DNA of 64,000 nucleotides, taken from assembly GCA_965204095.1 (NCBI GenBank), contig OZ241991.1:2376720-2440719 (forward strand). The letters run 5' to 3'. This document shows, piece after piece, positions 1 through 64,000 of the stretch (the stretch's first letter is position 1; each line of letters starts with the position of its first letter). Both the position numbers and the translations under genes were made by a program. The notes beneath the pieces were generated by a model. It did no database searches and was not told the origin of the DNA. It saw only the letters and a program-made list of their open reading frames with translations. This stretch comes from Bryobacterales bacterium (GTDB lineage: Bacteria > Acidobacteriota > Terriglobia > Bryobacterales > UBA6623).

Positions 1-1
1 A

Positions 2-862
2 CACGGAGGCCCCGTCCGGCTGAAACTGGAGACCCAGCAGCCGACCGGCTCGTTCAAGGTGCGGCCGTCGATGAACAGCATGCTGACGCACCTGGAGCAA
101 GCACGGTCGAAGGGGGTCGTGACATCGTCCTCGGGCAACTTCGCGCAGGGCGCCGCGTATGCGGCGCGGCGACTGGGAGTCGATCTTCAGGTAGTGATGA
201 TGAAGAGCGCCTCGGGATTCAAACGGCAGCGGACCGAGGAGTTGGGAGCGACAGTGGTTCCGTGCGAGAACACCTTCAAAGACCGCTGGGACACGACGTA
301 CCGGATCGCGGGTGAATCGGGGCGTCTGTTGATTCACCCGTATGATTCCGAGGAGACCATAGCGGGCGACGGAACGATCGGGCTCGAACTGCTGGAGCAG
401 GTCGAAGGGGATTTTTGCGTCGTCGTACCGATCAGCGGCGGCGGCGTGATCTCGGGCATCGCAACGGCCATCAAGGAGAAACGCCCGGGGTGCCGCGTGG
501 TGGGCGCGCAACCGTCGGCGAACGGGTCGATGGCTCGTTCGCTGGAGGCGGGCAAGCCGGTGGCGGTAACGCCCGGACCGACCTTGGCGGACGCCTTGAT
601 GATCGCGCAGCCGGGGAAACGTACGTTCGAGATCGTACGGCGGCTCGTGGACGACGTCGCCGCCGTGGACGAGAGCGAGATCAGGGGCGCGATGAAGCTG
701 CTGGCGGAGCAGCAGAAGCTCGTCGTCGAAGGCGGCGGGGCGGTGGGCACGGCGGCTCTGCTGAGCGGAAAAGTGAAGAGTGCCGGACTGCCGGTGGTGT
801 GCGTACTCAGCGGAGGGAACATTCAGCCGAGCAAGCTGGCGGAGATATTGGCGGCATCCTAG
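2..862 (+). CDS. PLP-dependent threonine/serine dehydratase family enzyme (5' end outside window)
   Basis: The frame is open from nt 2. The translation LKLETQQPTGSFKVRPS carries the PLP-lysine motif (TGSFK) of the PALP fold, followed by SSGNFAQGAAYAA and the glycine loop PISGGGVISG. Stop TAG 860-862 is the first 3 nt of a repeat element. Confidence 0.8.
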   Translation, partial: HGGPVRLKLETQQPTGSFKVRPSMNSMLTHLEQARSKGVVTSSSGNFAQGAAYAARRLGVDLQVVMMKSASGFKRQRTEELGATVVPCENTFKDRWDTTYRIAGESGRLLIHPYDSEETIAGDGTIGLELLEQVEGDFCVVVPISGGGVISGIATAIKEKRPGCRVVGAQPSANGSMARSLEAGKPVAVTPGPTLADALMIAQPGKRTFEIVRRLVDDVAAVDESEIRGAMKLLAEQQKLVVEGGGAVGTAALLSGKVKSAGLPVVCVLSGGNIQPSKLAEILAAS

Positions 863-1241
863 CCTACATTTCTCACCACCCGACGGCCGAAGCACGCAAA
901 AAAGGCCGTGTTTCGAAAAAAGGCCGTGTTTCGTGTCTCGTGATTCGTGTTTCGTGAAAACCTGTTGGTCGCGGCTTGGTGTTGCTCTAGTCGGAACTCC
1001 AGACGGGCAGGGAGCTCAAAAGCCGTGATTCGAAAAAAACCCGTGTTTCGTGTTTCGTGTCTCGTGACCCCAAAACCCTGGCAGGCGGTACGGCCGTGGC
1101 TCCAAGGCGGCTTGGATCAAAAGCCGTGATTCGTGTCTCGTGAAAAACCTTACAGGCCGTGTTGCCGGCGCCAAGCGGCGCGCCTCGACCTGACGGCCCT
1201 CTCACGCACCTCGCCACGCCACACGGATAGAAAAGCAGGCT
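860..1241 (+). mobile_element. MITE-like repeat, long variant (copy 1)
   Basis: It starts TAGCCTACATTTCTCACCACCCGACGG and ends ...CCTGACGGCCCTCTCACGCACCTCGCC...AAAAGCAGGCT. It contains three GTGWYTC heptamer blocks. It is alignable with the copies at 4624, 23262 and 28818. Confidence 0.75.
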
Positions 1242-1337
1242 CACCCGCTTCGCGTCCGGCGCGGCGCCGGCGACTTGTCAGACACCCCTGCCGGGCGCAA
1301 CAAGCTGTCCGCCTCGAAACCGAAGCACAGCCATCCG

Positions 1338-2294
1338 TCACTGAGACGGGGCAGGAAGACAGCCCCTCGCGCGAAGCGTTGCCGGCAGCAAAGCAGCATA
1401 GATTGCCGAGTGGACGGGCGCCGGCACTCCTGATTCGCGGGCAAAACGGACCACGGCGCCGGTCTGGAACTCGAACTCGGAAGGTTTGCCGGCGAGGATG
1501 TCACGATGCATGGAAGCGGTCGCATCGGCAGGGAGCCGATCGATGCGGCGGATCGCCCGTTCGGGAAGGGAGGGATCAAGCGCGACGCCCCGCTTGGAGG
1601 CGAGGGCGACGATTTCCTCCATGGCCGACAGCAGCATGCGGCGGGTTTCGGGAACGGTGCGGAGAACGCCAGCGGGCTCACGAACGACGGAGCCCACGGC
1701 GCCGAGCGGCTCGACATGCATGAGCTTCTGCCACAGGGCAACCTGAATGTCGTCCGGCACGACGGCGGCCATGCCGACGGCGGGGGTGAAGGCGGCGCGA
1801 ACCCGCTCGACTCTCGCGGTCTTCCCGCCGCTCATCTCACCGAACTCGATAGCGGGTTCAAGGCCAATGTGCGCGATGGACACGGGGCCGGTCTTCGAAG
1901 CGAAGATCTTGCAGAGCCCGCCGAGGACGACTTCCGGACCGAGCGCTTGCGAGAGCAGAGCCGGGGCCTCGAGGCCGTTCTGCATCGGGATGAGGACGGT
2001 GTCCGCTCCCACGAGCGGAGCGAGCGAGGGCGCGATTTCCCGGACCTGGTAAGCTTTGACCGCGACGAGGACGACATCGCAGGGGCCGATCTGCGCCGGG
2101 TCGCCCGCGACATTCGGATTCCGAATCTCGAAATCTCCGGCAATGCTTTGAATCCTCAGCCCCTCTGCCCGCAGGGAGGCGAGAGTCTTTCCGCGAGCGA
2201 GAAAAACGACATCGAGACCGGCCTGCGCCAGCCGTCCTCCAAAGTAGCCCCCAACGGCCCCCACTCCAACCACGACGATTCGCATGGCATCCAT
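1338..2294 (-). CDS. panE: 2-dehydropantoate 2-reductase (ketopantoate reductase, ApbA/PanE family)
   Basis: 318-aa ORF with the N-terminal Rossmann motif VVVGVGAVGGYFGGRLA. The overall sequence is PanE/ApbA-like. Confidence 0.8.
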   Translation of the reverse strand: MDAMRIVVVGVGAVGGYFGGRLAQAGLDVVFLARGKTLASLRAEGLRIQSIAGDFEIRNPNVAGDPAQIGPCDVVLVAVKAYQVREIAPSLAPLVGADTVLIPMQNGLEAPALLSQALGPEVVLGGLCKIFASKTGPVSIAHIGLEPAIEFGEMSGGKTARVERVRAAFTPAVGMAAVVPDDIQVALWQKLMHVEPLGAVGSVVREPAGVLRTVPETRRMLLSAMEEIVALASKRGVALDPSLPERAIRRIDRLPADATASMHRDILAGKPSEFEFQTGAVVRFARESGVPAPVHSAIYAALLPATLRARGCLPAPSQ

Positions 2295-2359
2295 TGTCGC
2301 GAACCGCCGCAGCCTGCGTTTCAGGCGAAGTGCGCGAGAGAGCCGACAGTACGGCCGAC

Positions 2360-3547
2360 TCAGCCCATCACCTGCGCTGATGCGAGGTCCAGGAACGGTT
2401 CCCCTTCCGCGAAGCGAGCCGCTCTCAAGGCGTGAACATCAAAGCTTTCGGCCGCGCCGTCGAGGATCATCTCGCCGAGAATCCTGCTCACCGCGGGGGC
2501 CATCTTGAAACCATGTCCGCTGAAACCGACGGCGCAGAAGAGGCCTTCGACGCCGGGCAGACGATCCAGGATGGGGTGCCAGTCCGGGGTGACGGAGTAG
2601 AGCGCGCCATAGCCTCCGCGGCCAGCCGCGCGCTGGAGGGAGGGGTTTCGACGCTGGATCTTGCGCCGCATCTCGTCGACAAATTCCCGGTCGGCGACCT
2701 CGTTGTAGGCATCCGGGTCGACTTCGGCGCGCTCTTCTCTGGGATCGATATTGCCGATGTGGAGCAGGCCGCCCGGCAACGGCCGGCAGTAGGTCTCATG
2801 GACAAAGTCACAGTAGACCGGCTGCCGCCGGGGCCGGCCGGAAGAACAGGGACCCCGCAGCATGGCGATCTGAACACGACAGGGCTTGACGGGCAGCGAG
2901 AAACCGGCCGTTTCAGCCAGAGCCGCGCTCCAGGGACCGGCGGCGAGGACGACCGTTCCAGCGGCGATCTCACCATCCGTGGCCGCAACTCCGGCGACCT
3001 TTCCGCTCTGCGTGAGGATGCGTGTCGCCCGCGAGCCCTCACGAATTTCCACGCCCTTCGAACGGGCCGCCCGGGCGTACGACGCGACGACCTGCAGGGC
3101 GTCGCAATATCCGGCCTGTTCCTCGAACGCCGCCACCTCACCGTCGGCGAGCGAGGCTTCCGGATCGATCTCCCGCAGCTCGTCTTTAGAAATCAAGTTC
3201 ACTTTCACGCCCATCCGCCGCTGCAGATCGAGCACGAACTCCAAATGCCGGCGGCGGCTCGGGGGAGCGATGATGAGGAGCCCCGCCCTTGTAAACACGG
3301 GAGGTCCGCCGAACACGTCCGTGAAGGTCTCGAAAGTACGCAGGCCGTGCAGCGCCATCGACGTGGTCAGAGGGTGGGAGTAATGGCACCGAATGTTCGC
3401 GCCCGACTTCCCGGAAGATCCTGCGCCCAGGGCTTTTTTTTCAAGGACGGCCACCGCTCCAGCGCCGCGCCGCGCCAACTCGCAGCCAATGGCGACACCC
3501 ATCACGCCGCCCCCGATCACAACAACATCGGCCGTATTCTTCATCAC
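2360..3547 (-). CDS. FAD-dependent oxidoreductase (DAO / sarcosine oxidase beta-like family)
   Basis: 395-aa ORF with the dinucleotide-binding motif VVVIGGGVMGVAIGCELARRG. Length and C-terminal region fit glycine/D-amino-acid oxidase-type flavoproteins. Confidence 0.75.
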   Translation of the reverse strand: MMKNTADVVVIGGGVMGVAIGCELARRGAGAVAVLEKKALGAGSSGKSGANIRCHYSHPLTTSMALHGLRTFETFTDVFGGPPVFTRAGLLIIAPPSRRRHLEFVLDLQRRMGVKVNLISKDELREIDPEASLADGEVAAFEEQAGYCDALQVVASYARAARSKGVEIREGSRATRILTQSGKVAGVAATDGEIAAGTVVLAAGPWSAALAETAGFSLPVKPCRVQIAMLRGPCSSGRPRRQPVYCDFVHETYCRPLPGGLLHIGNIDPREERAEVDPDAYNEVADREFVDEMRRKIQRRNPSLQRAAGRGGYGALYSVTPDWHPILDRLPGVEGLFCAVGFSGHGFKMAPAVSRILGEMILDGAAESFDVHALRAARFAEGEPFLDLASAQVMG

Positions 3548-3601
3548 TGATCCCGCTTGATCCGGCGGTACAAGAAATTAGTATGAACCAGCCGGGAGTC
3601 C

Positions 3602-4552
3602 TCAGGCGCCGTCACCGCGACCAGCCTCACCACCCTGGTCGGAGGTTACGGATGCGCGTTCAGGAAAAGAGACCCCGACCAGCTCGCGACACGCCTCCAG
3701 GGCCGAGGCGAGAAAGCCGGCGGCGCGCAGCGACTGCTCGTCCGCGCCGCCGGCGGCCACCAGATTCGGTCCCGTCAGCACGGCCCCGAGCCAGCCTTCG
3801 GCGTGCCATTGCCCTTCGCCCGCCAGGAGCGGCAAGGGCGGGTCATGCGGATACGGCCACGGAGTCACGTAGAGATAGGGCTCGCAGTAATCCTCGTCCC
3901 CCGGCGTCATGCCCACTCCGATCGAGCGGCCGGAATCGCGCCCCTGGGCCGGCTGGAACTCGATCAACGTGGCCAAGTCGAAATGGTGCGGCCAGCAGCG
4001 AACCGGGGACGCCTCGGGCGTCTCGGCCTCGATCTTGCGGCACAGGCGGTCGTTGTTCGCAAACCAACGCCGCAGTTCGGCAAAGGCTTCCGGCGCGGCG
4101 AAGGAAAACGGCTGGCCCTGGGCGACCGGATGCGCCGGGATGAGGTTGGGCGAACGGACGATCTCCTTCGAGAGCCTGCTCTCCGAGAATTGCCCGATCA
4201 CGGACTCCAACCAGGCGTAGGCCACCTCGACGGTTTGTCCGTCGAGATCGAAGGAGCTGAGGATCGTGCGGCGGTCCTCGCCGCTGACCAGAAGCAGCCG
4301 CAGCCCCGCGACGTCCAAGGCGGCATGAAAGGACGGGTCGCCAGCGGCGGGCTTGCTCGTCAGAGCGCCGAGGGAGTCGATCCATTCGAGGTTGGTGTGG
4401 CTGTCGTCCCCGGCCGGTTCAACGAAAGTAAATCCGACCGAGCTCGCGATTTGAGCAGCGTGATGAAGCTGCAGCCGCGCGTCGACGAGGCTGCCCGGTG
4501 AAGGGTCTCCGAGCTTTTCCCAATCCAAGGCGGACTCCGCCGAGATGGTCAT
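3602..4552 (-). CDS. hypothetical protein
   Basis: The ORF track gives 3602..4633, but codons upstream of Met-28 (ATG at 4552, MTISAESAL...) run into the repeat element at 4624. I recognise no domain. Confidence 0.5.
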   Translation of the reverse strand: MTISAESALDWEKLGDPSPGSLVDARLQLHHAAQIASSVGFTFVEPAGDDSHTNLEWIDSLGALTSKPAAGDPSFHAALDVAGLRLLLVSGEDRRTILSSFDLDGQTVEVAYAWLESVIGQFSESRLSKEIVRSPNLIPAHPVAQGQPFSFAAPEAFAELRRWFANNDRLCRKIEAETPEASPVRCWPHHFDLATLIEFQPAQGRDSGRSIGVGMTPGDEDYCEPYLYVTPWPYPHDPPLPLLAGEGQWHAEGWLGAVLTGPNLVAAGGADEQSLRAAGFLASALEACRELVGVSFPERASVTSDQGGEAGRGDGA

Positions 4553-4623
4553 GAACGGACAACATAACACTCTTGCCACCGGCAGGGGTTTCCCGCCATG
4601 GGGTTTCCGAGGCCCATCCGCGC

Positions 4624-4923
4624 TAGCCTGCATTTCTCACCACCCGACGGTCGAAGCACACGAGAAAAAGGCCGTGATTCGTGTTTCGTGTCTCGTGATT
4701 CGTGAAAGCCATGGGAGGGGGCTTGGTTGGCTCCAGAAGAAATGTCTGACGGCCTGTGAACGGTAAAGGCCGTGTTTCGTGACCCGAGAGGTAAAGGAAG
4801 CGATTTGTCAAGTACGCCTGCGCGCGCCAAGCGGCTCGCGCCTTTTTCCTCCGCCCGGCTTGCGCCTAGTCCTGACGGCCCTCTCACGCACTTCGCCTCG
4901 CCACGTGGTGAGACATGCAGGCC
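4624..4923 (+). mobile_element. MITE-like repeat, long variant (copy 2)
   Basis: 5' end TAGCCTGCATTTCTCACCACCCGACGG and 3' end CCACGTGGTGAGACATGCAGGCC. It has a heptamer block at 4665-4710 and the internal module CCATGGGAGGGGGCTTGGTTGGCTCCAGAAGAAATGTCTGACGG, which is shared with 23305 and 29345. Confidence 0.8.
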
Positions 4924-5099
4924 AGGGCCGGAAAACATTGCGGCTCGGACGGGGCTCGACTATGCTGATGCTTGCCGCAGCGGCCCGCTTTTTCGCTCCG
5001 GGGCGCGGACGGCCGGTGGTCTCGACGGCCGTCCTGACGAATCCGCCGCATCCATACTTTGCTTGTGGACGGCGCCACTTTTTCTCACGGGAGTAGCAC

Positions 5100-6854
5100 A
5101 TGAGCCGCCCTCTTCGCTCGCAGGACTGGTTTGGACGCAAGGACAAGCTGGGCTTCATTCACCGTTCGTGGATGAAGACGGAAGGCTTCTCCGACTCGGT
5201 GTTCCGGAACAAGCCGGTCATCGGCATCTGCAACTCATGGAGCGAGCTTACGAACTGCAACGCGCACCTGCGTCAAGTCGCGGAGGCGGTGAAGCGCGGC
5301 GTCTGGGCGGCGGGGGGATTTCCCCTGGAGTTCCCCACCATCTCGCTGGGCGAGCCGTTCATGCGGCCGACGTCGATGATGTTCCGCAACCTGATGGCGA
5401 TGGACGTGGAGGAATCGATCCGGGCCAATCCGCTGGACGGAGTCGTGCTCCTGTGCGGTTGCGACAAGACCACGCCGGCGCAACTGATGGGCGCGGCGAG
5501 CGCCGGGCTGCCGGCGATCATGGTCACCGGCGGGCCGATGCTCCGGGGCATGTGGCAGAACCAGCCTCTCGGCTCCGGCACCGACGTCTGGCATTACTGG
5601 GACGAGTTGCGCGCCGGCCGCATCAACGAGGAGGAGTGGTGCGAGCTGGAAAGCTGCATGTCGCGCAGCACCGGCCACTGCATGGTGATGGGCACGGCGT
5701 CCACGATGACGAGCCTGGCCGAAGCGATGGGCATGACGTTGACGGGTTGCGCGAGCATTCCCGCGGCCGATTCCCGGCGCAACGAGATCGCCGAGCGCAG
5801 CGGAGCGCGGATCGTCGCCATGGTCCGTGAGAACCTGACGCCGGACAAGATCATCACCCGCAAAGCGATCGAGAACGCAATCCGGGTGAACATGGCGATC
5901 GGCGGCTCGACGAACGCCATCATCCACCTCAAGGCGGTGGCGGGGCGTTTGGGCATCGATCTGCCGCTGAGGTTGTACGACGAAATCTCGAACATCACGC
6001 CTGTGATCGCGAACATCCGTCCCTCGGGAGAGTACCTGATGGAGGACCTGTTCTACGCGGGAGGGGTGCCGGCGGTGATGAAGCAGATCGAGAGCATGCT
6101 TCATCCCGACACCCTCACAGTGACGGGCAAGACTACGGCCGAGAACATCGCTTCGGCGAAATGCCACAACGCGGATGTGATTCGTTCGCTCGACAACCCC
6201 TTGCAGACCGAGGGCGGGACCGTCATTCTCTACGGCAATCTCTGTCCGGACGGCGCGGTGATCAAGACGAGCGCCGCCGATCCCAGGCTGATGAGCCACA
6301 CGGGCCGGGCGGTGGTGTTCGAAGATCACGAGGATTTCATGGTCCGCTATGACGACCCGGCTCTCGAAATCGAAGAAACCTGCGTCATGGTGCTCAAGAA
6401 CGGCGGACCCAAGGGCGGACCGGGGATGCCGGAATACGGCAACCTGCCGATACCGGCGAAGCTGTTGAAGAAGGGCGTCAGCGACATGGTGCGCATCAGC
6501 GACTCGCGGATGAGCGGGACGAGCTACGGCACGGTCGTGCTGCACGTCTCTCCCGAGTCGGCGGTGGGCGGCCCGCTGTGGGCGGTCCGGAACGGCGACG
6601 AGATTCGGCTGGATGTGGAGAACCGCCGGCTCGATCTGCTGATCGACGACCACGAGATGAACCGCCGGCTGCGACTCTTCAAACCCCGGGCGCCGCACTA
6701 CGACCGGGGCTACGGGCGGCTCTTCATCGACAGCGTCCTGCAGGCGGATCAGGGCTGCGACTTCAGCTTCCTCGTCCCGTCGGAGAAACAGGATGCGAAC
6801 GGCGACTACGCCGAAGGGACGCGGGCGGCGGACAAGCTGCCACTGGCGTTCTAG
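5100..6854 (+). CDS. IlvD/Edd family dehydratase (sugar-acid / dihydroxy-acid dehydratase-like)
   Basis: 584-aa ORF with GGGAG 8 nt upstream of the ATG. Sequence is IlvD/Edd-like throughout (VIGICNSWSELTNCNAHL, GCDKTTPAQLMG, GHCMVMGTASTM). Confidence 0.85.
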   Translation: MSRPLRSQDWFGRKDKLGFIHRSWMKTEGFSDSVFRNKPVIGICNSWSELTNCNAHLRQVAEAVKRGVWAAGGFPLEFPTISLGEPFMRPTSMMFRNLMAMDVEESIRANPLDGVVLLCGCDKTTPAQLMGAASAGLPAIMVTGGPMLRGMWQNQPLGSGTDVWHYWDELRAGRINEEEWCELESCMSRSTGHCMVMGTASTMTSLAEAMGMTLTGCASIPAADSRRNEIAERSGARIVAMVRENLTPDKIITRKAIENAIRVNMAIGGSTNAIIHLKAVAGRLGIDLPLRLYDEISNITPVIANIRPSGEYLMEDLFYAGGVPAVMKQIESMLHPDTLTVTGKTTAENIASAKCHNADVIRSLDNPLQTEGGTVILYGNLCPDGAVIKTSAADPRLMSHTGRAVVFEDHEDFMVRYDDPALEIEETCVMVLKNGGPKGGPGMPEYGNLPIPAKLLKKGVSDMVRISDSRMSGTSYGTVVLHVSPESAVGGPLWAVRNGDEIRLDVENRRLDLLIDDHEMNRRLRLFKPRAPHYDRGYGRLFIDSVLQADQGCDFSFLVPSEKQDANGDYAEGTRAADKLPLAF

Positions 6855-6931
6855 GCTGAATTTCAGGAGCTTCCGAATGTCTTTCTCCCTGCCATGGTGA
6901 AAGCACTGGATTTGAATGAATCCGTGCACGA

Positions 6932-7344
6932 ATGCCGCAAGGCCCGGGCCCGGACATAGCATTGTTAGCCGACCAGGGGAAGACCGGAGAACGTAGATAA
7001 ACCGGACCATCACATCGAAGCTCCCGCGGGCGCTGCGTGCATGCTGTTTGGAGATCCTGACTGCGTCGTTGGCTCTCTCGACCAACGGCGGCGAAACCTA
7101 TCTGGGTTAATTCTCCGGCGTTCCCGACAGCGACGACTTCAATGGCGTCAGCGTGCTGCTTAGCGGCGCCGTGGTGCTGGAAACCACCACTCCCGATTCC
7201 GATGGTCGATTCGCGTTCTACGGTCTGGCCGATGGCGGCCACATCGTTCAGGTTCGCAAACCGGGGTACAAATCATCGCCTGCCCGGCCGTTCCGAGTAG
7301 AGATGGGAGGGCAGGTCTCGTCGACAAGCGCCGGGCCGCGCCAA
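6932..7344 (+). pseudogene. Degenerate tandem duplicate of the 5' end of the 7521..10217 gene
   Basis: About 410 bp aligns base-for-base with 7455-7856 (offset 523 bp). The start codon context GGAGATGAACCGGACC has become GTAGATAAACCGGACC. An in-frame TAA appears where the intact copy reads CTGGGCCAAGTC (CTGGGTTAATTC). Residual ORF 7153..7482 keeps the TTTPDSDGRFAFYGLADG...VRKPGYKSS segment. Confidence 0.75.
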
Positions 7345-7520
7345 AGGACAGTCGCAGGTTTTTCTGCACGTATTCACAAAAGAGTCACGATTTATGAGGC
7401 TCAGATCACGGCAAGTTCATTCACGTCTGGTAGATTTCAAGTTCAGGCTCGCCCATGCCGCAAGGCCCGACGACCGGGCTGAGCCTTGTTTGCCGACCGG
7501 CGAAAGACCAGAAGGCGGAG

Positions 7521-10217
7521 ATGAACCGGACCATCGCAACGAAGCTCCCGCCGGTGCTGCGCGCCTGCTGTTTCGGGTTCCTGATTGCGGCGTTGGCTCT
7601 CTCGGCCAACGACGGCGGAACCTATCTGGGCCAAGTCTCCGGCGTTCCCGAGAGCGATGACTTCGATGACGTCAGCGTGCTGCTTAGCGGCATCGCAGTG
7701 CTGAAAACCACCACTCCCGACGGCGATGGCCGATTCGGGTTCTACGGTCTGGCCGACGGCGACTATGTCGTTCAGGTTCGCAAACCGGGGTACAAATCAT
7801 CGCCCGCCCGGCCGTTCCGCGTGGAGATGGGAGGACAGGTCTCGTCGACAAGCGCCGAGAACGAGTTCGTTCTCGAGCAACTGGACTCGAACACGTTCGT
7901 ATTCCATTGGGAGGAGGACCAAAGCACCGCAGGATACGACTATTCGTCCCACGTCAACGAGCCGATCGAAGTCGAGTTCGTCGACGAAGAGACTCCGGCC
8001 CCTGACGGCTCTTCGGCCAACCGGCTTCTCCACGACTACAACATCTCGCTCGTCAATGAAGGCAGCGAAACCTGGACGCACGAGCATGCCTACCGACTTC
8101 TGCAGACGATGGAGACCATTCCCCAGCGGAAGCGGGATCCGTACCGCGAGCAGTCTCTGCCTGCCAGCCGCTGGCACATTGCCTCCGAGCATGTGGAAAA
8201 CGACATTCGGATCGAAGGCGGAGACAGCGACGGACCCACAACGGTCCGGATCGCGGCCGATGCTTTCGTTCATGCTACCCCCAGGATCGCGCGCATCGAG
8301 GGCAAGCGGGGGGCTTACTACTCGCAGCGCCTGCACCATGCTCTCGTGCGGTTCGTCACGGACAATGGCCGGGATGAGGAGGCCTACGAGAAGATCCTCC
8401 AGGAACGGTTCGGCGTGACGACGCGCATCACCGAGAACACCACCTACGAGACCTTGACGGCCAACACGACGAACGAGCCGGCGTCGCGCTTCCAGGCATT
8501 CCATGCCGAAGAGATCGTACAGATCATCAACACCTTCGAGGAGATGCCGGAGGGAATGCATGCGATCGCCGGACTCAAGTACCTGGCAAGACGCCTGGAC
8601 GGAACCCCGCACCCTCTGTATCCCGAGGCTCCCGCCGTCGCCTGGACCGGATCCGGCTACATCGAGTTCATGGAGAAGGGTTTCAACACGTCCTCCATTC
8701 TCTACGTCCACCGGCTGATCATTCACGAGAAGGCGCATTTCCTCTGGGCACACCTGTTCGACGAGCAGTTGAAGCAGGACTGGATCCTGCTGGGAGGCTG
8801 GTACCGCGACGCCAACGACCCGGACGGCTGGTCCACGACCAAGCAGACGGAATTCGTCAGCGCCTACGCCCACGGAAAGAACCCCAATGAGGACATGGCC
8901 GAGTCGGTCGCCTACTTCGTCGTCAACCCGGACAAACTGCGGTCCCGCTCTCCTGGAAAGTATGAGTTCATTCGTGACCGCATCATGCAGGGCAACATCT
9001 ACATTTCGAGGATTCGCGAGGACTTGACGTTCGAGGTGTACAACCTGTACCCGGACTACGTGTACCCCGGCAAGATCCGCCGCGTGGACATCGAGGTGAC
9101 CGGCGGGCCGGAAGAGGACAAGAATGTCAGCGTCGAGATTGAACTGCACGCGCTGGACGTGGGGTTGGAAGGCGCCGTTTACGCGATCACCAGAATCTTC
9201 AGCGAAATCGGCACGTTCAAGGACCTGTACCTCTATCCGGTCGGCTTACCAAGAGGTACGCCAGGCACGGTGCTGTCGGGGAGTTTCAAGCTCGGCAAAT
9301 ACGCCAAGGCGGGCTACTGGAGTCCGGATCAGATCAGACTTTCCGACGCGCACGGCAACGAACGGTTCGAGGGGACTCAGGACTTCGGTTGGCGCCTCTA
9401 CATCAACAACCCGCTGGAAGATGTCACTCCTCCTCGCTATGTGAGGAACTCGGCGTCACTCACAAAATCCAGCGGAACCTTGGAAGGTAGGGAAGTCCAG
9501 TTTATCGAGGTGACATGGGAAGTGGACGAGAACTCGGCGATGAGAGAGAATTGGGCTTGCTACGCATCCCTGAACGACGAGAATGCAGACACGTATCGGT
9601 TCGAAGAGTACGGCCACTACGATCCCGATCAGAGCATCTGCAAGGTAACGTTCGTAATGCCTCACTACATGCCCTCATCGGTGTACACCATGAACTATAT
9701 CAAGATGAGGGACCGGGCCTTGAATACGGCCGGAGTCTATTTCGGGGACCCTGGCCACAGCCTCCGGCAAGAACAATCCATCATCGATGAAACGGCGCAA
9801 CAAATCGAACTGATCACCAACAATGAGGACCTCGAGCCGCCGGAACTGGACCTCAACAACATCAGCATTCAGGCGCAGCCCACCCGGCCCGAGGATCCGA
9901 ACGGCGAGACCTTGGTTACTCTCAACTATCGCGTTCGCGATAACATTTCCGGAGTCACGATTGGATATATCCTCTTGCGAGACCCACAAGGCATTGAACA
10001 CTTCTTTTACATGGCCCCGAAAGATGGATATTTTCATGGATCGACATGGTTTCCATCCGGGGACCCATCACAGTGGTCTGACGAGACCTGGACCGTGCTC
10101 CTGCCTGCGGGGTCCGCGCCAGGGATCTGGGGAGTCGCGGAGATAGCGGTACAGGACCGAGCGAATAACGTCAAGCGTTACAACTTCACCGAAATCGTAC
10201 ACTTCGACGTCGAATAG
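7521..10217 (+). CDS. Large secreted protein with a carboxypeptidase-regulatory-like N-terminal domain and a zincin (HExxH) metallopeptidase-like core
   Basis: The start is taken at ATG 7521 (GAAGGCGGAG just upstream, then signal-like MNRTIATKLPPVLRACCFGFLIAALALSA). It has a TTTPDGDGRFGFYGLADGDYVVQVRKPGYKS beta-sandwich motif, HEKAH at 8724-8738 and NPNEDMAESVAYF at 8880-8918. GC falls to about 50% in the 3' third. Confidence 0.7.
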   Translation: MNRTIATKLPPVLRACCFGFLIAALALSANDGGTYLGQVSGVPESDDFDDVSVLLSGIAVLKTTTPDGDGRFGFYGLADGDYVVQVRKPGYKSSPARPFRVEMGGQVSSTSAENEFVLEQLDSNTFVFHWEEDQSTAGYDYSSHVNEPIEVEFVDEETPAPDGSSANRLLHDYNISLVNEGSETWTHEHAYRLLQTMETIPQRKRDPYREQSLPASRWHIASEHVENDIRIEGGDSDGPTTVRIAADAFVHATPRIARIEGKRGAYYSQRLHHALVRFVTDNGRDEEAYEKILQERFGVTTRITENTTYETLTANTTNEPASRFQAFHAEEIVQIINTFEEMPEGMHAIAGLKYLARRLDGTPHPLYPEAPAVAWTGSGYIEFMEKGFNTSSILYVHRLIIHEKAHFLWAHLFDEQLKQDWILLGGWYRDANDPDGWSTTKQTEFVSAYAHGKNPNEDMAESVAYFVVNPDKLRSRSPGKYEFIRDRIMQGNIYISRIREDLTFEVYNLYPDYVYPGKIRRVDIEVTGGPEEDKNVSVEIELHALDVGLEGAVYAITRIFSEIGTFKDLYLYPVGLPRGTPGTVLSGSFKLGKYAKAGYWSPDQIRLSDAHGNERFEGTQDFGWRLYINNPLEDVTPPRYVRNSASLTKSSGTLEGREVQFIEVTWEVDENSAMRENWACYASLNDENADTYRFEEYGHYDPDQSICKVTFVMPHYMPSSVYTMNYIKMRDRALNTAGVYFGDPGHSLRQEQSIIDETAQQIELITNNEDLEPPELDLNNISIQAQPTRPEDPNGETLVTLNYRVRDNISGVTIGYILLRDPQGIEHFFYMAPKDGYFHGSTWFPSGDPSQWSDETWTVLLPAGSAPGIWGVAEIAVQDRANNVKRYNFTEIVHFDVE

Positions 10218-10361
10218 CGGGACACATCAGGAAAGCTGCGGACGTTGAGGGCGGCCGGGATGACCCGACCGGCCCCTCTTCGGAAGGGAAGGTCGATGTT
10301 CGTCCGGGTCGAGGACGCGGAACTAGGGACGCGCACAGGCCGATCTGATATCATTCCCCGC

Positions 10362-11597
10362 ATGCGAATCGAGCTGACCTGCTTGCTTACTCCGGCCGCG
10401 GCGGCGGTCCTGGCGGTCTGCCCGGCTCCGGGAGCGGAGCCCTCCTTCCAGGAAGAGACCTTCCACGGGCGTTACGCCTACGTGCTGGAGACGGATCAAC
10501 TGCGGGTGAGCGCGCTTCGCGGTGCGGGACATTGGGCCGAGATCCGGCTCAAGTCCGACGACCCGAAAAAGAGCGTCAACCCGATGCGCATTCCGCACTT
10601 CCCCACGATCGAGCCGTGGGAGTACGACGGCGCCAAGCACGACAAGATCTACGGCGGCGGGACGAACCGCTGGCTGCAATCCGGGTACATGGGACATCTG
10701 CTGAACTTCCCGACGTTCGGCGGGCCTTCCGAAAAGGAAGCGCAAAGCGGCCTCGGCAATCACGGCGAAGCGTTGGTCGCGGAGTGGAAGAAGGACGCGG
10801 CGATCACGAGCGCGGAGGCGGTCCAGCTCGTCTACTCCGCCTACCTGCCCAAGACCCAGTACAACGTTGGTCGGACGCTGACCCTGATCGACGGAGAGAC
10901 CGTGATGTACGTCGAGGAGTGGGTCGAAAACCTGCTTGCGTTCGGCCGGCCAGCTCACTGGGTGCAGCACGCGACGTTCGGACCGCCGTTCGTCGAGCCC
11001 GGCAAGAACGTGCTCGACGCATCGGCGACGCGGGGCGAAGTGCGCGGTCCGACCAGTCCGAACCGCATGCTGGCCAGGGGCTCGATCGACTGGCCGTGGG
11101 GGACGTCGCCGGAAGGACGCCGAGTCAGTCTGCGCGAGATGCAGGACCGGCCGAAATCCGGCATCTACTACGCGATGTTGATGGACCCGGACCGCGAGCG
11201 CAACTACTTCACGATGTTCCACAAGGACTACAACGTGCTGATCGGCTACCTGTGGCACACGAAGGACTTTCCGTGGCTTGGCGACTGGCAGGAGAACCAG
11301 GGCAACGGCGGTTTGCCGTGGAACCACCAGGTCGTGGCCCGGGGCATGGAGTTCGGCACGACGCCGTTTGGCGGGCCGATGGAGAACGTCGTCAGCGAAG
11401 GCACGCTCTACGGCGTGCCGTTGTATCGCTGGATCGACGGCCGCGAAAAGGCAACGGTCCGCTACGTGGTCTTTCTCGCCGAGATTCCCGACGGCTACGA
11501 AGGGGTGCAAGACGTCGAGACGAAAGCCGGCAAGATCGTCATCAGCGAGCAAGGGACGGGCCGCTCGATCGTGCTCGACAGCAGCAGGGAGTGGTGA
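10362..11597 (+). CDS. hypothetical secreted protein
   Basis: ORF 10245..11597. The start is placed at ATG 10362, where a signal-like peptide begins (MRIELTCLLTPAAAAVLAVCPAPGA). I recognise no domain. Confidence 0.5.
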   Translation: MRIELTCLLTPAAAAVLAVCPAPGAEPSFQEETFHGRYAYVLETDQLRVSALRGAGHWAEIRLKSDDPKKSVNPMRIPHFPTIEPWEYDGAKHDKIYGGGTNRWLQSGYMGHLLNFPTFGGPSEKEAQSGLGNHGEALVAEWKKDAAITSAEAVQLVYSAYLPKTQYNVGRTLTLIDGETVMYVEEWVENLLAFGRPAHWVQHATFGPPFVEPGKNVLDASATRGEVRGPTSPNRMLARGSIDWPWGTSPEGRRVSLREMQDRPKSGIYYAMLMDPDRERNYFTMFHKDYNVLIGYLWHTKDFPWLGDWQENQGNGGLPWNHQVVARGMEFGTTPFGGPMENVVSEGTLYGVPLYRWIDGREKATVRYVVFLAEIPDGYEGVQDVETKAGKIVISEQGTGRSIVLDSSREW

Positions 11598-11607
11598 AGC
11601 GGTGACG

Positions 11608-12417
11608 ATGAAGACGCTACTGGCGGCAAGCTGCCTGCTGTTCGCCCCGGCTTCCTCCGCGCAGGAGTCCAAGATGATCGTGACGGTCGTCGATCAGAAG
11701 ACCGGCGAGCCGATTCGCGGTCTGGAAGCGCGGAACTTCCACATCATGGACGACAAGACGCGGCTGCGTGTCGATGACGCCGAGTTCAAGAACACGACGA
11801 TCGACATCATGCTGTTGATCGACACCAGTCTGGCCGGACCGATGGTCCGGCCGCTGGCCGGCTCGTTCATCAACGAACTGGGCGAAAAGGAGCAGATGGC
11901 GATCGTCTCGTACCACGACTCCGCCGATCTGATCCAGGACTTCACTTCGAGCAAATCGCTGCTTCACCAAGCCTTGGAGCGAGTACAGTACGGCAACAAC
12001 CCGCGAGTCCTCGACGCGCTGTACGCCGCGATCGACGGCGGATTCACCTCGAACGTAGGGCGGCGCGTGATCGTCCTGCTGTCGGCAGGAGTCGAAGGAT
12101 ACAGCCGGGTCAACGAGGGAGAAGTCCTGCGGTTGGCCCGCAGCCGCGGCGTCTCGATCTTTCCGGTCTACGTGGTGGGCGTCGAGCGCGGGATGTTCCG
12201 GCGCTTGTCGGACTACTCTGGGGGCGCTCCGTACGCTGCGCGGAAGCTGAAACTTCAGCCCGCGGCGCTGAGCCGCCTCGTCTACTCGGTCTTGCGGGAG
12301 TACTACGAACTGGAGGTCAGCGGCGTGTACACCCTGGGCGACCGCATCCAGGTGACCATCGAGAGGCTGGGGAAGTCGAAGCAAAAACTCCGCGCATCAA
12401 GCCTGCCACTCGAATGA
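11608..12417 (+). CDS. VWA (von Willebrand factor type A) domain-containing secreted protein
   Basis: Signal peptide MKTLLAASCLLFAPASSAQ, then the layout VVDQKTGEPIRGLEARNFHIMDDKTRL...IDIMLLIDTSLAG typical of acidobacterial VWA proteins. Confidence 0.6.
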   Translation: MKTLLAASCLLFAPASSAQESKMIVTVVDQKTGEPIRGLEARNFHIMDDKTRLRVDDAEFKNTTIDIMLLIDTSLAGPMVRPLAGSFINELGEKEQMAIVSYHDSADLIQDFTSSKSLLHQALERVQYGNNPRVLDALYAAIDGGFTSNVGRRVIVLLSAGVEGYSRVNEGEVLRLARSRGVSIFPVYVVGVERGMFRRLSDYSGGAPYAARKLKLQPAALSRLVYSVLREYYELEVSGVYTLGDRIQVTIERLGKSKQKLRASSLPLE

Positions 12418-12420
12418 GAA

Positions 12421-12450
12421 AGCCGGCACCCCAGAGGAGCCGGCTTCTTC
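12421..12450. terminator. Hairpin between convergent genes (possible bidirectional terminator)
   Basis: AGCCGGC-(11 nt)-GCCGGCT, followed by TCTTC. It lies between the stops at 12417 (+) and 12475 (-). Confidence 0.4.
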
Positions 12451-12474
12451 GATGCGCCTGCAAACCGGGCCGGG

Positions 12475-13404
12475 CTATTCGCCGCCGGAGGTGTTCGCCG
12501 CCGCTCGCCGGGGTTGCTGGACCTTGGGGGTCGCCAGATAGCCGACGATGCGGTCTTTGGAGATGCGGTTGACGACCAGCTCGCAGGGTTGGCGCGACCC
12601 GATGACATAGAACTGGACGGGTTCGAGCAGCGTCTTGTTCTTCTTTTCAATCCGCTTATCATCGGCCCAGAGGTCGATGTTGAAGCGATTGCGCTTGGTA
12701 TCGGCTCTGCGGAGCCGAATGGTGACCGGGCCGACCCGCGAGGCCTGCTTCGCTTTGGTGATATCGAACTCGAAGTAGTTCCGCTCGCCCAACTCGCGCA
12801 GCGCCTTGAGCTCATCGGCGTTCGTCGCGATCAGGCCGCTCTGCACGCCGAGGTCGCCGCGTACCGTCTTCAGATCGGCGATCGTCCGCTCCAACTCCTG
12901 CCGCGTCTCGTCAACCTTCTCTTCGACAGTGCCCACCTTGCCCGTCAGCGAGCCGAGCCGGTTCCCGGTCTGCTGCGTCGTGGAGCGCAACTCCTGAATG
13001 CTGCCGCCCACCTCGTTGAAGCGGGCCTGCTGCTGAGCCTGGGTCTCTTCGATGGCCTGCGAGAGCCTGGCGGCGCGCCCCATCGCACGCTTCTCGACCT
13101 GGCTGGTCTTGGCGGAGAGTTCCTTTTCAGCGGAGTCCACCAGCCCCTCGACCTTCTTGACGCTCGAGGTGATCTCCCTCGATGTGCGGGTGACCGAGCC
13201 CTCCAGTTGCGCCAGCTTCTCTTCATGGACCTGAAGCATGGCGACGTGCGGTTCGAGCCGCGCCTGGGTGTCCTTCAATTCGAGAAACAGGTACAGCGTG
13301 GCTCCCATCAGGCAGGCCACCACCACGAGCAGGCCGATCATGATCGGCGGCGTAGCCGGACGGCCTCCGGCCGGTTGGTCGGGATCATACGGATTCGTAG
13401 ACAT
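12475..13404 (-). CDS. hypothetical membrane-anchored coiled-coil protein
   Basis: 309-aa ORF with an N-terminal TM segment (IMIGLLVVVACLMGATLYLFL). A long heptad-like E/K/Q-rich region follows, then a globular C-terminus. Confidence 0.55.
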   Translation of the reverse strand: MSTNPYDPDQPAGGRPATPPIMIGLLVVVACLMGATLYLFLELKDTQARLEPHVAMLQVHEEKLAQLEGSVTRTSREITSSVKKVEGLVDSAEKELSAKTSQVEKRAMGRAARLSQAIEETQAQQQARFNEVGGSIQELRSTTQQTGNRLGSLTGKVGTVEEKVDETRQELERTIADLKTVRGDLGVQSGLIATNADELKALRELGERNYFEFDITKAKQASRVGPVTIRLRRADTKRNRFNIDLWADDKRIEKKNKTLLEPVQFYVIGSRQPCELVVNRISKDRIVGYLATPKVQQPRRAAANTSGGE

Positions 13405-13644
13405 TCAGCTTTCCCCCGGGAAGGATCTCTTCAATCGAACAAGCGGTTCAGGGCGGGGGCCGCCAACGTTACCGCCGGCTCTATTGTAACATCGCCCTCC
13501 GCAGCGAACTATCTCAAGCGAACTGTCTCATTGGACGCGGGGAGCACCCCATCCGGTTACCTTCAAGCTATCGTTCCGGTCGGTTCACGCCGGTGTTCGC
13601 CCGGGACGGAACTCTCGGGAGGTTTGTTATGATCGGCTGTCCCG

Positions 13645-14562
13645 ATGCCCGCGGCTCCCCGGTTGTCGATCGTCGTCCCTGTGCGGAATGAGCAGGATAC
13701 GGTCCAGGAACTGGCCGCAAGGATCGCCGGAGCCGTCCAGGATGAGTACGAGCTCATCTTCATCGACGACGGCAGCACCGACGACACCTGGAAACGGTTA
13801 GTGGAACTCCACCAGCCGGGCCGGGTCCGACTGTTGCGCTTTCGCAGGAACTCCGGGAAGACGCCCGCGTTGATGGCCGGGTTCCGCGCGGCGCGGGGCG
13901 AAACGATCATAACGCTGGACGGCGATCTGCAGGACGACCCTGCCGAGATCCCCCGCTTCGTCGCCAAGCTCGGCGAGGGTTACGACCTGGTCACGGGCTG
14001 GAAGAAGCACCGCCGCGATCCCCGGATCAAAGTGATCTCGTCGCGGCTGTTCAACTTCGCCGCGCGGCTCTCCACGGGTCTGCGGCTCCATGACATCAAT
14101 TGCGGATTCAAAGCCATGCGGGGCGAAACGGCGCGCTCGATGCGCATTTTCGGTGAACTGCACCGCTTCATTCCGGTTCTGGCGGCCGCCCGAGGCTTCC
14201 GGGTCACCGAGATCGAGGTCACCCACCATTCGCGCCGCCACGGCCGCTCCAAGTACGGCATCGAACGAATGTTCAGGGGCCTGTTCGACCTGATCACGGT
14301 CGTGCTGGCGACCCGGTTGCTCAAGCGACCGGCGCAGGGGTTCGTCCGGGTGGATCTCGCTTTCCTGGCGCTGGCGCTGTTATTGCTCGGGGGGTTGATC
14401 GTACTGGACGCCGGGACGCCGCCGCTCGTCGCTGCGGGCGCGGTCCTCATTCTGGCGAGGGGCGTCTTCAGGGCCGCGGGCCGGGCGGCGGAGCGTGTCG
14501 CGGCCACGGAAGCGCCGGGGCCGGAGATTCCCAGATATGCGATCCAGGAGAGGCTCGACTGA
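13645..14562 (+). CDS. Family 2 glycosyltransferase (polyprenol-phosphate glycosyltransferase-like)
   Basis: LSIVVPVRNEQD...FIDDGSTDDT...DGDLQDDP motifs of GT2/DPM1-like enzymes, with C-terminal TM helices. Confidence 0.8.
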   Translation: MPAAPRLSIVVPVRNEQDTVQELAARIAGAVQDEYELIFIDDGSTDDTWKRLVELHQPGRVRLLRFRRNSGKTPALMAGFRAARGETIITLDGDLQDDPAEIPRFVAKLGEGYDLVTGWKKHRRDPRIKVISSRLFNFAARLSTGLRLHDINCGFKAMRGETARSMRIFGELHRFIPVLAAARGFRVTEIEVTHHSRRHGRSKYGIERMFRGLFDLITVVLATRLLKRPAQGFVRVDLAFLALALLLLGGLIVLDAGTPPLVAAGAVLILARGVFRAAGRAAERVAATEAPGPEIPRYAIQERLD

Positions 14563-14610
14563 GTCCGAGGCATCCGCCTGACAGCGACGAAAAGAGCACG
14601 AGATTCCCGC

Positions 14611-15528
14611 TTGCAACGCGCCGTTCAGGTCCTGAAGTATCTCGTTCCGGTGGTCATCGCGTTCTTCATCGGAAGGGTCATCTATCAGAACTGGCAGGAG
14701 GTGCGGAATGCGGCCTGGAGTTTCCGTCCGCTCGAGCTTACGGCTTCTTTCCTGCTGACCGGCTGGTGGTTCGTCCTGCGGCCCCGCGTGTGGGGATTCG
14801 TCCTGGACCACTTCGGACACAAGCTCACTTTCCATCAGGCGTTCCAAGTCGTGCGAAAAGCGGAGTTGAGCCGCTACGTGCCCGGCACGATCTGGCAGTA
14901 CGTCAGCCGCATCTACCTGGCCGGCCTCTACGGCGTGCCCACCCATGCGACCATCGCCACCACGCTGGTGGAAACGGTCATTCTGTTTCTGGCGTCGCTG
15001 ATTCCCGCCCTGTGGTTTCTGTCGGAAACGCTGCCGTCGCTGAACCGCTATCACCTGATCATGTTGTGGATCATCCCGATCGCGGCCTTCGTTGCGATCC
15101 ACCCCGGGGTTCTGAACTTCTGGGCGAAACGCCTCTCGCGGCGGCTCAAGCAGGAGTACGAACCGCTGAAGATCCGCTGGCTGACTATGGCGGGCATCTG
15201 GGCGTTCCTGCTGCTGAGCTGGCTGATCTTCGGGACCGCGGCGGCGCTGTTCGTCCGCGGAGTACTCGCGACGCCGTGGGGAATGATTCCGCAGCTCGCG
15301 AGCGACTACGCGCTTTCCTGGGTGGTGGGCATGATCTCGATGATCGCGCCCGCCGGGATGGGCATTCGCGACGGCATGTTCGGCCTGCTCGCGGGACAGC
15401 GCATCGGCATCGGCACCGCCATGACCGTCGCCGTCGGCCTGCGGCTGTGGCTGACGCTGACCGAGCTGGCCTGGACCTTCGGCGGCCTGTGGTTTTTGGG
15501 GCGGCGGGATAAAGGCCGTGTTTCGTGA
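14611..15528 (+). CDS. Flippase-like / lysylphosphatidylglycerol-synthase TM-region family membrane protein (UPF0104)
   Basis: 305-aa polytopic ORF with a TTG start, immediately after the GT2 gene (a common pairing). The last about 6 codons (DKGRVS) and the TGA stop lie inside repeat copy 3. Confidence 0.6.
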   Translation: MQRAVQVLKYLVPVVIAFFIGRVIYQNWQEVRNAAWSFRPLELTASFLLTGWWFVLRPRVWGFVLDHFGHKLTFHQAFQVVRKAELSRYVPGTIWQYVSRIYLAGLYGVPTHATIATTLVETVILFLASLIPALWFLSETLPSLNRYHLIMLWIIPIAAFVAIHPGVLNFWAKRLSRRLKQEYEPLKIRWLTMAGIWAFLLLSWLIFGTAAALFVRGVLATPWGMIPQLASDYALSWVVGMISMIAPAGMGIRDGMFGLLAGQRIGIGTAMTVAVGLRLWLTLTELAWTFGGLWFLGRRDKGRVS

Positions 15529-15702
15529 TTCGTGACCCAAAAACCCGGGATGCGATGCGGTCGTGGCTCCAGGGCGGCGTGGGAAAAGGCCATGATTCGT
15601 GAAAAACCTTAAAGGCCGTGTCGCTGGCGCCAAGCGGCTCACGCCTCGTCCTGGCGGCCCTCTCACCCACTTCGCCTCGCCACGCGGTGAGACATGCAGG
15701 CT
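15511..15702 (+). mobile_element. MITE-like repeat, 3' partial (copy 3)
   Basis: It lacks the 5' TIR. It has heptamer blocks plus the conserved 3' arm ...GCGCCAAGCGGCTCACGCCTCGTCCTGGCGGCCCTCTCACCCACTTCGCCTCGCCACGCGGTGAGACATGCAGGCT. Confidence 0.7.
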
Positions 15703-15752
15703 CATGCTCCCATCTCAAGCGAGTGCGCTTGCGGGTCGGCAGTGCAGAAGTC

Positions 15753-16418
15753 ATGTTCAACAACCCTTCTCGTGAGCGGACTGCATCGCGTTGCCGTGGT
15801 ACTATCGCCTCATTGCCGGTGGGGGGATACATCCTGGTTGGCGGGAAGAGCTCCCGCCTGGGAAAGGACAAGGCGCTGCTGGAGATCGAGGGGCAGCCGC
15901 TTGCCGTCCGCATCGCCGCATGCATGCGGCCGGCCGTCGACTCGGTGACACTCGTCGGACCTCCGGCCAAGTACGGCCGCCTGGGGCCACGGGTCATTCC
16001 CGATGCCGTTGCGGATTTCGGGCCGCTGGGCGGGCTGCTGGCGGCGCTCGAGGACTCGACGCACGAGTGGAACCTGATCGCAGCCTGTGATATGCCCTGC
16101 GTCACAACGGAACTGTTCCGTTCGCTCGTCGGCCGGACGGCGGACTGCTCCGAAGACCTGGTGCTGCCCTATGACGGCGAGGGACGGCCCGAACCGCTTT
16201 GCGCGGTCTACCGATCGACAGCTCGGACCGCTGTCCGGAGGGCGGTCGCAAGCGGGATTCACAAAGTCATGAGAGCGCTGAACGGTTTGAATGTGTTGCG
16301 TTTGATGCCCGCCGACTACGCGGCTGTCGACCCCGATGGCCGCGCGTTCACCAATCTGAACCACCCCGGCGATCTCGAACAGGCGGGCCTCGGCGGCAAC
16401 AGTCATCGGACGCGATGA
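15753..16418 (+). CDS. mobA: MobA-like nucleotidyltransferase (molybdenum cofactor guanylyltransferase family)
   Basis: GGYILVGGKSSRLGKDKALL...PLGGLLAAL...LIAACDMPCVT motifs. The start is chosen at ATG 15753, outside the repeat. Confidence 0.7.
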   Translation: MFNNPSRERTASRCRGTIASLPVGGYILVGGKSSRLGKDKALLEIEGQPLAVRIAACMRPAVDSVTLVGPPAKYGRLGPRVIPDAVADFGPLGGLLAALEDSTHEWNLIAACDMPCVTTELFRSLVGRTADCSEDLVLPYDGEGRPEPLCAVYRSTARTAVRRAVASGIHKVMRALNGLNVLRLMPADYAAVDPDGRAFTNLNHPGDLEQAGLGGNSHRTR

Positions 16419-17578
16419 ACGCTACACAGACGCGCTCCTACCTGCCTCATCTCGTCCGCACGCGTTTGCGCACCCTCGGCGGCCGCCGCGTCACACCACC
16501 GTTCCTCACTCTCTACGTGACGACGCGCTGCGACGAGCAGTGCATCCATTGCTACTACTGGGACGAGCTGAACCCCAAGCCGAACCGCGACTTCACTCTG
16601 GAAGAGTTCGACAAGACGCTTGCCTCGATGGGCGAAATCTTCAACCTCTTCATCGGCGGAGGCGAACCGTTCCTGCGCGCGGACCTGGCCGACATCCTTC
16701 TCGCCGCCGCCCGACGGAACGACGTTGCGAACGTTTACGTTCCGACCAACGGCCAGCACACCGGGCGCACGGTCGAGATTCTGGAAGAGACGCTGACAAA
16801 AGCGCCGGCCATGCGCTTCCATCTGAACCTCAGCGTCGATCACGTCGACGAAGAGATCCATGACCGGATTCGAGGCAAGACCCGGGGGCATCAGCGCCTG
16901 CTTGCAACGCTCGATGCGATCCGGCCGCTACGGAAGCGGTTCAGCAACCTGATCGTTCACACCCTGACGACGGTGATGAAAGAGAACCAGAACCGCATAC
17001 TCGAGATCTATGAAGAGCTGCAACGCCGCTTTCAGCCGGATGGGGCTTCGTTCAACTATTGCCGCGGACATCCGCTCGACCCGGAGCAGACCGAGGTCGA
17101 TCCGGCGATCTACCGTCGGCTGATGGATCGCATGGAGCAGGACTTCAAGGCAGGCCGCATCTCGCACGCGGGCCCAAGCGAGTACACCGGCGCGAACCAC
17201 ATCCTCGACCAGGAGGTTCGCCGTACCGTCGAGCAGACCGTAGTCCGGCAACGGGCGCAGTTCTCGTGCGTTTCGGGGCGGCTGGCCGGCGTCATCTACA
17301 GCAACGGCGACGTGGTCGAGTGCGAGATCAACAACTCGAAGCTCGGAAATCTGCGCGATGTGGACTACGACTTCCGGCGTTTGTGGTTCACGGATGAGGC
17401 GCGCGAAGTGGCGCGCAAGGCTGCGGACGGCTGCTTCTGCACCCACGAATGCGGACACTACGCATCGACGATCTATAGCTTCCCAAGTGTGGTGAAGATT
17501 GCGGCCAAGGCTTTGGCAGAGCGTCCCCGACTCGAAAAAGGCAACACGTTGGTCGATCAGGATGGCCCGCAAACTTGA
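16415..17578 (+). CDS. Radical SAM protein with a SPASM/twitch-like C-terminal Cys cluster
   Basis: CDEQCIHC (CxxxCxxC) near the N-terminus and C-terminal CVSG...VECE...CFCTHECGHY. ATG 16415 overlaps the mobA-like stop (ATGA). Confidence 0.75.
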   Translation: MNATQTRSYLPHLVRTRLRTLGGRRVTPPFLTLYVTTRCDEQCIHCYYWDELNPKPNRDFTLEEFDKTLASMGEIFNLFIGGGEPFLRADLADILLAAARRNDVANVYVPTNGQHTGRTVEILEETLTKAPAMRFHLNLSVDHVDEEIHDRIRGKTRGHQRLLATLDAIRPLRKRFSNLIVHTLTTVMKENQNRILEIYEELQRRFQPDGASFNYCRGHPLDPEQTEVDPAIYRRLMDRMEQDFKAGRISHAGPSEYTGANHILDQEVRRTVEQTVVRQRAQFSCVSGRLAGVIYSNGDVVECEINNSKLGNLRDVDYDFRRLWFTDEAREVARKAADGCFCTHECGHYASTIYSFPSVVKIAAKALAERPRLEKGNTLVDQDGPQT

Positions 17579-18209
17579 GCTGCAGATCGCTCTCGACTGC
17601 CTGAGAGTCGAGGAAGCCCTGCGGCTGATGGAGCAGGTTCACCCGTACGTGGACATCGTCGAGATTGGCACACCACTGATCTTCGAAGCGGGTTTGGCGG
17701 CGGTCGAACAGATCAAGTCGAGATATCCGGACAAGAGCTGCGTCGCCGACCTCAAGATCATGGACGCCGGCAGGGTCGAGGCAAGCAGCGGCTTCAAGCG
17801 CGGCGCAGATATCGTAACCATACTCGGGATCGCCGCCGACATGACGATACAGGCGGCCCTGGAGGCCGCCGCGGACCACGGCGGCAAAGTGATGGCCGAC
17901 CTGATCAATGCGCCCGACCCGGTTCGCCGCTGCCGGGAACTCGATGCGCTCGGCGTTCCGATCCTCTGTCTGCACACCGCTTTCGATCGGCAGGGCGTTG
18001 AAAAGGCCGATGCACAGCCGCTGGCAGAAGTGCGCCGGCAAACGACGTGCCGGCTTGCCGTCGCCGGAGGCATTACCCTCGATACCATGCCCGCGGTCAT
18101 CCAGAACGGCGCCGACGTCGTCATCGTCGGCGGAGCCATTGCCCGCGACCCCAATCCCGGCGAAGCGGCCGCCGCGATGAAGCAGCTCGCCGGGAGCCCG
18201 ACATCGTGA
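17562..18209 (+). CDS. hxlA: 3-hexulose-6-phosphate synthase-like (OMP decarboxylase superfamily)
   Basis: LELQIALDCLRVEEALRLMEQVHPYVDIVEIGTPL...ADLKIMDAG is typical of HPS / KGPDC enzymes. It overlaps the upstream gene by 17 nt. Confidence 0.7.
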   Translation: MARKLELQIALDCLRVEEALRLMEQVHPYVDIVEIGTPLIFEAGLAAVEQIKSRYPDKSCVADLKIMDAGRVEASSGFKRGADIVTILGIAADMTIQAALEAAADHGGKVMADLINAPDPVRRCRELDALGVPILCLHTAFDRQGVEKADAQPLAEVRRQTTCRLAVAGGITLDTMPAVIQNGADVVIVGGAIARDPNPGEAAAAMKQLAGSPTS

Positions 18210-18772
18210 ATACCCTGAAAAAGACCCTGACCGAGATGCAGGCGGAAATCCGCGATTGCCTCGATGCCGTGTCCGATCAAGCCGTCGAGCAGGCCGTCGA
18301 GGACATTCTGTCCGCCGGTAAGATCGTGCTTGCCGCCGCCGGCCGGAGCGGTGCAGCCCTGCGAGCCGGAGCGATCCGGCTCAGACACCTCGGCCTCGAC
18401 GCCTACCTGAGCGGCGAGACATCGACTCCTCCCGTCGGTCCCGGCGACTTGCTGATTGTCGGTTCCGGCTCGGGGCGAACGCAGAGCGTTCTCGCTCAAG
18501 CCGGAAAGGCCCGACAAGCCGGCACGAGGCTGCTGCTGATCACCGTCGACCCGACTTCGCCCCTTGCCGCGTCGGCGGACACGGTCGTGGTGATTCCCGC
18601 CTCCTCGCCGAAAGCCGAAGGTCCGGGTCAGGGCAAAACATCCATTCAGCCCATGGCCTCACTGTTCGAGCAGTGCCTTTTCCTGTTGATGGATGCGCTG
18701 GTGATCCTGCTGATGAACCGGCTCGGAGCGACCTCCGAAGACATGTTCAAGCGTCACGCCAACCTGGAGTGA
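18206..18772 (+). CDS. hxlB: 6-phospho-3-hexuloisomerase-like SIS-domain protein
   Basis: SIS-domain pattern (KIVLAAAGRSGAALRAGAIRLRHLG...LLIVGSGSGRT). GTG 18206 overlaps the hxlA-like stop (GTGA). Confidence 0.65.
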   Translation: MNTLKKTLTEMQAEIRDCLDAVSDQAVEQAVEDILSAGKIVLAAAGRSGAALRAGAIRLRHLGLDAYLSGETSTPPVGPGDLLIVGSGSGRTQSVLAQAGKARQAGTRLLLITVDPTSPLAASADTVVVIPASSPKAEGPGQGKTSIQPMASLFEQCLFLLMDALVILLMNRLGATSEDMFKRHANLE

Positions 18773-18779
18773 GCGACTT

Positions 18780-18970
18780 GGCCGTGGTTCGTGTCTCGTG
18801 TTCCGTGATCCGAAAACCGAGGCAGGCGAAAAAAGGCCGTGATTCGTGTCTCGTGTCTCGTGATTCGTGAAAAACCTTACAGGCCGTGTTGCTGGCGCCA
18901 AGCCGCTCGCGCCTCGTCCTGACAGCCCTCTCACACACTTCGCCTCGCGACGTGATGGGAAATGCAGGCT
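18780..18970 (+). mobile_element. MITE-like repeat, 3' partial (copy 4)
   Basis: Two heptamer blocks (18785-18818 and 18831-18876) and the conserved 3' arm ending GGGAAATGCAGGCT. Confidence 0.7.
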
Positions 18971-19290
18971 CACCATGGCCTTACTGTAGCCAGGATATTG
19001 TCCTTGTCAACGACGTCGATGGGGAAAAGCCGTGTCTCGTGAAGAGAGCAGGACGCGCTCCGACGAGCGTGCATGGCGACGCCACACCCGTTGAGCCGGC
19101 AGTAAAGCGGCGGAGGTCATGACCGTTTCGATGCCCCTTTTCCGACCGTGTTCGACCGCTAGAAGAAGGGATCGGACGGGGCTCGGTTTTACGGATCACC
19201 TGCCCTGTGCAGCCTCACTTGGAGGCCGAATTCAGCGCCGTGCAGCGTGCTAGAGTGATGAGTCACCTCAGCCTTCACTTGCGCCTCGCC

Positions 19291-21168
19291 ATGGATCGAA
19301 TCGGACGCTACGAGATCGTTTCAGAACTAGGCCGCGGGGCCATGGGAATCGTCTACCGCGCCCACGATACCCGCATCGCGCGGGACGTCGCGATCAAGAC
19401 CATCAAGCTCGCCGATCAAGCAGCCCCTGACGAAATGCAGGGGCTGCGAGAACGGCTTTTCCGCGAAGCGCAATCCGCCGGCCGGCTCTCCCATCCCGGT
19501 ATTGTCACGATTTACGACATTGCCGAGGAAAACGGCATCGCCTACATCACGATGGAATTCGTCGAGGGCCGCACGCTGGAAGAGTTGATGAATGCCGGCG
19601 AAGTCGGTGACTTGAAAGCCGTCGCGCAGTTGATCGATCAGATGGCGGGGGCTCTCGACTACGCACATGCACGGCAGATCGTTCACCGCGACGCCAAGCC
19701 CTCGAACATCCTCGTAACGCCCGACGGCCATACCAAGATCACGGACTTCGGCATAGCGCGCATCACATCATCGCAGATGACTCAGACCGGCACCGTGATG
19801 GGCACGCCCAGCTACATGTCTCCGGAGCAGGTGCGCGGCGAGTCGATCGACGGCAGATCGGATCAGTTCTCTCTCGCGGTGATGGCCTACGAACTGGTCA
19901 CGGGGCGCAAGCCGTTCATCGGAGACGGCCTTACGGACGTGATTTTCAAGATCGTCTCGGAGAAGCCGGAGCCGCCCAGCGCCATCAACACCGCTCTGCC
20001 TACGGAACTAGACAGAATCATTCTCAAAGGTTTGGCGAAACGCCCCGACGAACGTTTTCGGGATTGTCATGCGTTCGCGGCGGAGTTCAATGCTTGTCTG
20101 GCCGGTTACGAAACAGCGTCAACGATGGGTTCCGATGCGACCAGGACGACCCTCCGGGAGCCATCTCCCAGCATCATTTCCACACTCGATCAAACCGCTG
20201 CGATCAGCGGTGCATCGACGATAAAGAGCGGCGAACAGCAAGAGAACTTGCCCGCTGATAGCGCCGAGGCTCACAAGCTGCCGCCCTTGCGTTCAAGAGC
20301 CGCCGCGGGAGCCGATGCCGCGCCGAGCTCCCAGGCCGAGCCGTCCCCGCGCAGGAGGCGCACCCGCTTCGTGCTCGCAGCCTCGTTGGCCACGATGCTG
20401 GGCGTTGCAGCCACGGCGATCGCCATGAACCCATGGTTGCTGGACGACCCGCTGGGATTGTTGGAGCTGGTCGCCACCGACATCTTCGAACAGGTCGAGT
20501 CAACTCCTGAAAAGGGTGCTGGCGCCCCCAGTGAACCTGAAACCAGAATCAGCAGCTTGAGCGAGTCCCCACCTGCAACAAGCAGGGGTACTCCGGTACC
20601 GATCCGGCCAACCGAACCGAGTTTGGACAACCCGGCTGTCGTTGAAGAGGTCGAAGAGCCCGGCCCACCGCTGCCGGAAGAACCTTCCGAGACGGAGGAG
20701 GCCGCAGCCGTCGAGAAGACCCCACCGCCGCGCCCGGACACGCTGTCGAACGTGGTTGTCTCTTTCACAGGCCAACCCGGCGGAGCCAGGGTCGTCGTTG
20801 ACCAAAGAGAGGAATGGACTTGCACGTCGCCCTGCAACGTTGCAGTGCCGCCCGGCGATCATGCGGCGGTGATCAGGTCGGACGGCTACTTCCCGCACCG
20901 AAGAGCGTTCACGGTGGATGCAGACCCGTTGAAGGTGAACTTCTCGTTGGAGGAAATTCTCGGCACCCTCAAGGTAGCAACCGAGCCCTCCGGCGCCATG
21001 ATCTACGTAAATGGCGAAAAGCGCCCGGAAACCACGCCCGGTACGATCAAGTTGCCGCCCGGAAAACACGTCGTGCGCGTCGAGAGCAAAGACATGAGGC
21101 CCCTTCAGCGGACCGTCAATGTCGAGCCCAATACAACGATATCAATTCGATTCGCTTGGGGCCGATAG
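19291..21168 (+). CDS. Ser/Thr protein kinase with C-terminal PEGA domains
   Basis: Hanks kinase motifs (GRGAMGIVYRA, VAIK, HRDAKPSNIL, DFGIA, GTPSYMSPE). A Pro/Ala/Glu-rich linker with a TM segment follows, then two PEGA-like repeats. An alternative start is at 19258. Confidence 0.85.
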   Translation: MDRIGRYEIVSELGRGAMGIVYRAHDTRIARDVAIKTIKLADQAAPDEMQGLRERLFREAQSAGRLSHPGIVTIYDIAEENGIAYITMEFVEGRTLEELMNAGEVGDLKAVAQLIDQMAGALDYAHARQIVHRDAKPSNILVTPDGHTKITDFGIARITSSQMTQTGTVMGTPSYMSPEQVRGESIDGRSDQFSLAVMAYELVTGRKPFIGDGLTDVIFKIVSEKPEPPSAINTALPTELDRIILKGLAKRPDERFRDCHAFAAEFNACLAGYETASTMGSDATRTTLREPSPSIISTLDQTAAISGASTIKSGEQQENLPADSAEAHKLPPLRSRAAAGADAAPSSQAEPSPRRRRTRFVLAASLATMLGVAATAIAMNPWLLDDPLGLLELVATDIFEQVESTPEKGAGAPSEPETRISSLSESPPATSRGTPVPIRPTEPSLDNPAVVEEVEEPGPPLPEEPSETEEAAAVEKTPPPRPDTLSNVVVSFTGQPGGARVVVDQREEWTCTSPCNVAVPPGDHAAVIRSDGYFPHRRAFTVDADPLKVNFSLEEILGTLKVATEPSGAMIYVNGEKRPETTPGTIKLPPGKHVVRVESKDMRPLQRTVNVEPNTTISIRFAWGR

Positions 21169-21403
21169 CGGCCATCGACAGCCACGGAGTCCAATAAAAT
21201 CCGGTATTCCGCGCTCCCCGGCTTGCACTGTATGCAATAATGGGGCGACTTAAGCAGCTCGTCCCGAGCTGCCTGACTGTTTCTCGCGGAATCGAAGGAC
21301 GCCCTCTCGCACTCCCCGAATTCGCCGGCGATAGATTAAGCAGCCCGGAGCGAGCCACCCCGAGCAGAAGCGAGTACTCAAGTGAGTACTCAGGAGTTTT
21401 GAA

Positions 21404-21616
21404 GTGAGAGAGCAAGGCACTGTAAAGTGGTTCAACGACGCCAAGGGGTACGGATTCATCCAGCGCGCGAGCGGCGAGGATGTGTTCGTACATTTCTCGG
21501 CAATTCAAGCTGAAGGATACCGCAGCCTCCAAGAGGGAGCGGATGTCGAGTTCGACGTCCAGCAAGGCCCAAAGGGCCTGCAAGCTGTCAACGTGATGCC
21601 CCGAGCCAGCGACTGA
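21404..21616 (+). CDS. Cold-shock protein (CspA family)
   Basis: [15 protein letters not shown]...DVFVHFSAI with RNP1/RNP2 motifs. GTG start with AGGAG 8 nt upstream. Confidence 0.9.
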
Positions 21617-21705
21617 TGGACGGGTTGGGTAGGCGCCCGCTATCCCTTCGGGAATCGAGTTAAGCTACGTTAGGAAAACAGACGGACGGAACCCTGTCCA
21701 GCTAA

Positions 21706-23010
21706 CTACCAAGCGACGAGAAGCCGGAGATCGCGGACATTGTTCCCTGTGGGACCGGTTGTCAAATTGTCTTGCAGCCGTTTGAAAAAGTGATACGAGT
21801 CGGACCGGCGGGCGAAATCGCCCGGATCCAAGCTCGATAACTGCGCCCGCTCCAGCGTTGACCCGTCCGCGACAGCTCCGGTGGCCGGCGAGTTGCCGTC
21901 AACTCCGTCCGTGCCCGCGCTGACAACAGCGATGTTGTCGCCGGCAATCTTTCCGACGCAATCGAGAACAAAAGCCTGATTGCGGCCTCCCTGTCCGTCA
22001 CCGATCACCGGACAACTCAACTCACCGCCCGTCAACAAGGCAACCGTGCGCCCGGGATTGTTCGAGCGGAGCTTGCGCAGCCCCGCGAGCAGATGGTCAA
22101 CGGCGCTCTCAAGGGGCCAATCATCGACGGAGATATCCGTCTCGACGACCCATCCTTTCGACCGCACCTGGTTCTCGAGACGATTCAACCCGTCCTGGTT
22201 ATCCAGGAGGCAGAACCAGGAGTTACCGTGAAAGGCCTCGTGGCCCGGTTTCGGTGTTTCGGGGATACGGCGGTCACGGAAGAAACCGCGGATCGATGCC
22301 GGCAGGCTTTCGACGATGCCGAGCTTCTCGGCAATCTCGATTGTGTCGCCGACCGTCGATTCGTCCGGCATCGTAGGACCCGACGCGACGGTCGATGGCT
22401 GCTCGGGAGGAACGTCGGAAACGTAGAAAGTGACTTGTCTGGCAGGGAAGGCCCTTTCAGCGAGCCGGCCTCCCTTGATGGCCGAGAAATGCTTGCGAAG
22501 CACATTCATTTGCACAATGTTCGCTCCGCACGTCACGAGCACGCGGTAGAACTCTCTCAGGTGGTCGATCGATATTTCATCCGAGATCGGTTTTTCACAG
22601 ATCGCGGACCCACCACCGGACAGAAGATAGACGACGAGGTGGTGCGGCTCAAGATCACTCAGCGCCTCGAGAGCACGTTCGGCGGCCTGCACGCTTTCCA
22701 AATTCGGATACGGATGCCCGCCCTGGTAGGTTACGAAATCGGGTTGATGCGGAGGCGTGAGAGAACTGACCGCCAAGCCACAGGCGGTTCGCGGCCGAAC
22801 CGTTTCCGCAAAGCCTTCGGCCATCTGAAAAGCCGCCTTGCCGATCGCAATCGTGACGATCTTCCTGTAGCGCTCCAATTCGATCCGCTCATCACCCCAA
22901 CAGAGCACACCCTCCCGGCACTTGATCTTCTCGTTCATCACGCGCCGGAGCGACAAATCTTCCAGCGCCGCGAGGAACAGTTGACGGAGTGTCTCCTTCA
23001 TGAAAGTCAT
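21706..23010 (-). CDS. Glycerate kinase (DUF4147 + MOFRL, hydroxypyruvate reductase/TtuD-type)
   Basis: 434-aa ORF with the MOFRL-family C-terminus (GGELSCPV...GGRNQAF...AGTDGVDG). Confidence 0.75.
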   Translation of the reverse strand: MTFMKETLRQLFLAALEDLSLRRVMNEKIKCREGVLCWGDERIELERYRKIVTIAIGKAAFQMAEGFAETVRPRTACGLAVSSLTPPHQPDFVTYQGGHPYPNLESVQAAERALEALSDLEPHHLVVYLLSGGGSAICEKPISDEISIDHLREFYRVLVTCGANIVQMNVLRKHFSAIKGGRLAERAFPARQVTFYVSDVPPEQPSTVASGPTMPDESTVGDTIEIAEKLGIVESLPASIRGFFRDRRIPETPKPGHEAFHGNSWFCLLDNQDGLNRLENQVRSKGWVVETDISVDDWPLESAVDHLLAGLRKLRSNNPGRTVALLTGGELSCPVIGDGQGGRNQAFVLDCVGKIAGDNIAVVSAGTDGVDGNSPATGAVADGSTLERAQLSSLDPGDFARRSDSYHFFKRLQDNLTTGPTGNNVRDLRLLVAW

Positions 23011-23046
23011 CCGGACTCAGCCTGTCCGGTCCAGCTCCTCAAGCTC

Positions 23047-23229
23047 TAGCCTGCATTTCTCACCACCCGACGGTCGAAGCACACGATACGACCGCCAGGA
23101 CTTCGTTGCGCTGGCTTGCCGTGCTCAACGTACTGTTCAAGTACGCCTGCGCGCGCCAAGCAGCTCGCGCCTAGTCCTGGCTGCCCTCTCACGCACTTCG
23201 CCTCGCCGCGTGGTGAGAAACGCAGGCTA
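23047..23229 (+). mobile_element. MITE-like repeat, short (~183 bp) variant (copy 5)
   Basis: TAGCCTGCATTTCTCACCACCCGACGG ... CCGCGTGGTGAGAAACGCAGGCTA. It is collinear with 36053, 43949 and 52815. Confidence 0.85.
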
Positions 23230-23261
23230 CCGACCGGCATGGCTTGGAGAACCAAATCATT

Positions 23262-23514
23262 AAGGCCGTGTTTCGTGTTTCGTGTCTCGTGTCTCGTGAA
23301 AACCATTGGCAGGGGCCTGGTTCGCTCCAGGAAGAAATCTCTGACGGCCGGTGAGCCGTAAAGGTCATATTTCGTGCCACCTGTTTCGTAACCCGAGGGC
23401 CAAAGGAGGCAATATGGAATATGGCCGCCACACCTGCGCGCCAAGCAGCTCGCGCCTCCTCCTGACGGCCTTCTCACGCACTTCGCCTCGCCACGTGGCG
23501 AGAAAAGCAGGCTA
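23262..23514 (+). mobile_element. MITE-like repeat, long variant lacking the 5' TIR (copy 6)
   Basis: A heptamer block is followed by the CCATTGGCAGGGGCCTGGTTCGCTCCAGGAAGAAATCTCTGACGG module. The 3' arm ends GGCGAGAAAAGCAGGCTA. It lies 32 bp after copy 5. Confidence 0.75.
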
Positions 23515-23666
23515 CCCTGTCCCGACCATCTTCTCATGCGACGCGCCTTGAAGTGTTCGAGGTAGCATACGCGACGTAGAAAATGGTCTTACGAATGTTG
23601 CGGCAGGATAAGGAAGAGGCGGCGGGTGCGTGAAGAGTTGTCGGGTTCCAGATCCCGGATACGCAG

Positions 23667-24629
23667 TCAGGCCGACATTCGGTCGGCAGCGCGGGCGGCG
23701 GTGTTTCTACCTTGCGGCATCGCGACCCGGCCGGCATAGCGCTCGAGGTAGCCCATCCAACGCTGCCTCACGCCCTCACCAGCGAAGTGGCTTTCCCAGT
23801 AAGCGAACAAGTCAGACCGCTCGCTTGCGATACGGCGTTTGAGAGCGTCCCGTAATCGCCGGGCCCCCTGCTGTTCGCGGAGACCGGGCCTCCTCAGCAG
23901 GGCCAGCGTGGCGGCGCAATCGTTCATCGTACCCAAGTGGTCCTGGAGCCGCCTGAGGGCGGTGATGTGCTTGTCGAGGGTGGGTCCGTAGCAAGGCTTG
24001 AACAACTCCAGGGTGTATCGAAAGCGTTTCGCCCGCAGTCGAAAGTCGTGCAGCTTCTTGTCGGGGGTCTTCACCTGAATCAGCCTGCGGCCCCTGTTGA
24101 AGAACTTCTGCGTCAGACTCGGCAACACGACGGCAGCGTTCTCCGAGCTTGTGAGGGTGGGGTCCCAAGTCGACTTGGCTCTTCCACGCCGATCGATATG
24201 CGAGCTTACAACGAGGCGCCGCCGCCACTTGTCCGACGGATTGCGCTTGCTCCACCGCTTTACATCCTCCTGAAAGCGTTTCGCGAACTCCTGCCGCTGT
24301 TTGGACAGGACACGAACCAAAGGAGTATCCGGTGTCAGCCCCGCGTCGCTGGCGAGTTGCAGGGCTATATCCCGATCGCGCACGATGCCCGCCGGTTTCA
24401 GGATTTCCCGCAGGCGTTTATCGAACTTGCGGGCGGGGCTGGGCAGGAAGAAACCATTGAACGCATCCACACAGCTTTCATAGCGACGGATCGAGACTCG
24501 CAGGTCGTGCACCGTATCCGCATCGGTCGATTTGCAGCCACGTCCAAGCTCATAAGCAAAGCGGTCGAGACGAGCTTCGCTCTGGCGAGCCACATACTCC
24601 TTCATGGGCGATATCGCTTCAGAAGACAT
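23667..24629 (-). CDS. CHAD domain-containing protein
   Basis: Repeated VHDLRVSIRRYES / LHDFRLRAKRFRYTLELF helices are characteristic of CHAD. Confidence 0.7.
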   Translation of the reverse strand: MSSEAISPMKEYVARQSEARLDRFAYELGRGCKSTDADTVHDLRVSIRRYESCVDAFNGFFLPSPARKFDKRLREILKPAGIVRDRDIALQLASDAGLTPDTPLVRVLSKQRQEFAKRFQEDVKRWSKRNPSDKWRRRLVVSSHIDRRGRAKSTWDPTLTSSENAAVVLPSLTQKFFNRGRRLIQVKTPDKKLHDFRLRAKRFRYTLELFKPCYGPTLDKHITALRRLQDHLGTMNDCAATLALLRRPGLREQQGARRLRDALKRRIASERSDLFAYWESHFAGEGVRQRWMGYLERYAGRVAMPQGRNTAARAADRMSA

Positions 24630-24850
24630 CAGTACTCGCGGTTAACTTTCAGGGAGACCGCCGCACCGGAGATCGGGTTTCAGCCCATTGCGTCCAACGG
24701 ACGATACAGCAGGAGCGCGTCTGCTGTCAAGGCGAATCCAGCGGGCGGCAAGAGCCTGACGCGGCCGGCGGCGCTTGCTTTGGCGCTCCGCCGACAGATA
24801 CCGACCCGTCTGCTCGACTAGAATTAAAGTACGTTCCGGACAACATCCCA

Positions 24851-26176
24851 ATGAGTGCGACGAGCAGCGGCGGCACGAACGGAGACGCGACGACCGTCGG
24901 CAACTACTTCGTCTCCAACTATCCGCCGTACAGCTTCTGGAATGCGCAGGCTGCCGAACAGGCCGTGGCCGCCCTGGACCATCCGCCGAGCATGGAAGGG
25001 CCTTTTGGGCTGTATCTTCACATCCCGTTCTGTCGCAAGCGCTGCCGCTTCTGCTACTTCAAGGTTTATACCGACAACGATTCGTCGGAGATCACCCGAT
25101 ATCTCGAAGGCGTCGCGAAGGAGTTGACACTCTACTCCAAAAAGCCGGCCGTCAGCGGGCGCAAACCAAAGTTCATCTATTTCGGAGGCGGCACTCCGTC
25201 GTACATTTCGACGCAACAGCTATCCCGGCTCGTGAACGCCATCCAGCCGCTCTTCCCCTGGGATGAAGCCGAGGAGATCACCTTCGAGTGCGAGCCGGGC
25301 ACGATCACCAAACATAAACTCGAGATCCTCCGCGACATCGGCGTGACCCGGCTGAGCCTCGGGATCGAGAACTTCGACGATGAGATCCTCGAAGTCAACG
25401 GCCGCGCCCATGGATCAAAAGAGGTCGACCGGGCCTACGGTTTCGCACGCGATACCGGCTTTCCGCAAATCAACATCGACCTGATTGCCGGGATGGTCGG
25501 CGAAACCGACGCCAACTGGGAGCAATGCGTCCGTAAGAGCATCGCGCTACAGCCTGACAGCATCACGATCTACCAAATGGAGCTGCCCCCGAACACCGTC
25601 ATATCCAAGGAGATGCGCATCAATGGGCAGCCCGCTCCCGTTGCGGACTGGAGGACGAAGCGCCATTGGACGGGCTACGCGTTCGCAGAGTTCGAAAAAG
25701 CCGGCTATACGCTGACGAGCGGCTACACAGCGGTCAGGGACACGGCGGCGGCCACCTTTCTCTACCGCGACCTGCTCTGGAGCGGCGCTGACATGTTAGG
25801 CATCGGGGTGTCCTCCTTCGGCCATCTGCAGGGAGTGCACATCCAAAACGAGCATCACATGCAGCCCTATCTCGATGCCGTCGAGGACGGTGAGATTCCG
25901 ATCCGCCGCGCGCTCCCGACGACCGCAGAGGAACGGATGATCCGTGAGTTCATTTTGCAGATGAAGAAAGGCCGTGTCGACAAACTGTACTTCCAATCCA
26001 AGTTTGGGGTTGAGCTACAGGACCGCTTCGGTACGGCCCTTGAAGAACTGCGCCGGAGAGGCCAGGTCGAGATCGACTCCGCCTGCATCACGCTCACCCG
26101 CGAGGGATTGCTCCGCGTCGATCAGTTGCTGCATCGATTCTTTCTTCCCCGTCATCGAGTCGCGAACGCCGCATAG
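24851..26176 (+). CDS. HemN-like radical SAM enzyme (coproporphyrinogen III oxidase-like family)
   Basis: LYLHIPFCRKRCRFCYF (CxxxCxxC), FGGGTPS, and a HemN_C-like C-terminus. Confidence 0.8.
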   Translation: MSATSSGGTNGDATTVGNYFVSNYPPYSFWNAQAAEQAVAALDHPPSMEGPFGLYLHIPFCRKRCRFCYFKVYTDNDSSEITRYLEGVAKELTLYSKKPAVSGRKPKFIYFGGGTPSYISTQQLSRLVNAIQPLFPWDEAEEITFECEPGTITKHKLEILRDIGVTRLSLGIENFDDEILEVNGRAHGSKEVDRAYGFARDTGFPQINIDLIAGMVGETDANWEQCVRKSIALQPDSITIYQMELPPNTVISKEMRINGQPAPVADWRTKRHWTGYAFAEFEKAGYTLTSGYTAVRDTAAATFLYRDLLWSGADMLGIGVSSFGHLQGVHIQNEHHMQPYLDAVEDGEIPIRRALPTTAEERMIREFILQMKKGRVDKLYFQSKFGVELQDRFGTALEELRRRGQVEIDSACITLTREGLLRVDQLLHRFFLPRHRVANAA

Positions 26177-26191
26177 ATCCCGCCATCGACG

Positions 26192-27439
26192 ATGAACCGC
26201 TACGACGCCATCGTGATCGGCGCAGGGCCTTCCGGTTCCACCGCCGCGGCAGTTCTGGCTTCCAAAGGCCGCCGCGTCCTCGCCATCGAGCGGGAAAAGT
26301 TTCCACGGTATCACGTCGGCGAGTCGCTCATCCCGTACACCTATTTCCCACTCGAGCGCATCGGCATGATCGAGCGCATGAAGAAATCACACTTCCCCAG
26401 CAAGTACAGCGTCCAGTTCGTCGGCCGCAGCGGGAACCTCTCTCAGCCGTTCTACTTCTTCGAGCACCTCAAACACGAGGCAGCCTGCACCTGGCAGGTG
26501 CTTCGCAGCGAGTTCGACCAGATGCTTATGGACAACGCCCGCGAAAAGGGCGCCGAAGTTCTGGAAGAAACAAAGGTCACAGAAACGATCGATGAAAACG
26601 GCACCGTTAGCGGCGTGCGTGCGAAAGCCAAGGACGGGAGTATGCTGGAGTTCCGCGCACCGATCACCATCGACGCCTCCGGGCGCGACTCGCTCTCGAT
26701 GCTCCGCAACAACTGGCGCGTGCGGGACGACCAGCTCAAGAAGATTTCGATCTGGACCTATTACAAAGGCGCTCTTCGCGACCCCGGCCGAGATGAAGGC
26801 GCAACCACCATCGCCTCGATTCCTGAACGAGGTTGGTTTTGGTACATCCCTCTCCCCGACGACATGGTCAGCGTCGGTGTCGTCGCGGAAAGCGATTACC
26901 TATATCGCGACACGCGCGACCTGGAAGAAATCTTCCTTCGCGAGGTCACCAACAACCGCTGGATCGAGAAGCATCTTGCGATCGGTCGAAGAACGGAACC
27001 CTTGCGGGTCACCGGAGAGTTCTCCTATCGCTCGCGTTACACCGCCGCCGACGGGTTGGTCCTGACAGGAGACGCCTTCGGTTTCCTCGACCCCGTGTTT
27101 TCCTCGGGACTCTTCTTCGCGCTGCGGGGCGGAGAACTCGTCGCCGACGCCGTTGACGCGGCGTTCACCGCAGGCGACTACTCAGCCGGGCGCTTCAACG
27201 ACTACGCCAACGAGATGTGCAGCGGCATGGAAGCAATGCGCCGCCTGGTCTACGCTTTCTACGACCACGGCTTCAGCTTCGCTGACCTGATGAAGGAGCA
27301 CCCTGATCTCAGCCCCGACCTGACCGATTGCCTGATTGGAAACCTATCCCGCGATTTCGAGCCACTCTTCAAAGCGGTATCGAAGTTCGCCGCCGTCCCG
27401 GACCCGCTGTCCCACGGCCGTCCGCTGGCGGCCGCGTGA
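26192..27439 (+). CDS. FAD-dependent oxidoreductase with flavin-dependent halogenase signatures
   Basis: GAGPSG FAD motif, KFPRYHVGESLIP, and GWFWYIPL matching the WxWxIP motif of flavin-dependent halogenases. It starts 15 nt after the upstream gene. Confidence 0.65.
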   Translation: MNRYDAIVIGAGPSGSTAAAVLASKGRRVLAIEREKFPRYHVGESLIPYTYFPLERIGMIERMKKSHFPSKYSVQFVGRSGNLSQPFYFFEHLKHEAACTWQVLRSEFDQMLMDNAREKGAEVLEETKVTETIDENGTVSGVRAKAKDGSMLEFRAPITIDASGRDSLSMLRNNWRVRDDQLKKISIWTYYKGALRDPGRDEGATTIASIPERGWFWYIPLPDDMVSVGVVAESDYLYRDTRDLEEIFLREVTNNRWIEKHLAIGRRTEPLRVTGEFSYRSRYTAADGLVLTGDAFGFLDPVFSSGLFFALRGGELVADAVDAAFTAGDYSAGRFNDYANEMCSGMEAMRRLVYAFYDHGFSFADLMKEHPDLSPDLTDCLIGNLSRDFEPLFKAVSKFAAVPDPLSHGRPLAAA

Positions 27440-27468
27440 ACAGCCGCCGGGATGTTGTTGCCAAGCGC

Positions 27469-28764
27469 ATGAACTCATTGAAGACGCTGCATCTCGACAG
27501 AGCCGCGCTCAAAGCGCACCAGTTGAAGAAACTGCACGCTCTTCTAAAGACGACCCTTGCCGATAACCCCTTCTACAAGGCGAAGCTGAGGGCCGCCGGC
27601 ACCGATCACCTTCCCGAGAGCCTCGACGACTTCATCACCCGCACACCCTTGACGACCAAGCGGGAACTGGTCGACGATCAACGACGGAACCCGCCGTACG
27701 GGTCCAACCGCGCCTTCCCGATCGAGCACTACTGTCGGTACCACCAGACCAGCGGTACGACCTCCACTCCAGTTCGCTGGCTTGACACGCGCGAGAGTTG
27801 GAACTGGATGGTCGACTCCTGGGAGCATATCTTCGAAGCGGCTGGAATCACGGCACAGGATCGGATCTTCTTCCCCTTCTCCTTCGGTCCGTTTCTCGGT
27901 TTCTGGTCAGCCTTTGACGCGGCGAACCGGATGGGCTGTCTCGCGATTCCCGGCGGAGGCCAGCGCAGTGCGGCGCGTCTCAGCACTATCGTCGACAATG
28001 CCGTCACAGCAATCTGCGCCACGCCTACGTACGCGATTCACCTTGGGGAGGCGGCCCGCGAAGAGAACATCGCCCTCTCGGCCATGAAGGTTCGGGCGAT
28101 CATCGTTGCCGGCGAGCCGGGCGGCGCGATCCCGTCCACTCGAGGGCTGATCGAAAAACTCTGGCCGGGCATCCGCGTGTTCGACCACTACGGCATGACT
28201 GAAGTCGGGCCTGTCAGCTACGAATGCCCCCGCCGCCGGGGTGTCGCCCACGTGATGGAATCGGCCTACCTTGCCGAGGTCATCGATCCCGAAACACTCG
28301 CGCCGGTGAAGCCGGGCGACATCGGCGAACTTGTCCTTACGCCCCTCGGCCGCCTCGGTTCACCCGTGATTCGCTATCGCACGGGCGACCTCGTACGACC
28401 CGCGAACCCCGCACGCTGCGAGTGCGGCAGCTACGAGCTGTCTTTGGAAGGGGGCATCCTCGGGCGGACAGATGACATGGTGATCGTGCGAGGAGTCAAC
28501 CTCTACCCCAGCGCCGTCGAGGACGTGCTGCGGGCAGTTGGCGGGATCGCGGAATTCCAAGTCGATATCAGCACCAACAACGACTTGACAGAGCTACGGC
28601 TTCGGGTCGAGCCTTCCGCCCCGGTCACGGACCCATCTCGTTTCGCAATTCATGTCGAGAAGGCCCTTCACAGCACATTCGGCCTTCGCTTCTCGGTGGA
28701 AAGCGTCACCCCGGGCGCACTTCCTCGATTCGAGATGAAAGCAAAGCGCTGGAAACACAAATGA
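27469..28764 (+). CDS. Phenylacetate-CoA ligase (PaaK) / F390-synthetase family adenylate-forming enzyme
   Basis: YHQTSGTTSTPVRW (AMP-binding core), YGMTE, and the RTDDMVIVRGVNLYP motif of the PaaK family. The alternative GTG 27436 would overlap the upstream stop (GTGA). Confidence 0.75.
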   Translation: MNSLKTLHLDRAALKAHQLKKLHALLKTTLADNPFYKAKLRAAGTDHLPESLDDFITRTPLTTKRELVDDQRRNPPYGSNRAFPIEHYCRYHQTSGTTSTPVRWLDTRESWNWMVDSWEHIFEAAGITAQDRIFFPFSFGPFLGFWSAFDAANRMGCLAIPGGGQRSAARLSTIVDNAVTAICATPTYAIHLGEAAREENIALSAMKVRAIIVAGEPGGAIPSTRGLIEKLWPGIRVFDHYGMTEVGPVSYECPRRRGVAHVMESAYLAEVIDPETLAPVKPGDIGELVLTPLGRLGSPVIRYRTGDLVRPANPARCECGSYELSLEGGILGRTDDMVIVRGVNLYPSAVEDVLRAVGGIAEFQVDISTNNDLTELRLRVEPSAPVTDPSRFAIHVEKALHSTFGLRFSVESVTPGALPRFEMKAKRWKHK

Positions 28765-28817
28765 ACCGGAGTCCGGAACCCTCCTGCCGAATACCCTGTT
28801 CTTCCGAGCCCGGGCTC

Positions 28818-29536
28818 TAACCTGCATTTCTCACCACCCGACGGCGGCCGCACGCGAAAAAAGCCGTGATTCGTGTTTCGTGAAAAACCTTACAGGCGGT
28901 GTTGCCGGTGCGGGGGACGGTCGCCGCCCATGCCGCGCCATAGCCGCCCCATGCCGCGCCACGCCGAGGGCAAGTCGATCCGGGTGATTGCCGACATCCT
29001 GTCATCATGCTAGGCCGGCCGGGGCGAAAAAAAAAGACTGAAGGGCTTCAGTACCAACAGGTACCGTTCAAGCCACGTGATTCGTGAAAAACATAAAGGC
29101 CGTGACTCGTGTCTCGTGATTTGTGTTTCGTAAAGACCTTAAAATCAGTGGCTTATGGCTGGTGAACGCCTGGGGAACCCTGATTCGCGACCCGCACGGA
29201 CTGCGCCTCGCCGCCTCCGTATGCTCATGCCTAGCAGGCCGGGGCAGAAAAAACAAGACTGAAGGGCTTCAGTACCAACAGGTATCAAACGTGCCACGGG
29301 AATGGCCGTGATTCGTGTCTCGTGTCTCGTGTTTCGTGAAAACCATTGGTGAGGCTTGGTTCGCTCCAGAAGAAATGTCTGACGGCCTGTGAACCGTAAA
29401 TGCTGTGTTGCGTGTCTTGTAACCCGAGCCTGCAGGAGGCGATACGGCCGCTACACCTGCGCCAAGCGGCGCGCGCATCGTCCTGACGGTCCTCTCACAC
29501 ACTTCGCCTCGCCACGTGGGTGAGAAAAGCAGGCTA
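28818..29536 (+). mobile_element. Composite/nested MITE-like repeat (copy 7) with an internal duplication of about 222 bp
   Basis: The 5' TIR TAACCTGCATTTCTCACCACCCGACGG and the 3' arm ...CCACGTGGGTGAGAAAAGCAGGCTA bracket four heptamer blocks. They also bracket two copies of GGCCGGGGC-A(6-9)-GACTGAAGGGCTTCAGTACCAACAGGTA (about 29011 and 29236). Confidence 0.7.
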
Positions 29537-29730
29537 ACCGTAACGCGCAGCTCGCCCGGAAGCCTTCCTCACTGACGAGCACTTATCTTGGCGCCATGGC
29601 GAGCAGACAATACGCAACCCGTCCCAACAGGATGAAAGGTCAGCAGACACCGAAGAAGCGGGTCCCGAGACAGGGACGATATACCGACGAAGCGCCGATG
29701 ATACAATGAGAGCCGCTCAGGACAGGAAAA

Positions 29731-29758
29731 GCCGCGCGCACTCGGCGCGCAGCCTTTT
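29731..29758. terminator. GC-rich hairpin flanked by A4/T4 (bidirectional terminator-like)
   Basis: AAAAGCC-GCGCGC-ACTCG-GCGCGC-AGCCTTTT, 32 nt upstream of tRNA-Lys. Confidence 0.35.
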
Positions 29759-29790
29759 CAGAAACCAAGCATTCAGTTATTTCCCCTTCC

Positions 29791-29866
29791 GGGCGCGTAG
29801 CTCAATTGGTAGAGCAAGTGACTCTTAATCACTAGGTTCGGGGTTCGATTCCCTGCGCGCTCACCA
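29791..29866 (+). tRNA. tRNA-Lys (anticodon CUU), CCA encoded
   Basis: I folded the cloverleaf by hand. Acceptor GGGCGCG/CGCGCTC, D arm GCTC-AATTGGT-AGAGC. Anticodon stem AGTGA/TCACT with loop CT-CTT-AA, and T arm CGGGG-TTCGATT-CCCTG. Discriminator A plus CCA. Confidence 0.9.
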
Positions 29867-30004
29867 TTTCTTTTCAACAACTTACTGGATGAACGTCCTT
29901 GCCGACATCATGCGCGTGTCAGCACTATGTCAGCAAACCGACACCCGCGAAACTCATATCTCCCGCCGCGACGAAGCTCAACCAGCGACGCGGGCAGCGG
30001 TGAT

Positions 30005-30298
30005 TTAGCGGCCGAGTTCTTCCTGAACAATCGATAGGCGCTTTTCGATCAATGCGAGAATCACGCGAGCCGACCCATCTGGTCGGCGCCGTCCTTGCTC
30101 CCAATTCTTGAGCGTGCCCAACGGTATGCCGATGCTCTTGGCAAAAGCCGGTTGCGAGAGTCCCGTCTTGCCTCGGATCGCCACGACATCGGGCTCGGGC
30201 ACCTCGATGTCATGCACCGTGAACCCGTCTCGTTTGCCTCCCAAGTAGCCTCGGGCATCCTCGAACCCGGCAATGACCTAGTCGTATGCCTTGCTCAT
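30005..30298 (-). pseudogene. HTH (XRE/MqsA-like) antitoxin interrupted by an in-frame TAG
   Basis: Reading from ATG 30298 gives MSKAYD-TAG(30280-30278)-VIAGFEDARGYLGGKRDGFTVHDIEVPEPDVVAIRGKTGLSQPAFAKSIGIPLGTLKNWEQGRRRP. This is the usual N-terminus plus HTH of this antitoxin class. Only 30005..30244 (TTG start) remains as an ORF. Confidence 0.5.
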
Positions 30299-30545
30299 GG
30301 TTTACGTCCCCAGTAATCTTGAATCAGGTTTTTTGCGGCCGTGGTCAAGGCCACTCGTACTCGTGCGCTGAGATTCGCTTTCTTATTCTTGGTAAAGACG
30401 GTGAGCTACAAGCAACGTCATGGGGAAAGTACACCGCCCAGAACGTAGCGCAACTGCCGTACGCGAAGACGAAGTGAAGGGATTAATACAGGAGCTACGA
30501 ATCCTTTACCGGGGTTGGTGCGTCGCAGACTGCATGTCTCAGCCG
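30295..30545 (-). pseudogene. Decayed toxin gene upstream of the antitoxin (weak DUF497/BrnT-like resemblance)
   Basis: Three frames carry consecutive pieces: ...APVLIPSLRLRVRQLRYVLGGVLSP* / TLLVAHRLYQE* / KKANLSARVRVALTTAAKNLIQDYWGRKP*. The last TGA overlaps the antitoxin ATG (ATGA), as in TA operons. The family assignment is by motif resemblance only. Confidence 0.3.
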
Positions 30546-30550
30546 CCCGT

Positions 30551-30645
30551 CCCTCAAAAACTTCCCCCAGGAGCCCGCAGGAGGCGTTTTCAGCCTTCGG
30601 TTGGACCTAAACTGTCTACGGAAATGGCGTTGTGGGGGTGGCTTC
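30551..30645 (-). repeat. E2 intergenic structured repeat, copy a
   Basis: The minus strand reads ...GTTTAGGTCCAACCGAAGGCTGAAAACGCCTCCTGCGGGCTCCTGGGGGAAGTTTTTG. It aligns with the copies at 30971, 32734, 35930 and 36573. Confidence 0.6.
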
Positions 30646-30653
30646 GTCTCTGC

Positions 30654-30863
30654 TCAGCGACAAACGTAGCCGATGTAGATCGCCAGGACCGCCGCGGGAA
30701 TCCACCCGAGAACCGCGCCCCACAGCAAGAACCACACCGCTAGCGAGCCCCAGGCGGCGAGGAAGACGATGGCCGCGACCCAACGGCCGCGGTTGCTCTC
30801 GAGCACGTCAATCATCACGTAGCGAAGGGCGGTGAGCAGCTCGAGTCGGGCGGCTTTGCTCAT
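30654..30863 (-). CDS. small hypothetical membrane protein (69 aa)
   Basis: MSKAARLELLTALRYVMIDVLESNRGRWVAAIVFLAAWGSLAVWFLLWGAVLGWIPAAVLAIYIGYVCR has two predicted TM helices. The longer 117-aa ORF upstream runs through repeat sequence. Confidence 0.4.
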   Translation of the reverse strand: MSKAARLELLTALRYVMIDVLESNRGRWVAAIVFLAAWGSLAVWFLLWGAVLGWIPAAVLAIYIGYVCR

Positions 30864-30970
30864 GGGAATCTTCGGGCGGGGACGGACTAAAAAAGGGGGG
30901 CGGTCCGCGGGGATTCGAGTGCGTCTCTCGCAGCCAGAGGATCCTACACCCGCCAGCACGCACGGACGAG

Positions 30971-31110
30971 CCGACCGCTCGGGACCGCCCTCTGCCCACC
31001 ATAGCACCGCCGCGGCCGTTTCCCGCCTCAGGATCCCCGTCCTCAGAAAAAACCCGCCTCAGGAAGCCCATAGAGGAGTTTTCGGCCTCGCGGTGAACCG
31101 AAAGTACCTG
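30971..31110 (-). repeat. E2 intergenic structured repeat, copy b
   Basis: The minus strand reads GAAAACTCCTCTATGGGCTTCCTGAGGCGGGTTTTTT...GGAAACGGCCGCGGCGGTGCTATGGTGGGCAGAGGGCGGTCCCGAGCGG. Confidence 0.6.
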
Positions 31111-31236
31111 CCATCCTCGCCTAAAAGACGCTGATGGCGGGTTCCGACGACGCCGATCTCGTTGGCAAAGAGGGGTGCCCGTGGGAGTTGGTTCGCAGAA
31201 AGAGGCAGTCCCAGTCGCCGACTGCTCTAAGTCTTG

Positions 31237-32298
31237 CTAGGCGGCGGCCCCACCCCGTCTGATCTTCTGCCACGCATCATGCACGTTGTTCGCGAGCGTG
31301 GTGATCGCCTCCTTGTGCAGCTCCCATTTCTTCTCGTCCAACAGACAATACCATTGCTCCGAGACTCGTTTGGTCGGCGGCGCATTAGGTGGTTCCTCGA
31401 ACTTGAATGGGATTGTCCCTTTCTTGTCCTGAAACTGTTCCCAACAGACATCGACTGCTGCTGGATAGAACGTGACGCGTAGCTTGCCGCTTTGGTCGAT
31501 CACTACCGAATGAGAGCCGTAAACATTGACATCGTCGGGAAGCGTGATTTTGGGCATATAAAAGGTGAAGCCAGACTTCGTTGGATACCCGTTAGAGGCG
31601 ATGCCTAGAGCTTCGACCGCATCCTGCCAGAGGCTCGCTATGTTTAGATCCCTAGCCCGCTCTGCAAGTGTACGGCGGCGCTCACTGGCTGTGTCTGATC
31701 TGCGGATGTCACCGCCATCAACACTTCCTTCTACCTGTCTGGCCAGAATCATTCTGTCTCCGCATTGGTACCCGTGGAATGTCAAGAGAGAGATGTCTAC
31801 TCCTCTCTCCACTAGAAACTCGACCATGCGGTGCGCTCGGTCGTCAGCACCGAGGCCGACCAGCTCTATTTTTATCGGCCTCAAGGAGATCAGCTGCTTT
31901 CCCTGTCGGTCGCCGTACCACGATTCAAAATCATCGATCTTGTCAACTTCGTTCTTCCCCGAGTGATTGGCAATGTAAGTTGCCAATTCGGTTTCCGTCA
32001 GGGATTCAAGATAGGAGCAGTAATCAATGGCCTGTGCTACGGCGTCCCGCGTAAGTTTTTCTCGCTTCAACTCGAACACAACGAGTCTGCCGTCCCCGTC
32101 CACGCCGAGCAGATCGAGAAAGCCACCGTCGATCGGCGTCTGACGGCCCACAAGCGTCAGGCCCGGCATCAGCATGTCCGGATTCCTGACCAGCACCTCC
32201 TCTAGCAAATGCTCTGTTTCTATCCGATTGGTCGATTCCACCGGCTCTGCAGCTTTTGATGAGCCGTCAACCTCCCATATTCTGATATCGTTCGTCAT
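31237..32298 (-). CDS. NucS/DUF91-like PD-(D/E)xK nuclease domain protein with an unknown C-terminal domain of about 160 aa
   Basis: 353-aa ORF. GFLDLLGVDGDGRLVVFELKREKLTRDAVAQAIDYCSYL matches the D...E-x-K core of NucS/DUF91-type nucleases. Hand counts on three 60-nt lines give 42-55% GC, against about 65% for flanking core genes. Confidence 0.65.
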   Translation of the reverse strand: MTNDIRIWEVDGSSKAAEPVESTNRIETEHLLEEVLVRNPDMLMPGLTLVGRQTPIDGGFLDLLGVDGDGRLVVFELKREKLTRDAVAQAIDYCSYLESLTETELATYIANHSGKNEVDKIDDFESWYGDRQGKQLISLRPIKIELVGLGADDRAHRMVEFLVERGVDISLLTFHGYQCGDRMILARQVEGSVDGGDIRRSDTASERRRTLAERARDLNIASLWQDAVEALGIASNGYPTKSGFTFYMPKITLPDDVNVYGSHSVVIDQSGKLRVTFYPAAVDVCWEQFQDKKGTIPFKFEEPPNAPPTKRVSEQWYCLLDEKKWELHKEAITTLANNVHDAWQKIRRGGAAA

Positions 32299-32309
32299 GT
32301 TCCGACCTC

Positions 32310-32460
32310 GGTTTCCGAACCTCGCCGTCCGCCGCCCGAACGGCGGCGTTCTTGCTCATCAAACCTAAACCAACCAGGGCTGGCTGGGCGGAGGCCGCCG
32401 CAGCGGGTTTCGCCGTGGGCGCTTTTTCTTGTCGTTCCCACATGGCGGTTCCTGACGGCC
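32310..32460 (-). repeat. E2-like repeat, degenerate copy c
   Basis: The minus strand GGTTGGTTTAGGTTTGATGAGCAAGAACGCCGCCGTTCGGGCGGCGG parallels GGTTTAGGGTCC...GAGAAAACGCCTCC...GGCGCGGG of the other copies. Confidence 0.35.
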
Positions 32461-32463
32461 CTG

Positions 32464-32733
32464 CTAGCGCCGCAGGCGCTCGACATCGATCACCTCACCG
32501 CCGCGGCGGACCTCGGCCAACGGCTCGTGGCGGCGTGCGGGTTCGGGATCCTGGATATCGAGCTGTTGCAGCTCCCGCTTCAGCCGAAACGCCCTCTCTT
32601 CGGCCTTGAGGGTCTCCTTGAGCGCCGGGGCCTTCGCCGGCAACTCCCGACGCAGTTTGAAGGCGATCTCGGAGAGCCCCGCGTGGGCTTCGGCGGCGGT
32701 GCGGACGAGCTCAAGGCGTTCGTCTTCGCTCAT
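32464..32733 (-). CDS. small hypothetical protein (89 aa), intact member of a 3-copy family
   Basis: MSEDERLELVRTAAEAHAGLSEIAFKLRRELPAKAPALKETLKAEERAFRLKRELQQLDIQDPEPARRHEPLAEVRRGGEVIDVERLRR. GGGAG lies upstream. Paralogous remnants are at 36304-36572 and 35858-35929. Confidence 0.45.
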   Translation of the reverse strand: MSEDERLELVRTAAEAHAGLSEIAFKLRRELPAKAPALKETLKAEERAFRLKRELQQLDIQDPEPARRHEPLAEVRRGGEVIDVERLRR

Positions 32734-32960
32734 GGGAGCCGCTCCCGGGACAGGGAACTGCCCCAACCATACCACCTCGGCCACGCGTTTCCGCCGGCAC
32801 CGGTAAAAAACCCGCGCCAGGAGCCCCGTGGAGGCGTTTTCTCGATCGACCCGGACCCTAAACCTGGGTTTACGCCTTGAGAAACGCCATTGACGGGTCC
32901 TGTTGGGTCCCGCACTGCCCCTTGGAGCGGGGCAGGAAGACCTCCTCGGTCCGCCCGGAG
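32734..32960 (-). repeat. E2 intergenic structured repeat, copy d (most complete)
   Basis: It contains nested imperfect palindromes: GGCGTTTCTC...TAAACC-CA-GGTTTA...GAGAAAACGCC, then CGCCTCC-N-GGCGCGGGTTTTTT, then GGTGGTATGGTTGGGGCAGTTCCCTG. Confidence 0.6.
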
Positions 32961-33136
32961 AAACAGATGCCGAGAGTCGGAACGGAAGATTGCGTAGAAT
33001 GAATCGATCCCCGTCAGTAAGGGGTGAAGCCGCGCGACCGGTGCCGACGGGGCGGCAAGAGGGGGCCAAGCCCGCCATGCGTCGCGACCCGAAAAAGCGG
33101 CCCCCGACAAAGGATCGTCGGTCGCAAGGTGGCTAG

Positions 33137-33652
33137 ATGGCCGAGGCGAAGTCGGAAGATCTCATCCCGGTCGAACGCATTGCCGCTCAGATCTACGTGA
33201 TCCGTGGGCAGAGTGTCATGCTTGATTCCGACCTGGCCGAGCTGTACGGCGTGAGCACCAGCCGACTGAACGAGCAGGTGAAACGCAACAGGCGGCGGTT
33301 CCCTGACGATTTCTCCTTTCAGCTCACCGCCGAAGAGGCTTTGATGTCGCAATTTGCGATATCAAAGGGCGGCCGGGGAGGGCGGCGTAAACCACCCCGA
33401 GTCTTCAGCGAGCAGGGAATGGCCATGCTGTCTTCCGTGCTGCGTTGCGACCGCGCTGAAGACGTGAACGTGGCAATGATGCGGACCTTCGTGCGGCTAC
33501 GCCAAGTGCTGTCCAGCAACGAAGAACTGGCACGCAAAGTGGCCCAGCACGATCAGAAGATCGACATTCTCTTTGCGCACTTCAGAGGTCTGTTGGAGCT
33601 ACCCGAACCGCCGAAGAAAGCCCGGATTGGGTTTCACGTGACGGGTGAATGA
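33137..33652 (+). CDS. ORF6N domain-containing protein (KilA-N-related DNA-binding)
   Basis: IYVIRGQSVMLDSDLAELYGVSTSRLNEQVKRNRRRFPDDFSFQLT...FSEQGMAMLSSVLRCDRAEDVNVAMMRTFVRLR is the canonical ORF6N pattern. Confidence 0.8.
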   Translation: MAEAKSEDLIPVERIAAQIYVIRGQSVMLDSDLAELYGVSTSRLNEQVKRNRRRFPDDFSFQLTAEEALMSQFAISKGGRGGRRKPPRVFSEQGMAMLSSVLRCDRAEDVNVAMMRTFVRLRQVLSSNEELARKVAQHDQKIDILFAHFRGLLELPEPPKKARIGFHVTGE

Positions 33653-34068
33653 CGAGCGCTAGCTGAGCGCGGTCCGCGGCGGTTCGCGTGCACTCTCGCG
33701 GCCGGGGAGTCCAAGCCTCGCCGCCCGCGACGTCCTCCCCCGAAGTGTGCAGTTTTCGGTTGCCATTGACAACGCTCACGGCTGCGCCGTTCGCGTCACC
33801 CAAGGCTCCCTTTTGAGGCAGGGAAGGGCTGCAATTCGAGTGCCAAGTCGAGGGCAAGCCCCGGAAATCGGGAGAAAGCGTCCCGTTTCATCCATCTGCC
33901 CCCTCGCCTGTACGTTTTGCCGGAGTCGAACACGCCGGAACTCTGCCAAACCGACCACCGCGAGCTCGATGCCGGAAAAACCACGCCCTCAACTCACCTA
34001 CAAGCGACGATCACGGCGGTCCCGCACCTCCAGCACCCCGGAATCGGGCCGGTTTAACCCCATCACAT

Positions 34069-34240
34069 TCAGGTGAATTTGAGCAGTCCGACAGTCAGGG
34101 CGACGATGCCCCGCCTTGAGGTCGGCGACATCGGCTTTGGTAGCCACGGTGTCATTGTCGGCCAGCGTATCAACCACAGCATCGGCCTGGAGCTTGCGGA
34201 CGACTCGACTAATGCCGCCCAATCCATCGAATCATGGCCA
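34069..34240 (-). pseudogene. Possible DUF1640-like gene remnant (multiple frameshifts)
   Basis: One frame gives ...RKLQADAVVDTLADNDTVATKADVADLKAG. A second frame gives the TM-like tail GIVALTVGLLKFT*. The resemblance is weak. Confidence 0.2.
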
Positions 34241-34340
34241 AATCTACCGAACCCCACAAGGTGCGCGCCTGCGGTGCTGGAGAAAGCCATCCCGGCCCTC
34301 ATCTAGAATGGATCCCGGTTGCAACGAGGGGGATTGTCGA

Positions 34341-35009
34341 ATGAACCGGATCGCCGAGAAGGAGGACAAACTGTTCGAGGCTTGGCCGTCCCGACAGGAG
34401 TCGTTCGTCCCGGACGGTCTCGTTGACGCCGACGAATATGCCCGCAGCCGCGTGAAGCTCTTGTTCGTCCTCAAGGAGGCGAACGCTCCAGGTGAGAGGG
34501 GAGACCTACGAGAGTTTCTTCGAGGTGACAGCTGGGGACCGACATGGAACAACGTGACGAGGTGGGTCGAGGGCATTGAAGGGCTTCCGTGCATCGTGCC
34601 GTGGGACAAGCTTTCGGAGGTCGACATCAATCGACGAAAGCGGGTGTTGCGGAAGATCGCGGCCGTCAATCTGAAGAAGGAACCCGGCGCCGGGGTGGCG
34701 GACTACGACCAGTTGAGAGAGGCGACGCAGCGCGACCGCCAGTCCATCTCCGAACAGTTGTCCTTGTATGCGCCCAACTACGTGATCTGCTGCGGCACGG
34801 ACGTGAGTAACCTGCTCTTCGAGGCGGAGCCCATCGGTGTGTACCCACGAAACGCCGATGACTGGAAGTCGACAAGCCGCGGGGTGCGGTACAGGATTGA
34901 GAACGCGGTGCCCCACATCGCGTACCACCATCCTCAGGCCCGAATGCCGGGCAACCTCATCCACTATGGGCTGATCGACGCTGTGGCAGAATTGGCGAAG
35001 ATATATTGA
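34341..35009 (+). CDS. hypothetical protein with UDG-superfamily-like motifs
   Basis: The start is taken at ATG 34341 (GAGGGGGA 8 nt upstream). LLFVLKEANAPG and HIAYHHPQAR resemble motif A (GE/Q-x-PG) and motif B (HPS/A) of the uracil-DNA glycosylase superfamily. The assignment is tentative. Confidence 0.4.
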   Translation: MNRIAEKEDKLFEAWPSRQESFVPDGLVDADEYARSRVKLLFVLKEANAPGERGDLREFLRGDSWGPTWNNVTRWVEGIEGLPCIVPWDKLSEVDINRRKRVLRKIAAVNLKKEPGAGVADYDQLREATQRDRQSISEQLSLYAPNYVICCGTDVSNLLFEAEPIGVYPRNADDWKSTSRGVRYRIENAVPHIAYHHPQARMPGNLIHYGLIDAVAELAKIY

Positions 35010-35062
35010 CGTGTGTAGATCGGCTTTGTGTCTCTAAAATCCCCCGGCCGCCGAAAGTGCGG

Positions 35063-35395
35063 CTAGGCCGCCGTTGTTTCGTCGGGCCACTGCCCGAGAC
35101 GGTTCCTCTGCTGCGCCAGGTCGTAGGCGGCTTGCCGCCGCAGCCAAGAGTCGGCGGTACCCCATCCTGCCGCTTCCAGCTTCAGAGCCAGTGACACCGA
35201 GATGCTGGCCCGCCCGTTGAGAACGCGGGACAGCGCGACCCGCGACACGCCGATCTTGCGCGCCGCCTCAACCACCGTCAGGGTACTTTCCCCCAGTGGA
35301 TCCTCCATGCAGCCGTGGTAGATGTGTCGCCCGGGGGGCGACGGATTGCGCCGCAGCCAGGCGTCGTACGGCACGCTGTCGTTGCTCTTGCTCAT
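35063..35395 (-). CDS. higA: HigA family antitoxin (HTH)
   Basis: TVVEAARKIGVSRVALSRVLNGRASISVSLALKLEAAGWGTADSWLRRQAAYDL is the HigA HTH pattern. It lies 8 nt downstream of the higB stop. Confidence 0.8.
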   Translation of the reverse strand: MSKSNDSVPYDAWLRRNPSPPGRHIYHGCMEDPLGESTLTVVEAARKIGVSRVALSRVLNGRASISVSLALKLEAAGWGTADSWLRRQAAYDLAQQRNRLGQWPDETTAA

Positions 35396-35403
35396 AACTC
35401 CCC

Positions 35404-35684
35404 CTAGTGGTAGTCCGTCAGGTCGACATCCAGGACGTGGCCGCCCTCGACACGGAACACAATCCGCCACAGGCGCGATACCCTCACCGCCCACTGGCCT
35501 TGCGGGTGCCCTTCAGAGGATGCAGCCGGTAAAACGGTTCGGACAGTTCGCTGAGCGCATCCGCTCCGTCGAGAGCCAACAGGATGTTTCGGATGCGCTC
35601 GACGTGTGCCGGGTGCAGCTTGCTCGAGTCGCCGCGCACGAAGAACCGCCGCAGGCCGCCGTGCCGGATACTGCGTATCGCCAC
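35404..35684 (-). pseudogene. higB: HigB (RelE-superfamily killer protein) with a 1-nt frameshift
   Basis: GTG 35684: MAIRSIRHGGLRRFFVRGDSSKLHPAHVERIRNILLALDGA...LHPLKGTRK, then the frame shifts at CGCAAGGCCAGTGG (GG where GGG is needed). It continues GQWAVRVSRLWRIVFRVEGGHVLDVDLTDYH to TAG 35404. Confidence 0.7.
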
Positions 35685-35857
35685 CTAGATCAATGTATCG
35701 CATGAATAGCAGAAACAGCACCCACAACACAGCAGGCCGAACAGGGCGCGGTCGCGGGCCTGCTCAACTCACCGTGCGCCATCGTAGCGCAGGCTGTAGC
35801 GCTTAGGTGTGTCTTTTCTCCTTTTTACTCCCTCCAAAGGAGGAGAAGAAAGCGCAT

Positions 35858-35929
35858 TTATACATCGCTGAGCGCGGCGTGGGCCTCGGTAATGGAACCG
35901 AGCAGCTCAAGGCGTTCGTCCTTGCTCAT
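35858..35929 (-). pseudogene. Truncated copy of the small-ORF family (first 23 codons)
   Basis: MSKDERLELLGSITEAHAALSDV* is homologous to the N-terminus of 32464..32733 and is preceded by an E2 copy. Confidence 0.5.
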
Positions 35930-36052
35930 CGGATTCGCGCCCAAGGCAGGGAACTGCCCCAACCATACCAGCCCGGAGGCAAAACGCCCATCGCCGTAAA
36001 AAACTCGCGCCTCAGAGCCCGCAGGAGGCGTTTTCAGCGAGGAGGTGGACCC
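35930..36052 (-). repeat. E2 repeat copy f, proximal half (interrupted by the MITE at 36053)
   Basis: The minus strand reads GGGTCCACCTCCTCGCTGAAAACGCCTCCTGCGGGCTCTGAGGCGCGAGTTTTTTACGG...GGTATGGTTGGGGCAGTTCCCTG. Confidence 0.6.
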
Positions 36053-36235
36053 TAGCCTGCATTTCTCACCACCCGACGGCCGAAGCACGCGATATGACCG
36101 CCAGGACTTCGTTGCGCTTGCTTGCCGTGCTCAACGTACGGTTCAAGTACGTCTGCGCGCGCCAAGCGGCTCACGCCTTGTCCTGACGGCCCTCTCACGC
36201 ACTTCGTCTCGCCACGTGGTGAGAAATGCAGGCTA
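36053..36235 (+). mobile_element. MITE-like repeat, short variant (copy 8), inserted inside an E2 repeat
   Basis: TAGCCTGCATTTCTCACCACCCGACGG...CCACGTGGTGAGAAATGCAGGCTA. The flanks GGACCC|TA...TA|GCCACCTGGGATTTACGCC match the uninterrupted paralogous site GGACCCTAAACCTGGGTTTACGCC at 32848-32871. Confidence 0.85.
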
Positions 36236-36303
36236 GCCACCTGGGATTTACGCCAGGGAAACGCTTTGAAGGGTCTTTCTCAGGGCTCAACGTCGGGACC
36301 CTG
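36236..36303 (-). repeat. E2 repeat copy f, distal half
   Basis: CCACCTGGGATTTACGCCAGGGAAACGCTTTGAAGGGTC... parallels AACCTGGGTTTACGCCTTGAGAAACGCCATTGACGGGTC at 32857-32895. Confidence 0.55.
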
Positions 36304-36572
36304 CTAGCGCCGCAGGCGCTCGATATCGATCACCTTGCCACCGCGGCGGACCTCACCCAACGGCCCGCGCCTCTCGGGCGGGTCGGGATCGGTGAGATCG
36401 AGTTTTTGCAGCTCGCGCTTCAACCAAACGCCACCCTCTCAGCCTTGAGGGCCTCCTTGAGCGCCGGGGCTTTCGCCGACAGCTCCCGCCGCAGCTTGAA
36501 GGCGATCTCGGAGAGCCCCGAGTGGGCTTCGGCGGCGGTGCGGACGAGCTCGAGTCGTTCGTCTTCGCTCAT
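36304..36572 (-). pseudogene. Frameshifted copy of the small-ORF family
   Basis: MSEDERLELVRTAAEAHSGLSEIAFKLRRELSAKAPALKEALKAE... then a 1-nt indel relative to copy 1 (269 nt versus 270 nt) gives a stop at 36420. The remainder still aligns at the nucleotide level down to the TAG at 36304. Confidence 0.6.
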
Positions 36573-36735
36573 GGGATCCGCTCCCGGGGCAGGAATCTGC
36601 CCCCACCATAGCAGGGCCACAGCCGTTTTCCGCCTCTGGACGCCGACGCCGTAAAAAACTCGCGCCAGGGGCACCGCAGGAGGTGTTGTCGGCCTCACTC
36701 CGGCCCCCGCATACCTAAGCAATCCGTCTCGCAAG
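36573..36735 (-). repeat. E2 intergenic structured repeat, copy g
   Basis: The minus strand reads GACAACACCTCCTGCGGTGCCCCTGGCGCGAGTTTTTTACGG...GGAAAACGGCTGTGGCCCTGCTATGGTGGGGGCAGATTCCTGCCCCGGGAGCGG. Confidence 0.55.
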
Positions 36736-36869
36736 CGGGACCCGGAGCCGACATCCCTGGCCGCTGGGCGGTTCTTCGCTCGGCACGGGCGCTGATGCGC
36801 CCGCCGGTGCGTCTACCCGCCCTCTCCTGCGTCGCTTTGCATAGGGTTAAAGGGTAAAAGCGCAAAGGG

Positions 36870-37562
36870 TTATTCCGTCCTCAGCAGGCGGAAGCCGAGA
36901 ATGGTGCCGTGGAGGCCGGGCGAGACGCTGAAGCGAATCGGCGCCCGGCAGCCCCTGGCGCTGCCGCCCCAGCCGCCGCCACGATACACCCGCTTCGAGC
37001 CTGACCCCGGTCCCTGAGGATCTGTCACAGACCCTCCCGTGTAGTCGCCTTGCCAGTCATCGACCCACTTCCACACGTTCCCCAGCATGTCGTAGAGCCC
37101 CCAGGCGTTCGGTGCCTTCCGCCCCACCGGATGCATGCGATCCCCGCTGTTGCCGTCGTACCATGCGACCACGTCCACATTCCCGTAGCGGTCTCCGCTC
37201 GTCCCCGCCCGCGCCGCGTACTCCCACTCCGCCTCTGTCGGCAAGCGGTAGCGATCTCCTCCGGACTGCCCGTTCAGCCTCCGGATAAACTCCTGCGCGT
37301 CATCCCAGGAGACTCTCTCCACCGGGCAATCGGGACCGCACTCGTCGAACCAAGATGGATTGGCCCCCATCACCGCCTGCCACTCCGCCTGCGTCACCTC
37401 GTACTTCCCCAGCCAATACCCCCGGCTGATCCGCACCCGCGTCAGCGGCTGCTCGTTATCAAGGGATTCAAGACGGAGAACCGGATTTGACTTCAGAAAC
37501 CCGCCGACACCACCCTGCCACATGCCGGAGGGCGCGCGATGCTTCCGATCCAGCATTCTCAT
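36870..37562 (-). CDS. Formylglycine-generating enzyme (FGE/SUMF1) family protein
   Basis: YWLGKYEVTQAEWQAVMG...RLPTEAEWEYAARAG...GLYDMLGNVWKWV...RGGGW motifs. No signal peptide. Confidence 0.8.
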   Translation of the reverse strand: MRMLDRKHRAPSGMWQGGVGGFLKSNPVLRLESLDNEQPLTRVRISRGYWLGKYEVTQAEWQAVMGANPSWFDECGPDCPVERVSWDDAQEFIRRLNGQSGGDRYRLPTEAEWEYAARAGTSGDRYGNVDVVAWYDGNSGDRMHPVGRKAPNAWGLYDMLGNVWKWVDDWQGDYTGGSVTDPQGPGSGSKRVYRGGGWGGSARGCRAPIRFSVSPGLHGTILGFRLLRTE

Positions 37563-37627
37563 AAGGACTCGAACTTCGGGAAGCTGGAATTTGCTGAGCT
37601 TGCGGAAGTGGATGTTGAAGGATACGG

Positions 37628-40006
37628 TTATTCCTCAGCCCGCTGCAGAAAAACGTCACTGGTGACGATCGCGGAGACCGCCACGGAGAACCGGTATCCG
37701 TTGTCTTCCAGAGCACGGCGCATCGAGAGCAACGTATGGAAATCGCCGGATTGCAGCTTGCGAGTCAGGGCGTACGTCATGAGGCGTTTGGAAAAATTGT
37801 CGACGAACTTCCGCCGTTGCGGACCTTGCAGAAGATAACGTTTGAGATCTTCGAGTCCGTGCAGCGTGGCGCCATCCGGCAATTTGGCCCAGTCAGCAAG
37901 CGAGCCGCCGTTTAACGATTTCGAGTTCGTCCGACGGCCAATCCCGTCGAACTCTTCCAGCGCGAGGCCCAGAGGATCCATGCGGCTATGACAGCCGGCA
38001 CAACGGGTTTCCCGCCGGTGCCGCGCCATCATTTCAGCCAAGGTCAACGGACGTCCGTCCCCGGCTTGGACGTCCTCCAGTTTGTCGACCGTGACGGGCG
38101 GCGGCAGCGGTGGCGTGCCAAGAATCCCGCGCAGGATATAAGCGCCACGCTCCACGGCGCTGCGCCGGTCCGGATGCGAAGTCAGACTCAGAATCCCGGC
38201 CATGCCCAATAAGCCGCCGCGACCGTCGCGGTCCGTCAATCGGACTCTTTGAAAACCCTCACTGGCAACGTCTGCCATTGCGTAGTACGCCGCCAGTTCG
38301 CGATTCACAAACGTGAAATCAGAGTCGATGAGATTCAGGATGCTCAGATCACGGCGTATGATTTCCTCGACGAAATAAAGCACTTCGTCATACATTGCCC
38401 TTTGCAGCGATTCGGTAAACTCCGGAAAGCGCTGAGGGCTGATGTCGAGATGGTCGGCGATCTTGTTGAACTTGAGCCAGTACCCGGCGAACTGCGTCGC
38501 CAGGGCGGCAGCCTTGCGGTCCGAAAGCATTCGCCTTACCTGAGCTTTCAGCACCTCAGGATCGCGCAGCCGCTGCTCGACGGCTAAACGAGTCAGTTCC
38601 TCATCCGGCGGCCCGGACCATAGAAAATACGACAGCCGGGACGCTACTTCGTGATCGGACAACGGAGCGGTCGCTTCGGATTTCTCCCGTTTCTTGTCAC
38701 TCCAGTTGATTACCTTTCTTTCCCAGCGGTGCTCCTCGGGCAAGTAGACAAACTGCGGCGAGGCCAAGATACCCTGCAATACCTGTCGACAGGCGCCCTC
38801 GAAATTCTTGCCGCTTTTGATCTGCTCGTCATAAAGGCCCTTGAGGCCGGCCGTCTCCTCTTCGCGCAGAGGTCGGCGGTAGGCCCGGGCGGCAAAGGTG
38901 GACAGGTGTTGGTAGGCCGCAGCTTGCAATTCGGCCGGCGGAGTCGGGTACGAGGAGTCAAGCCGAGCCGGTCGTGGCTCCGGGTGAAAACGGATGCCCT
39001 TGTCAGGATCGACTGAGGCGTGGGCGACAATCTGATCTGCCGCCAGCAGATAACGCGACAACTTCGAGGGGGACAACTGCATCTCGAGCCCCTGGTTCAA
39101 GAAGCCGCCGTCACTGGCTGTTCCACCCGGTTGCGTCAGACTACCGAGGCCCAGGTCGAGACCGGTCAATTCGAGCACCGTGTTGTCGTACTCGAAAGGC
39201 GTCATCTGTCGCAGCCGCGCATTGCTGGCGCGGGACGAGTCGGGTGTGATGCGCGATTCCATCTCCTTTTCGAACCACAGGCCGAAGAGTTCCCGTTCTT
39301 TTTCGGAGGGTTGGCGCTTCTGGCTCGGATGAGGCATGGCGCCGGTGGTGATGGCGCGTGCAATCTTCTCCCACTGCTGATGCCAACTACCGAGATCCTC
39401 GCCTGGCCACTGAGCCGAGTATTCCTCAATGGCAAGTCCGCCTTCACGGCTCTGTTTGCCGTGGCAGTCGTAGCAGTAATGCCGCAGGAAGGGATGGATC
39501 TCCTTTTCGAACGTCAACTCTTTGGCCGGCCCGGACAGAACTTGATATGCCATAGGTTGTTCCGGCGCCTTCTCTGACGCAGCGTCCCCTTCCTGCTTGT
39601 CCGCCTGCCACGCACCCTCGTCGATCCATCCTGCAATGATCCTGATTTGTTCCTCGCCAGGTCTGGGATTGCCCTGGGGAGGCATCGCGAGGCTGTCCGC
39701 GGCAGGAGCCGTCAGACGTTGTATAAGCAGACTTCGGGAAGACTGTTTGGCAATAATCACCCGGCCGTTGTCACTGCCCTGCAATGCAGTTTCACGGCGA
39801 TCCAGCCGCAGGCCGGCCATCCGGGTTTCCGAGCCGTGGCACTGCACACAAAATTGCTCGAAGATCGGTCGAACCTTCGTATCCCATTCCTGGGGCTGAT
39901 CAATGTTCGCCGCGAGGGCGGGGGAATAGACCATCCCGACGCCAAGGAAAAGAGCGAGTCCGCAGGCACTGATGACGGGCCGGATGGCGAAGCGGGCAGG
40001 CTGCAT
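37628..40006 (-). CDS. PSCyt/DUF1587-DUF1592-DUF1595-DUF1588-DUF1585-type multidomain protein (planctomycete cytochrome C-like)
   Basis: The start is at ATG 40006 with signal peptide MQPARFAIRPVISACGLALFLGVGMVYSPALA. Two CxxCH motifs (CVQCH, CYDCH) and a C-terminal CAGCH. The usual DUF1501 gene is adjacent. Confidence 0.75.
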   Translation of the reverse strand: MQPARFAIRPVISACGLALFLGVGMVYSPALAANIDQPQEWDTKVRPIFEQFCVQCHGSETRMAGLRLDRRETALQGSDNGRVIIAKQSSRSLLIQRLTAPAADSLAMPPQGNPRPGEEQIRIIAGWIDEGAWQADKQEGDAASEKAPEQPMAYQVLSGPAKELTFEKEIHPFLRHYCYDCHGKQSREGGLAIEEYSAQWPGEDLGSWHQQWEKIARAITTGAMPHPSQKRQPSEKERELFGLWFEKEMESRITPDSSRASNARLRQMTPFEYDNTVLELTGLDLGLGSLTQPGGTASDGGFLNQGLEMQLSPSKLSRYLLAADQIVAHASVDPDKGIRFHPEPRPARLDSSYPTPPAELQAAAYQHLSTFAARAYRRPLREEETAGLKGLYDEQIKSGKNFEGACRQVLQGILASPQFVYLPEEHRWERKVINWSDKKREKSEATAPLSDHEVASRLSYFLWSGPPDEELTRLAVEQRLRDPEVLKAQVRRMLSDRKAAALATQFAGYWLKFNKIADHLDISPQRFPEFTESLQRAMYDEVLYFVEEIIRRDLSILNLIDSDFTFVNRELAAYYAMADVASEGFQRVRLTDRDGRGGLLGMAGILSLTSHPDRRSAVERGAYILRGILGTPPLPPPVTVDKLEDVQAGDGRPLTLAEMMARHRRETRCAGCHSRMDPLGLALEEFDGIGRRTNSKSLNGGSLADWAKLPDGATLHGLEDLKRYLLQGPQRRKFVDNFSKRLMTYALTRKLQSGDFHTLLSMRRALEDNGYRFSVAVSAIVTSDVFLQRAEE

Positions 40007-40016
40007 TGGGATCTTC

Positions 40017-41366
40017 CTATCCCGCCAGCGTCGAACCATACGACTCGGCCGCCTCCTGGAACCCGTCCAGCGGGGCGCCCATGGTTTCTGCGATCGACAA
40101 AAAGAGCCGAGACATCGAGCCGCCCTGGAAATCGATAGCCCGCCCGGTCTTGATCCTGCCGCCGCCACCGCCAGCCAGAAGCAATGGATACTGGGTGCAA
40201 GTATGGCGGTTTCCGTCCCACATATCGGATCCGATCATGACCATCGAATTGTCCAGCAGGGTACGATCCGCTTCCTGCACTTCGTCCATCTTCTGCAGCA
40301 AATAAGCATATTGAGAGATATGCCAGCGGTTGATGAGATGGTATTGGTGCAGCGAAATCGGAGTCTCCTTATGGTGGCTCAATGCATGCCACTGACCGGT
40401 GACGCCGGGCAGGAAGCTGAAGTCCATGTATTTGGGGCCGTAGCTGTCAAACATGAACGTCAGCACGCGGGTCTTATCCATTCGCAAGGCCAGCACGATC
40501 AAATCAAGCATCAATCGGGTGTGTTCGCGGAAGTTCTCCGGCTGATAGAGAGCAAAATCCGGTGTCTCGCCGGCACCGCTCGGGTCATCAGCGTGAAAAC
40601 GCCTGGAGATGGCAGAGGGAGCCGCCTGTTGACGTTGCCAAGCGTTCTTTTCCCGCTCCAGGCGCTCGATCCGCAACTCCAATTCGCGAATGCCCTCGAA
40701 GTATTCGGCCAATGTCTGGCTGTCTTGCGCACTGATGCGTTTTTCAAGATCCTTGGCCTGACCAAGCACAAAGTCGAGCACGCTCTTGTCCCGCTTCAAC
40801 CAGGACTTGTCGGAGAACAAGGCCGCGAACGTCATGGCGGGATCGATCTCCTTGGAAAGAGGCTTGTCAGGACCTCTCCAAGAGATGCTGGAATCGTAGA
40901 AGGCACGGCCGTTTCTTGAGGGAGCAATGCCCATCACGAGCGAACGAAACTCGGTTTGGCCACCGATCCGAGCGGCGATCTGCTGATCGAAAGAAATGCC
41001 TGATCGGTTATGGTCCCGCCCTCCTGGTTCGCCAGTTAGAAACGCGGCGACCTTGCCGGCATGTCCGCGAACTTTGCTCAGATGCAGATGGGACACGTCC
41101 TGAAGGACATTGACCTTGTGCTTGATCTCTTCCAGCGGCTCAAGCGTAGGCCCAAGCTTCAGATCTTCGCCCGAACCGGAGGCTCCCCATTGATGCGTAT
41201 TGACACCAAGCGGAAAGAAAGTCGTCACAAAGCGAATCGGGGCCTGAGCAGCCGCCTGCTTTGCCGGAGCCGCAGTGAGCGTCGAGACGGATTCCAGCCA
41301 CGGCAGAGTGAGGCTCACTCCCGCAGCTTTCAGGAACGACCGGCGATTCGCTTGATGGTGTCTCAT
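40017..41366 (-). CDS. DUF1501 domain-containing protein (sulfatase/alkaline-phosphatase superfamily, Tat signal)
   Basis: MRHHQANRRSFLKAAGVSLTLPWLES Tat-type leader, with DUF1501-like sequence throughout. It ends 10 nt before the next gene. Confidence 0.8.
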   Translation of the reverse strand: MRHHQANRRSFLKAAGVSLTLPWLESVSTLTAAPAKQAAAQAPIRFVTTFFPLGVNTHQWGASGSGEDLKLGPTLEPLEEIKHKVNVLQDVSHLHLSKVRGHAGKVAAFLTGEPGGRDHNRSGISFDQQIAARIGGQTEFRSLVMGIAPSRNGRAFYDSSISWRGPDKPLSKEIDPAMTFAALFSDKSWLKRDKSVLDFVLGQAKDLEKRISAQDSQTLAEYFEGIRELELRIERLEREKNAWQRQQAAPSAISRRFHADDPSGAGETPDFALYQPENFREHTRLMLDLIVLALRMDKTRVLTFMFDSYGPKYMDFSFLPGVTGQWHALSHHKETPISLHQYHLINRWHISQYAYLLQKMDEVQEADRTLLDNSMVMIGSDMWDGNRHTCTQYPLLLAGGGGGRIKTGRAIDFQGGSMSRLFLSIAETMGAPLDGFQEAAESYGSTLAG

Positions 41367-41538
41367 GGATAATGCCCCTGGAGAAACATCGACATGTTCG
41401 TCTGGCGGCGTTCAAACGACCGTCCCAGACAGAGCGAAGTGCGCTCATATACCTGGCTAAAGTATACACCCGTCCAGGTCTCTGAGGAAGTCGCAAGTGT
41501 GTGGTATCATAACCATTCTGTAAAGTGAGAGAGCTGTC

Positions 41539-42126
41539 ATGTGGGGACACAAGGAAGAACCGTTGCCAACGAAAACCGCTACGCCGACAACCGGCCAACC
41601 CGTTTCCCGTTCCGACACGGCACAACCTTCAGGCTTGAGCGCGGCCAGCCGGCCGGCGGCCGGTGTTGATCGCTCCGGGCAAGTCCAAGCGAAGATCGGA
41701 AAGACCCTCAAGCTCAAGGGTGAAATGAACGGCAGCGAAGACGTTTTCGTCGATGGAGAAGTCGAAGGAATAATCGAGTTGCCTGAAAACGCCCTGGTCA
41801 TTGGACCGAGCGGCAACGTTCGTGCGAAAGTGAAAGCCCGCTCAGTCACCATATTTGGTCATCTGGAAGGGAAAGTGCAGGCTGGCGAAAGGATTGAGAT
41901 TCGCAAGACCGGATCGCTGGAAGGCGACTTGGTGACGCCTCGAATCGTCATCGAAGACGGCGCAGTATTTCGGGGAAGCATTGATGTCCTGAAACCTGAA
42001 ATCAAAGAGAAAGCGCCGCCGAAAGTGAGCAAACCCCCGCGGAGCAGACCACCGGTTGTAGCAGCATCAAGACCCGATCGGCCACCCATCACCACGGCCG
42101 GATCAACTGGCAACTCGGGTTCCTAG
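41539..42126 (+). CDS. Bactofilin family cytoskeletal protein
   Basis: Beta-helical repeat core (LKGEMNGSEDVFVDGEVEGIIELPENALVIGPSGNVRAKVKARSVTIFGHLEGKVQAGERIEIRKTGSLEGDLVTPRIVIEDGAVFRGSI) with a Pro-rich tail. Confidence 0.8.
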   Translation: MWGHKEEPLPTKTATPTTGQPVSRSDTAQPSGLSAASRPAAGVDRSGQVQAKIGKTLKLKGEMNGSEDVFVDGEVEGIIELPENALVIGPSGNVRAKVKARSVTIFGHLEGKVQAGERIEIRKTGSLEGDLVTPRIVIEDGAVFRGSIDVLKPEIKEKAPPKVSKPPRSRPPVVAASRPDRPPITTAGSTGNSGS

Positions 42127-42180
42127 GCAGCGCCCGGCAAGATCAGTCACGACAGCATCAGGGAGTGCAGGGAGAACAAG

Positions 42181-42858
42181 TTGGCGGAGTTCTCCGACAG
42201 GTTAGTTGATAACAGCCAGCGTGCGGCCTCACCGGATGCGTCCATCGGGGCGGACCCGTTCGATGCAGTTCCTGCGCCAAGCTCCTCGAAGCGTTACAGC
42301 CGAGGCCTCAGATACTGCCTCTCTTCGCTGCCGGACTCAGAGCACCGCCAAGTGCTTGACCTGGGCGGCCTGAGCGAATCGAGTGTCAGTTTCCTCAGCT
42401 CCCTGGGTTGCAGAATCCACGCGCTTGACTTGCTATCGTTGTTCGACGCTTATCAGGAGAAATTGCCGGGACAAAGGTTTAGTCCCGTCGACGCCAAATC
42501 ATTCATCAACGAATATCTCGGATACTCACCCGCGACCTTTGACATCATCCTCGTCTGGGATGTGATCGAATTCTTTGACACGGAAGTGCTCAAGCTTGCC
42601 GTGTCTCAATTCGGCCGGATTTTGCAACCCGGCGGGTCGCTGTTAACCTTTTTTCACACCAGGTCAAAGGGGATGCCTGTCACGGCGAACCAGTATCAGA
42701 TCGAAGATGCAGACCATCTCCGGCTCCGGGAACGGCATCGGAGGCCGCTGTCCCATACCTTCAATAACCGAAGTCTGGAGCGACTGTTCGGCGGTTTCGG
42801 TTCGCTGAAGTTTTTTTTGACACACGACAGCATCCGAGAGGTAATCGTAATACGCTGA
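42181..42858 (+). CDS. Class I SAM-dependent methyltransferase
   Basis: VLDLGG (motif I), FDIILVWDVIEF, LQPGGSLLTFF. TTG start, so the N-terminus is uncertain. Confidence 0.6.
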   Translation: MAEFSDRLVDNSQRAASPDASIGADPFDAVPAPSSSKRYSRGLRYCLSSLPDSEHRQVLDLGGLSESSVSFLSSLGCRIHALDLLSLFDAYQEKLPGQRFSPVDAKSFINEYLGYSPATFDIILVWDVIEFFDTEVLKLAVSQFGRILQPGGSLLTFFHTRSKGMPVTANQYQIEDADHLRLRERHRRPLSHTFNNRSLERLFGGFGSLKFFLTHDSIREVIVIR

Positions 42859-42876
42859 CCTGCGTCATACAGGTTA

Positions 42877-43881
42877 GTGGAGCACGCGTTCCCCAGAATC
42901 CGGCTTCTGTTTCTTCTGGCGATCACTGTTTCGCCGGACCTCCCGGCAGCAGCATCGGACAGAATCGATGATCGCGTCCTCGGGCACGATCACTTCTATA
43001 ACCTCGAGTACGAGGAAGCGATTGAAGCGAACCGTCGGCTCGTTTCACAACAGCCGGATGATTCGTCTGCGCACAATCGCTTAGCGACAGCGATTCTTTA
43101 CAAAGAGCTGCTGCGACTGGGCAAGCTGGAAACAAAGGCTTTCAAAGGAGATACTCAATTTCATGCCTGGGAGAAGCCAAACGCCGATCCCAAGGTCTGG
43201 AACGAATTCAAGGGCGTTTTGCTGCGTGGACGGCAGATCGCCGAAGACATACTCGCGGCGGACCCACAAGATGTCAAAGCCCTTTATGCGCTGTCAACCA
43301 ACCATGCGCTCGAGAGCACCTATCAATTCATGGTGCGCACATCGTATTTCAGAGCACTGCGGAGCAGTAACCGCGCGGACAGGCATAGCCGTGAATCGAT
43401 CAAAACTCATCCCGAGTTCATCGACGGCTATCTCATCGCAGGCACACACGAATATGTCGTTGGCAACCTACCCTGGGCTTTGCGATTCATGGTGGCTGTC
43501 GGGGGTGTGCGAGGTAGCAAGAAGAAGGGGGAGGAATACGTTCGACTTGTCGCCGAGAACGGCGATTTGGCGCGAGACTCTGCCCGTGCCTTGCTTGTGC
43601 TGTTGCTGCGCCGCGAGCAGAGGCCTCTCGAAGCCGTTCCAGTTCTCGAGGGCATCATCCGCGATTTTCCACGCAACTACCTCATGCATCTCGAGCTTGC
43701 CGGGCTATATGAAAATGCCGGTCAAGAAAACACGGCGCTCGACATCTTCCGAAATATACAGGACAAAGTGAAGACGAACACGGACCGCTTCGGACGCATG
43801 CCCACGCGAGTGCAAGAAGCGCTCGCCCGCCGAATCGCGAAAGTCGAAAGGGACATGGGAGTCAGGTCCGGCGGCTCATAG
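42877..43881 (+). CDS. TPR-like repeat protein with signal peptide
   Basis: GTG start, hydrophobic leader LLFLLAITVSPDLPAAA, and helical-repeat composition. Confidence 0.5.
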   Translation: MEHAFPRIRLLFLLAITVSPDLPAAASDRIDDRVLGHDHFYNLEYEEAIEANRRLVSQQPDDSSAHNRLATAILYKELLRLGKLETKAFKGDTQFHAWEKPNADPKVWNEFKGVLLRGRQIAEDILAADPQDVKALYALSTNHALESTYQFMVRTSYFRALRSSNRADRHSRESIKTHPEFIDGYLIAGTHEYVVGNLPWALRFMVAVGGVRGSKKKGEEYVRLVAENGDLARDSARALLVLLLRREQRPLEAVPVLEGIIRDFPRNYLMHLELAGLYENAGQENTALDIFRNIQDKVKTNTDRFGRMPTRVQEALARRIAKVERDMGVRSGGS

Positions 43882-43948
43882 CACAGCCAATCGCCAACTC
43901 TTCCATGGCCTCGCCCTCATCTCTCGAGTCGGCGACCCATTCACACAC

Positions 43949-44131
43949 TAGCCTGCATTTCTCACCACCCGACGGCCGAAGCACACCATACGGCCGCCAT
44001 GACTTCGTTGCGCTTGCTTGCCGTGCTCAACGTACTGTTCAAGTACGCCTGCGCGCGCCAAGCGGCGCGCGCCTCGTCCTGACGGCCCTCTCACGCACTT
44101 CGCCTCGCCACGTGGTGAGAAATGCAGGCTA
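43949..44131 (+). mobile_element. MITE-like repeat, short variant (copy 9)
   Basis: Both TIRs are complete (TAGCCTGCATTTCTCACCAC / GTGGTGAGAAATGCAGGCTA). It lies between a TPR gene and the argR stop. Confidence 0.85.
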
Positions 44132-44199
44132 GGACTCCTGTGAGCCACATTGATCAACCCAAGCAGGATTGTTCCTGCCTTTCGTATTGAGGAGGGGAT

Positions 44200-44646
44200 T
44201 CACACCTGCCAGAAGGCTGCCAGTTTCCGCATCACCCGCTTCGCGTGTTGCGGGCTGCTTGCCGCGGCGAAAATGGTGTTGTCACCAGCGATCGTTCCTA
44301 CTATGCCGAGGTCGGTTTCGAAGTCCAATGCTTCAGCGACCGTTCCCGCGCTTCCGGGGAGCGTCTTGACAACGACGAGGTTGCTGGCGAGCTGAAGGTC
44401 GCGGACGAGCTTTCCCAGAACCCGCCGCAACGTATCGCGGTTTGCTTCTGAGGGCTGGAGCACGTCGCGCTCGCGGTAGCCCTCACGGGTCTTGACAACG
44501 CCCAATTCCCGCAGATCGCGGGAGAGCGTTCCCTGGCTGGCTTGGACACCGACGGACTTCAGGAGTCTAGAAAGGTTTTGCTGCGTGGTGACGGACCGGG
44601 AGCGTAGTATCTTTTGAATCTGCGCTTGCCGGAACGTCTTGGTCAT
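44200..44646 (-). CDS. argR: Arginine repressor
   Basis: 148 aa with a winged-helix N-terminus (RQAQIQKILRSRSVTTQQNLSRLLKSVGVQASQGTLSRDLRELG) and the ArgR C-terminal domain (GTIAGDNTIF). Confidence 0.85.
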   Translation of the reverse strand: MTKTFRQAQIQKILRSRSVTTQQNLSRLLKSVGVQASQGTLSRDLRELGVVKTREGYRERDVLQPSEANRDTLRRVLGKLVRDLQLASNLVVVKTLPGSAGTVAEALDFETDLGIVGTIAGDNTIFAAASSPQHAKRVMRKLAAFWQV

Positions 44647-46031
44647 TGTGTGCGCCGCATCGCCTCCAGACGCTTGTCGGCTTCTTCGAGCGCATCGAGA
44701 AGTACGGAGGAGGCCGTACCGCCGGGAACGACGTGATTGCTCAGCGCACTCCGCGCCGTGAGAAGATCGCGCGCCTTGTCGTCGAACTCAGAGGCGATCT
44801 CCTTCAGCTCATCCGTCGTCCAGTCCTGGGGTCTGTTGCCGGTGCGAACGCTCTCGAGTACAAGCTTGCCTACGATCTGATGGGCGCGGTGGAAGGGGAC
44901 TCCTTTTTTCGACAACTCCTCCGCGAGCGCCGTCGCGGATACCCAGCTTTCATCAGCCGCAGCTTCCATGCGGTCAGGATGGATGGCGGCAGTCTGAACG
45001 GTAAGCTTCATGACAGCCAGGCAGCCGGAGAGCTGCGCGGCGGCGTCAAAGACAGGTTCCTTGTCTTCTTGCAAGTCTCGGTTGTAGGAGAGAGGGAGAC
45101 CCTTGAGCGTCATCATCAGTGAAAGCAGGCTCCCGCTGACGCGTCCGGATTTGCCGCGCACCAACTCGCAGGAATCGGGGTTCTTTTTCTGGGGCATCAG
45201 GCTGGAACCGCTGGTGACTTCGTCGCCCAGCTCGAGGAAGCCGAACTCCTCGCCGGAATAGAGAATCCAATCCTCGGCCAAGCGGCTGAGGTGGAGCATC
45301 GTGGAGGCCGCGGCGTAAAGAAAGTCCAAGGCGAAGTCGCGGTCGGAGACGGCATCGATGCTGTTGGCGGAAAGCTTACTGAAGCCCAGTTCGTCGGCCA
45401 TCGCCTGCCGGTCGAAGGGGAACCCGCTGCCGGCGAGCGCACCGCTGCCGAGAGGAAGAACGTCAGTGCGGCGATAGGCGTCGTCGAAGCGCTGCCAATC
45501 GCGTGCGAACATCTCGAAGTAAGCCAGCAAATAGTGAGCCCATAAGACAGGCTGGGCGCGCCGCAAGTGCGTGTAGCCGGGAAGCAAAGCGTCGGGCTCG
45601 CGCATTGCGAAGTCGAGCAGCACGCCCATCAACCCCACGAGAAGCTCCTGGATGGCATTGATTTCGGTCTTCATCCAGAGGCGGAAGTCGGTGGCGACTT
45701 GCTCGTTGCGGCTGCGCCCGGTGTGGATCTTTTGGCTCAAGGCGCCAGCCTTCTCGTCGAGCTTTCGAATGACGAAGGTGTGAATGTCTTCGTCTTGCGC
45801 CTCGCCGAACATATCTGCTTCTCGCGCTTCCGAAAGGATTTCGTCGAATGCTCGGTGAACGATCTCGCGCTCCTCGCAGGTGAGGATACCAACACTCGCC
45901 AAAGCCGAAGCGAATGCTTTTGAACCGAGGATGTCGGCCTCGAGGAGCCTGCGGTCAAAATCCAACGAGCCGGAGAACTGTTCGAACAGCTCGGCCGGAC
46001 CATGCTCGAATCGACCGCCCCAAAGCTTCAT
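44643..46031 (-). CDS. argH: Argininosuccinate lyase
   Basis: MKLWGGRF..., the SSLMPQKKNPD fumarate-lyase signature. Its start overlaps the argG stop. Confidence 0.9.
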   Translation of the reverse strand: MKLWGGRFEHGPAELFEQFSGSLDFDRRLLEADILGSKAFASALASVGILTCEEREIVHRAFDEILSEAREADMFGEAQDEDIHTFVIRKLDEKAGALSQKIHTGRSRNEQVATDFRLWMKTEINAIQELLVGLMGVLLDFAMREPDALLPGYTHLRRAQPVLWAHYLLAYFEMFARDWQRFDDAYRRTDVLPLGSGALAGSGFPFDRQAMADELGFSKLSANSIDAVSDRDFALDFLYAAASTMLHLSRLAEDWILYSGEEFGFLELGDEVTSGSSLMPQKKNPDSCELVRGKSGRVSGSLLSLMMTLKGLPLSYNRDLQEDKEPVFDAAAQLSGCLAVMKLTVQTAAIHPDRMEAAADESWVSATALAEELSKKGVPFHRAHQIVGKLVLESVRTGNRPQDWTTDELKEIASEFDDKARDLLTARSALSNHVVPGGTASSVLLDALEEADKRLEAMRRTQ

Positions 46032-47248
46032 GATTCATCCACGCCGGTCATCACACGTGAGCGAGATTCGATCGGCAGGCCGATCAGGTTGATGAAGCCA
46101 CGCGCGTCCTTCGGTTCGTAGTCTGCGCCCATGGTGAAGCTGGCGATGTCGAGTGAGTAGAGCGAATACGGTGACGTACGGCTGAGCACATCGATGCGGC
46201 CCTTGTGGAGCCGCAAGGTGACTTCGCCAGAGACATTCTCCTGGGTTTTATTGACGAAAGAGTCGAGCGCCTCACGGAGAGGCGTGAACCACAGCCCGTT
46301 GTACACAAGATCGGCGTAGTCAAGTGCGAGTTTCCGCTTGCAATGAGCTGTGGCTCGATCAAGCGTGAGCGCCTCGAGCTCGCGATGGGCCGTCATGATG
46401 GAAGAGCCGCCGGGCGTCTCGTAGCAGCCGCGCGACTTCATTCCGACAAAGCGGTTTTCGACCAGATCGACTCGGCCCACTCCGTTTTCGGCGCCAAGGC
46501 GGTTCAGATTCGTAAGAAGATCGGCCGCGCCAAGCGCCTCGCCGTCGATCGATACCGGGTTCCCTTTTTCGAAGCCGATCGTCACTTCGGCGGGCTCGTC
46601 GGGGGCGTTGTCCGGATCGACCGACCACGTCCAGACGGAGTGGCTTGGCGAGTTGACCGGATCCTCCAGTTCGCCGCCCTCATGGGAGAGATGCCAGAGA
46701 TTGCGGTCGCGGCTATAGATCTTGGCTTTTGTGGCATCAATCGGAACGTTGTGCGACTGGGCGTAGTCGATGGCGTCCTCGCGGGATTGGATGTCCCAGA
46801 TTCGCCAAGGAGCGATGACCTTCAGATGGGGTGCGAGAGCCTTGTAGGTCAGCTCGAAACGGACCTGGTCGTTGCCTTTTCCGGTGCAGCCGTGGCAGAG
46901 GGCGTCGCAGCCGGTTTCGAGTGCGACCTCGACTTGCCGTTTCGCCAACAGAGGCCGGGCGATCGAAGTACCAAGCAGGTACTTGTCTTCATAGACCGCA
47001 CCCGCGCGCACCACCGGCCATACATAGTCGCGCACGAACTCTTCCTGCATGTCGTCGACAAAGATATCGGAAGCGCCGCTGTCCTTGGCCTTCCGCTGAA
47101 TACCAGCCAACTCCTCGTCACCCTGGCCGATGTCGCCGCACACAGCGACTACCTCGCAGTCGTACTGCTCACGCAACCAAGGAATGATGATGGATGTATC
47201 AAGGCCCCCGGAATAGGCGAGGGCGATTTTTTTCGGGTTTGTCTCCAT
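46028..47248 (-). CDS. argG: Argininosuccinate synthase
   Basis: KIALAYSGGLDTS ATP-binding motif, GCTGKGNDQVRFE. Confidence 0.9.
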   Translation of the reverse strand: METNPKKIALAYSGGLDTSIIIPWLREQYDCEVVAVCGDIGQGDEELAGIQRKAKDSGASDIFVDDMQEEFVRDYVWPVVRAGAVYEDKYLLGTSIARPLLAKRQVEVALETGCDALCHGCTGKGNDQVRFELTYKALAPHLKVIAPWRIWDIQSREDAIDYAQSHNVPIDATKAKIYSRDRNLWHLSHEGGELEDPVNSPSHSVWTWSVDPDNAPDEPAEVTIGFEKGNPVSIDGEALGAADLLTNLNRLGAENGVGRVDLVENRFVGMKSRGCYETPGGSSIMTAHRELEALTLDRATAHCKRKLALDYADLVYNGLWFTPLREALDSFVNKTQENVSGEVTLRLHKGRIDVLSRTSPYSLYSLDIASFTMGADYEPKDARGFINLIGLPIESRSRVMTGVDES

Positions 47249-47343
47249 GGCAACCTGTGCTTCACATGACAGTAGAAGATTTATTTTGCTTTGCCATCTC
47301 GAAAGAATCGCCGGGAAGGCTCGTTTATCGCCACCGTGAGCCT

Positions 47344-48309
47344 TCAGCCATCCTCCTCGGTCAAGAACATCAGCAATAGAGCCTTCTGGGCATGTAACCG
47401 GTTCTCGGCTTGATCAAACACGACCGATAAGGGCGACTCGATCACGGAGTCGGTCACCTCTTCTCCGCGAGACGCCGGGAGGCAATGCATAAAAACCGCG
47501 TTGGAAGCCGCGTGCGACATCAGTTCGTCATCGACTTGAAAATCGGCAAAGGCGGCACGGCGTTGGTGCGTCTCGGCTTCCCAACCCATGCTTGTCCAGA
47601 GGTCGGTGTAGACCACCGAGACACCCGATACGGCTTCGCGCGGGTCGAACGAAAGCTCGACCTTGGCAGAGGACGTCCGCGCCAACTCGCAAGCCCTCGT
47701 GACGACTTCAGGATCAGGTCCATACTCGGGTGGAGTCGCCACGGTGAGTGACACCCCCAGTCGAGCGGCGCATAACAGAAGAGAATGGCAGACATTGTTG
47801 CCATCACCGACGAAGGCCATCTTGAGGCCTTCGAGTTGGCCAAAGCGTTGCGTCAAGGTCTGAAAGTCCGCGATCGCCTGGCAGGGATGAAATTTGCCAC
47901 TCAGCGCATTGATGACGGGGACCGACGACCATTGTGACAACTGTTCGAGGGTCTCTTGCTTGAACGTGCGGGCCACGATCGCATCCACCCAGCGGTCCAG
48001 ATTCCGCGCGATGTCCTTGACCGGCTCGCGCTCGCCGATGCGGCCGTCACGGTGATCCTGGAACACGGTAAAGCCCCCCAGTTGCTGGATGGCGAGCTCG
48101 AAGGTCAGTCGGGTGCGCAGCGACGGTTTTTCAAACAGTAGTGCGATCGATCGCCCGGTCAAGCTTGCTGCGTAGTCGCGCGGCGCACTCTTGACTCTGG
48201 AAGCCAGCCCAATCAGCGCTTGCAACTCTTCCGCGGTCAGGTCCGTGTCCGTAAGCAAGTGCGGGGCCTGTATTGATTGAACGGGGCTCTTGCTTACAGC
48301 GGAGGTCAT
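47344..48309 (-). CDS. argF: Ornithine carbamoyltransferase
   Basis: SLRTR carbamoyl-phosphate motif, HPCQAIAD, DLWTSMG, HCLPASRGEEV. Confidence 0.85.
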   Translation of the reverse strand: MTSAVSKSPVQSIQAPHLLTDTDLTAEELQALIGLASRVKSAPRDYAASLTGRSIALLFEKPSLRTRLTFELAIQQLGGFTVFQDHRDGRIGEREPVKDIARNLDRWVDAIVARTFKQETLEQLSQWSSVPVINALSGKFHPCQAIADFQTLTQRFGQLEGLKMAFVGDGNNVCHSLLLCAARLGVSLTVATPPEYGPDPEVVTRACELARTSSAKVELSFDPREAVSGVSVVYTDLWTSMGWEAETHQRRAAFADFQVDDELMSHAASNAVFMHCLPASRGEEVTDSVIESPLSVVFDQAENRLHAQKALLLMFLTEEDG

Positions 48310-48325
48310 GGGATCAGCCAGCGGC

Positions 48326-48368
48326 CAGAATTAATAAATTGACGCTGTAATGAATAATTACACATTCA
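48326..48368. promoter_or_regulatory. Candidate tandem ARG boxes (ArgR operator) upstream of argF
   Basis: This is the only AT-rich stretch in the region: AGAATTAATAAATTGAC-GC-TGTAATGAATAATTACACA. The second half fits wNTGAATwwwwATTCAnw at about 12/14 core positions. The first half fits less well. Confidence 0.3.
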
Positions 48369-48442
48369 AGCCCGCATTGCAAGCGCCTCTTGGTGGAGCG
48401 TGACAGATGCGGGACGCCGCGCCGTCGAGGACCGTCAGCTCT

Positions 48443-49744
48443 TCATGCCTCAGTGATCTGGTCAAGCAGGTCGTAGAACTCGGGAAAGGAAACGGATGCG
48501 GCATCGGCGTTTCGCAGTTCGGACTCGCCATTCGCCTTCAGGGCAGCGACCGCAAAGGCCATAGCAATTCGATGGTCGCCGAATGAATCAAGCCGAGATG
48601 CGCGGAAGGATTGCCGGCCGGGGATGCGCAGGCCATCGGGATCGACCTCTGCAAGCACACCCATGCGCGCAAGGTTGTCGGCGACGGTGGTAATGCGGTC
48701 CGTCTCTTTCAGCCGCAGTTCGCCGGCATCGCGGATGATCAAGCCGTCTGCACTGGCTGCTCCGAGCACAGCGAGCATCGGGATTTCATCGATCACTGCG
48801 GCGGTCATGTCTCCTTCGATGACTCCGCCTTGCAGCGGCGCCTGTCGGGCCGACTCAGGTCCGCAAACAAGGATTTCCCCAATCGGCTCGCCATACTTGC
48901 AGCGACGATCGAGGATTCTGATGTCGGCGCCCATCCCGCGGAGCACGTCGAGCAGGGAGGTCCGTGTCGGGTTGAGCCCGAGGCCTTCGATCTTCAACTC
49001 GGAGCCGGGGAGCAGCAAGGCGGCGCCAATGAAGAACGCGGAGGAGGAGATGTCGCCCGGCACCGTTAGTTCCCGAGCGGTCAACCTGGGTTGACCGAGG
49101 AGGCGGATTTCGTTGCCTTCGACCTCGACATCGGCTCCGAACTCGCCGAGGGCGATTTCGGAATGGTCTCGCACAGGCAGGGGCTCGCGCAGGCTGGTCC
49201 ATCCGGGTGCGGACAGGGCGGCGAAGAGAACGGCGGTCTTGACCTGGGCACTAGCAACAGGGAGGTCGTAGTCGATGGCGTTGAGCCCGCCTCCGAGGAT
49301 GCTGAGGGGAGGGAAGTTGCCCTCGCGGGCATCGATGCGGGCGCCCATCTGCTCGAGCGGAGTGATGATGCGCTTCATGGGCCTCCGGGAGAGTGATTCA
49401 TCACCGGTTATTTCCGAGATGAATGGTTGCCCCGCGAGGATCCCGGAGAGCATTCGAATCGTCGAACCGGAGTTGCCGGCATCGAGTATCCCGGCCGGGG
49501 CCTTGAGCCCGGAGAGGCCGCCTCCTTCGACGATCACCTCGTTCCCGTCGCGGTCTACTGGAACGCTCAAACTGCGGAGGCATTCGAGCGTTGCGGCGCA
49601 ATCGGCGCCGGTGGAATAGTTTCGGATGACGCTGCGGCCCTCGGCGACGGCGGCCAGCATGGCATAGCGATGGGAGATCGACTTGTCACCGGGGAGCCAG
49701 ATGCGACCCCTTACGGAGCGGGCTGGTTGCAGTTTGCGCGTCAT
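48443..49744 (-). CDS. aroA: 3-phosphoshikimate 1-carboxyvinyltransferase (EPSP synthase)
   Basis: LPGDKSISHRYAMLAA, GNSGSTIRML, and EPSP synthase-like sequence throughout. Confidence 0.9.
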   Translation of the reverse strand: MTRKLQPARSVRGRIWLPGDKSISHRYAMLAAVAEGRSVIRNYSTGADCAATLECLRSLSVPVDRDGNEVIVEGGGLSGLKAPAGILDAGNSGSTIRMLSGILAGQPFISEITGDESLSRRPMKRIITPLEQMGARIDAREGNFPPLSILGGGLNAIDYDLPVASAQVKTAVLFAALSAPGWTSLREPLPVRDHSEIALGEFGADVEVEGNEIRLLGQPRLTARELTVPGDISSSAFFIGAALLLPGSELKIEGLGLNPTRTSLLDVLRGMGADIRILDRRCKYGEPIGEILVCGPESARQAPLQGGVIEGDMTAAVIDEIPMLAVLGAASADGLIIRDAGELRLKETDRITTVADNLARMGVLAEVDPDGLRIPGRQSFRASRLDSFGDHRIAMAFAVAALKANGESELRNADAASVSFPEFYDLLDQITEA

Positions 49745-49754
49745 CGGGAAACGG

Positions 49755-50156
49755 CTATTGTGGGGCCTTCACCGCCCGCGATGCGAGACGGCGAACGAAG
49801 TCTACGTCGCCGTCGAGGAAGTCAAACGCCGGCAGGTCACTGCGTTGCGCCCAGCGAACCTCGGCGAACTGTTCATAGCACGGTTCGCCGTCGAAAGAAG
49901 TCACCGCGAAAAAGATCAGCTCAATCGGCTTACGTCCCGGGTATTCATAGTGGTAGCGCTCGATTTCCGAATCGATCCGCGCTTCGATCGACAGCTCTTC
50001 GCGCAACTCCCGCAGCAGCGCCTCGGCGGGCAGCTCGCCGTCTTCCAACTTGCCTCCCGGGAATTCCCACTTGCCGTCGAAATCCTGATCGGCGCGGCGG
50101 CGGCAGATAAGAACGCGGCCATCACGCTCGATGACAGCGGCAGCGACGGTAATCAT
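49755..50156 (-). CDS. NUDIX hydrolase (MutT-like nucleoside triphosphate pyrophosphohydrolase)
   Basis: Nudix box GKWEFPGGKLEDGELPAEALLRELREELSIE. Confidence 0.85.
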   Translation of the reverse strand: MITVAAAVIERDGRVLICRRRADQDFDGKWEFPGGKLEDGELPAEALLRELREELSIEARIDSEIERYHYEYPGRKPIELIFFAVTSFDGEPCYEQFAEVRWAQRSDLPAFDFLDGDVDFVRRLASRAVKAPQ

Positions 50157-50220
50157 GTCAGGACTGCACGGACGAGCAGAATCGGGGGCGGCGCGGGCGA
50201 CCCGCCCCTTGCGGCGTGAA

Positions 50221-50280
50221 CCCCAGGCGAGAAAGTCGTTCTTGAGCCCGGCGACCGGTCAGGGTTCGCCAGAGAACGCA
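50221..50280 (-). ncRNA. Candidate riboswitch-like element with ZTP (pfl)-like signatures
   Basis: The minus strand reads CGUUCU-CUGGCGAAC-CCUGACCGGUCGCCGGGCUCA-AGAACG-ACUUUCU-CGCCUGGGG. It has a 6-bp P1-like helix and a CUGGCGAAC J1/2-like box. A CGCCUGGG 3' box can pair GGCG:CGCC as a pseudoknot. The P2/J2-1 and P3 parts do not match what I recall of the consensus. Confidence 0.2.
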
Positions 50281-50477
50281 GACTCCAGGCTCGAGTACCG
50301 CCGGCCTGAAAGCACCGTCCTACCGTAGCCCCGAGGGGCCGGGTGCGAACGAGTTGCCTCCGGCTACGGATTGTAAAACAGAGTTCCCCCCGGGTTTCGA
50401 GCGGGGCTTGCATCTATTCCCCAGCCTGTCTTCCCAGGGTTCACACCGCGAAAGGCGGCCGCCCTGCACACTCAGTA

Positions 50478-52556
50478 TTACATCACTTTGGGCGAGGGAA
50501 TACCCATCGTGTCAAGCACGCGGGTGAGTTCGCCGAGGAAGAACCGCACCATCCACAGCAGGAAGGTTTTCCTGAATTCATCGGGCTCATTGAGAATATG
50601 GTGCTGGTGATAGAAGTTGTTGAACATCTGTGCGAGCCGGAAAGCGTAGCGGGCGAGTTGGGCGGGCTCTTCGGCCGCCACAGAGCGGTCGATGGTCCAC
50701 TCTCCGCGCGAGGCCTCGAGCAGAAGCTGCCAGCAGTCCTCGTGGGCGAGTTGCTCTTCAAAAGCCGTCCGATCGAGTTGCTTGTCGAAATCGGGGAGCG
50801 ACTCGCCGCGCTCTGCGAGCGTTCGCAAAATGTTGCGGGCACGAACCGACGCGTATTGAACATACGGCCCTGTTTCACCGTCGAAGCTGAGTGCTTCTTG
50901 CAGGTCGAAGGCGATTACCGTCTTCCTCGTGAAGCGCAGCATAAAGTAGCGGAGGGCGCCGACAGCGATTTCCGAGGCAATCCTGTGTTGCTCTTCTTCC
51001 GGCGTGTCGGCGTGGCGGCTGCGGACTTCTTCGAGCGCCTTGTCGATCAGCATGTCGATCAGGTCGTCGGCCTTCACGCCGAGTCCCTTGCGGCCCGACA
51101 CCTCGACGAACGAGCGCCTCCTGTCATCGTCGGTCAGTTCAATGCCAAGCTCGGCGCAGCAGCGCGGCGTCAGCGCCACCATCTCGTAGGAGAAGTGGAC
51201 CGAGTCACGCGCCTGCTGCTCGAAGCCGAGTGATCGCAGCCCGGCTCGAACGACATCCTGAAGGTAAGACTGCCGTACGTCGATGACGTTGTAGATTTTC
51301 TCGCCGTGTCCGAAGCGCGGCGCACTCGCGTCGCCTTCACCGGAAGAAGAGGCCCATAGCTCGCGGCCGTCCGTGTAGGTGCGGAAGGACACGTAGCGGA
51401 AATCCTTGTCGATCAGGCCGAACTTCCAAAGCTGGTAGGCAATGTCTTTCCCGACGTAAGTGACAGTCCCGTTCGAGCGGACAATAACCTTGTCCTGATC
51501 CTGGTCCTCCGTGATTTCCGATTGGTTCTCAGCGGAACCCTTCTTGCCGAGTTTCCGGGTCGTCTTCAGTGACTCTTGGAAGAGGCGAGCGGGCATGATC
51601 CAGCAACCCTTGTTTTTGCCCTCGGCTTCGAGGACGATCGCGCCCTGCTCTTTGAGAAGTTCAAAGGCTGAATCCCAGAAGCGTAGATGCAGAATCTCAC
51701 TCTCGCGAGGCAGCACATCGTACTCGACGCCAATGCGCCCCATCGTGTCAAGGTGCTTGTTGACGATGGCGTTTGAGACGATACGGCCCGTCTCGGCGAG
51801 TTCACCTTCATCGGATTCAATGGCGTGAAGAGTTGCGGCGCGCCACTCCAGAGATTCGGGATCGGCTTGATAGTGCTGCGAGGTGCGGGCGTAGAGGTCC
51901 CAGCAGCGATAATCGAAGCGAAGATCGGGGTCGTCGACAAGGGCCTGCACTTGCCCGGGTGTTTTCTTTTCCAGGAAGTGGAATCCCACGACGACGTCGG
52001 CTACCTGCACGCCGGTGTTATCAATATAGTTCTGGACTTCGACGGTGTGACCGAGCCGGCGAAGCATGCGAACGAGCGTGTCGCCCATGACGGCGTTGCG
52101 CAGGTGTCCGATGTGCGCCGCTTTGTTGGGATTAATGTTCGTGTGCTCGACGATGATTTTGGGGGTGCTTGACTCCGGAGCAGTGGCGGTCCTGCAAAGG
52201 AGACTCTCTCCATAGGCGCCGCGGTCGAATCGGACATTGATGTAACCACCAGCGGCGACTTCGAACGAGGCGACACCCTCGATAGGAGGAAGCTCGGCGG
52301 CCATCTCCTCGGCGATCCGGCGGGGGGCTCGCTTCAGCGTCTTCGCCAACGAAAAGCACACCGGCAGCGCGAGTTCGCCAAAGTTGGATTGCCGCGGCTG
52401 CTCGATGACGACGGAGATGTTCGCGTCATATCGTTGCCGAATGTGCGCTGCGACCGCGTCGCGTACACGATGGGCGAGAACGAGGAACACGGGAAGCTGA
52501 TTGGGCTGGGGCAGCGCAGCGATATTCGGCGAGCCCTTCGAGGGAGTAGAATTCAT
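50478..52556 (-). CDS. argS: Arginine--tRNA ligase
   Basis: 692 aa with the class I HIGH-type motif NPNKAAHIGHLRN and an anticodon-binding DALR-like C-terminus. Confidence 0.85.
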   Translation of the reverse strand: MNSTPSKGSPNIAALPQPNQLPVFLVLAHRVRDAVAAHIRQRYDANISVVIEQPRQSNFGELALPVCFSLAKTLKRAPRRIAEEMAAELPPIEGVASFEVAAGGYINVRFDRGAYGESLLCRTATAPESSTPKIIVEHTNINPNKAAHIGHLRNAVMGDTLVRMLRRLGHTVEVQNYIDNTGVQVADVVVGFHFLEKKTPGQVQALVDDPDLRFDYRCWDLYARTSQHYQADPESLEWRAATLHAIESDEGELAETGRIVSNAIVNKHLDTMGRIGVEYDVLPRESEILHLRFWDSAFELLKEQGAIVLEAEGKNKGCWIMPARLFQESLKTTRKLGKKGSAENQSEITEDQDQDKVIVRSNGTVTYVGKDIAYQLWKFGLIDKDFRYVSFRTYTDGRELWASSSGEGDASAPRFGHGEKIYNVIDVRQSYLQDVVRAGLRSLGFEQQARDSVHFSYEMVALTPRCCAELGIELTDDDRRRSFVEVSGRKGLGVKADDLIDMLIDKALEEVRSRHADTPEEEQHRIASEIAVGALRYFMLRFTRKTVIAFDLQEALSFDGETGPYVQYASVRARNILRTLAERGESLPDFDKQLDRTAFEEQLAHEDCWQLLLEASRGEWTIDRSVAAEEPAQLARYAFRLAQMFNNFYHQHHILNEPDEFRKTFLLWMVRFFLGELTRVLDTMGIPSPKVM

Positions 52557-52814
52557 TGTGCCATACGGGATCAGTACCGACGCGTGTTCCGAACCGGGAG
52601 TGCGGTGCGCTGTAATGACTTACCGTTTCTCCATGCAGGACGACCTTTCGTTGCTGGAGTATTGGGAAGTCGGCGATGAAATGGCTCAAGACGAATGCCT
52701 GGAAACTCGAGACGCGCGGCTCGGATTGACGTGCCGATTGGCCAAACAAGGGGAATTGTTTTCCAGAGATGGCCGCGACTCTGTGATCCATTGCACCACG
52801 ATGGCCATGGACCT

Positions 52815-52996
52815 TAACCTGTATTTCTCACCACCCGACGGTCGAAGCACGCGATACGACCGCCATGACTTCGTTGCGCTTGCTTGCCGTGCTCGATGTA
52901 CTGTCAAGTACACCTGCGCGCGCCAAGCGGCGCGCGCCTCGTCCTGACGGCCCTCTCACGCACTTCACCTCGCAGCGTGGTGAGAAATACAGGTTA
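52815..52996 (+). mobile_element. MITE-like repeat, short variant (copy 10, diverged termini)
   Basis: TAACCTGTATTTCTCACCACCCGACGG...CAGCGTGGTGAGAAATACAGGTTA. Substitutions in the two TIRs are compensatory (C>T paired with G>A). Confidence 0.85.
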
Positions 52997-53020
52997 GCTC
53001 CGACCGAGGATTCATCCACC

Positions 53021-54208
53021 ATGCCTGAGAACTTTCTTGCCTCGATCTACACCTATTCCTGGGATCTCACCGACGAGGGCCTCGACCGCTCACTCAACCG
53101 CATTGCGGACATCGCACATTGCGACGAAGTGATGCTTACACCCTCGTACCACGTATCGACATACTTTCTGCCTCACAACCCGACGCGGCCTCTGTATTAC
53201 GGCGAGGATGGAGCGGTTTACTTCCATCCGGACTACAAGCGGTATTCCCGTACTCGTGTCCGTCCCCGTGTAAGCGATGTGGTGGATCAAGAAGGCTATT
53301 TCGAGCGGGTTGTCGAAGCGATCAACAAGCGCGGACTCAAGTTCAGCGCCTGGATTGTCTATTGCTACAACCACTATCTGGCCCGTACGTATCCTGAGTT
53401 CGCGAAGCACGACGCTTTTGGCAATCCGTATCTCGCGCAGCTCAGCACGGCCCCGCCGGACACTCAAGAATATCTGGCCGCGCTGACCGAGAATATCGTT
53501 CAGGTTTACCAGCCGTCCGCAGTGCACGTCGAGTCGCTGTCTCGTCTGCGGTGGCGCTACGGGTTTCGTAATCCCAAGGTGCTGTCGGAGATCACCGATC
53601 GGGTGGAGTTTTTGATGGGATTGGATTTCAATCCGGCGGCCGTGGCTTACTGCACCAAACAAGGCTTTGACGGTCCGGAGTTCCAGAAATCGGTGGTGAA
53701 CTGGCTACGGCCGCGGTTGGCGCGTCTCCCCACGGAGAGTGACCGCGCTCCGGCGGATGAGGCCTGGATCAAGGAGGCTTTCGACGGGCGGCTCAATGAC
53801 TGGCTGCAGCTTCGGAGAAAACAAACGACGGAACTCTGGACACGGATCGCGAAGATCATCCATGACGGCGGAGCCAAGATTCAGTCCGTCTTGGCTACGA
53901 GTGAATCACAGCAGAGGACGGACATCAGCCCTTCTGCGAACCGCTATCTGGACCGTGTGACGGTAGGTCCGTTCCAGTCCGTAGCAGAAGGTAAAGCCGG
54001 CGTCCAGCAGATCAAAGGTGCGATCAACGAAGGTGGCGTCGTGATGGTTTCGACTCAGCCCGGGCGAATGACGCGAGCTGAGCCGTTAGAGGAGGAGGTC
54101 AGCATCGCCAAGAAGTCAGGCGCTGGCGGTTGCACTTTCTACAACTATGGGTTGCTTCGTGAAGAGCAGCTCGGGTTCGTAGGCTCGGCGATCAGAAGAG
54201 TCGCATGA
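53021..54208 (+). CDS. hypothetical protein (possibly a TIM-barrel glycoside-hydrolase-like fold)
   Basis: The start is at ATG 53021, just outside the repeat (the ORF-track start 52865 lies inside it). 395 aa, no motif I can name confidently. Confidence 0.5.
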   Translation: MPENFLASIYTYSWDLTDEGLDRSLNRIADIAHCDEVMLTPSYHVSTYFLPHNPTRPLYYGEDGAVYFHPDYKRYSRTRVRPRVSDVVDQEGYFERVVEAINKRGLKFSAWIVYCYNHYLARTYPEFAKHDAFGNPYLAQLSTAPPDTQEYLAALTENIVQVYQPSAVHVESLSRLRWRYGFRNPKVLSEITDRVEFLMGLDFNPAAVAYCTKQGFDGPEFQKSVVNWLRPRLARLPTESDRAPADEAWIKEAFDGRLNDWLQLRRKQTTELWTRIAKIIHDGGAKIQSVLATSESQQRTDISPSANRYLDRVTVGPFQSVAEGKAGVQQIKGAINEGGVVMVSTQPGRMTRAEPLEEEVSIAKKSGAGGCTFYNYGLLREEQLGFVGSAIRRVA

Positions 54209-54382
54209 AGCCTGCCGCCAGAGCGAGTGTCGAGAAAAACGTCAGTCCACTTTCGGGAAAGCCGACCACACAACCAAGGGATGGAGCCTTCACGGGAATT
54301 AGAGGAGAGATCCAAAAACCGGCATTCGACATGGGCTTCTTCGATCTGTTTGAGACTCACGCTCTCACCCATGCCATAATCT

Positions 54383-55345
54383 ATGCCGACAAGCATGACA
54401 ACCATGAATCACCTGTCACGCCGTGACTTTCTGGCCGCCGCGAGTGGCGCCGCCGGTTACCTTGCCTGCGGAGGTGGAGAAGGACCTCTCTCTTCTGAAA
54501 AAAAGGAAGAAGCACAGGCACGAGACTATCCGATCATCGACATCCATCAGCACTTGCCCTTTTCGGGGAGGCAGGCGGATACCCTGCTGGATCATCAGCG
54601 GACGATGGGGATCTCGAAGACAGTGATGCTCCCTGCTGGGCGCAAGTACGCCTTGGCGGCGGAGGCCGGGGGAAACGAGATCGTCTATCCGTTCGTGCAG
54701 GAGCACCTGGGCGAGTACTCTTTCTTCGCAAATGAGCTACCCGACATACCCGAGACGAGGGAAGTGCTTGAGAAATATCTGAAGTTGGGCGCCATCGGCA
54801 TTGGCGAGCAGAAGTTTCCGGTCGACTGTGACTCGAAGCACATCGAGCTGGTGGCGTCGATCGCGCAAGAGTTCGATGTGCCAGTCCTGATGCACTTCCA
54901 GCACGAGGCATACAACTTCCACATCGAGCGCTTCCACAAGATTCTCGAGAAGTTCCCCAAGGTGAACTTCATCGGTCACGCGCAAACCTGGTGGGGCAAC
55001 ATCGACAAAAATCACGACCAGGCCGTGATGTATCCGAAAACACCGGTAACGCCCGGCGGCATCTCCGACCGCTACCTGAGCGACTACGAGAACATGTACG
55101 GCGACCTTTCCGCCGGATCGGGCCAGAACTCCTTGAAGCGGGACGAGGAGCAGGCCCGGGGGTTCATCGAGCGACATCAGGACAAGCTGTTGTTCGGAAG
55201 CGATTGCAGCGATTCCGATGGCCGGGGCGAAAACTGTATCGGCGCCAATACGTTGGCCATCCTCAGGCGGTTGGCGCCGGACGACATGGCATTGAAAAAG
55301 ATCCTGCACGACAACGCGGCGCGCATCATGCGCGTCGGGGTGTGA
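54383..55345 (+). CDS. Amidohydrolase-family metal-dependent hydrolase with Tat signal
   Basis: SRRDFLAAASGAAG Tat motif. IIDIHQHL metal-binding start of the TIM-barrel amidohydrolase fold, and a late FGSD motif. Confidence 0.7.
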   Translation: MPTSMTTMNHLSRRDFLAAASGAAGYLACGGGEGPLSSEKKEEAQARDYPIIDIHQHLPFSGRQADTLLDHQRTMGISKTVMLPAGRKYALAAEAGGNEIVYPFVQEHLGEYSFFANELPDIPETREVLEKYLKLGAIGIGEQKFPVDCDSKHIELVASIAQEFDVPVLMHFQHEAYNFHIERFHKILEKFPKVNFIGHAQTWWGNIDKNHDQAVMYPKTPVTPGGISDRYLSDYENMYGDLSAGSGQNSLKRDEEQARGFIERHQDKLLFGSDCSDSDGRGENCIGANTLAILRRLAPDDMALKKILHDNAARIMRVGV

Positions 55346-55552
55346 GCAACCCGCAGCGGTTCTGTAGCATTCACGAAGCTGCAGGTCTGCCTCCCCTGTG
55401 GCCATGAAGGGGTCGCCAGCGATGAGGAGCTTGCCGGCTTGCCACAGTCCCAACAGATGTGTGTGAGGATGCGTACTGACGAGATGTTTTTTGCAACTCA
55501 CGGCGCGAACCTGCTGATAAACATCCGCGGCTCCGTTACTCCGGAATGACAT

Positions 55553-56875
55553 ATGCCCAGCCTCGAGAGAAGAACCTTCCTTTCCTCTGTAGCAATGGGT
55601 GCGGCTACAACGATTGCTGGTCCGGGCGCCGCACAAGACGGTTCATCGAGCAAACGATTCCGGGTCGGATGCATCGGCATGGGCCGTCGCGGACGGAGCG
55701 TGATGAGAACGGCGCTTCGGAACCCCGAGACGGAGGTCGTCGCCATCAGCGAAGTCTACGAGCCGAACATCGAGTTGGCTCTCAAGATGGCGCCCGGCTT
55801 GAAGGTGTATCGAGACTTCCGCGACTTGCTGGCGGCCAACGACATCGATGCGGTGTGCATCATGACGCCCGACCACTGGCACGCCTATATGACTGTCGAG
55901 GCCTGCAAGGCCGGCAAGGATGTCTACGTTGAGAAGCCCGTCTCGGTGACCGTCCATGAAGGCCGGATGATGGTCAAGGCCGCCCGCAAGTACAAGCGCA
56001 TCGTACAGGTCGGCACGCAGCAACGGTCCGGCAAGCACTTCGAGAAAGCGGTGGAGATTGTGCGAAGCGGCAAGCTCGGCGACATCAGCTTCGTGCGGAC
56101 ATGGAATTACGGCAACGAGTTCCCCGAAGGCATCGGCAATCCGCCAGACACCGACCCGCCCGAAGACCTCGACTGGGACATGTGGCTCGGCCCCGCTCCC
56201 AAACGCGCATTCAACAAGAACCGCTTCGGCTATAACCCGAATCACTACTCATACTTCCGCTGGTTCTGGGACTATGCCGGCGGCATGATGACCGACTGGG
56301 GCGTCCATTTGCTGGATATCGTTCTGTGGGCGATGGACGAGAAGGGACCGCGCGTCATCACCACCGTTGGGGGCACGTACGCGCTCCAGGACAATCGTGA
56401 AACGCCCGACACCATCCAATCTACGTACGAGTTTCCCGGTTTTGCATGCGTCTACGAAAACCGCGTCACGAATGCACAGTCGATGTGGGACCAAGGCTAC
56501 GGCATTCTGTTCCACGGTACAGAGGGAACGTTGTTCGTGGACCGCAGCCGTTGGGAAATCATCCCGGAGACCAGGCCCATCGCTGCCGGCAGCCGCCAAC
56601 GCATGGCGCGATTGATCGGAGAAAGCGGCGTCCGCGAGAACGAGACCACGACCGACCACTGGGCCGATTTCATCGAGTCCATGAAGACCCGCAAGCCGCC
56701 CAGGAGCGACATCGAGAACGGTCACCGCTCCACAGCAACCTGCCTGTTGGCAAACGTCTCTCTGCGGAGCCGCCAGCGCATCGAGTGGAATCCCGAGACA
56801 GAAACTACGGATAACAAGGAGGCCCGGACTTACCTGAGGCGTGAATACCGGCCGCCTTGGAAACTGGAATTGTAG
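55553..56875 (+). CDS. Gfo/Idh/MocA family oxidoreductase with Tat signal
   Basis: ERRTFLSSVAMGAATT Tat leader, FRVGCIGMGRRG Rossmann motif, EKP motif (VYVEKPV). Confidence 0.8.
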   Translation: MPSLERRTFLSSVAMGAATTIAGPGAAQDGSSSKRFRVGCIGMGRRGRSVMRTALRNPETEVVAISEVYEPNIELALKMAPGLKVYRDFRDLLAANDIDAVCIMTPDHWHAYMTVEACKAGKDVYVEKPVSVTVHEGRMMVKAARKYKRIVQVGTQQRSGKHFEKAVEIVRSGKLGDISFVRTWNYGNEFPEGIGNPPDTDPPEDLDWDMWLGPAPKRAFNKNRFGYNPNHYSYFRWFWDYAGGMMTDWGVHLLDIVLWAMDEKGPRVITTVGGTYALQDNRETPDTIQSTYEFPGFACVYENRVTNAQSMWDQGYGILFHGTEGTLFVDRSRWEIIPETRPIAAGSRQRMARLIGESGVRENETTTDHWADFIESMKTRKPPRSDIENGHRSTATCLLANVSLRSRQRIEWNPETETTDNKEARTYLRREYRPPWKLEL

Positions 56876-56921
56876 AAGGGCGGACGGCGTCCGGAATGGC
56901 TATGGGCTGCGTCGCTCCGCG

Positions 56922-57509
56922 CTACGCGGCTTTCGCTCGCTGGTGCAAGGTGTCGAGGGTCAGGCCGGAGGCGGCTCGGATGGAGAAGCCATAGCGGCGC
57001 TGCGGATCGTTGTCTCGCTTCATGTCGCAACCTCCCTCCCCAAAAAGCTTATTCAAGGCGGCTTCGATGGCGGGTCGAAGCATTCCATCCGTCACGTCGT
57101 TATTCGGAAACTGAAGCCGGTCGTTGATGCAGAACTCCCATGCTTCCGGCCTGAGTTGCAGTTCGGCGGGATAGGCCGGTTCCGCAACCAAGGCCTTCGC
57201 CAAATCCAGGCAGCGCCGGAATGCCTCGACGATCCGTTCGTCATTCGATCCGCCGAAGTCCTTCTTCCCGGCGTAGAGCACCCCGAGCCCAGGACGGTTT
57301 AGGTCGATCGCGAAGTTGCCTTGATGGCCGGCCAGAAGGATTCCCGGGCCTCGCGCCATGTGCGCATAGTCGGCGAGGTCGACCCACTGCGCAGGATGAT
57401 TCTTGTCCTGCCGCCATCGGCCGAAGATTACCAGGAATGGGTCCAATCGGAAGCCGCGCGGCGCTTGGGCAAGCATCTTTACATGGATACGTTGAAGGTC
57501 GGCGCTCAT
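56922..57509 (-). CDS. hypothetical protein
   Basis: The start is placed at ATG 57509 (MSADLQRIHVK...). I recognise no domain. Confidence 0.45.
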   Translation of the reverse strand: MSADLQRIHVKMLAQAPRGFRLDPFLVIFGRWRQDKNHPAQWVDLADYAHMARGPGILLAGHQGNFAIDLNRPGLGVLYAGKKDFGGSNDERIVEAFRRCLDLAKALVAEPAYPAELQLRPEAWEFCINDRLQFPNNDVTDGMLRPAIEAALNKLFGEGGCDMKRDNDPQRRYGFSIRAASGLTLDTLHQRAKAA

Positions 57510-57616
57510 CTTGAAAAAGCTTATCGGATTCCTTTCTGTGTGAAAATCGAGCCGGCGACACCGCATCGGTATCGATCAAGTGACCGACGGCTTGAGCCTC
57601 CATGTTGGCGGAAAGC

Positions 57617-57798
57617 TGACCTGCATTTCTCACCGCGTGGCGAGACGAAGTGGGTGAGAGGACCGTCAGGACGAGGCGCGAGCTGCTTGGCGTTCACAGG
57701 TGTACTTGAAAGTACATCAAGCACGGCAAGCAACTGCAAGGAAGTCATGGCGGTCTTACCGCGCGCTTCGGACGGCAGCCGGTGAGAAAAGCAGGTCA
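57617..57798 (-). mobile_element. MITE-like repeat, short variant, inverted orientation (copy 11)
   Basis: TGACCTGCATTTCTCACCGCGTGGCGAG...CCGGTGAGAAAAGCAGGTCA. It is the reverse complement of the other short copies. Its last 3 nt are the TGA stop of the sulfite reductase gene. Confidence 0.85.
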
Positions 57799-59928
57799 GG
57801 ACTGTGTATAAACCGTCTGGGCCTGCTCGATGAAGAGCGTCGTTTCTTCGACACGCTGGCGAGCCCTCTCCGGCGTGACGCCCTGGATCGGCTCATCGAC
57901 CGCCCGGAAGAAGTTGTCCGCAAACGGTTTGAAGAACTGACCCGTGTCGTAGAAGTGTTTGCGAAACTCCACGACCGTGTCGTAGCGGTCCGACAATAAC
58001 AGCCCACGGGTGGAGAGCAACCCATCGGACGCCTTTTTCGACGCTTCGAGCGACTTTTCCGCGGCGTTGCTCCAATTGCCTGCATCGAGAGCCAGGGTCG
58101 CTTCGAAGTTGAGCCGGTCGGCGTCTTCGAGCATGAACTCGGCTTGATCGACCACCTCGCCGGCGCACTCCCCCACGCCCAGCGACTTCTTGTATTCCCA
58201 CGGTTGACGGTTGTCTTCGTAAAGCTCCGGCGACTGCTCATAGGCAGTTTTCACGGCGTATTCCGCGAGTTCCTCCTTCATCCGTGAGCGGCCCATGCGC
58301 TCGACAAAGTCGTTGAAGCTCTCGCCTTGCTTCTTCCCCGCCGTATACAGATCGGTCAGCTTCGCAATCGCATCCGGAGCGTTCTTGGCGGCCACTTTAC
58401 CCACAGCCAAACCGTAGGAGGCGGCGTTGTTCTTCGTGGTGCCGCCGACAGTGATCTGGAAGACCGGCGCCGAGTGGATTCCCTTGCGCTGCACGGAACC
58501 GAACAGGCCGATGTCGGCGATATGATGCTGGCCGCACGAGTTGAAGCAGCCGCTAATCTTGATCTTCAGGTCGTCACGGTCGGCAAGCCGCGACAGGCCG
58601 TTCGCGAACTTCTCCTGCAGCACGGCCGCAAGACCACGCGAAGACGCAATGCCCAGCTTGCAGGAGTCCGTGCCCGGGCAGGCCGTCACGTCCGCCAAAC
58701 GTCCCGCTCCGATGTCGGCGAGTTCCAGTTCCTTGAGGCCCTGATGGAAATCCAATACGTCGCCGTTGGGAACCCAGCGAATCAGAAGGTTCTGCTCGAC
58801 CGTTGTACGGATCGTGTCTTGCACGTAGCGGCGGCAGAGGTTCGCCAAGCGCCGCAACTGATCGGACGAAATATCTCCAAGTGGAAGGAAGACCTCGACC
58901 GTCGAGTAGCCCTGTTGGGCCTGCGGCCGCACGTTGACATCGAGCCAACGCAGCAATTCGGGGGAGGCGTCTTCGGGTATCTTCAATTCTGACGGATCCC
59001 TGAGCGGCTGATCGTGGTAGTCGACCATCGCGTCGTCGATTTGCGCCTGCCACTGTGGGTCGTGCGGCAGCTTCTCGAGCTCGAACTCGACCTGCCGCTT
59101 GAATTCATCGAAACCGAGCTTGGCGATCAAGAACTTCATGCGCGCCTTGGCGCGATTCTGCTTCTCGCCCAGCCGCGCAAAAACACGCGATATCGCCTGC
59201 GCCAGCGGCATCAGGTCTTCCGCGGGGAGGAAATCGCTATAGAGCTTGGCCTGGAAGGGCAGCGCGCCCAGGCCGCCGCCGACAAACACCTGGAAGCCCT
59301 TGACCTGCTTGCCGCCGCTGTCCTGCACCTTCGCAATGGCGCCAATGTCATGCATGCGGGCCAAGCCGCAGGGGTGATCCCCGCAGCCCGAGAAGGCGAT
59401 TTTGAACTTACGGCCGAAATTCTGGGCGTCGGAGTGCCGTAGCAGAAAATAAGCCATCGCTCGGGCGTAGGGCGTTACGTCGAAGATCTCGTCCGTGCAA
59501 ACGCCGGCCTGAGGACAAGCCGTGACGTTGCGGACTACGTTGCCGCAAGCTTCTCTGGTGGTGATTCCCACACCGGCCAGCCGCCGCATCAGATTCGGGG
59601 TGTCGTTGATGTCGACGTAGTGGTATTGGACATCCTGGCGCGTCGTAATGTGAGCGACACCGACAGCGTATTCCTCGGCCAGGTCTGCCAGGCGGATCAT
59701 CTGGTCGGTGCTCAAAACCCCCATTGGGATCTTGATACGCTGCATTTGAACGCCGTCTTGCCGCTGTCCGTAGACGCCGTGCCGCAGCCGGAACTCGAGG
59801 AACACCTTCTCCGGCATTTGCCCCATCTGCACCCGGCGAAGCTCGGTTTCAAATACGTCGATCTCCTGCCGAACCGACTCAGGCAGCTCAGCCCAAAGAT
59901 CACTTGTGGTGGTTACCGCGCTAGTCAT
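57796..59928 (-). CDS. Ferredoxin-type nitrite/sulfite reductase (siroheme, 4Fe-4S) with a C-terminal extension of about 150 aa
   Basis: Duplicated NIR_SIR modules. The cluster-binding region is TACPGTDSCKLGIA...SGCFNSCGQH. Confidence 0.8.
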   Translation of the reverse strand: MTSAVTTTSDLWAELPESVRQEIDVFETELRRVQMGQMPEKVFLEFRLRHGVYGQRQDGVQMQRIKIPMGVLSTDQMIRLADLAEEYAVGVAHITTRQDVQYHYVDINDTPNLMRRLAGVGITTREACGNVVRNVTACPQAGVCTDEIFDVTPYARAMAYFLLRHSDAQNFGRKFKIAFSGCGDHPCGLARMHDIGAIAKVQDSGGKQVKGFQVFVGGGLGALPFQAKLYSDFLPAEDLMPLAQAISRVFARLGEKQNRAKARMKFLIAKLGFDEFKRQVEFELEKLPHDPQWQAQIDDAMVDYHDQPLRDPSELKIPEDASPELLRWLDVNVRPQAQQGYSTVEVFLPLGDISSDQLRRLANLCRRYVQDTIRTTVEQNLLIRWVPNGDVLDFHQGLKELELADIGAGRLADVTACPGTDSCKLGIASSRGLAAVLQEKFANGLSRLADRDDLKIKISGCFNSCGQHHIADIGLFGSVQRKGIHSAPVFQITVGGTTKNNAASYGLAVGKVAAKNAPDAIAKLTDLYTAGKKQGESFNDFVERMGRSRMKEELAEYAVKTAYEQSPELYEDNRQPWEYKKSLGVGECAGEVVDQAEFMLEDADRLNFEATLALDAGNWSNAAEKSLEASKKASDGLLSTRGLLLSDRYDTVVEFRKHFYDTGQFFKPFADNFFRAVDEPIQGVTPERARQRVEETTLFIEQAQTVYTQS

Positions 59929-60266
59929 CTATGCCTCCCCCAAGCAATCTCTACTAATTCGATGGGTATTATAGCATTTGTATCGGCCTGTTCCTGCATC
60001 CTCCCGTGAAAGGCCGCTCTATGGAGCGCCGGGATGTATGGACAGATCGAGAGATCACGCGGGCGCAAACGATCCCGTGGACCGACCGGTCACCGCGGGC
60101 AACCTGAGCAGATACGACCGCGATCAGCGGCTCGGAGCCCTTCACGGCGAAACCCTTGCGGGCTCGCCAACCCCGATCAATCCTCGCCAAACCCCCACTC
60201 CGTCGGATCAGGAGTATGCCGGAGTAAGGATTTCGCCACCCAAGCGCCTATAATAGAGCCCAGGCC

Positions 60267-61547
60267 ATGCAACTTCAAAAGCTTGTTCCCATACGACAGA
60301 ACTTTCCGGACCGGGGGTTGCGGGACATTCCCCTGGCCGTGCACGAGACGATGGGAGTTGCCGAGTGGACGAACGGGGTTCCAGCCGGAAGCCGCATCGC
60401 AGTGGGCGTGGGCAGCCGCGGCATCACGAACATCGATATGATCGCCAAGGCCGTCGTGGACTTCTGGAAATCGCGCGACTGCCTGCCGTTCATCATCCCC
60501 GTCATGGGGAGCCACGGGGCGGCGACCGGACCAGGGCAGGCCGAGGTTCTGGCGCATTACGGAATCCATGAAAAGACGATGGGTTGCCCGATCGTAAGTT
60601 CGCTCGATGTCGAGCCGATCGGCATAACGCCGGACGGCATCGAAGTCGTCATGGCGAAAGATGCCCTTGAAGCCGACGGAGTCATGCTGTGCTCGCGTAT
60701 CAAATGGCACACTGACTTCGAAGGCAAGCTCGAAAGCGGTATCCACAAGATGATGGCCATCGGACTGGGCAAGCGTGCCGGAGCACAGGTCTATCACACT
60801 CACGGGCTCAACCTCGGCTTGGAGCATGTCATCCGCACCGTAGGCGCTGTGGTGCTTGGTACGGGTAAGATGCTCGGTGGGTTGGCGATCCTGGAAGACG
60901 CCCATCATCACACCGCCGAAGTTCACGCTGTCGGCGCGGCGGGCATGGTCGAGGAAGAAGAAGAGCTGCTGGCCCGCGTGAAATCGTGGAAACCGAACAT
61001 TCCGGTCAAGGAACTCGACATTCTCATCGTCGACGAGATCGGCAAGAACTTCAGCGGCTCCGGCATGGACACCAAGATCATCAACCGCAGCGGACGCCGC
61101 GGCCCCAACACTTGGAAGGATGTTCCAACGATCCACCGCATCTTTTCACGCGACTTGAGCCCGCTCAGTAACGGCAATGCGATTGGCATCGGTCTGTCGG
61201 ATGTCATCTCCGACAGGCTCTTCAACAAGATCGACTTCGAGCCGACTTGGATCAACAGCCTGACCGCATCGAGCCTCACCGCCTCCTACGTTCCGCTGCA
61301 CTTCGCTGATGACCGCACCTGCATCGAGAAAATCGCTCCCACCTGCGGCAAGCTCGACATGAGCGAGGTCACGATTGCCTGGATCCGCAATACCATGGAT
61401 ATCAACGAGCTCATGATCAGCGAGAACCTTCTCGATGAAGTACTCCGGAATCCGGAAGTCGAGATTCTGGGAGAGGCGCGCGAGATCGAGTACGATGCTG
61501 ACGGCAATCTGTCCGTCGTTGGGGAAGCGGAGGCCATCGCGCACTAA
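60267..61547 (+). CDS. Lactate-racemase-like (LarA N-terminal / DUF2088) domain protein
   Basis: IAVGVGSRGITNIDMIAKAVVDFWKSRDCLPFIIPVMGSHGAATGPGQAEVL resembles the DUF2088-type pattern I recall. Family assignment is moderate. Confidence 0.5.
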   Translation: MQLQKLVPIRQNFPDRGLRDIPLAVHETMGVAEWTNGVPAGSRIAVGVGSRGITNIDMIAKAVVDFWKSRDCLPFIIPVMGSHGAATGPGQAEVLAHYGIHEKTMGCPIVSSLDVEPIGITPDGIEVVMAKDALEADGVMLCSRIKWHTDFEGKLESGIHKMMAIGLGKRAGAQVYHTHGLNLGLEHVIRTVGAVVLGTGKMLGGLAILEDAHHHTAEVHAVGAAGMVEEEEELLARVKSWKPNIPVKELDILIVDEIGKNFSGSGMDTKIINRSGRRGPNTWKDVPTIHRIFSRDLSPLSNGNAIGIGLSDVISDRLFNKIDFEPTWINSLTASSLTASYVPLHFADDRTCIEKIAPTCGKLDMSEVTIAWIRNTMDINELMISENLLDEVLRNPEVEILGEAREIEYDADGNLSVVGEAEAIAH

Positions 61548-61555
61548 CTCCCTGA

Positions 61556-62398
61556 ATGCCGCTCTTGCAAGTGGTCATCCTGGCGCTCGTCCAGGCAGCC
61601 ACGGAGTTTCTACCGGTCAGCAGCACCGCCCATCTGGTGCTTGTCCCCTGGGTCCTGGGCTGGAAGGATCCCGGTTTATTCTTCGACATCGCACTGCACT
61701 TCGGTACGCTGATCGCGGTGCTGGTCTACTTCGCCCGGACTTGGATCCGGCTGATCTTTTCAGGCCTTGGCAAGCAGGTATTCCGCCCGAGACCCGATCA
61801 TCCGGACGCGGCGCTGTACGACAACCCGCGGCTGTTCTGGTTTCTGGTGGCGGCAACCTTTCCGGCAGGCATCGCCGGGATGGCGCTCGAGGATTACGTC
61901 GAGACCACGCTACGCAGTCCGGTCGTCATCGGCGTCATGCTGATCGCGGTAGGATTCTTGATTTGGTGGGCCGAACGCCGCGGCCGCCTTGATAACGATC
62001 TCGACCGCATGAGCCTGCGTCAAGCCATGCTCATCGGTTGCGCGCAAGCCATTGCACTGATCCCCGGAACCTCTCGATCCGGCATCACCATAGCCACTGG
62101 ACTGTTTCTGGGCTTCAAACGTCCGGCGGCGGCCCGGTTTTCTTTCCTGCTCTCGGCGCCTATCATCGCCGGCGCTTCCGTCAAAGCCGCACTCGACGTC
62201 TTGGGAGACGGAATCCCGACCGGCATGCAAGTCCCTTTCCTGGTCGGCATCCTGGTCAGCGCCGTTGGTGGCCATGCCGTGATCGCCTTGTTCCTACGCT
62301 ATCTCCAGCATTCGACAATGAGGGTCTTTGTCTATTACCGCCTGATTTTTGGCATAATAGTATTGGCCTTGGCGTTATTCTTCCGCTTCCCCGTTTGA
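61556..62398 (+). CDS. uppP: Undecaprenyl-diphosphate phosphatase
   Basis: ATEFLPVSSTAHL and PGTSRSG motifs of BacA/UppP. Polytopic membrane protein. Confidence 0.9.
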   Translation: MPLLQVVILALVQAATEFLPVSSTAHLVLVPWVLGWKDPGLFFDIALHFGTLIAVLVYFARTWIRLIFSGLGKQVFRPRPDHPDAALYDNPRLFWFLVAATFPAGIAGMALEDYVETTLRSPVVIGVMLIAVGFLIWWAERRGRLDNDLDRMSLRQAMLIGCAQAIALIPGTSRSGITIATGLFLGFKRPAAARFSFLLSAPIIAGASVKAALDVLGDGIPTGMQVPFLVGILVSAVGGHAVIALFLRYLQHSTMRVFVYYRLIFGIIVLALALFFRFPV

Positions 62399-62460
62399 GC
62401 GGCCTCCGTCAATAGGCGCAGACCAATCGGAGCGTCGGGTGAGAACGAGGGTGGAGAGGA

Positions 62461-64000
62461 ATGCGCTTCTTACAACCCACTGGCATCCGACGGCTGAATG
62501 AGCCGATAGGGTTTATTGCGCTCATCCTGGCTGTCGCGCTATGTCTCAGCCTGATTTCCTATCAGCCGTTCGATCCCTCCTGGAACGTAGTCGGCACAAC
62601 GGAATCGGCAAGCAACCTGATCGGCTTTCCAGGGGCGTATCTCAGCGATCTGCTGTTGCAATCACTGGGCTGGGCGGCCTTTCTTCTCCCACTTTACCTG
62701 GTGGCGCTGGGCTGGTCCTGGGTGTGCTCGACGCCGCTTGCCATGCCGATCGGCAGGACGACCGGAGCACTATTGCTGTTGGTGGTCTTGGCGACGGCAT
62801 TCAGCCTGAGTAACACCGCCCCCTGGCGTGGAACGATCGCAGCAGGCGGCGTGCTGGGGACGCTGTTGTCCGAGTTACTGATTTTCTATCTCAACCAGAC
62901 GGGCCTGGTTTTGGTCTTGGCGATGTTCGCGATCGTATCCGTGTATCTGATCACGTCGTTTGAACTGCGCGCTGGCAAGGGTTGGTTCATCGGGGGGCCT
63001 CGCCGATTTGGCGTTTTTGCGAATCCCTGGAGGGCTTGGCGGAAGAGACGAAAGGCCCCGGCAACCGAGAGAAACCCACGGCGGCATACCCTCATAGACC
63101 CCTCTGCGGCGCTACCGGTCAGCGAAGCTCCAGAGGAGCCTCGGCTACCCGTGGATCCCATCGAATCGGGTCAGGACGCACCGGAAGACTTGGGAACGCC
63201 GCCGATCATCCCATACGAGGCGGATGCGGAACCGGAGGAATCCGCCAACTCGCTGGAAACCGAGTCGGAGCCCGCTGCGCCGATCCCAGAGGAGCAGCCC
63301 AGAACCTACCATCTTCCTTCCACGCTGTTGCTGCGCCGGCCGGACCCGAAAAGCGCTTACGATCCCGATGAACTCCACGCCATCGCCCGGCAGATCTGCA
63401 CCAAGTACCAAGAGTTCGGCGTCGGAGGAACCGTCACTCAGATCAATCCCGGCCCGGTTGTCACCACCTTCGAGTTCAAGCCCGATCCGGGTATCAAGTA
63501 CACCAAGATCGTGAACTTGTCAGAGGACCTCTGTCTGGCCCTCGAGTGCGAATCGATCATGGTGGAGCGCATACCCGGTAAGTCCACGATCGGCATCGAA
63601 GTTCCCAACCGCAGGCGGGAAGTGATTTCGTTCCGGGAAGTAATCGAAGCTCCGGAGTTCAGCGAATCCAACTCGCTGCTGACGATGGCGATGGGCAAAG
63701 ACATCGATGGGCGAATCAAGAGCGCCGATCTCGCCTCGATGCCTCACCTGCTGATTGCCGGTTCGACCGGATCCGGCAAGAGCGTCCTGATCAACAGCAT
63801 CATCATGTCCGTGCTGTACAAGGCCACGCCGGACGAGGTGCGCTTCATCATGATTGACCCCAAAACCGTGGAATTGGGGCTGTACGTCGATATCCCGCAC
63901 TTGCTCACGCCCGTGATCACCGACATGAAGAAAGCCTCGCATGCGTTGAAGAACGTAACACGCGAGATGGAGCGCCGTCTCAAGCTGCTCGCCGAGTTCG
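62461..64000 (+). CDS. ftsK: DNA translocase FtsK/SpoIIIE (3' end outside window)
   Basis: The frame is open from ATG 62461 to the window end. The frame is not in the ORF track, presumably because it has no stop inside the window. N-terminal TM helices, a Pro/Glu-rich linker, then PGPVVTTFEF...PHLLIAGSTGSGKSV (Walker A). Confidence 0.85.
   Translation, partial: MRFLQPTGIRRLNEPIGFIALILAVALCLSLISYQPFDPSWNVVGTTESASNLIGFPGAYLSDLLLQSLGWAAFLLPLYLVALGWSWVCSTPLAMPIGRTTGALLLLVVLATAFSLSNTAPWRGTIAAGGVLGTLLSELLIFYLNQTGLVLVLAMFAIVSVYLITSFELRAGKGWFIGGPRRFGVFANPWRAWRKRRKAPATERNPRRHTLIDPSAALPVSEAPEEPRLPVDPIESGQDAPEDLGTPPIIPYEADAEPEESANSLETESEPAAPIPEEQPRTYHLPSTLLLRRPDPKSAYDPDELHAIARQICTKYQEFGVGGTVTQINPGPVVTTFEFKPDPGIKYTKIVNLSEDLCLALECESIMVERIPGKSTIGIEVPNRRREVISFREVIEAPEFSESNSLLTMAMGKDIDGRIKSADLASMPHLLIAGSTGSGKSVLINSIIMSVLYKATPDEVRFIMIDPKTVELGLYVDIPHLLTPVITDMKKASHALKNVTREMERRLKLLAEF

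Follow-up and report, generated by a model that had tools for sequence, protein, structure and literature searches.

A very abundant family of non-coding MITEs with IS1380-type ends in Bryobacterales

We found that the repeats in a 64,000-nt stretch of Bryobacterales DNA (hereafter, the window) form a real and very abundant family of non-coding MITEs with IS1380-type ends, which are probably moved in trans by an IS1380 transposase. An initial annotation of the window had already read these repeats as MITEs; our analyses support that reading, and the tests it proposed for a MITE were positive. Because IS1380-type ends occur together with a matching insertion signature, we do not regard the family as a new kind of element.

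BLAST of the window with a 63-copy consensus and the heptad module recovered the same 11 intervals that had been annotated and no extra one, covering 2,950 nt, or 4.6% of the window. The terminal 20-mer TAGCCTGCATTTCTCACCAC had 17 matches in the window (at most 3 mismatches), versus 0.02 expected from shuffles. Ten copies were 182 to 382 nt long and one was 719 nt. The consensus search also bore out the five short-form copies of 182 to 183 nt, with 94 to 97% identity to the consensus for those at 23047, 36053, 43949, and 52815 and 87% for the inverted copy at 57617. As described earlier, long and partial forms were modular: long forms contained one to several extra internal modules of NTTCGTG heptads, and copies 3, 4, and 6 had lost the left end and retained the right end only. 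The copies, with their terminal inverted repeats (TIRs) and flanks, are as follows.

Copy 1, 859 to 1243, plus strand: long form; CTAG at 859-862 and left TIR at 863-879 (CCTACATTTCTCACCAC); left arm, three heptad (NTTCGTG) modules, and right arm; degenerate right TIR at 1223-1239, then CTCA; the TAG within this left CTAG doubles as the stop codon of ORF 59-862
Copy 2, 4623 to 4925, plus strand: long form; CTAG at 4623-4626 and left TIR at 4627-4643; one heptad module and part of the short-form core; right TIR at 4905-4921 (one mismatch); flank CCAG
Copy 3, 15511 to 15704, plus strand: right half only, without a left TIR; heptad modules and right arm; TIR at 15684-15700; flank CTCA
Copy 4, 18780 to 18972, plus strand: right half only; heptad modules and right arm; right TIR at 18952-18968; flank CTCA
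Copy 5, 23046 to 23230, plus strand: short form with a 175-nt body; flanks CTAG/CTAC; TIRs at 23050-23066 and 23210-23226; intact central motif, the one that the IS110 element uses elsewhere
Copy 6, 23262 to 23515, plus strand: right half only, 32 nt past copy 5; heptad module and right arm; right TIR at 23495-23511; flank CTAC
Copy 7, 28817 to 29537, plus strand: longest form with a 713-nt body; TIRs at 28821-28837 and 29517-29533; non-palindromic direct duplication CTAA...CTAA (28817-28820, 29534-29537); 71-nt duplication and several heptad modules inside
Copy 8, 36052 to 36236, plus strand: short form; CTAG on both sides; perfect TIRs at 36056-36072 and 36216-36232
Copy 9, 43948 to 44132, plus strand: short form; CTAG on both sides; perfect TIRs at 43952-43968 and 44112-44128; metagenome contigs diverge at its borders (43948 and 44131-44133)
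Copy 10, 52814 to 52997, plus strand: short form; flanks TTAA/TTAG; the same variant TIR (CCTGTATTTCTCACCAC) at both ends, 52818-52834 and 52977-52993
Copy 11, 57616 to 57799, minus strand: short form in the opposite orientation, 87% identity to the consensus; flanks CTGA/TCAG; the right flank shares bases with the stop codon of a NirA-like gene (57796-59928, minus strand)

In a complete copy, the two arms of a non-coding body of ∼175 nt mirror each other imperfectly. The initial annotation had described a perfect 20-bp TIR. The terminal repeat itself stands, but its (C)TAG belongs to the target duplication, so that the true TIR is 17 nt long (CCTGCATTTCTCACCAC) and the element proper starts with CC. 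This TIR was perfect in copies 8 and 9 and had at most 3 mismatches in the other copies. Palindromy had been thought to extend over only ∼40 bp; instead, the arms were ∼70% alike over the whole element. The matched TIR change noted earlier in copy 10 (CCTGTA at both ends) was confirmed, but the accompanying suggestion that pairing of the ends is maintained received little support. Across 125 element pairs, TIR changes affected one end only in 127 cases, compared with 13 that were the same at both ends; the matched ends of copy 10 are therefore an exception.

Based on the ORF map of the window, all copies were intergenic, as previously annotated; the stop codons at 860-862 and 57796-57798 are touched by copies 1 and 11, respectively. 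ORFs running through the copies were read-through artefacts with no match to any transposase. The window also lacked a transposase, in agreement with the initial annotation: tblastn with five transposases returned noise, and Pfam and NCBIfam scans found none.

The four bases outside CCTGCA...TGCAGG act as a direct 4-bp target-site duplication with the consensus YTAR, most often CTAG. Non-palindromic flank pairs were direct in 16 cases (CTAA/CTAA in 7, TTAG/TTAG in 6, and others) versus inverted in 4. The check for a target-site duplication thus yielded the 4-bp duplication, and it also yielded empty and filled orthologous sites. For instance, the site was empty in L036 (ccatCTAGccatt) and filled at the orthologous position in L029 (ccatCTAG[CCTGCA..TGCAGG]CTAGccatt); at a second locus, the empty/filled pattern was reversed between the two related Bryobacterales MAGs. 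The empty state has one CTAG, and the filled state is CTAG-element-CTAG. These empty and filled orthologous sites in two MAGs indicate that the element has transposed. At the window's own copies, insertion polymorphism was not shown because contigs break at the copies. A reading of TAG, TAA, and TGA termini as stop codons was dropped, since YTAR targets and transitions account for the variants.

The search for an insertion sequence with matching ends, proposed in the initial annotation, led to an IS1380-family element on a sponge-MAG contig (L001, 356-2079). This element spans 1,724 bp, terminates in CCCGCATTTCTCACCAG and CCCGGATATCTCACCAG, and is flanked by CTAG at either end; it adjoins a MITE copy via a shared CTAG. 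Its 487-aa ORF scored 388 bits against the NCBIfam IS1380 model NF033539 (cut-off, 180) and 491 bits against Pfam DDE_Tnp_1_4 (PF13701), and its ends matched the MITE end at 15/17 and 13/17 positions. Both ends could be paired in 62 of the 80 metagenomic relatives (56 to 65% amino acid identity), 61 of them at 1.64 to 1.76 kb and one mis-paired at 1,876 bp. The end consensus of the 61 relatives was CCCG[C/G]ATTTCTCAC with YTAR flanks, and the end motif CCCGSATTTCTCAC with YTAR flanks was common to these relatives and to plasmid copies from Pseudomonas and Sinorhizobium (P. putida pKF715A, CTAG followed by CCCGCATTTCTCACAG; S. fredii pNGR234b, flanks TTAG...TTAG). Flanks of full-length IS1380 copies were identical in only 25 of 53, yet nearly all were YTAR.

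DNA ∼90% identical to the L001 element was found at ∼5 to 40 times single-copy depth in the runs that hold the window; the window itself has no IS1380, and the signal for one in the genome from which it comes is at the metagenome level. Similarity between the MITE and every sampled IS1380 ended after ∼19 to 22 terminal bases, duplicated target included, and the MITE is thus not a simple internal-deletion derivative. We consider IS1380 the likely driver because it has the same end motif and target duplication and because the sponge-symbiont communities with the MITE also contain several copies of it. We infer from sequence both the enzyme that moves the MITEs and the details of its cut-and-paste chemistry. 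The DDE transposase of an IS1380-family element would act in trans, binding the 17-bp ends and excising the element, and insertion at a YTAR site would then duplicate the four bases. Each insertion would make new CTAG sites at its own borders, and copies would therefore tend to land side by side.

Other mobilisers have to be weighed against this partner. IS630 elements prefer CTAG, here the commonest flank, and duplicate TA, and an IS630-family element is present in a related MAG (L087). An IS630/Tc1-mariner-type transposase at CTAG would duplicate the central TA only, and the element would then begin with G and end with C. We find this very unlikely: duplication of TA only predicts something other than the observed direct repeats (CTAA/CTAA, 7; TTAG/TTAG, 6), in which outer and inner flank bases, and hence all four flank positions, co-vary. 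Further, the L087 IS630 copy has unrelated ends (TAGTGTTCCGTCCCAGAAATA), and the actual end motif is carried by IS1380 elements. The 3.1-kb insertion in L087 proved to be an IS630 nested in an IS1595, and the ends of both are unrelated to the MITE. Another candidate is a partner from the IS5 group or the IS701 family, both known for 4-bp duplications: a 4-bp YTAR duplication has been described for IS5 (PMC5009759), and a conserved 4-bp duplication for IS701 (PMC2266710). Such a partner is nonetheless highly improbable given that the IS701 end consensus (---YACT-Y--YR; PMC2266710) does not fit the MITE ends and that no IS5 or IS701 element with CCTGCATTTCTCAC-type ends was seen, compared with 62 IS1380 elements carrying the end motif and flanks.

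The whole-length palindromes, their strong predicted hairpins (z, −6 to −12), their great abundance in intergenic space, and their use as landing sites by an IS110-family element, as REPs are used, might also point to REPIN-like doublets that are copied through single-stranded hairpins with the help of a REP-associated tyrosine (Y1/HUH) transposase. We think this origin extremely unlikely and did not assign the family to REPIN/RAYT: the clear target duplication, with one target copy kept in empty sites, is the mark of a DDE transposase and not of HUH single-strand transposition, the 17-mer itself forms no hairpin, and inspection of the window and of 700 kb of related loci revealed no Y1 transposase.

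The family was not confined to the window, and hundreds of further copies keep the conserved termini. We counted 327 end matches in more than 96 additional 8-kb stretches, most of them from Bryobacterales MAGs, and 61 consecutive plus/minus end pairs in related stretches were spaced 182 to 183 nt apart. In the four sponge metagenomes that hold the window, MITE depth was ∼2,000 to 4,000 times single copy. The host of the family is an uncultured sponge-associated bacterium. The possibility that the copies are fragments of a larger element was ruled out, since the larger end-bounded units are MITEs entered by an IS110-family element. This was what the units of 1,614 to 1,624 bp, candidates for a transposase between end pairs, turned out to be; a 1,368-bp unit (L010) was a non-coding module expansion with no transposase, and a 1,431-bp unit (L046) held a second IS110-type element. 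The short form had no match in PLSDB plasmids, the terminal 20-mer had none in IMG/VR, and the end sequence as a text string had none in a literature text search.

Palindromic mini-elements that are unrelated to one another also have this 20-mer at their ends in Acidobacteriota, Planctomycetota, and Verrucomicrobiota and on a contig binned as Gammaproteobacteria, because the motif is an IS1380-clade end; once this was recognized, we rejected cross-phylum conservation as a sign of cellular function. A Bryobacterales-type interior was also present on short contigs from bins of Gammaproteobacteria COS2, Dehalococcoidia, and Rhodothermales; these contigs are probably mis-binned.

In a related genome, and not in the window, an IS110-family element, whose protein scored 335 bits on NF033542, had inserted at least nine times at the exact centre of the MITE. 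The junctions (GTTCAA and GTACGCC) were identical in six full copies. The inserted element was 99.5% identical between copies, in contrast to 94 to 97% for the surrounding MITE halves, which argues that the MITE did not derive from the element inside it. Two 9-mers in L062 (286-294 and 310-318), at the non-coding end of the element, match the right and left target halves in a guide-like manner. This repeated insertion at one MITE position, together with the guide-like matches, indicates that the MITE serves as an IS110 landing pad in the related MAG. An Rfam search of the IS110-bearing copy (E up to 0.1) found nothing.

Folding of the consensus, another check proposed at the outset, gave a long predicted hairpin. 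The minus-strand RNA was predicted to fold much better than the plus strand (−120 versus −94 kcal/mol; consensus, −123 versus −96). Single transitions at Watson-Crick pairs gave G.U 103 times (41 distinct) on the minus strand versus 32 times (22 distinct) on the plus strand. One strand of the palindrome may be protected, as wobble-preserving changes are three times commoner there, whatever the neighbouring genes. It could be that copies are mobile but also kept, with one strand acting as a structured RNA (an mRNA-end hairpin or RNase III site) or the copy as a regulatory DNA site, and the minus strand is transcribed in 23 of 35 copies in tandem-gene contexts. We nevertheless judge such a role improbable. 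The 23:12 orientation bias is not significant, copies lie in both orientations and in every kind of intergenic space, the wobble asymmetry is independent of flanking-gene arrangement, and change rates are the same at paired (0.045) and unpaired (0.048) positions. Metatranscriptome contigs cover the copies and pile up on them, but collapse of multi-copy contigs or DNA carry-over would look alike. Rfam at gathering score matched only tRNA-Lys in the window and no RNA family for the copies.

We offer only tentatively, as a rather doubtful extension, that the family is more than a passive parasite, with a defined single-stranded form at work within a three-layer nested system in which IS1380 moves the MITE and the MITE hosts IS110. 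The single-stranded form could be an RNA to which the element gives rise, or it could belong to a step of IS1380 transposition that is strand-specific. If this is true, several percent of a symbiont genome would consist of the nested system, and the MITE centre would be an RNA-guided IS110 landing site.

With ∼4.6% of the sequence occupied and copy-equivalents in the thousands in sponge metagenomes, the family ranks among the denser loads of bacterial MITEs. Every copy will break short-read assemblies, with contigs ending at element borders, and where MAGs of sponge-associated Acidobacteriota are annotated, the copies will give rise to spurious ORF calls. The proposed tie to IS1380, the bacterial relative of piggyBac, supplies a testable partner; a limited literature search found no MITE tied to IS1380. 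The IS110-family insertions indicate that RNA-guided recombinases can adopt a MITE, beyond REPs, as a safe landing site.

Members of the IS1380 family have ends that start with CC and direct repeats of 4 to 5 bp (ISfinder table). The family (ISEcp1, IS1247, ISPme1) shares with the MITE the end motif CC(C/T)G(C/G)ATTTCTCAC and 4-bp YTAR flanks, and the closest elements here were the copies on pKF715A and pNGR234b. IS1247 is 1,672 bp long with short inverted repeats (PMC3281130). The elements in the window measure 183 nt (719 nt at most), lack a transposase, and have sequence in common with IS1380 at the ends only. Unlike IS1380, the MITEs are palindromic over their whole length, and they outnumber the IS ∼100-fold.

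Correia/NEMIS (Neisseria), ERIC (MITEEc1), and RUP (Streptococcus) are of the same size class and likewise have TIRs, a target duplication, and an intergenic location. They produce hairpin-forming transcripts, as predicted for the present family, and they too have length variants from internal modules. However, these elements duplicate TA and have an IS630-type partner (MITEEc1 has been assigned to IS630; PMC11602168) or no known one, whereas the present family duplicates YTAR and has IS1380-type ends. REPs and REPINs are also abundant intergenic palindromes, and in both systems an IS110-family element occupies one fixed position in the repeat, for the present family in the related MAG. REPs are landing sites for IS621, ISPpu9, and ISPpu10, with ISPpu9 and IS621 at a fixed position (PMC12288879, PMC11208160), but they are 20 to 40 bp long, lack a target duplication, and are tied to Y1 (RAYT), in contrast to the DDE-type MITE that is the landing pad here.

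A more distant likeness is to piggyBac and its MITEs, which also duplicate a TA-centred tetranucleotide of 4 bp (TTAA, one form of YTAR). The ends of piggyBac begin with CC, like the MITE ends. IS1380 transposases have been used as the prokaryotic outgroup of piggyBac (PMC10813416); piggyBac itself is eukaryotic, from another domain of life, and has seamless excision as its hallmark.

The repeats in the window belong to a genuine MITE family that is very abundant in an uncultured Bryobacterales bacterium associated with sponges; the family has a 17-bp terminal inverted repeat (TIR) and duplicates a 4-bp YTAR target. The 20-mer TAGCCTGCATTTCTCACCAC had 17 matches in the window (≤3 mismatches) versus 0.02 expected from shuffles. 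Direct-repeat detection and alignment identified a short form of 182 to 183 nt (at 23047, 36053, 43949, and 52815), an inverted, diverged short form at 57617, and modular long or partial copies at 860, 4624, 15511, 18780, 23262, and 28818. A BLAST search of the window with the 63-copy consensus and the internal heptad module recovered exactly these 11 intervals and none beyond, matching the family and positions in the initial annotation, and their total of 2,950 nt confirmed its coverage of 4.6%. Also as first described, all 11 copies were intergenic (in convergent, tandem, and divergent spaces on a simple ORF map using codon-position GC), and no transposase was found in the 64-kb window. The gene content is that of ordinary chromosome (argS, argH, an ilvD-type dehydratase, a Ser/Thr kinase, and a NirA-like gene).

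Alignment showed that the short form is imperfectly palindromic along its entire length, with ∼70% identity to its own reverse complement; the inverted ends seen initially were correct, but the palindrome is not restricted to them. Folding, proposed at that stage as a check, predicted a single long hairpin both as DNA (z = -6.2) and as RNA (z = -8.5 for the plus strand and -11.8 for the minus strand). Long forms retain approximately 42 nt at the start and 79 nt at the end, with one to several NTTCGTG-heptad modules in between, and their switch point at element position 42 also appears as loose contig ends in metagenomes. Copies 3, 4, and 6 (numbered from left to right) consist of modules and right arm, nothing else. 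Across copy 10, a contig from DNA run X2 lacks 137 internal bases (52828-52964), so that nothing but the two ends is left, which may reflect either a genuine mini-form or an assembly shortcut. Comparable end-to-end hairpins of 40 to 72 nt were seen in three related loci (L005, L072, and L088) and in Verrucomicrobiota.

The family is not restricted to the window, a point on which the initial annotation had called for a census: the exact 20-mer, scanned against 185,579 species genomes, matched at least 96 stretches. Bryobacterales (Acidobacteriota) MAGs made up the majority of the matches listed, the chief source being the 5.97-Mb chromosome OZ242366.1, and bin names suggest sponge or coral samples as the origin of several bins. 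The 700 kb of matched stretches contained at least 327 end matches, with consecutive plus/minus ends spaced at 183 nt (at least 45 pairs), 182 nt (at least 16), or 207 nt (at least 8). Mean pairwise identity among 63 short copies was 92%. The runs containing the window were sponge, reef, and biofilm metagenomes, and in four of them MITE depth was ∼2,000 to 4,000 times that of flanking single-copy genes; for any one genome this figure is a ceiling, since related members of the community may contribute. Three short contigs with a Bryobacterales-type MITE interior (L001, L048, and L052, binned as Gammaproteobacteria, Dehalococcoidia, and Rhodothermales) are probably mis-binned, illustrating how the repeat confuses binning; L048 is 97% identical to OZ242366.1.

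The MITE has moved. At each of two orthologous loci compared between MAGs, one MAG carries the element and another lacks it: an empty site ...ccatCTAGccatt... versus a filled site ...ccatCTAG[CCTGCA...TGCAGG]CTAGccatt... at one locus, and the reverse pattern at the other. CTAG is its own reverse complement and is thus ambiguous between inverted-repeat part and duplicated target; the question was settled because non-palindromic flanks discriminate between the two. Of such flank pairs, 16 were direct repeats (7 CTAA/CTAA, 6 TTAG/TTAG, and others) and 4 were inverted, and copy 7 in the window has CTAA on both sides. Therefore, the element proper starts with CC and has the 17-mer CCTGCATTTCTCACCAC as its TIR, and the duplicated target is 4 bp long with consensus YTAR. 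The 20-bp TIR described earlier had the right inverted ends but the wrong length, its outer bases being duplicated target. This duplication, which the initial annotation had left to be defined, together with the conserved ends and the empty and filled sites, upheld its MITE interpretation. Head-to-tail arrays with one CTAG in common were frequent in metagenome contigs (joints that “go back 184”), which fits an element recreating its preferred target at its own borders.

Directly after copies 1, 3, and 4, the three whose right arm follows heptad modules, we found CTCA and not a YTAR tetranucleotide (1240-1243, 15701-15704, and 18969-18972). This flank is scarce in related loci (2/22). The three copies may form a sub-lineage confined to this locality, or they may have been inserted by another route.

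Evidence for a host or RNA function of the MITE is weak and mixed. The consensus folds better on the minus strand (-123 versus -96 kcal/mol) because more G.U pairs form there. Among 63 to 74 short copies (window and loci L003 to L095), single transitions turning Watson-Crick pairs into wobbles occupied 103 cells on the minus strand (41 distinct changes) versus 32 on the plus strand (22 distinct changes). This ∼3-fold ratio was equal in all four flanking-gene arrangements, and the asymmetry is therefore intrinsic to the MITE. Paired and unpaired positions changed at equal rates, which counts against selection for structure; orientation relative to neighboring genes was not significantly biased (23:12), and no Rfam family matched the MITE. 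High-depth metatranscriptome contigs lie over copies, a pattern that collapsed multi-copy sequence or DNA carry-over would also give. Copy 10 does have the compensatory TIR change, but the maintained end pairing first read from it is the less likely explanation, with 13 changes matched at both ends, more than chance would give (∼1 to 3 expected) versus 127 at one end only. Matched changes are explained more simply by lineages descending from variant source copies.

Elsewhere in the window, the region 29791-37600, in which no integrase was seen, may be a small genomic island. It starts with a tRNA gene, followed by a lower-G+C stretch with the features listed after it:
29791-29866, tRNA-Lys (CTT)
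31237-32298, minus strand, ORF with a NucS_C domain
33137-33652, ORF with an ORF6N domain
32459-32780 versus 36299-36619, and 35865-35976, internal repeats
30548, 32798, 35992, and 36647, copies of a 47-nt repeat

A 300-nt direct repeat (6950-7249 and 7474-7773; 83% identity, 524 nt apart) covers the upstream region and start of a 920-aa ORF (7455-10217), for which the sole domain match, to CarboxypepD_reg, was weak and below threshold (29.4 bits; cut-off, 32.3). An 846-aa protein (37628-40168, minus strand) has PSCyt1/PSD2-5 domains in the combination typical of Planctomycetes-type cytochrome-containing proteins and adjoins an FGE-sulfatase-domain protein (36870-37562).

Outside the window, MITE copies themselves serve as insertion sites. 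In OZ242366.1, a 1,441-bp element lies between MITE consensus positions 93 and 94 (GTTCAA on the left, GTACGCC on the right), encodes an IS110-family RNA-guided transposase (NF033542, 335 bits), and has subterminal inverted repeats TGGTTCGCTCCC/GGGAGCGAACCA:
L062 (153-1595), L015, L072, L076, and L083 (twice), six full copies
L040, L043, L063, and L073, at least four partial copies

Copies of this element are ∼99.5% identical, whereas the surrounding MITE halves are just 94 to 97% identical; they are therefore independent site-specific insertions, and a composite of MITE and element spreading as a unit is ruled out. The non-coding end 3′ of the transposase gene contains two 9-mers, 24 nt apart (L062 286-294 and 310-318), one identical to the right half of the target and the other to the left half in reverse complement. 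A guide RNA loop would require just such a pair. A second IS110-type element was found in a long-form copy (L046). Separately, L087 carries a 3.1-kb insertion (1196-4346) relative to the orthologous contig L048, comprising an IS630-family element (flanks C-TA-G, ends GTGTTCCGTCCCAGAAATA) and an IS1595-family transposase gene; IS1595-type ends and an 8-bp duplication, AAAAGTTA, enclose the insertion as a whole.

Apart from the IS110-type insertions, no transposase lay between end pairs in the matched loci. We next looked for weaker end matches that pair up between identical flanks, and L001 contained the IS with similar ends whose search had been recommended: 1,724 bp (356-2079), with ends CCCGCATTTCTCACCAG and CCCGGATATCTCACCAG, flanked on each side by CTAG, and directly adjoined by a typical MITE copy via a common CTAG. 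The IS has a 487-aa ORF for an IS1380-family transposase (NCBIfam NF033539, 388 bits, cut-off 180; Pfam DDE_Tnp_1_4, 491 bits). DNA ∼90% identical to this element occurred at ∼5 to 40× single-copy depth in runs containing the window. A metagenome scan with the protein yielded 80 relatives (56 to 65% identity) from environmental metagenomes, 61 of which had both ends placeable 1.64 to 1.76 kb apart (one mis-paired, 1,876 bp). Their end consensus is CCCG[C/G]ATTTCTCAC, with positions 1, 2, and 9 to 13 near-invariant and flanks nearly always YTAR. Annotated elements on plasmids of cultured Proteobacteria resemble them: pKF715A of Pseudomonas putida (1,655 bp, starting CCCGCATTTCTCACAG, CTAG on both sides) and pNGR234b of Sinorhizobium fredii (1,644 bp, TTAG on both sides). 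All sampled IS1380 elements cease to resemble the window family after 19 to 22 bases; the MITEs therefore share the IS ends and are not internal-deletion copies. An IS1380-family transposase would act on these shared ends, and it is most probably what mobilised the family.

Matches to the 20-mer also came from Planctomycetota, Singulisphaera, Thermoanaerobaculia, several Verrucomicrobiota MAGs, and a sea cave contig binned as Gammaproteobacteria. There, CTAG + CC(C/T)G(C/G)ATTTCTCACCAC ends bound 160- to 190-nt palindromic elements or a 72-nt mini-hairpin with unrelated interiors. What appeared to be deep conservation of non-coding sequence across phyla is explained by independent MITE families using the conserved end and favorite target of one widespread IS1380 clade.

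IS1380 elements have ends starting with CC and duplicate 4 to 5 bp, and the ends of piggyBac, which open with CCC, are flanked by a TTAA duplication. IS1247 is listed as 1,672 bp long with a 5-bp duplication (PMC3281130), and IS1380 transposases have served as the prokaryotic outgroup of piggyBac (PMC10813416). Beyond the ordinary are the density of the family, its link to the piggyBac relatives of bacteria, the occurrence of parallel families in other phyla, and an IS110-family element that has adopted the MITE center as its target, as IS621 and ISPpu9 target REP sequences (PMC11208160, PMC12288879).

Follow-up and report, generated by a model that had tools for sequence, protein, structure and literature searches.

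The window analysed here is a stretch of 64 kb of Bryobacterales DNA that contains, to the right of a tRNA-Lys gene, an island of small genes. Between these genes lie five copies of a repeat of ~170 nt, E2, all on the minus strand. The features of the island discussed below are the following, in order of position (numbers with L denote related loci):

29791–29866, plus strand: tRNA-Lys(CTT), left island border (ARAGORN; Rfam tRNA, 71.9 bits)
30531–30640, minus strand: E2 copy A, partial (nhmmer E 4e-20, profile positions 14–132 only); block 1, GAAAACGCC core and T-run, without promoter box; 3' of the membrane-protein gene
30654–30863, minus strand: gene (ORF) of a 69-aa protein (MSKAARLELL...) with two hydrophobic stretches
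30864–30967, minus strand: "E3" spacer, from the copy B box to the membrane gene start, conserved with L006c, L025 and L026a
30968–31144, minus strand: E2 copy B (nhmmer E 3e-36); type II box TGCTATGGT at 30998–31006
31237–32463, minus strand: NucS_C / PDC-S11-like gene (31237–32298) and upstream spacer (32299–32463, "copy C" of the first-pass annotation)
32464–32733, minus strand: gene of an 89-aa protein (MSEDERLELV...), family unnamed, plasmid-associated
32735–32900, minus strand: E2 copy D, the exemplar (nhmmer E 1e-34); GGGAG ribosome-binding site 32742–32746; palindrome GGGGCAG-TTCC-CTGTCCC 32747–32764; predicted extended −10 TGGTATGGT 32766–32774; T-run 32805–32810; GAAAACGCC core 32833–32841; copy-specific nested palindromes 32846–32890
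33669–33733, minus strand: E3 relic beside the ORF6N 3' end (local alignment 44 versus shuffle mean 17, maximum 29)
35858–35929, minus strand: truncated 89-aa paralogue (ORF), 24 codons, MSKDERLELLGSITEAHAALSDV and stop
35931–36275, minus strand: E2 copy E (35931–36051 and 36237–36275; nhmmer E 9e-28 for 35931–36070, plus fragment); box TGGTATGGT at 35962–35970; interrupted by a MITE at a TA
36052–36236: MITE in copy E (inverted repeat I1), 185 bp; terminal inverted repeats 36052–36072 and 36216–36236
36304–36572, minus strand: second 89-aa gene copy, frameshifted pseudogene, 85% nucleotide identity to 32464–32733
36574–36739, minus strand: E2 copy F, right island edge (nhmmer E 5e-32); box TGCTATGGT at 36605–36613

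An nhmmer search of the window with a 21-copy profile returned five matches (E 3e-36 to 4e-20), all inside the island, and no further significant ones; the sixth-ranked match (36236–36275, E 1.3) is the part of copy E past the MITE. The repeat family described in the first-pass annotation is therefore real, has one orientation (minus) and is confined to the island, but is smaller and less structured than described. At least six copies had been claimed, whereas the search found five, four of them with the promoter box. The supposed degenerate copy at 32310–32460 and tail fragment at 33745–33850 align locally to the E2 consensus like shuffled sequence (16 versus a shuffle mean of 17, and 18 versus 18), compared with 188 for copy D as control. 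The spacer at 32299–32463 is not E2; its first ~100 nt natively flank the 89-aa gene on the 3' side, as they also do in L024. The E3 relic adjoins the tail fragment but differs from it. The splitting of copy E by a MITE was correctly recognized (21-nt perfect terminal inverted repeats flanked by TA). That E2 separates nearly every gene was overstated, as no copy is found upstream of HigBA, ORF6N, a 222-aa ORF or the NucS-like gene.

The tRNA-Lys gene and the antitoxin module are 82.6% identical in L002, the orthologous tRNA-Lys locus of a Bryobacterales MAG, which has retained its integrase; neither a direct repeat of the tRNA-Lys 3' end nor an integrase gene of any kind was found elsewhere in the window. 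The 69-aa membrane protein has no match in Pfam, NCBIfam, PHROG or PADLOC; homologues of its gene followed by E2 occur in L002, L003, L006 and L008, E2 coming after the gene in five of six loci, and the depth of its segment is 7–60x that of the NucS-like segment or the right flank (runs X4 and X5; X6 bins are uneven). The E3 spacer is the membrane gene's own upstream region. On the other side of copy B, the NucS-like gene (Pfam NucS_C, 7e-10; PADLOC PDC-S11, 4e-34) forms with its spacer a 1.2-kb unit that is missing from some sponge-metagenome contigs, one X5 contig skipping from 31243 to 32457. The 89-aa protein, without match in PDB, Pfam or PHROG, belongs to a family of 130 clusters, none of them named, found near ParA, RepA_C and toxin-antitoxin genes, some in contigs whose names are tagged _c. 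Its truncated paralogue, which would be driven by the predicted promoter of copy E, has the same N-terminus sub-type as the one after the E2 copy L026c.

Each E2 copy points the same way as the gene after it, and the similarity among repeats extends into the first ~10 codons of that gene (family D6). Copies without the box are located where no gene of the set comes next; equivalents of copy A lie after the same gene or at array ends in L006a, L003c, L003d and L008b. The box singled out in the first-pass annotation exceeds chance by far: CTGCCCCNACCATANC has three matches versus 0.2 expected, and TGNTATGGT has four in the 64 kb versus 0.36 expected, all four inside E2. TG and TATGGT do not vary in any of the 16 full copies, which come from eight loci, but the base between them does (G in eight, C in seven, A in one), which is the signature of an extended −10 element. 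Wherever a gene adjoins directly, the hexamer is 25–32 nt ahead of the ATG: the distance is exactly 32 nt in D, E and F and within that range in six more copies (L003b, L006b, L006d, L024, L026b and L026c), with GGGAG or GGAAG 8–9 nt upstream of the ATG. This conservation pattern, from which alone we infer activity, gives good support to the prediction that the 3' half of E2 (~75 nt) is a sigma-70-type promoter with the extended −10 TG-n-TATGGT. The conserved GGCGGAA would occupy its −35 position, an 18-bp palindrome (GGGGCAG-TTCC-CTGCCCC) would surround the transcription start and may be an operator, and the GGGAG ribosome-binding site and start codon would follow. A consensus promoter scan found no match, because there is no TTGACA-like −35.

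Conservation reaches ~20 nt to either side of the −10 element, beyond what a promoter needs. The complete box of L002 faces the 3' end of a convergent gene, and in L008a the next gene begins only ~180 nt further on, so that the box is not always in obvious use. In L002 and the MKWU metagenome loci, E2 3' halves are 85–96% alike ahead of different genes, which could reflect gene conversion or a second function.

The 5' half (~90 nt) comprises GGGTCC-type direct repeats, the GAAAACGCC core and the T-run, which most copies have but L006c and L026c lack. It can occur alone, both 3' of the membrane-protein gene and where arrays end, and is the most repeated part of E2 (core depth ~79 versus 9 in run X1). 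The hairpin reported ahead of the T-run is weak: the 42 nt 5' of it fold no better than shuffles (−6 to −14 kcal/mol, z −0.8 to +2.2), with a structure that differs from copy to copy, and the second pair of the CGCC/GGCG stem is broken in 12 of 21 copies, with no covariation. Likewise, the nested palindromes GGCGTTTCTC...GAGAAAACGCC and TAAACC..GGTTTA, taken for a family trait, belong to copy D alone; over the 21 copies, 38–51% of cells pair, as in shuffles (240 of 500 reach the observed value). The 5' half is not convincing as a terminator. Its candidate roles are those of upstream promoter DNA or of a binding region for a regulator; as a transcript-end signal it would be weak at best. The earlier idea of a terminator-promoter module spread by duplication thus came near to the data in its promoter half, though not in its terminator hairpin, and the spread looks like that of whole gene modules duplicating and recombining inside a mobile element, not of a repeat propagating independently.

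E2 copies cluster by type across genomes and not by genome. The closest pairs are B with L006c (94%, in both halves), E with L026c (87%), F with L024 (89%, 3' half only) and A with L026c (83%, 5' half only); the 5' half of F is only 60% identical to that of L024, which makes copy F a mosaic. The window copies, 53–74% alike among themselves, are thus old paralogues with mosaic halves. Between D and F, identity falls away from the gene, from 85% in the gene to 73% in E2 and 52% in the far 5' part. The gene after E2 is the 89-aa gene nine times and the membrane gene six times, the latter count including three copies (B, L006c and L026a) in which E3 intervenes before the gene or its remnant. Metagenome contigs join the modules in other orders, with change-over points in E2 at 32746, 32780, 32791, 32806 and 32822; these joints, from contigs of other organisms at 85% identity, are alternative arrangements and not observed recombination events. 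Only seven contigs at least 80% like copy D exist in run X1, and E2 has no match in viral contigs.

We favour, with moderate confidence, the view that E2 is not a recombination site but a conserved module between the genes of a mobile set, providing a sigma-70-type promoter and a stretch of homology. This view is built on the copies and their limits, the conservation of the motif, the absence of attC features, the genomic contexts and the mosaicism; from these we infer promoter activity, an operator, a role for the 5' half and a mechanism of recombination. Inside an integrative plasmid-like element, the genes flanked by E2, those of the 69-aa membrane protein and the 89-aa protein, would have been copied, cut short and joined anew, leaving multiple E2 copies. 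In related loci, the genes of this element include those of a Xer-like integrase, an HNH nuclease, ParA and RepA; E2 lies beside integrase-HNH genes in L003, L006 and L024, and ParA, RepA-like and SRAP genes are present in L003 and L008.

Short non-coding repeats between genes that can affect the transcription of their neighbours include the Correia elements of Neisseria and REP/BIME of enterobacteria, which carry terminal inverted repeats or strong palindromes and are dispersed in hundreds of copies. E2 is likewise short, non-coding and always intergenic, and its island houses a true MITE, so that it might be a non-autonomous dispersed repeat of this kind (MITE, REP/BIME or Correia-like), self-inserted between genes and with an outward promoter by chance. 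Yet E2 has neither the inverted-repeat or palindrome feature nor the hundreds of copies, and the surroundings of its copies showed neither terminal inverted repeats nor target duplications. Their 5' limits are ragged and track the neighbouring gene, the similarity runs into the coding sequence, and E2 is tied to two gene families across loci. Its copy number is low (five in 64 kb, in one island, and the seven X1 contigs), compared with a MITE depth of 22,000–130,000 in four runs (~9 for the genome in X1). For the first-pass annotation, lack of attC matches and of covariation together with scattered copies would have meant just another dispersed repeat; attC matches and covariation are both absent, but the copies lie at gene boundaries and show no genome-wide scatter. 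We consider this explanation unlikely.

A structured RNA (cis-regulatory leader or riboswitch, 3'-UTR element, or small or antisense RNA such as an antitoxin RNA for the small membrane protein) is a still less likely candidate. E2 does occupy 5' and 3' untranslated regions of small genes, and its 5' half always comes after the membrane-protein gene, whose product could be a type-I-toxin-like peptide. Nonetheless, E2 fold z-scores range from −1.0 to +1.35, the named helices do no better than shuffles, and Rfam gave no match, neither at gathering score nor with E allowed up to 5. Over 173 columns the RNAalifold consensus reaches only −14 kcal/mol; its covariation term is +0.38 and one of its 23 pairs is compensatory, in a test of low power given the limited variation among copies.

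It is highly improbable that E2, in particular the palindrome TTGGGGC-AGTTCCCT-GCCCCGG by the box, is the core site of a Xer-like integrase (plus HNH) system, that is, a non-IntI integron-like platform. The integrase-HNH genes stand divergently beside E2-gene units in L003, L006 and L024 and within 2–4 kb of them in L002 and L008, thus in five different surroundings; type-II copies part from type-I right after GGGCAG, inside the putative spacer, and L002 and L008a lose homology just past the right arm, share five more nt and then diverge. But the units next to the integrase are nearly always the same two genes, with no varied cargo, the change-over points are not fixed but spread over more than 75 nt, and the halves upstream of the palindrome are mosaic too. 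Moreover, the arms span only 5–7 bp, several copies have a degenerate form of the palindrome (78% of cells paired), box-less copies lack the palindrome and yet mark module ends, and the window has E2 copies with no integrase.

The lead reading of the first-pass annotation, which takes the E2 copies for attC sites and the island for a cassette array of a chromosomal integron or for a CALIN, was likewise unsupported and retains almost no probability: the attC model, the R boxes, the folds and the search for IntI all speak against it. The layout does recall such arrays, with a repeat between short, mostly co-oriented ORFs, many of them toxin-antitoxin genes or of unknown function, in an accessory island without nearby integrase (PMC4889954), and copy D has imperfect palindromes. 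Even so, no RYYYAAC...GTTRRRY pair within 50–160 nt exists anywhere in the window, and the copy D palindrome is GTT...AAC, the reverse of the attC order. A covariance model (R1) built from 13 real attC sites, class-1 attCs only, recovered 17 of 17 sites in control integrons (30–78 bits, one absent from training) but gave no match in L002–L008 or in the island, where its best score with filters off was 8.4 bits (E 1.3). Real attCs fold at −13 to −32 kcal/mol, with ends paired in 10 of 13, whereas E2 folds like shuffled sequence and its ends form no stable single-strand hairpin; it also lacks the R and L boxes and conserved AAC/GTT triplets. No IntI gene or pseudogene was found in the window by tblastn, and what related loci have beside their E2 arrays is a Xer-like recombinase and no IntI (it scores 28.5 bits on TIGR02249, where the cut-off is 265). 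In integrons, attCs resemble one another more within an array than between arrays, and cassettes seldom contain promoters (PMC4889954). By contrast, the E2 copies of one array are not homogenised, being less alike (53–74%) than each is to its counterparts in other loci, their gene partners are few and recurrent, and E2 has a promoter-like box and extends to the start codon.

A sigma-54 promoter (TGGTAT-N4-GGGGCA, with GG-N10-GC spacing), the upstream repeats being its enhancer-binding site, has negligible probability: GG and GC doublets do stand at sigma-54 spacing in 8 of 16 copies, but against the sigma-54 consensus the −24 GG is GC or GA in 8 of 16, including intact conserved copies (B, L006c, L024 and L026b), L024 has GT in place of the −12 GC, and no copy has the T residues of TTGC, while every copy retains TG-n-TATGGT.

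Returning to E2 as a promoter-carrying spacer, some known systems resemble it. The start-associated sequences (SAS) of Cluster K mycobacteriophages are 13-bp motifs at the ribosome-binding site, with a proposed role in translation, whereas E2 has ~170 nt with a promoter-like core. Like E2, they repeat a conserved motif immediately ahead of, and extending into, the translation starts of several genes of one mobile genome (PMC3203893). The closest analogue is found in T4-like phages, in their PeSL (promoter-early stem-loop) cassettes. PeSL and E2 alike are composite spacers, short and conserved, with a sigma-70-like promoter (predicted in E2) directly upstream of small genes of unknown function (PMC2839356, PMC4122927), and both lie in one orientation in a plastic region where exchanges between copies can account for the genes beside them being inserted, deleted or replaced. 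The mapped crossovers of PeSL fall between the −10 element and the ATG (PMC2839356, PMC4122927); one E2 change-over (32746) falls there and the others just upstream. There are differences as well. In PeSLs the promoter is a full consensus one and the stem-loop terminator is proven; E2 has an extended −10 only and an unconvincing stem-loop. PeSLs number ~50 per phage genome, E2 five per island. E2 resides in a bacterial integrative or plasmid-like element, not a phage, and has no sequence similarity to PeSL; mini-circles and promoter activity have been demonstrated for PeSL (PMC2839356, PMC4122927), while the promoter of E2 is a predicted one.

The element in the window is a decayed remnant beside tRNA-Lys, without integrase and with several pseudogenes. 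E2 itself is most likely a promoter-carrying spacer shared by the genes of a mobile set that is common in sponge-associated bacteria; once multiplied, such a spacer would serve, like the PeSL cassettes, as a homology stretch for further homologous recombination.

We lean towards a composite explanation of E2, in which this repeat family of about 170 nt is the promoter spacer of a mobile gene set. A profile of 21 copies finds exactly five in the window, all on the minus strand and all within the accessory island to the right of the tRNA-Lys gene. The first-pass annotation had counted at least six copies plus a tail fragment; the family and its conserved motifs are indeed present, but the copies are five, not seven.

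Genes and E2 copies of the island
29791-29866: tRNA-Lys(CTT), with the island to its right, up to about 36.75 kb
30005-30298: HTH antitoxin-like gene, interrupted by an in-frame stop near 30280
30531-30640, minus strand: E2 copy A, partial
30654-30863, minus strand: gene for a 69-aa protein with two hydrophobic stretches (the membrane gene)
30968-31144, minus strand: E2 copy B
31237-32298, minus strand: NucS_C / PDC-S11-like gene (PADLOC candidate defence PDC-S11, E 4e-34)
32464-32733, minus strand: gene for an 89-aa protein
32735-32900, minus strand: E2 copy D
33137-33652, plus strand: ORF6N / PDC-S05 gene (PADLOC candidate defence family PDC-S05, E 3e-50)
34342-35009, plus strand: 222-aa ORF adjoining the ORF6N gene
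35063-35395: HigA gene
35404-35684: HigB gene, frameshifted
35858-35929, minus strand: stub of an 89-aa paralogue, 24 codons
35931-36070 and, beyond a MITE, 36236-36275, minus strand: E2 copy E
36304-36572, minus strand: second copy of the 89-aa gene, frameshifted
36574-36739, minus strand: E2 copy F

The two sequences that drop out of the family, at 32310-32460 and 33745-33850, align to the E2 consensus at the level of shuffled sequence. By comparison with L024, a related locus from an ENA assembly, the 89-aa gene has its native 3' flank in the ~100 nt of 32299-32463 that follow its stop codon. A separate spacer, E3 (30864-30967), is the native upstream region of the membrane gene. A relic of E3 lies at 33669-33733, near the second discarded sequence and beside the 3' end of the ORF6N gene (a significant score of 44, against a maximum of 29 in shuffles), suggesting the loss of another E2-E3-membrane module there.

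The architecture of E2 was derived from 16 full and 5 partial copies; besides those of the window they come from L002 (a Bryobacterales MAG), from L003, L006 and L008 (one metagenome assembly) and from L024-L026 (three ENA assemblies).

Parts of E2, in gene direction
Optional 5' extension: GGGACCCGTCA..GCGTTTC..AAAYCCCAGG
Block 1: GGTAGTTnGGGTCCACC
Core: GCTGAAAACGCCTC-N-GGGCTCCTGG-N-GTTTTTTAC
Block 3: containing GGAGGCGGAA
Box: TG-n-TATGGT(T)GGGGCAG
Palindrome: GGGGCAG-TTCC-CTGCCCC
Last part: GGGAGCGGATCCC, with the ATG next

The box, noted as conserved at first pass, occurs well above chance (3 matches where 0.2 are expected, and 4 where 0.36 are). Its TG and TATGGT are invariant in all 16 full copies and the intervening base is G, C or A; fixed elements around a free base match the behaviour of an extended -10 promoter element. 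For copies D, E and F the distance from the hexamer to the ATG is exactly 32 nt, and for six copies of the related loci (L003b, L006b, L006d, L024, L026b and L026c, the suffixes denoting individual copies) it is 25-32 nt; a GGGAG-type ribosome-binding site stands 8-9 nt ahead of the start. The palindrome would straddle the transcription start, a typical operator position. A scan for TTGACA/TATAAT promoters, which is blind to the extended -10 type, found no TTGACA-like -35 element in E2. From these features we infer that E2 would have promoter activity. Five copies without a box (A, L006a, L003c, L003d and L008b) stop soon after the T-run and no set gene follows them; their ends and positions indicate that the 5' half of E2 goes with the gene upstream of it, and the 3' half with the one downstream. 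Among the possibilities raised at first pass was a terminator-promoter module spread by duplication: a promoter-containing module that spread by duplication is the best-supported reading, but the terminator part is not supported, the hairpin being no better than those of shuffled sequences.

E2 has conserved motifs and no conserved structure. The nested palindromes described at first pass are peculiar to copy D: over 21 copies, 38-51% of cells are paired, as in shuffles. Similarly, the hairpin reported before the T-run folds no better than shuffles (z -0.8 to +2.2), with structures that are inconsistent among copies, and one pair of its supposed CGCC/GGCG stem is broken in 12 of 21 copies, without covariation. 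Whole copies give fold z-scores of -1.0 to +1.35 and the alignment fold is weak (-14 kcal/mol, covariation term +0.38). We thus rejected a structured RNA, no signal having appeared in single-sequence folds, in RNAalifold or in pair counts for the proposed helices and the box palindrome. Searching Rfam 15, including its Acidobacteria motifs, returned the tRNA as the sole match at gathering score; with E up to 5 the island gave two weak matches, both within the NucS-like gene and none in E2. An intrinsic terminator was likewise discarded, as a consensus scan gave 9 sites against 7.0 +/- 2.5 in shuffles and the folds before the T-run were non-significant.

The island is a decayed remnant, without an integrase, of an integrative, plasmid-like element. 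The decay of many of its genes fits an old remnant of this kind, and a search of the 64-kb window turned up no gene for a tyrosine recombinase or an HNH protein, whether intact or decayed. No tRNA-derived att duplication was found at the far end of the island, and a likeness of E2 block 1 to the T-arm of tRNA-Lys, spotted by eye, was dropped for lack of support. The 69-aa and 89-aa proteins have no match in Pfam, NCBIfam, PHROGs, PADLOC or PDB, and the 222-aa ORF (34342-35009) has none in any of the libraries searched. Most of the runs containing the island carry sponge, coral-reef or marine metagenome labels. The locus of the Bryobacterales MAG, L002, is orthologous (tRNA-Lys and antitoxin module at 82.6% identity), the antitoxin module being followed by a DUF4143 ATPase, a full E2 and the membrane gene, with an integrase at some distance beyond. 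In L003, L006 and L024, a divergent integrase-HNH pair adjoins the E2-gene units and the shared homology begins at, or up to ~10 nt from, the integrase stop codon; L003 and L008 also hold ParA, RepA-like and SRAP genes. The 89-aa family comprises ~130 clusters, all unnamed; ParA, RepA_C and toxin-antitoxin genes accompany its more distant members on plasmid-like contigs, and these members have no upstream E2. These contexts define E2 as a spacer specific to one lineage of such an integrative, plasmid-like element; the idea that it is the 5' region of the 89-aa family at large was rejected, since members at 60-70% identity (L009-L015) lack it.

L006 (MKWU01005776, 1-2400 and 2441-3771) contains a CRISPR array that ends ~40 nt from the integrase stop of the integrase-HNH-E2 element, with type I-E-like repeats that translate as ...VHPRACGEQ..., and a Tn3-family transposon interrupts its NucS-like gene. 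On the 840-kb contig of L024 (1-8644), the integrase-HNH-E2-89aa unit adjoins a CBASS-like set with a SAVED/2TM effector and a DncV-like nucleotidyltransferase; an NB-ARC protein and Type ISP restriction fragments are further neighbours in this defence-island setting.

The genes that E2 accompanies are few: nine times it is the 89-aa gene, in other cases the membrane gene and in a single case a UvrD-like gene. The modules are ordered differently in the window and in L002, L003, L006, L008, L024 and L026, with E2 at the junctions: 89aa-NucS-E2-membrane gene in the window and L006, membrane gene-E2-89aa in L003, and a deleted membrane gene in L026; copy L003a has a chimeric start. Identity between the units of copies D and F drops with distance from the gene: 85% in the gene itself, 73% in E2 and 52% further upstream. 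The halves of one E2 copy differ in their closest relative: copy F is 89% identical to L024 in its 3' half and 60% in its 5' half, the 3' half of copy E is nearest to L026c, and the 5' half of L026c is nearest to copy A. In the sponge metagenomes X4 and X5 the membrane-gene (30632-31007) and 89-aa/E2 (32418-32887) segments are 7-60 times deeper than the NucS-like gene or the right flank, with a smaller and uneven excess in X6. Some contigs fuse the membrane-gene stop straight to a D-type E2, and metagenome contigs skip the 1.2-kb NucS-like unit (31243 to 32457) and carry hybrid E2 copies, whose change-over points are scattered over 32746-32822. Contigs with such alternative joins belong to other organisms and display arrangements rather than events caught in the act; inside a single genome, E2-to-E2 joints that "go back" look the same as paralogous arrangements. 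In the mechanism that we propose, gene modules would duplicate and then exchange homologously within the shared E2 spacer. The mosaic pattern is what module duplication and homologous exchange would be expected to produce, and not what a site-specific crossover at one nucleotide would leave.

The NucS-like unit itself (31243-32457, the NucS_C-like gene with its upstream spacer), missing from a high-depth sponge-metagenome contig of X5, is a cassette-like presence/absence variant without E2 involvement. Both of its junctions have TAGCARG right after the stops of the 89-aa and NucS-like genes.

A site-specific alternative would have the integrase-HNH pair recombine at the 22-bp box palindrome, TTGGGGC-AGTTCCCT-GCCCCGG, making each E2 and its gene a self-expressed cassette in an integron-like system unrelated to IntI/attC, with double-stranded sites and a promoter in every cassette. 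The pair does stand beside E2-gene units in five unrelated surroundings, but the same two genes make up the cargo almost every time and the positions of change-over are dispersed, for which reasons we consider this system very improbable.

The resemblance of the island to an integron cassette array or CALIN, with E2 as its attC, was the main suggestion at first pass. The R'' and R' boxes of attC sites are mutually complementary, with conserved triplets 5'-AAC ... GTT-3' at their ends (PMC4889954). Canonical boxes had already been sought in vain, and our regular-expression scan agrees: zero RYYYAAC...GTTRRRY pairs within 50-160 nt on either strand of the entire window. The outer palindrome of copy D is GTT...AAC, which the other copies do not conserve. 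Because this strict pattern overlooks some real sites, a control attC model was built from eight class-1 integrons of a plasmid collection, in which 13 attC sites were delimited; 10 of the 13 fold with their R boxes paired, at -13 to -32 kcal/mol. The resulting covariance model (R1), made from these 13 aligned sites including the R and L pairs so that its training was limited to class-1 sites, recovers all 17 control attC sites at 30-78 bits, the aadA16 site outside the training set among them. It found nothing in the island or in the E2-bearing loci L002-L008; with filters off, the top score over 29.5-37.5 kb was 8.4 bits (E 1.3). In an attC the single strand folds so that R and L boxes flank an unpaired central spacer, with some bases left extrahelical, and E2 lacks this architecture as judged with the class-1-trained R1. 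The island is not a CALIN, for which two or more attC sites must lie within 4 kb of each other on the same strand and intI must be missing from the vicinity: zero attC sites were detected, and absence of intI alone is insufficient.

A complete integron has, adjoining its array, a tyrosine recombinase with an extra domain of ~35 residues near patch III. The best tblastn match of IntI1 to the window has an E of 0.93. By profile score the integrase adjoining E2 in related loci is Xer-like: that of L006 reaches 105-107 bits on XerC and XerD models. On TIGR02249, where the cut-off lies at 265, it aligns just to profile positions 229-299 and scores 28.5 bits. In integrons, attC sites are more alike within arrays than between arrays (PMC4889954). 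The window copies of E2 are instead 53-74% identical to one another and 83-94% identical to counterparts in other loci, so that a sedentary chromosomal integron was rejected too. Moreover, integron cassettes seldom carry promoters (PMC4889954), and E2 contains a promoter-like box. With no R boxes, no attC-model match, no attC-like folding and no IntI, the integron reading does not hold, and it is close to certain that E2 is not an attC.

E2 also fails the defining tests of MITE/REP repeats, Rfam families and sigma-54 promoters. Terminal inverted repeats and target duplications were not seen around its copies, which number only five in one island, with about seven contigs in run X1. Genome-wide copy number was estimated from Logan contigs. 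Only seven X1 contigs resemble copy D, and two of these lie outside the window (2,873 and 1,711 nt), one with two copies ~950 nt apart; as their depths, 7.6 and 10.7, compare with 9 for the genome, a second E2 locus or a plasmid is probably present in the same organism. E2 is not a high-copy dispersed repeat. By contrast, the MITE that splits copy E, correctly recognized at first pass (185 bp, 36052-36236, perfect 21-nt terminal inverted repeats CTAGCCTGCATTTCTCACCAC, TA flanks), has every hallmark: terminal inverted repeats, target duplication and many dispersed copies. Its TA flanks suggest an IS630/Tc1-type target duplication. A relative of ~710 bp with the same ends and internal CGTGATTCGTGTTTCGTG tandem repeats occupies 28812-29530, just upstream of tRNA-Lys. 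The depth of the MITE, 22,000-130,000 in X1-X4 against ~9 for the genome in X1, marks it as extremely abundant. Sigma-54 promoters keep a GG at -24 and a GC at -12, spaced by 10 nt, without variation; the GG-N10-GC spacing in E2 had brought this type into consideration, and it was rejected because 8 of 16 copies have lost the GG and L024 has lost the GC. A phage origin was dismissed, no E2 having been found in viral contigs.

The nearest analogue of E2 is, by comparison of layout, the promoter-early stem-loop (PeSL) of T4-like phages. PeSLs are cassettes of a conserved sigma-70-type promoter and a stem-loop that terminates transcription, upstream of small ORFs in hyperplastic regions (PMC2839356, PMC4122927). 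Through recombination between them, with crossovers mapped to the stretch from the -10 element to the ATG, the genes they flank are inserted, deleted or replaced (PMC2839356, PMC4122927). E2 is alike in position, predicted promoter, orientation and mosaic evolution: the small genes downstream of it have no known function and belong to a plastic region, and its copies mark where relatives differ by indels and replacements. It differs in having no convincing stem-loop terminator (z -0.8 to +2.2, no covariation) and no -35 element, in being much rarer and in belonging to a bacterial mobile element, with zero sequence similarity. By this analogy E2 would work like a PeSL without being a member of the family.

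These findings alter no major open question. They nevertheless indicate that the look of a cassette array, with short co-oriented ORFs, toxin-antitoxin genes and repeats at junctions, can arise without integron machinery, so that integron calls need an attC model and not layout alone. Since the 69-aa and 89-aa genes both exceed the rest of the island in abundance in two sponge metagenomes and are unmatched, they may form the core of a mobile module that is common among sponge symbionts and as yet undescribed. The authors who described PeSLs noted that such plasticity was as yet without evidence in cellular organisms (PMC2839356). If the composite explanation is true, E2 would be the cellular counterpart of these phage cassettes, a shared promoter spacer that would make small accessory genes self-expressed and give them a common homology for shuffling.
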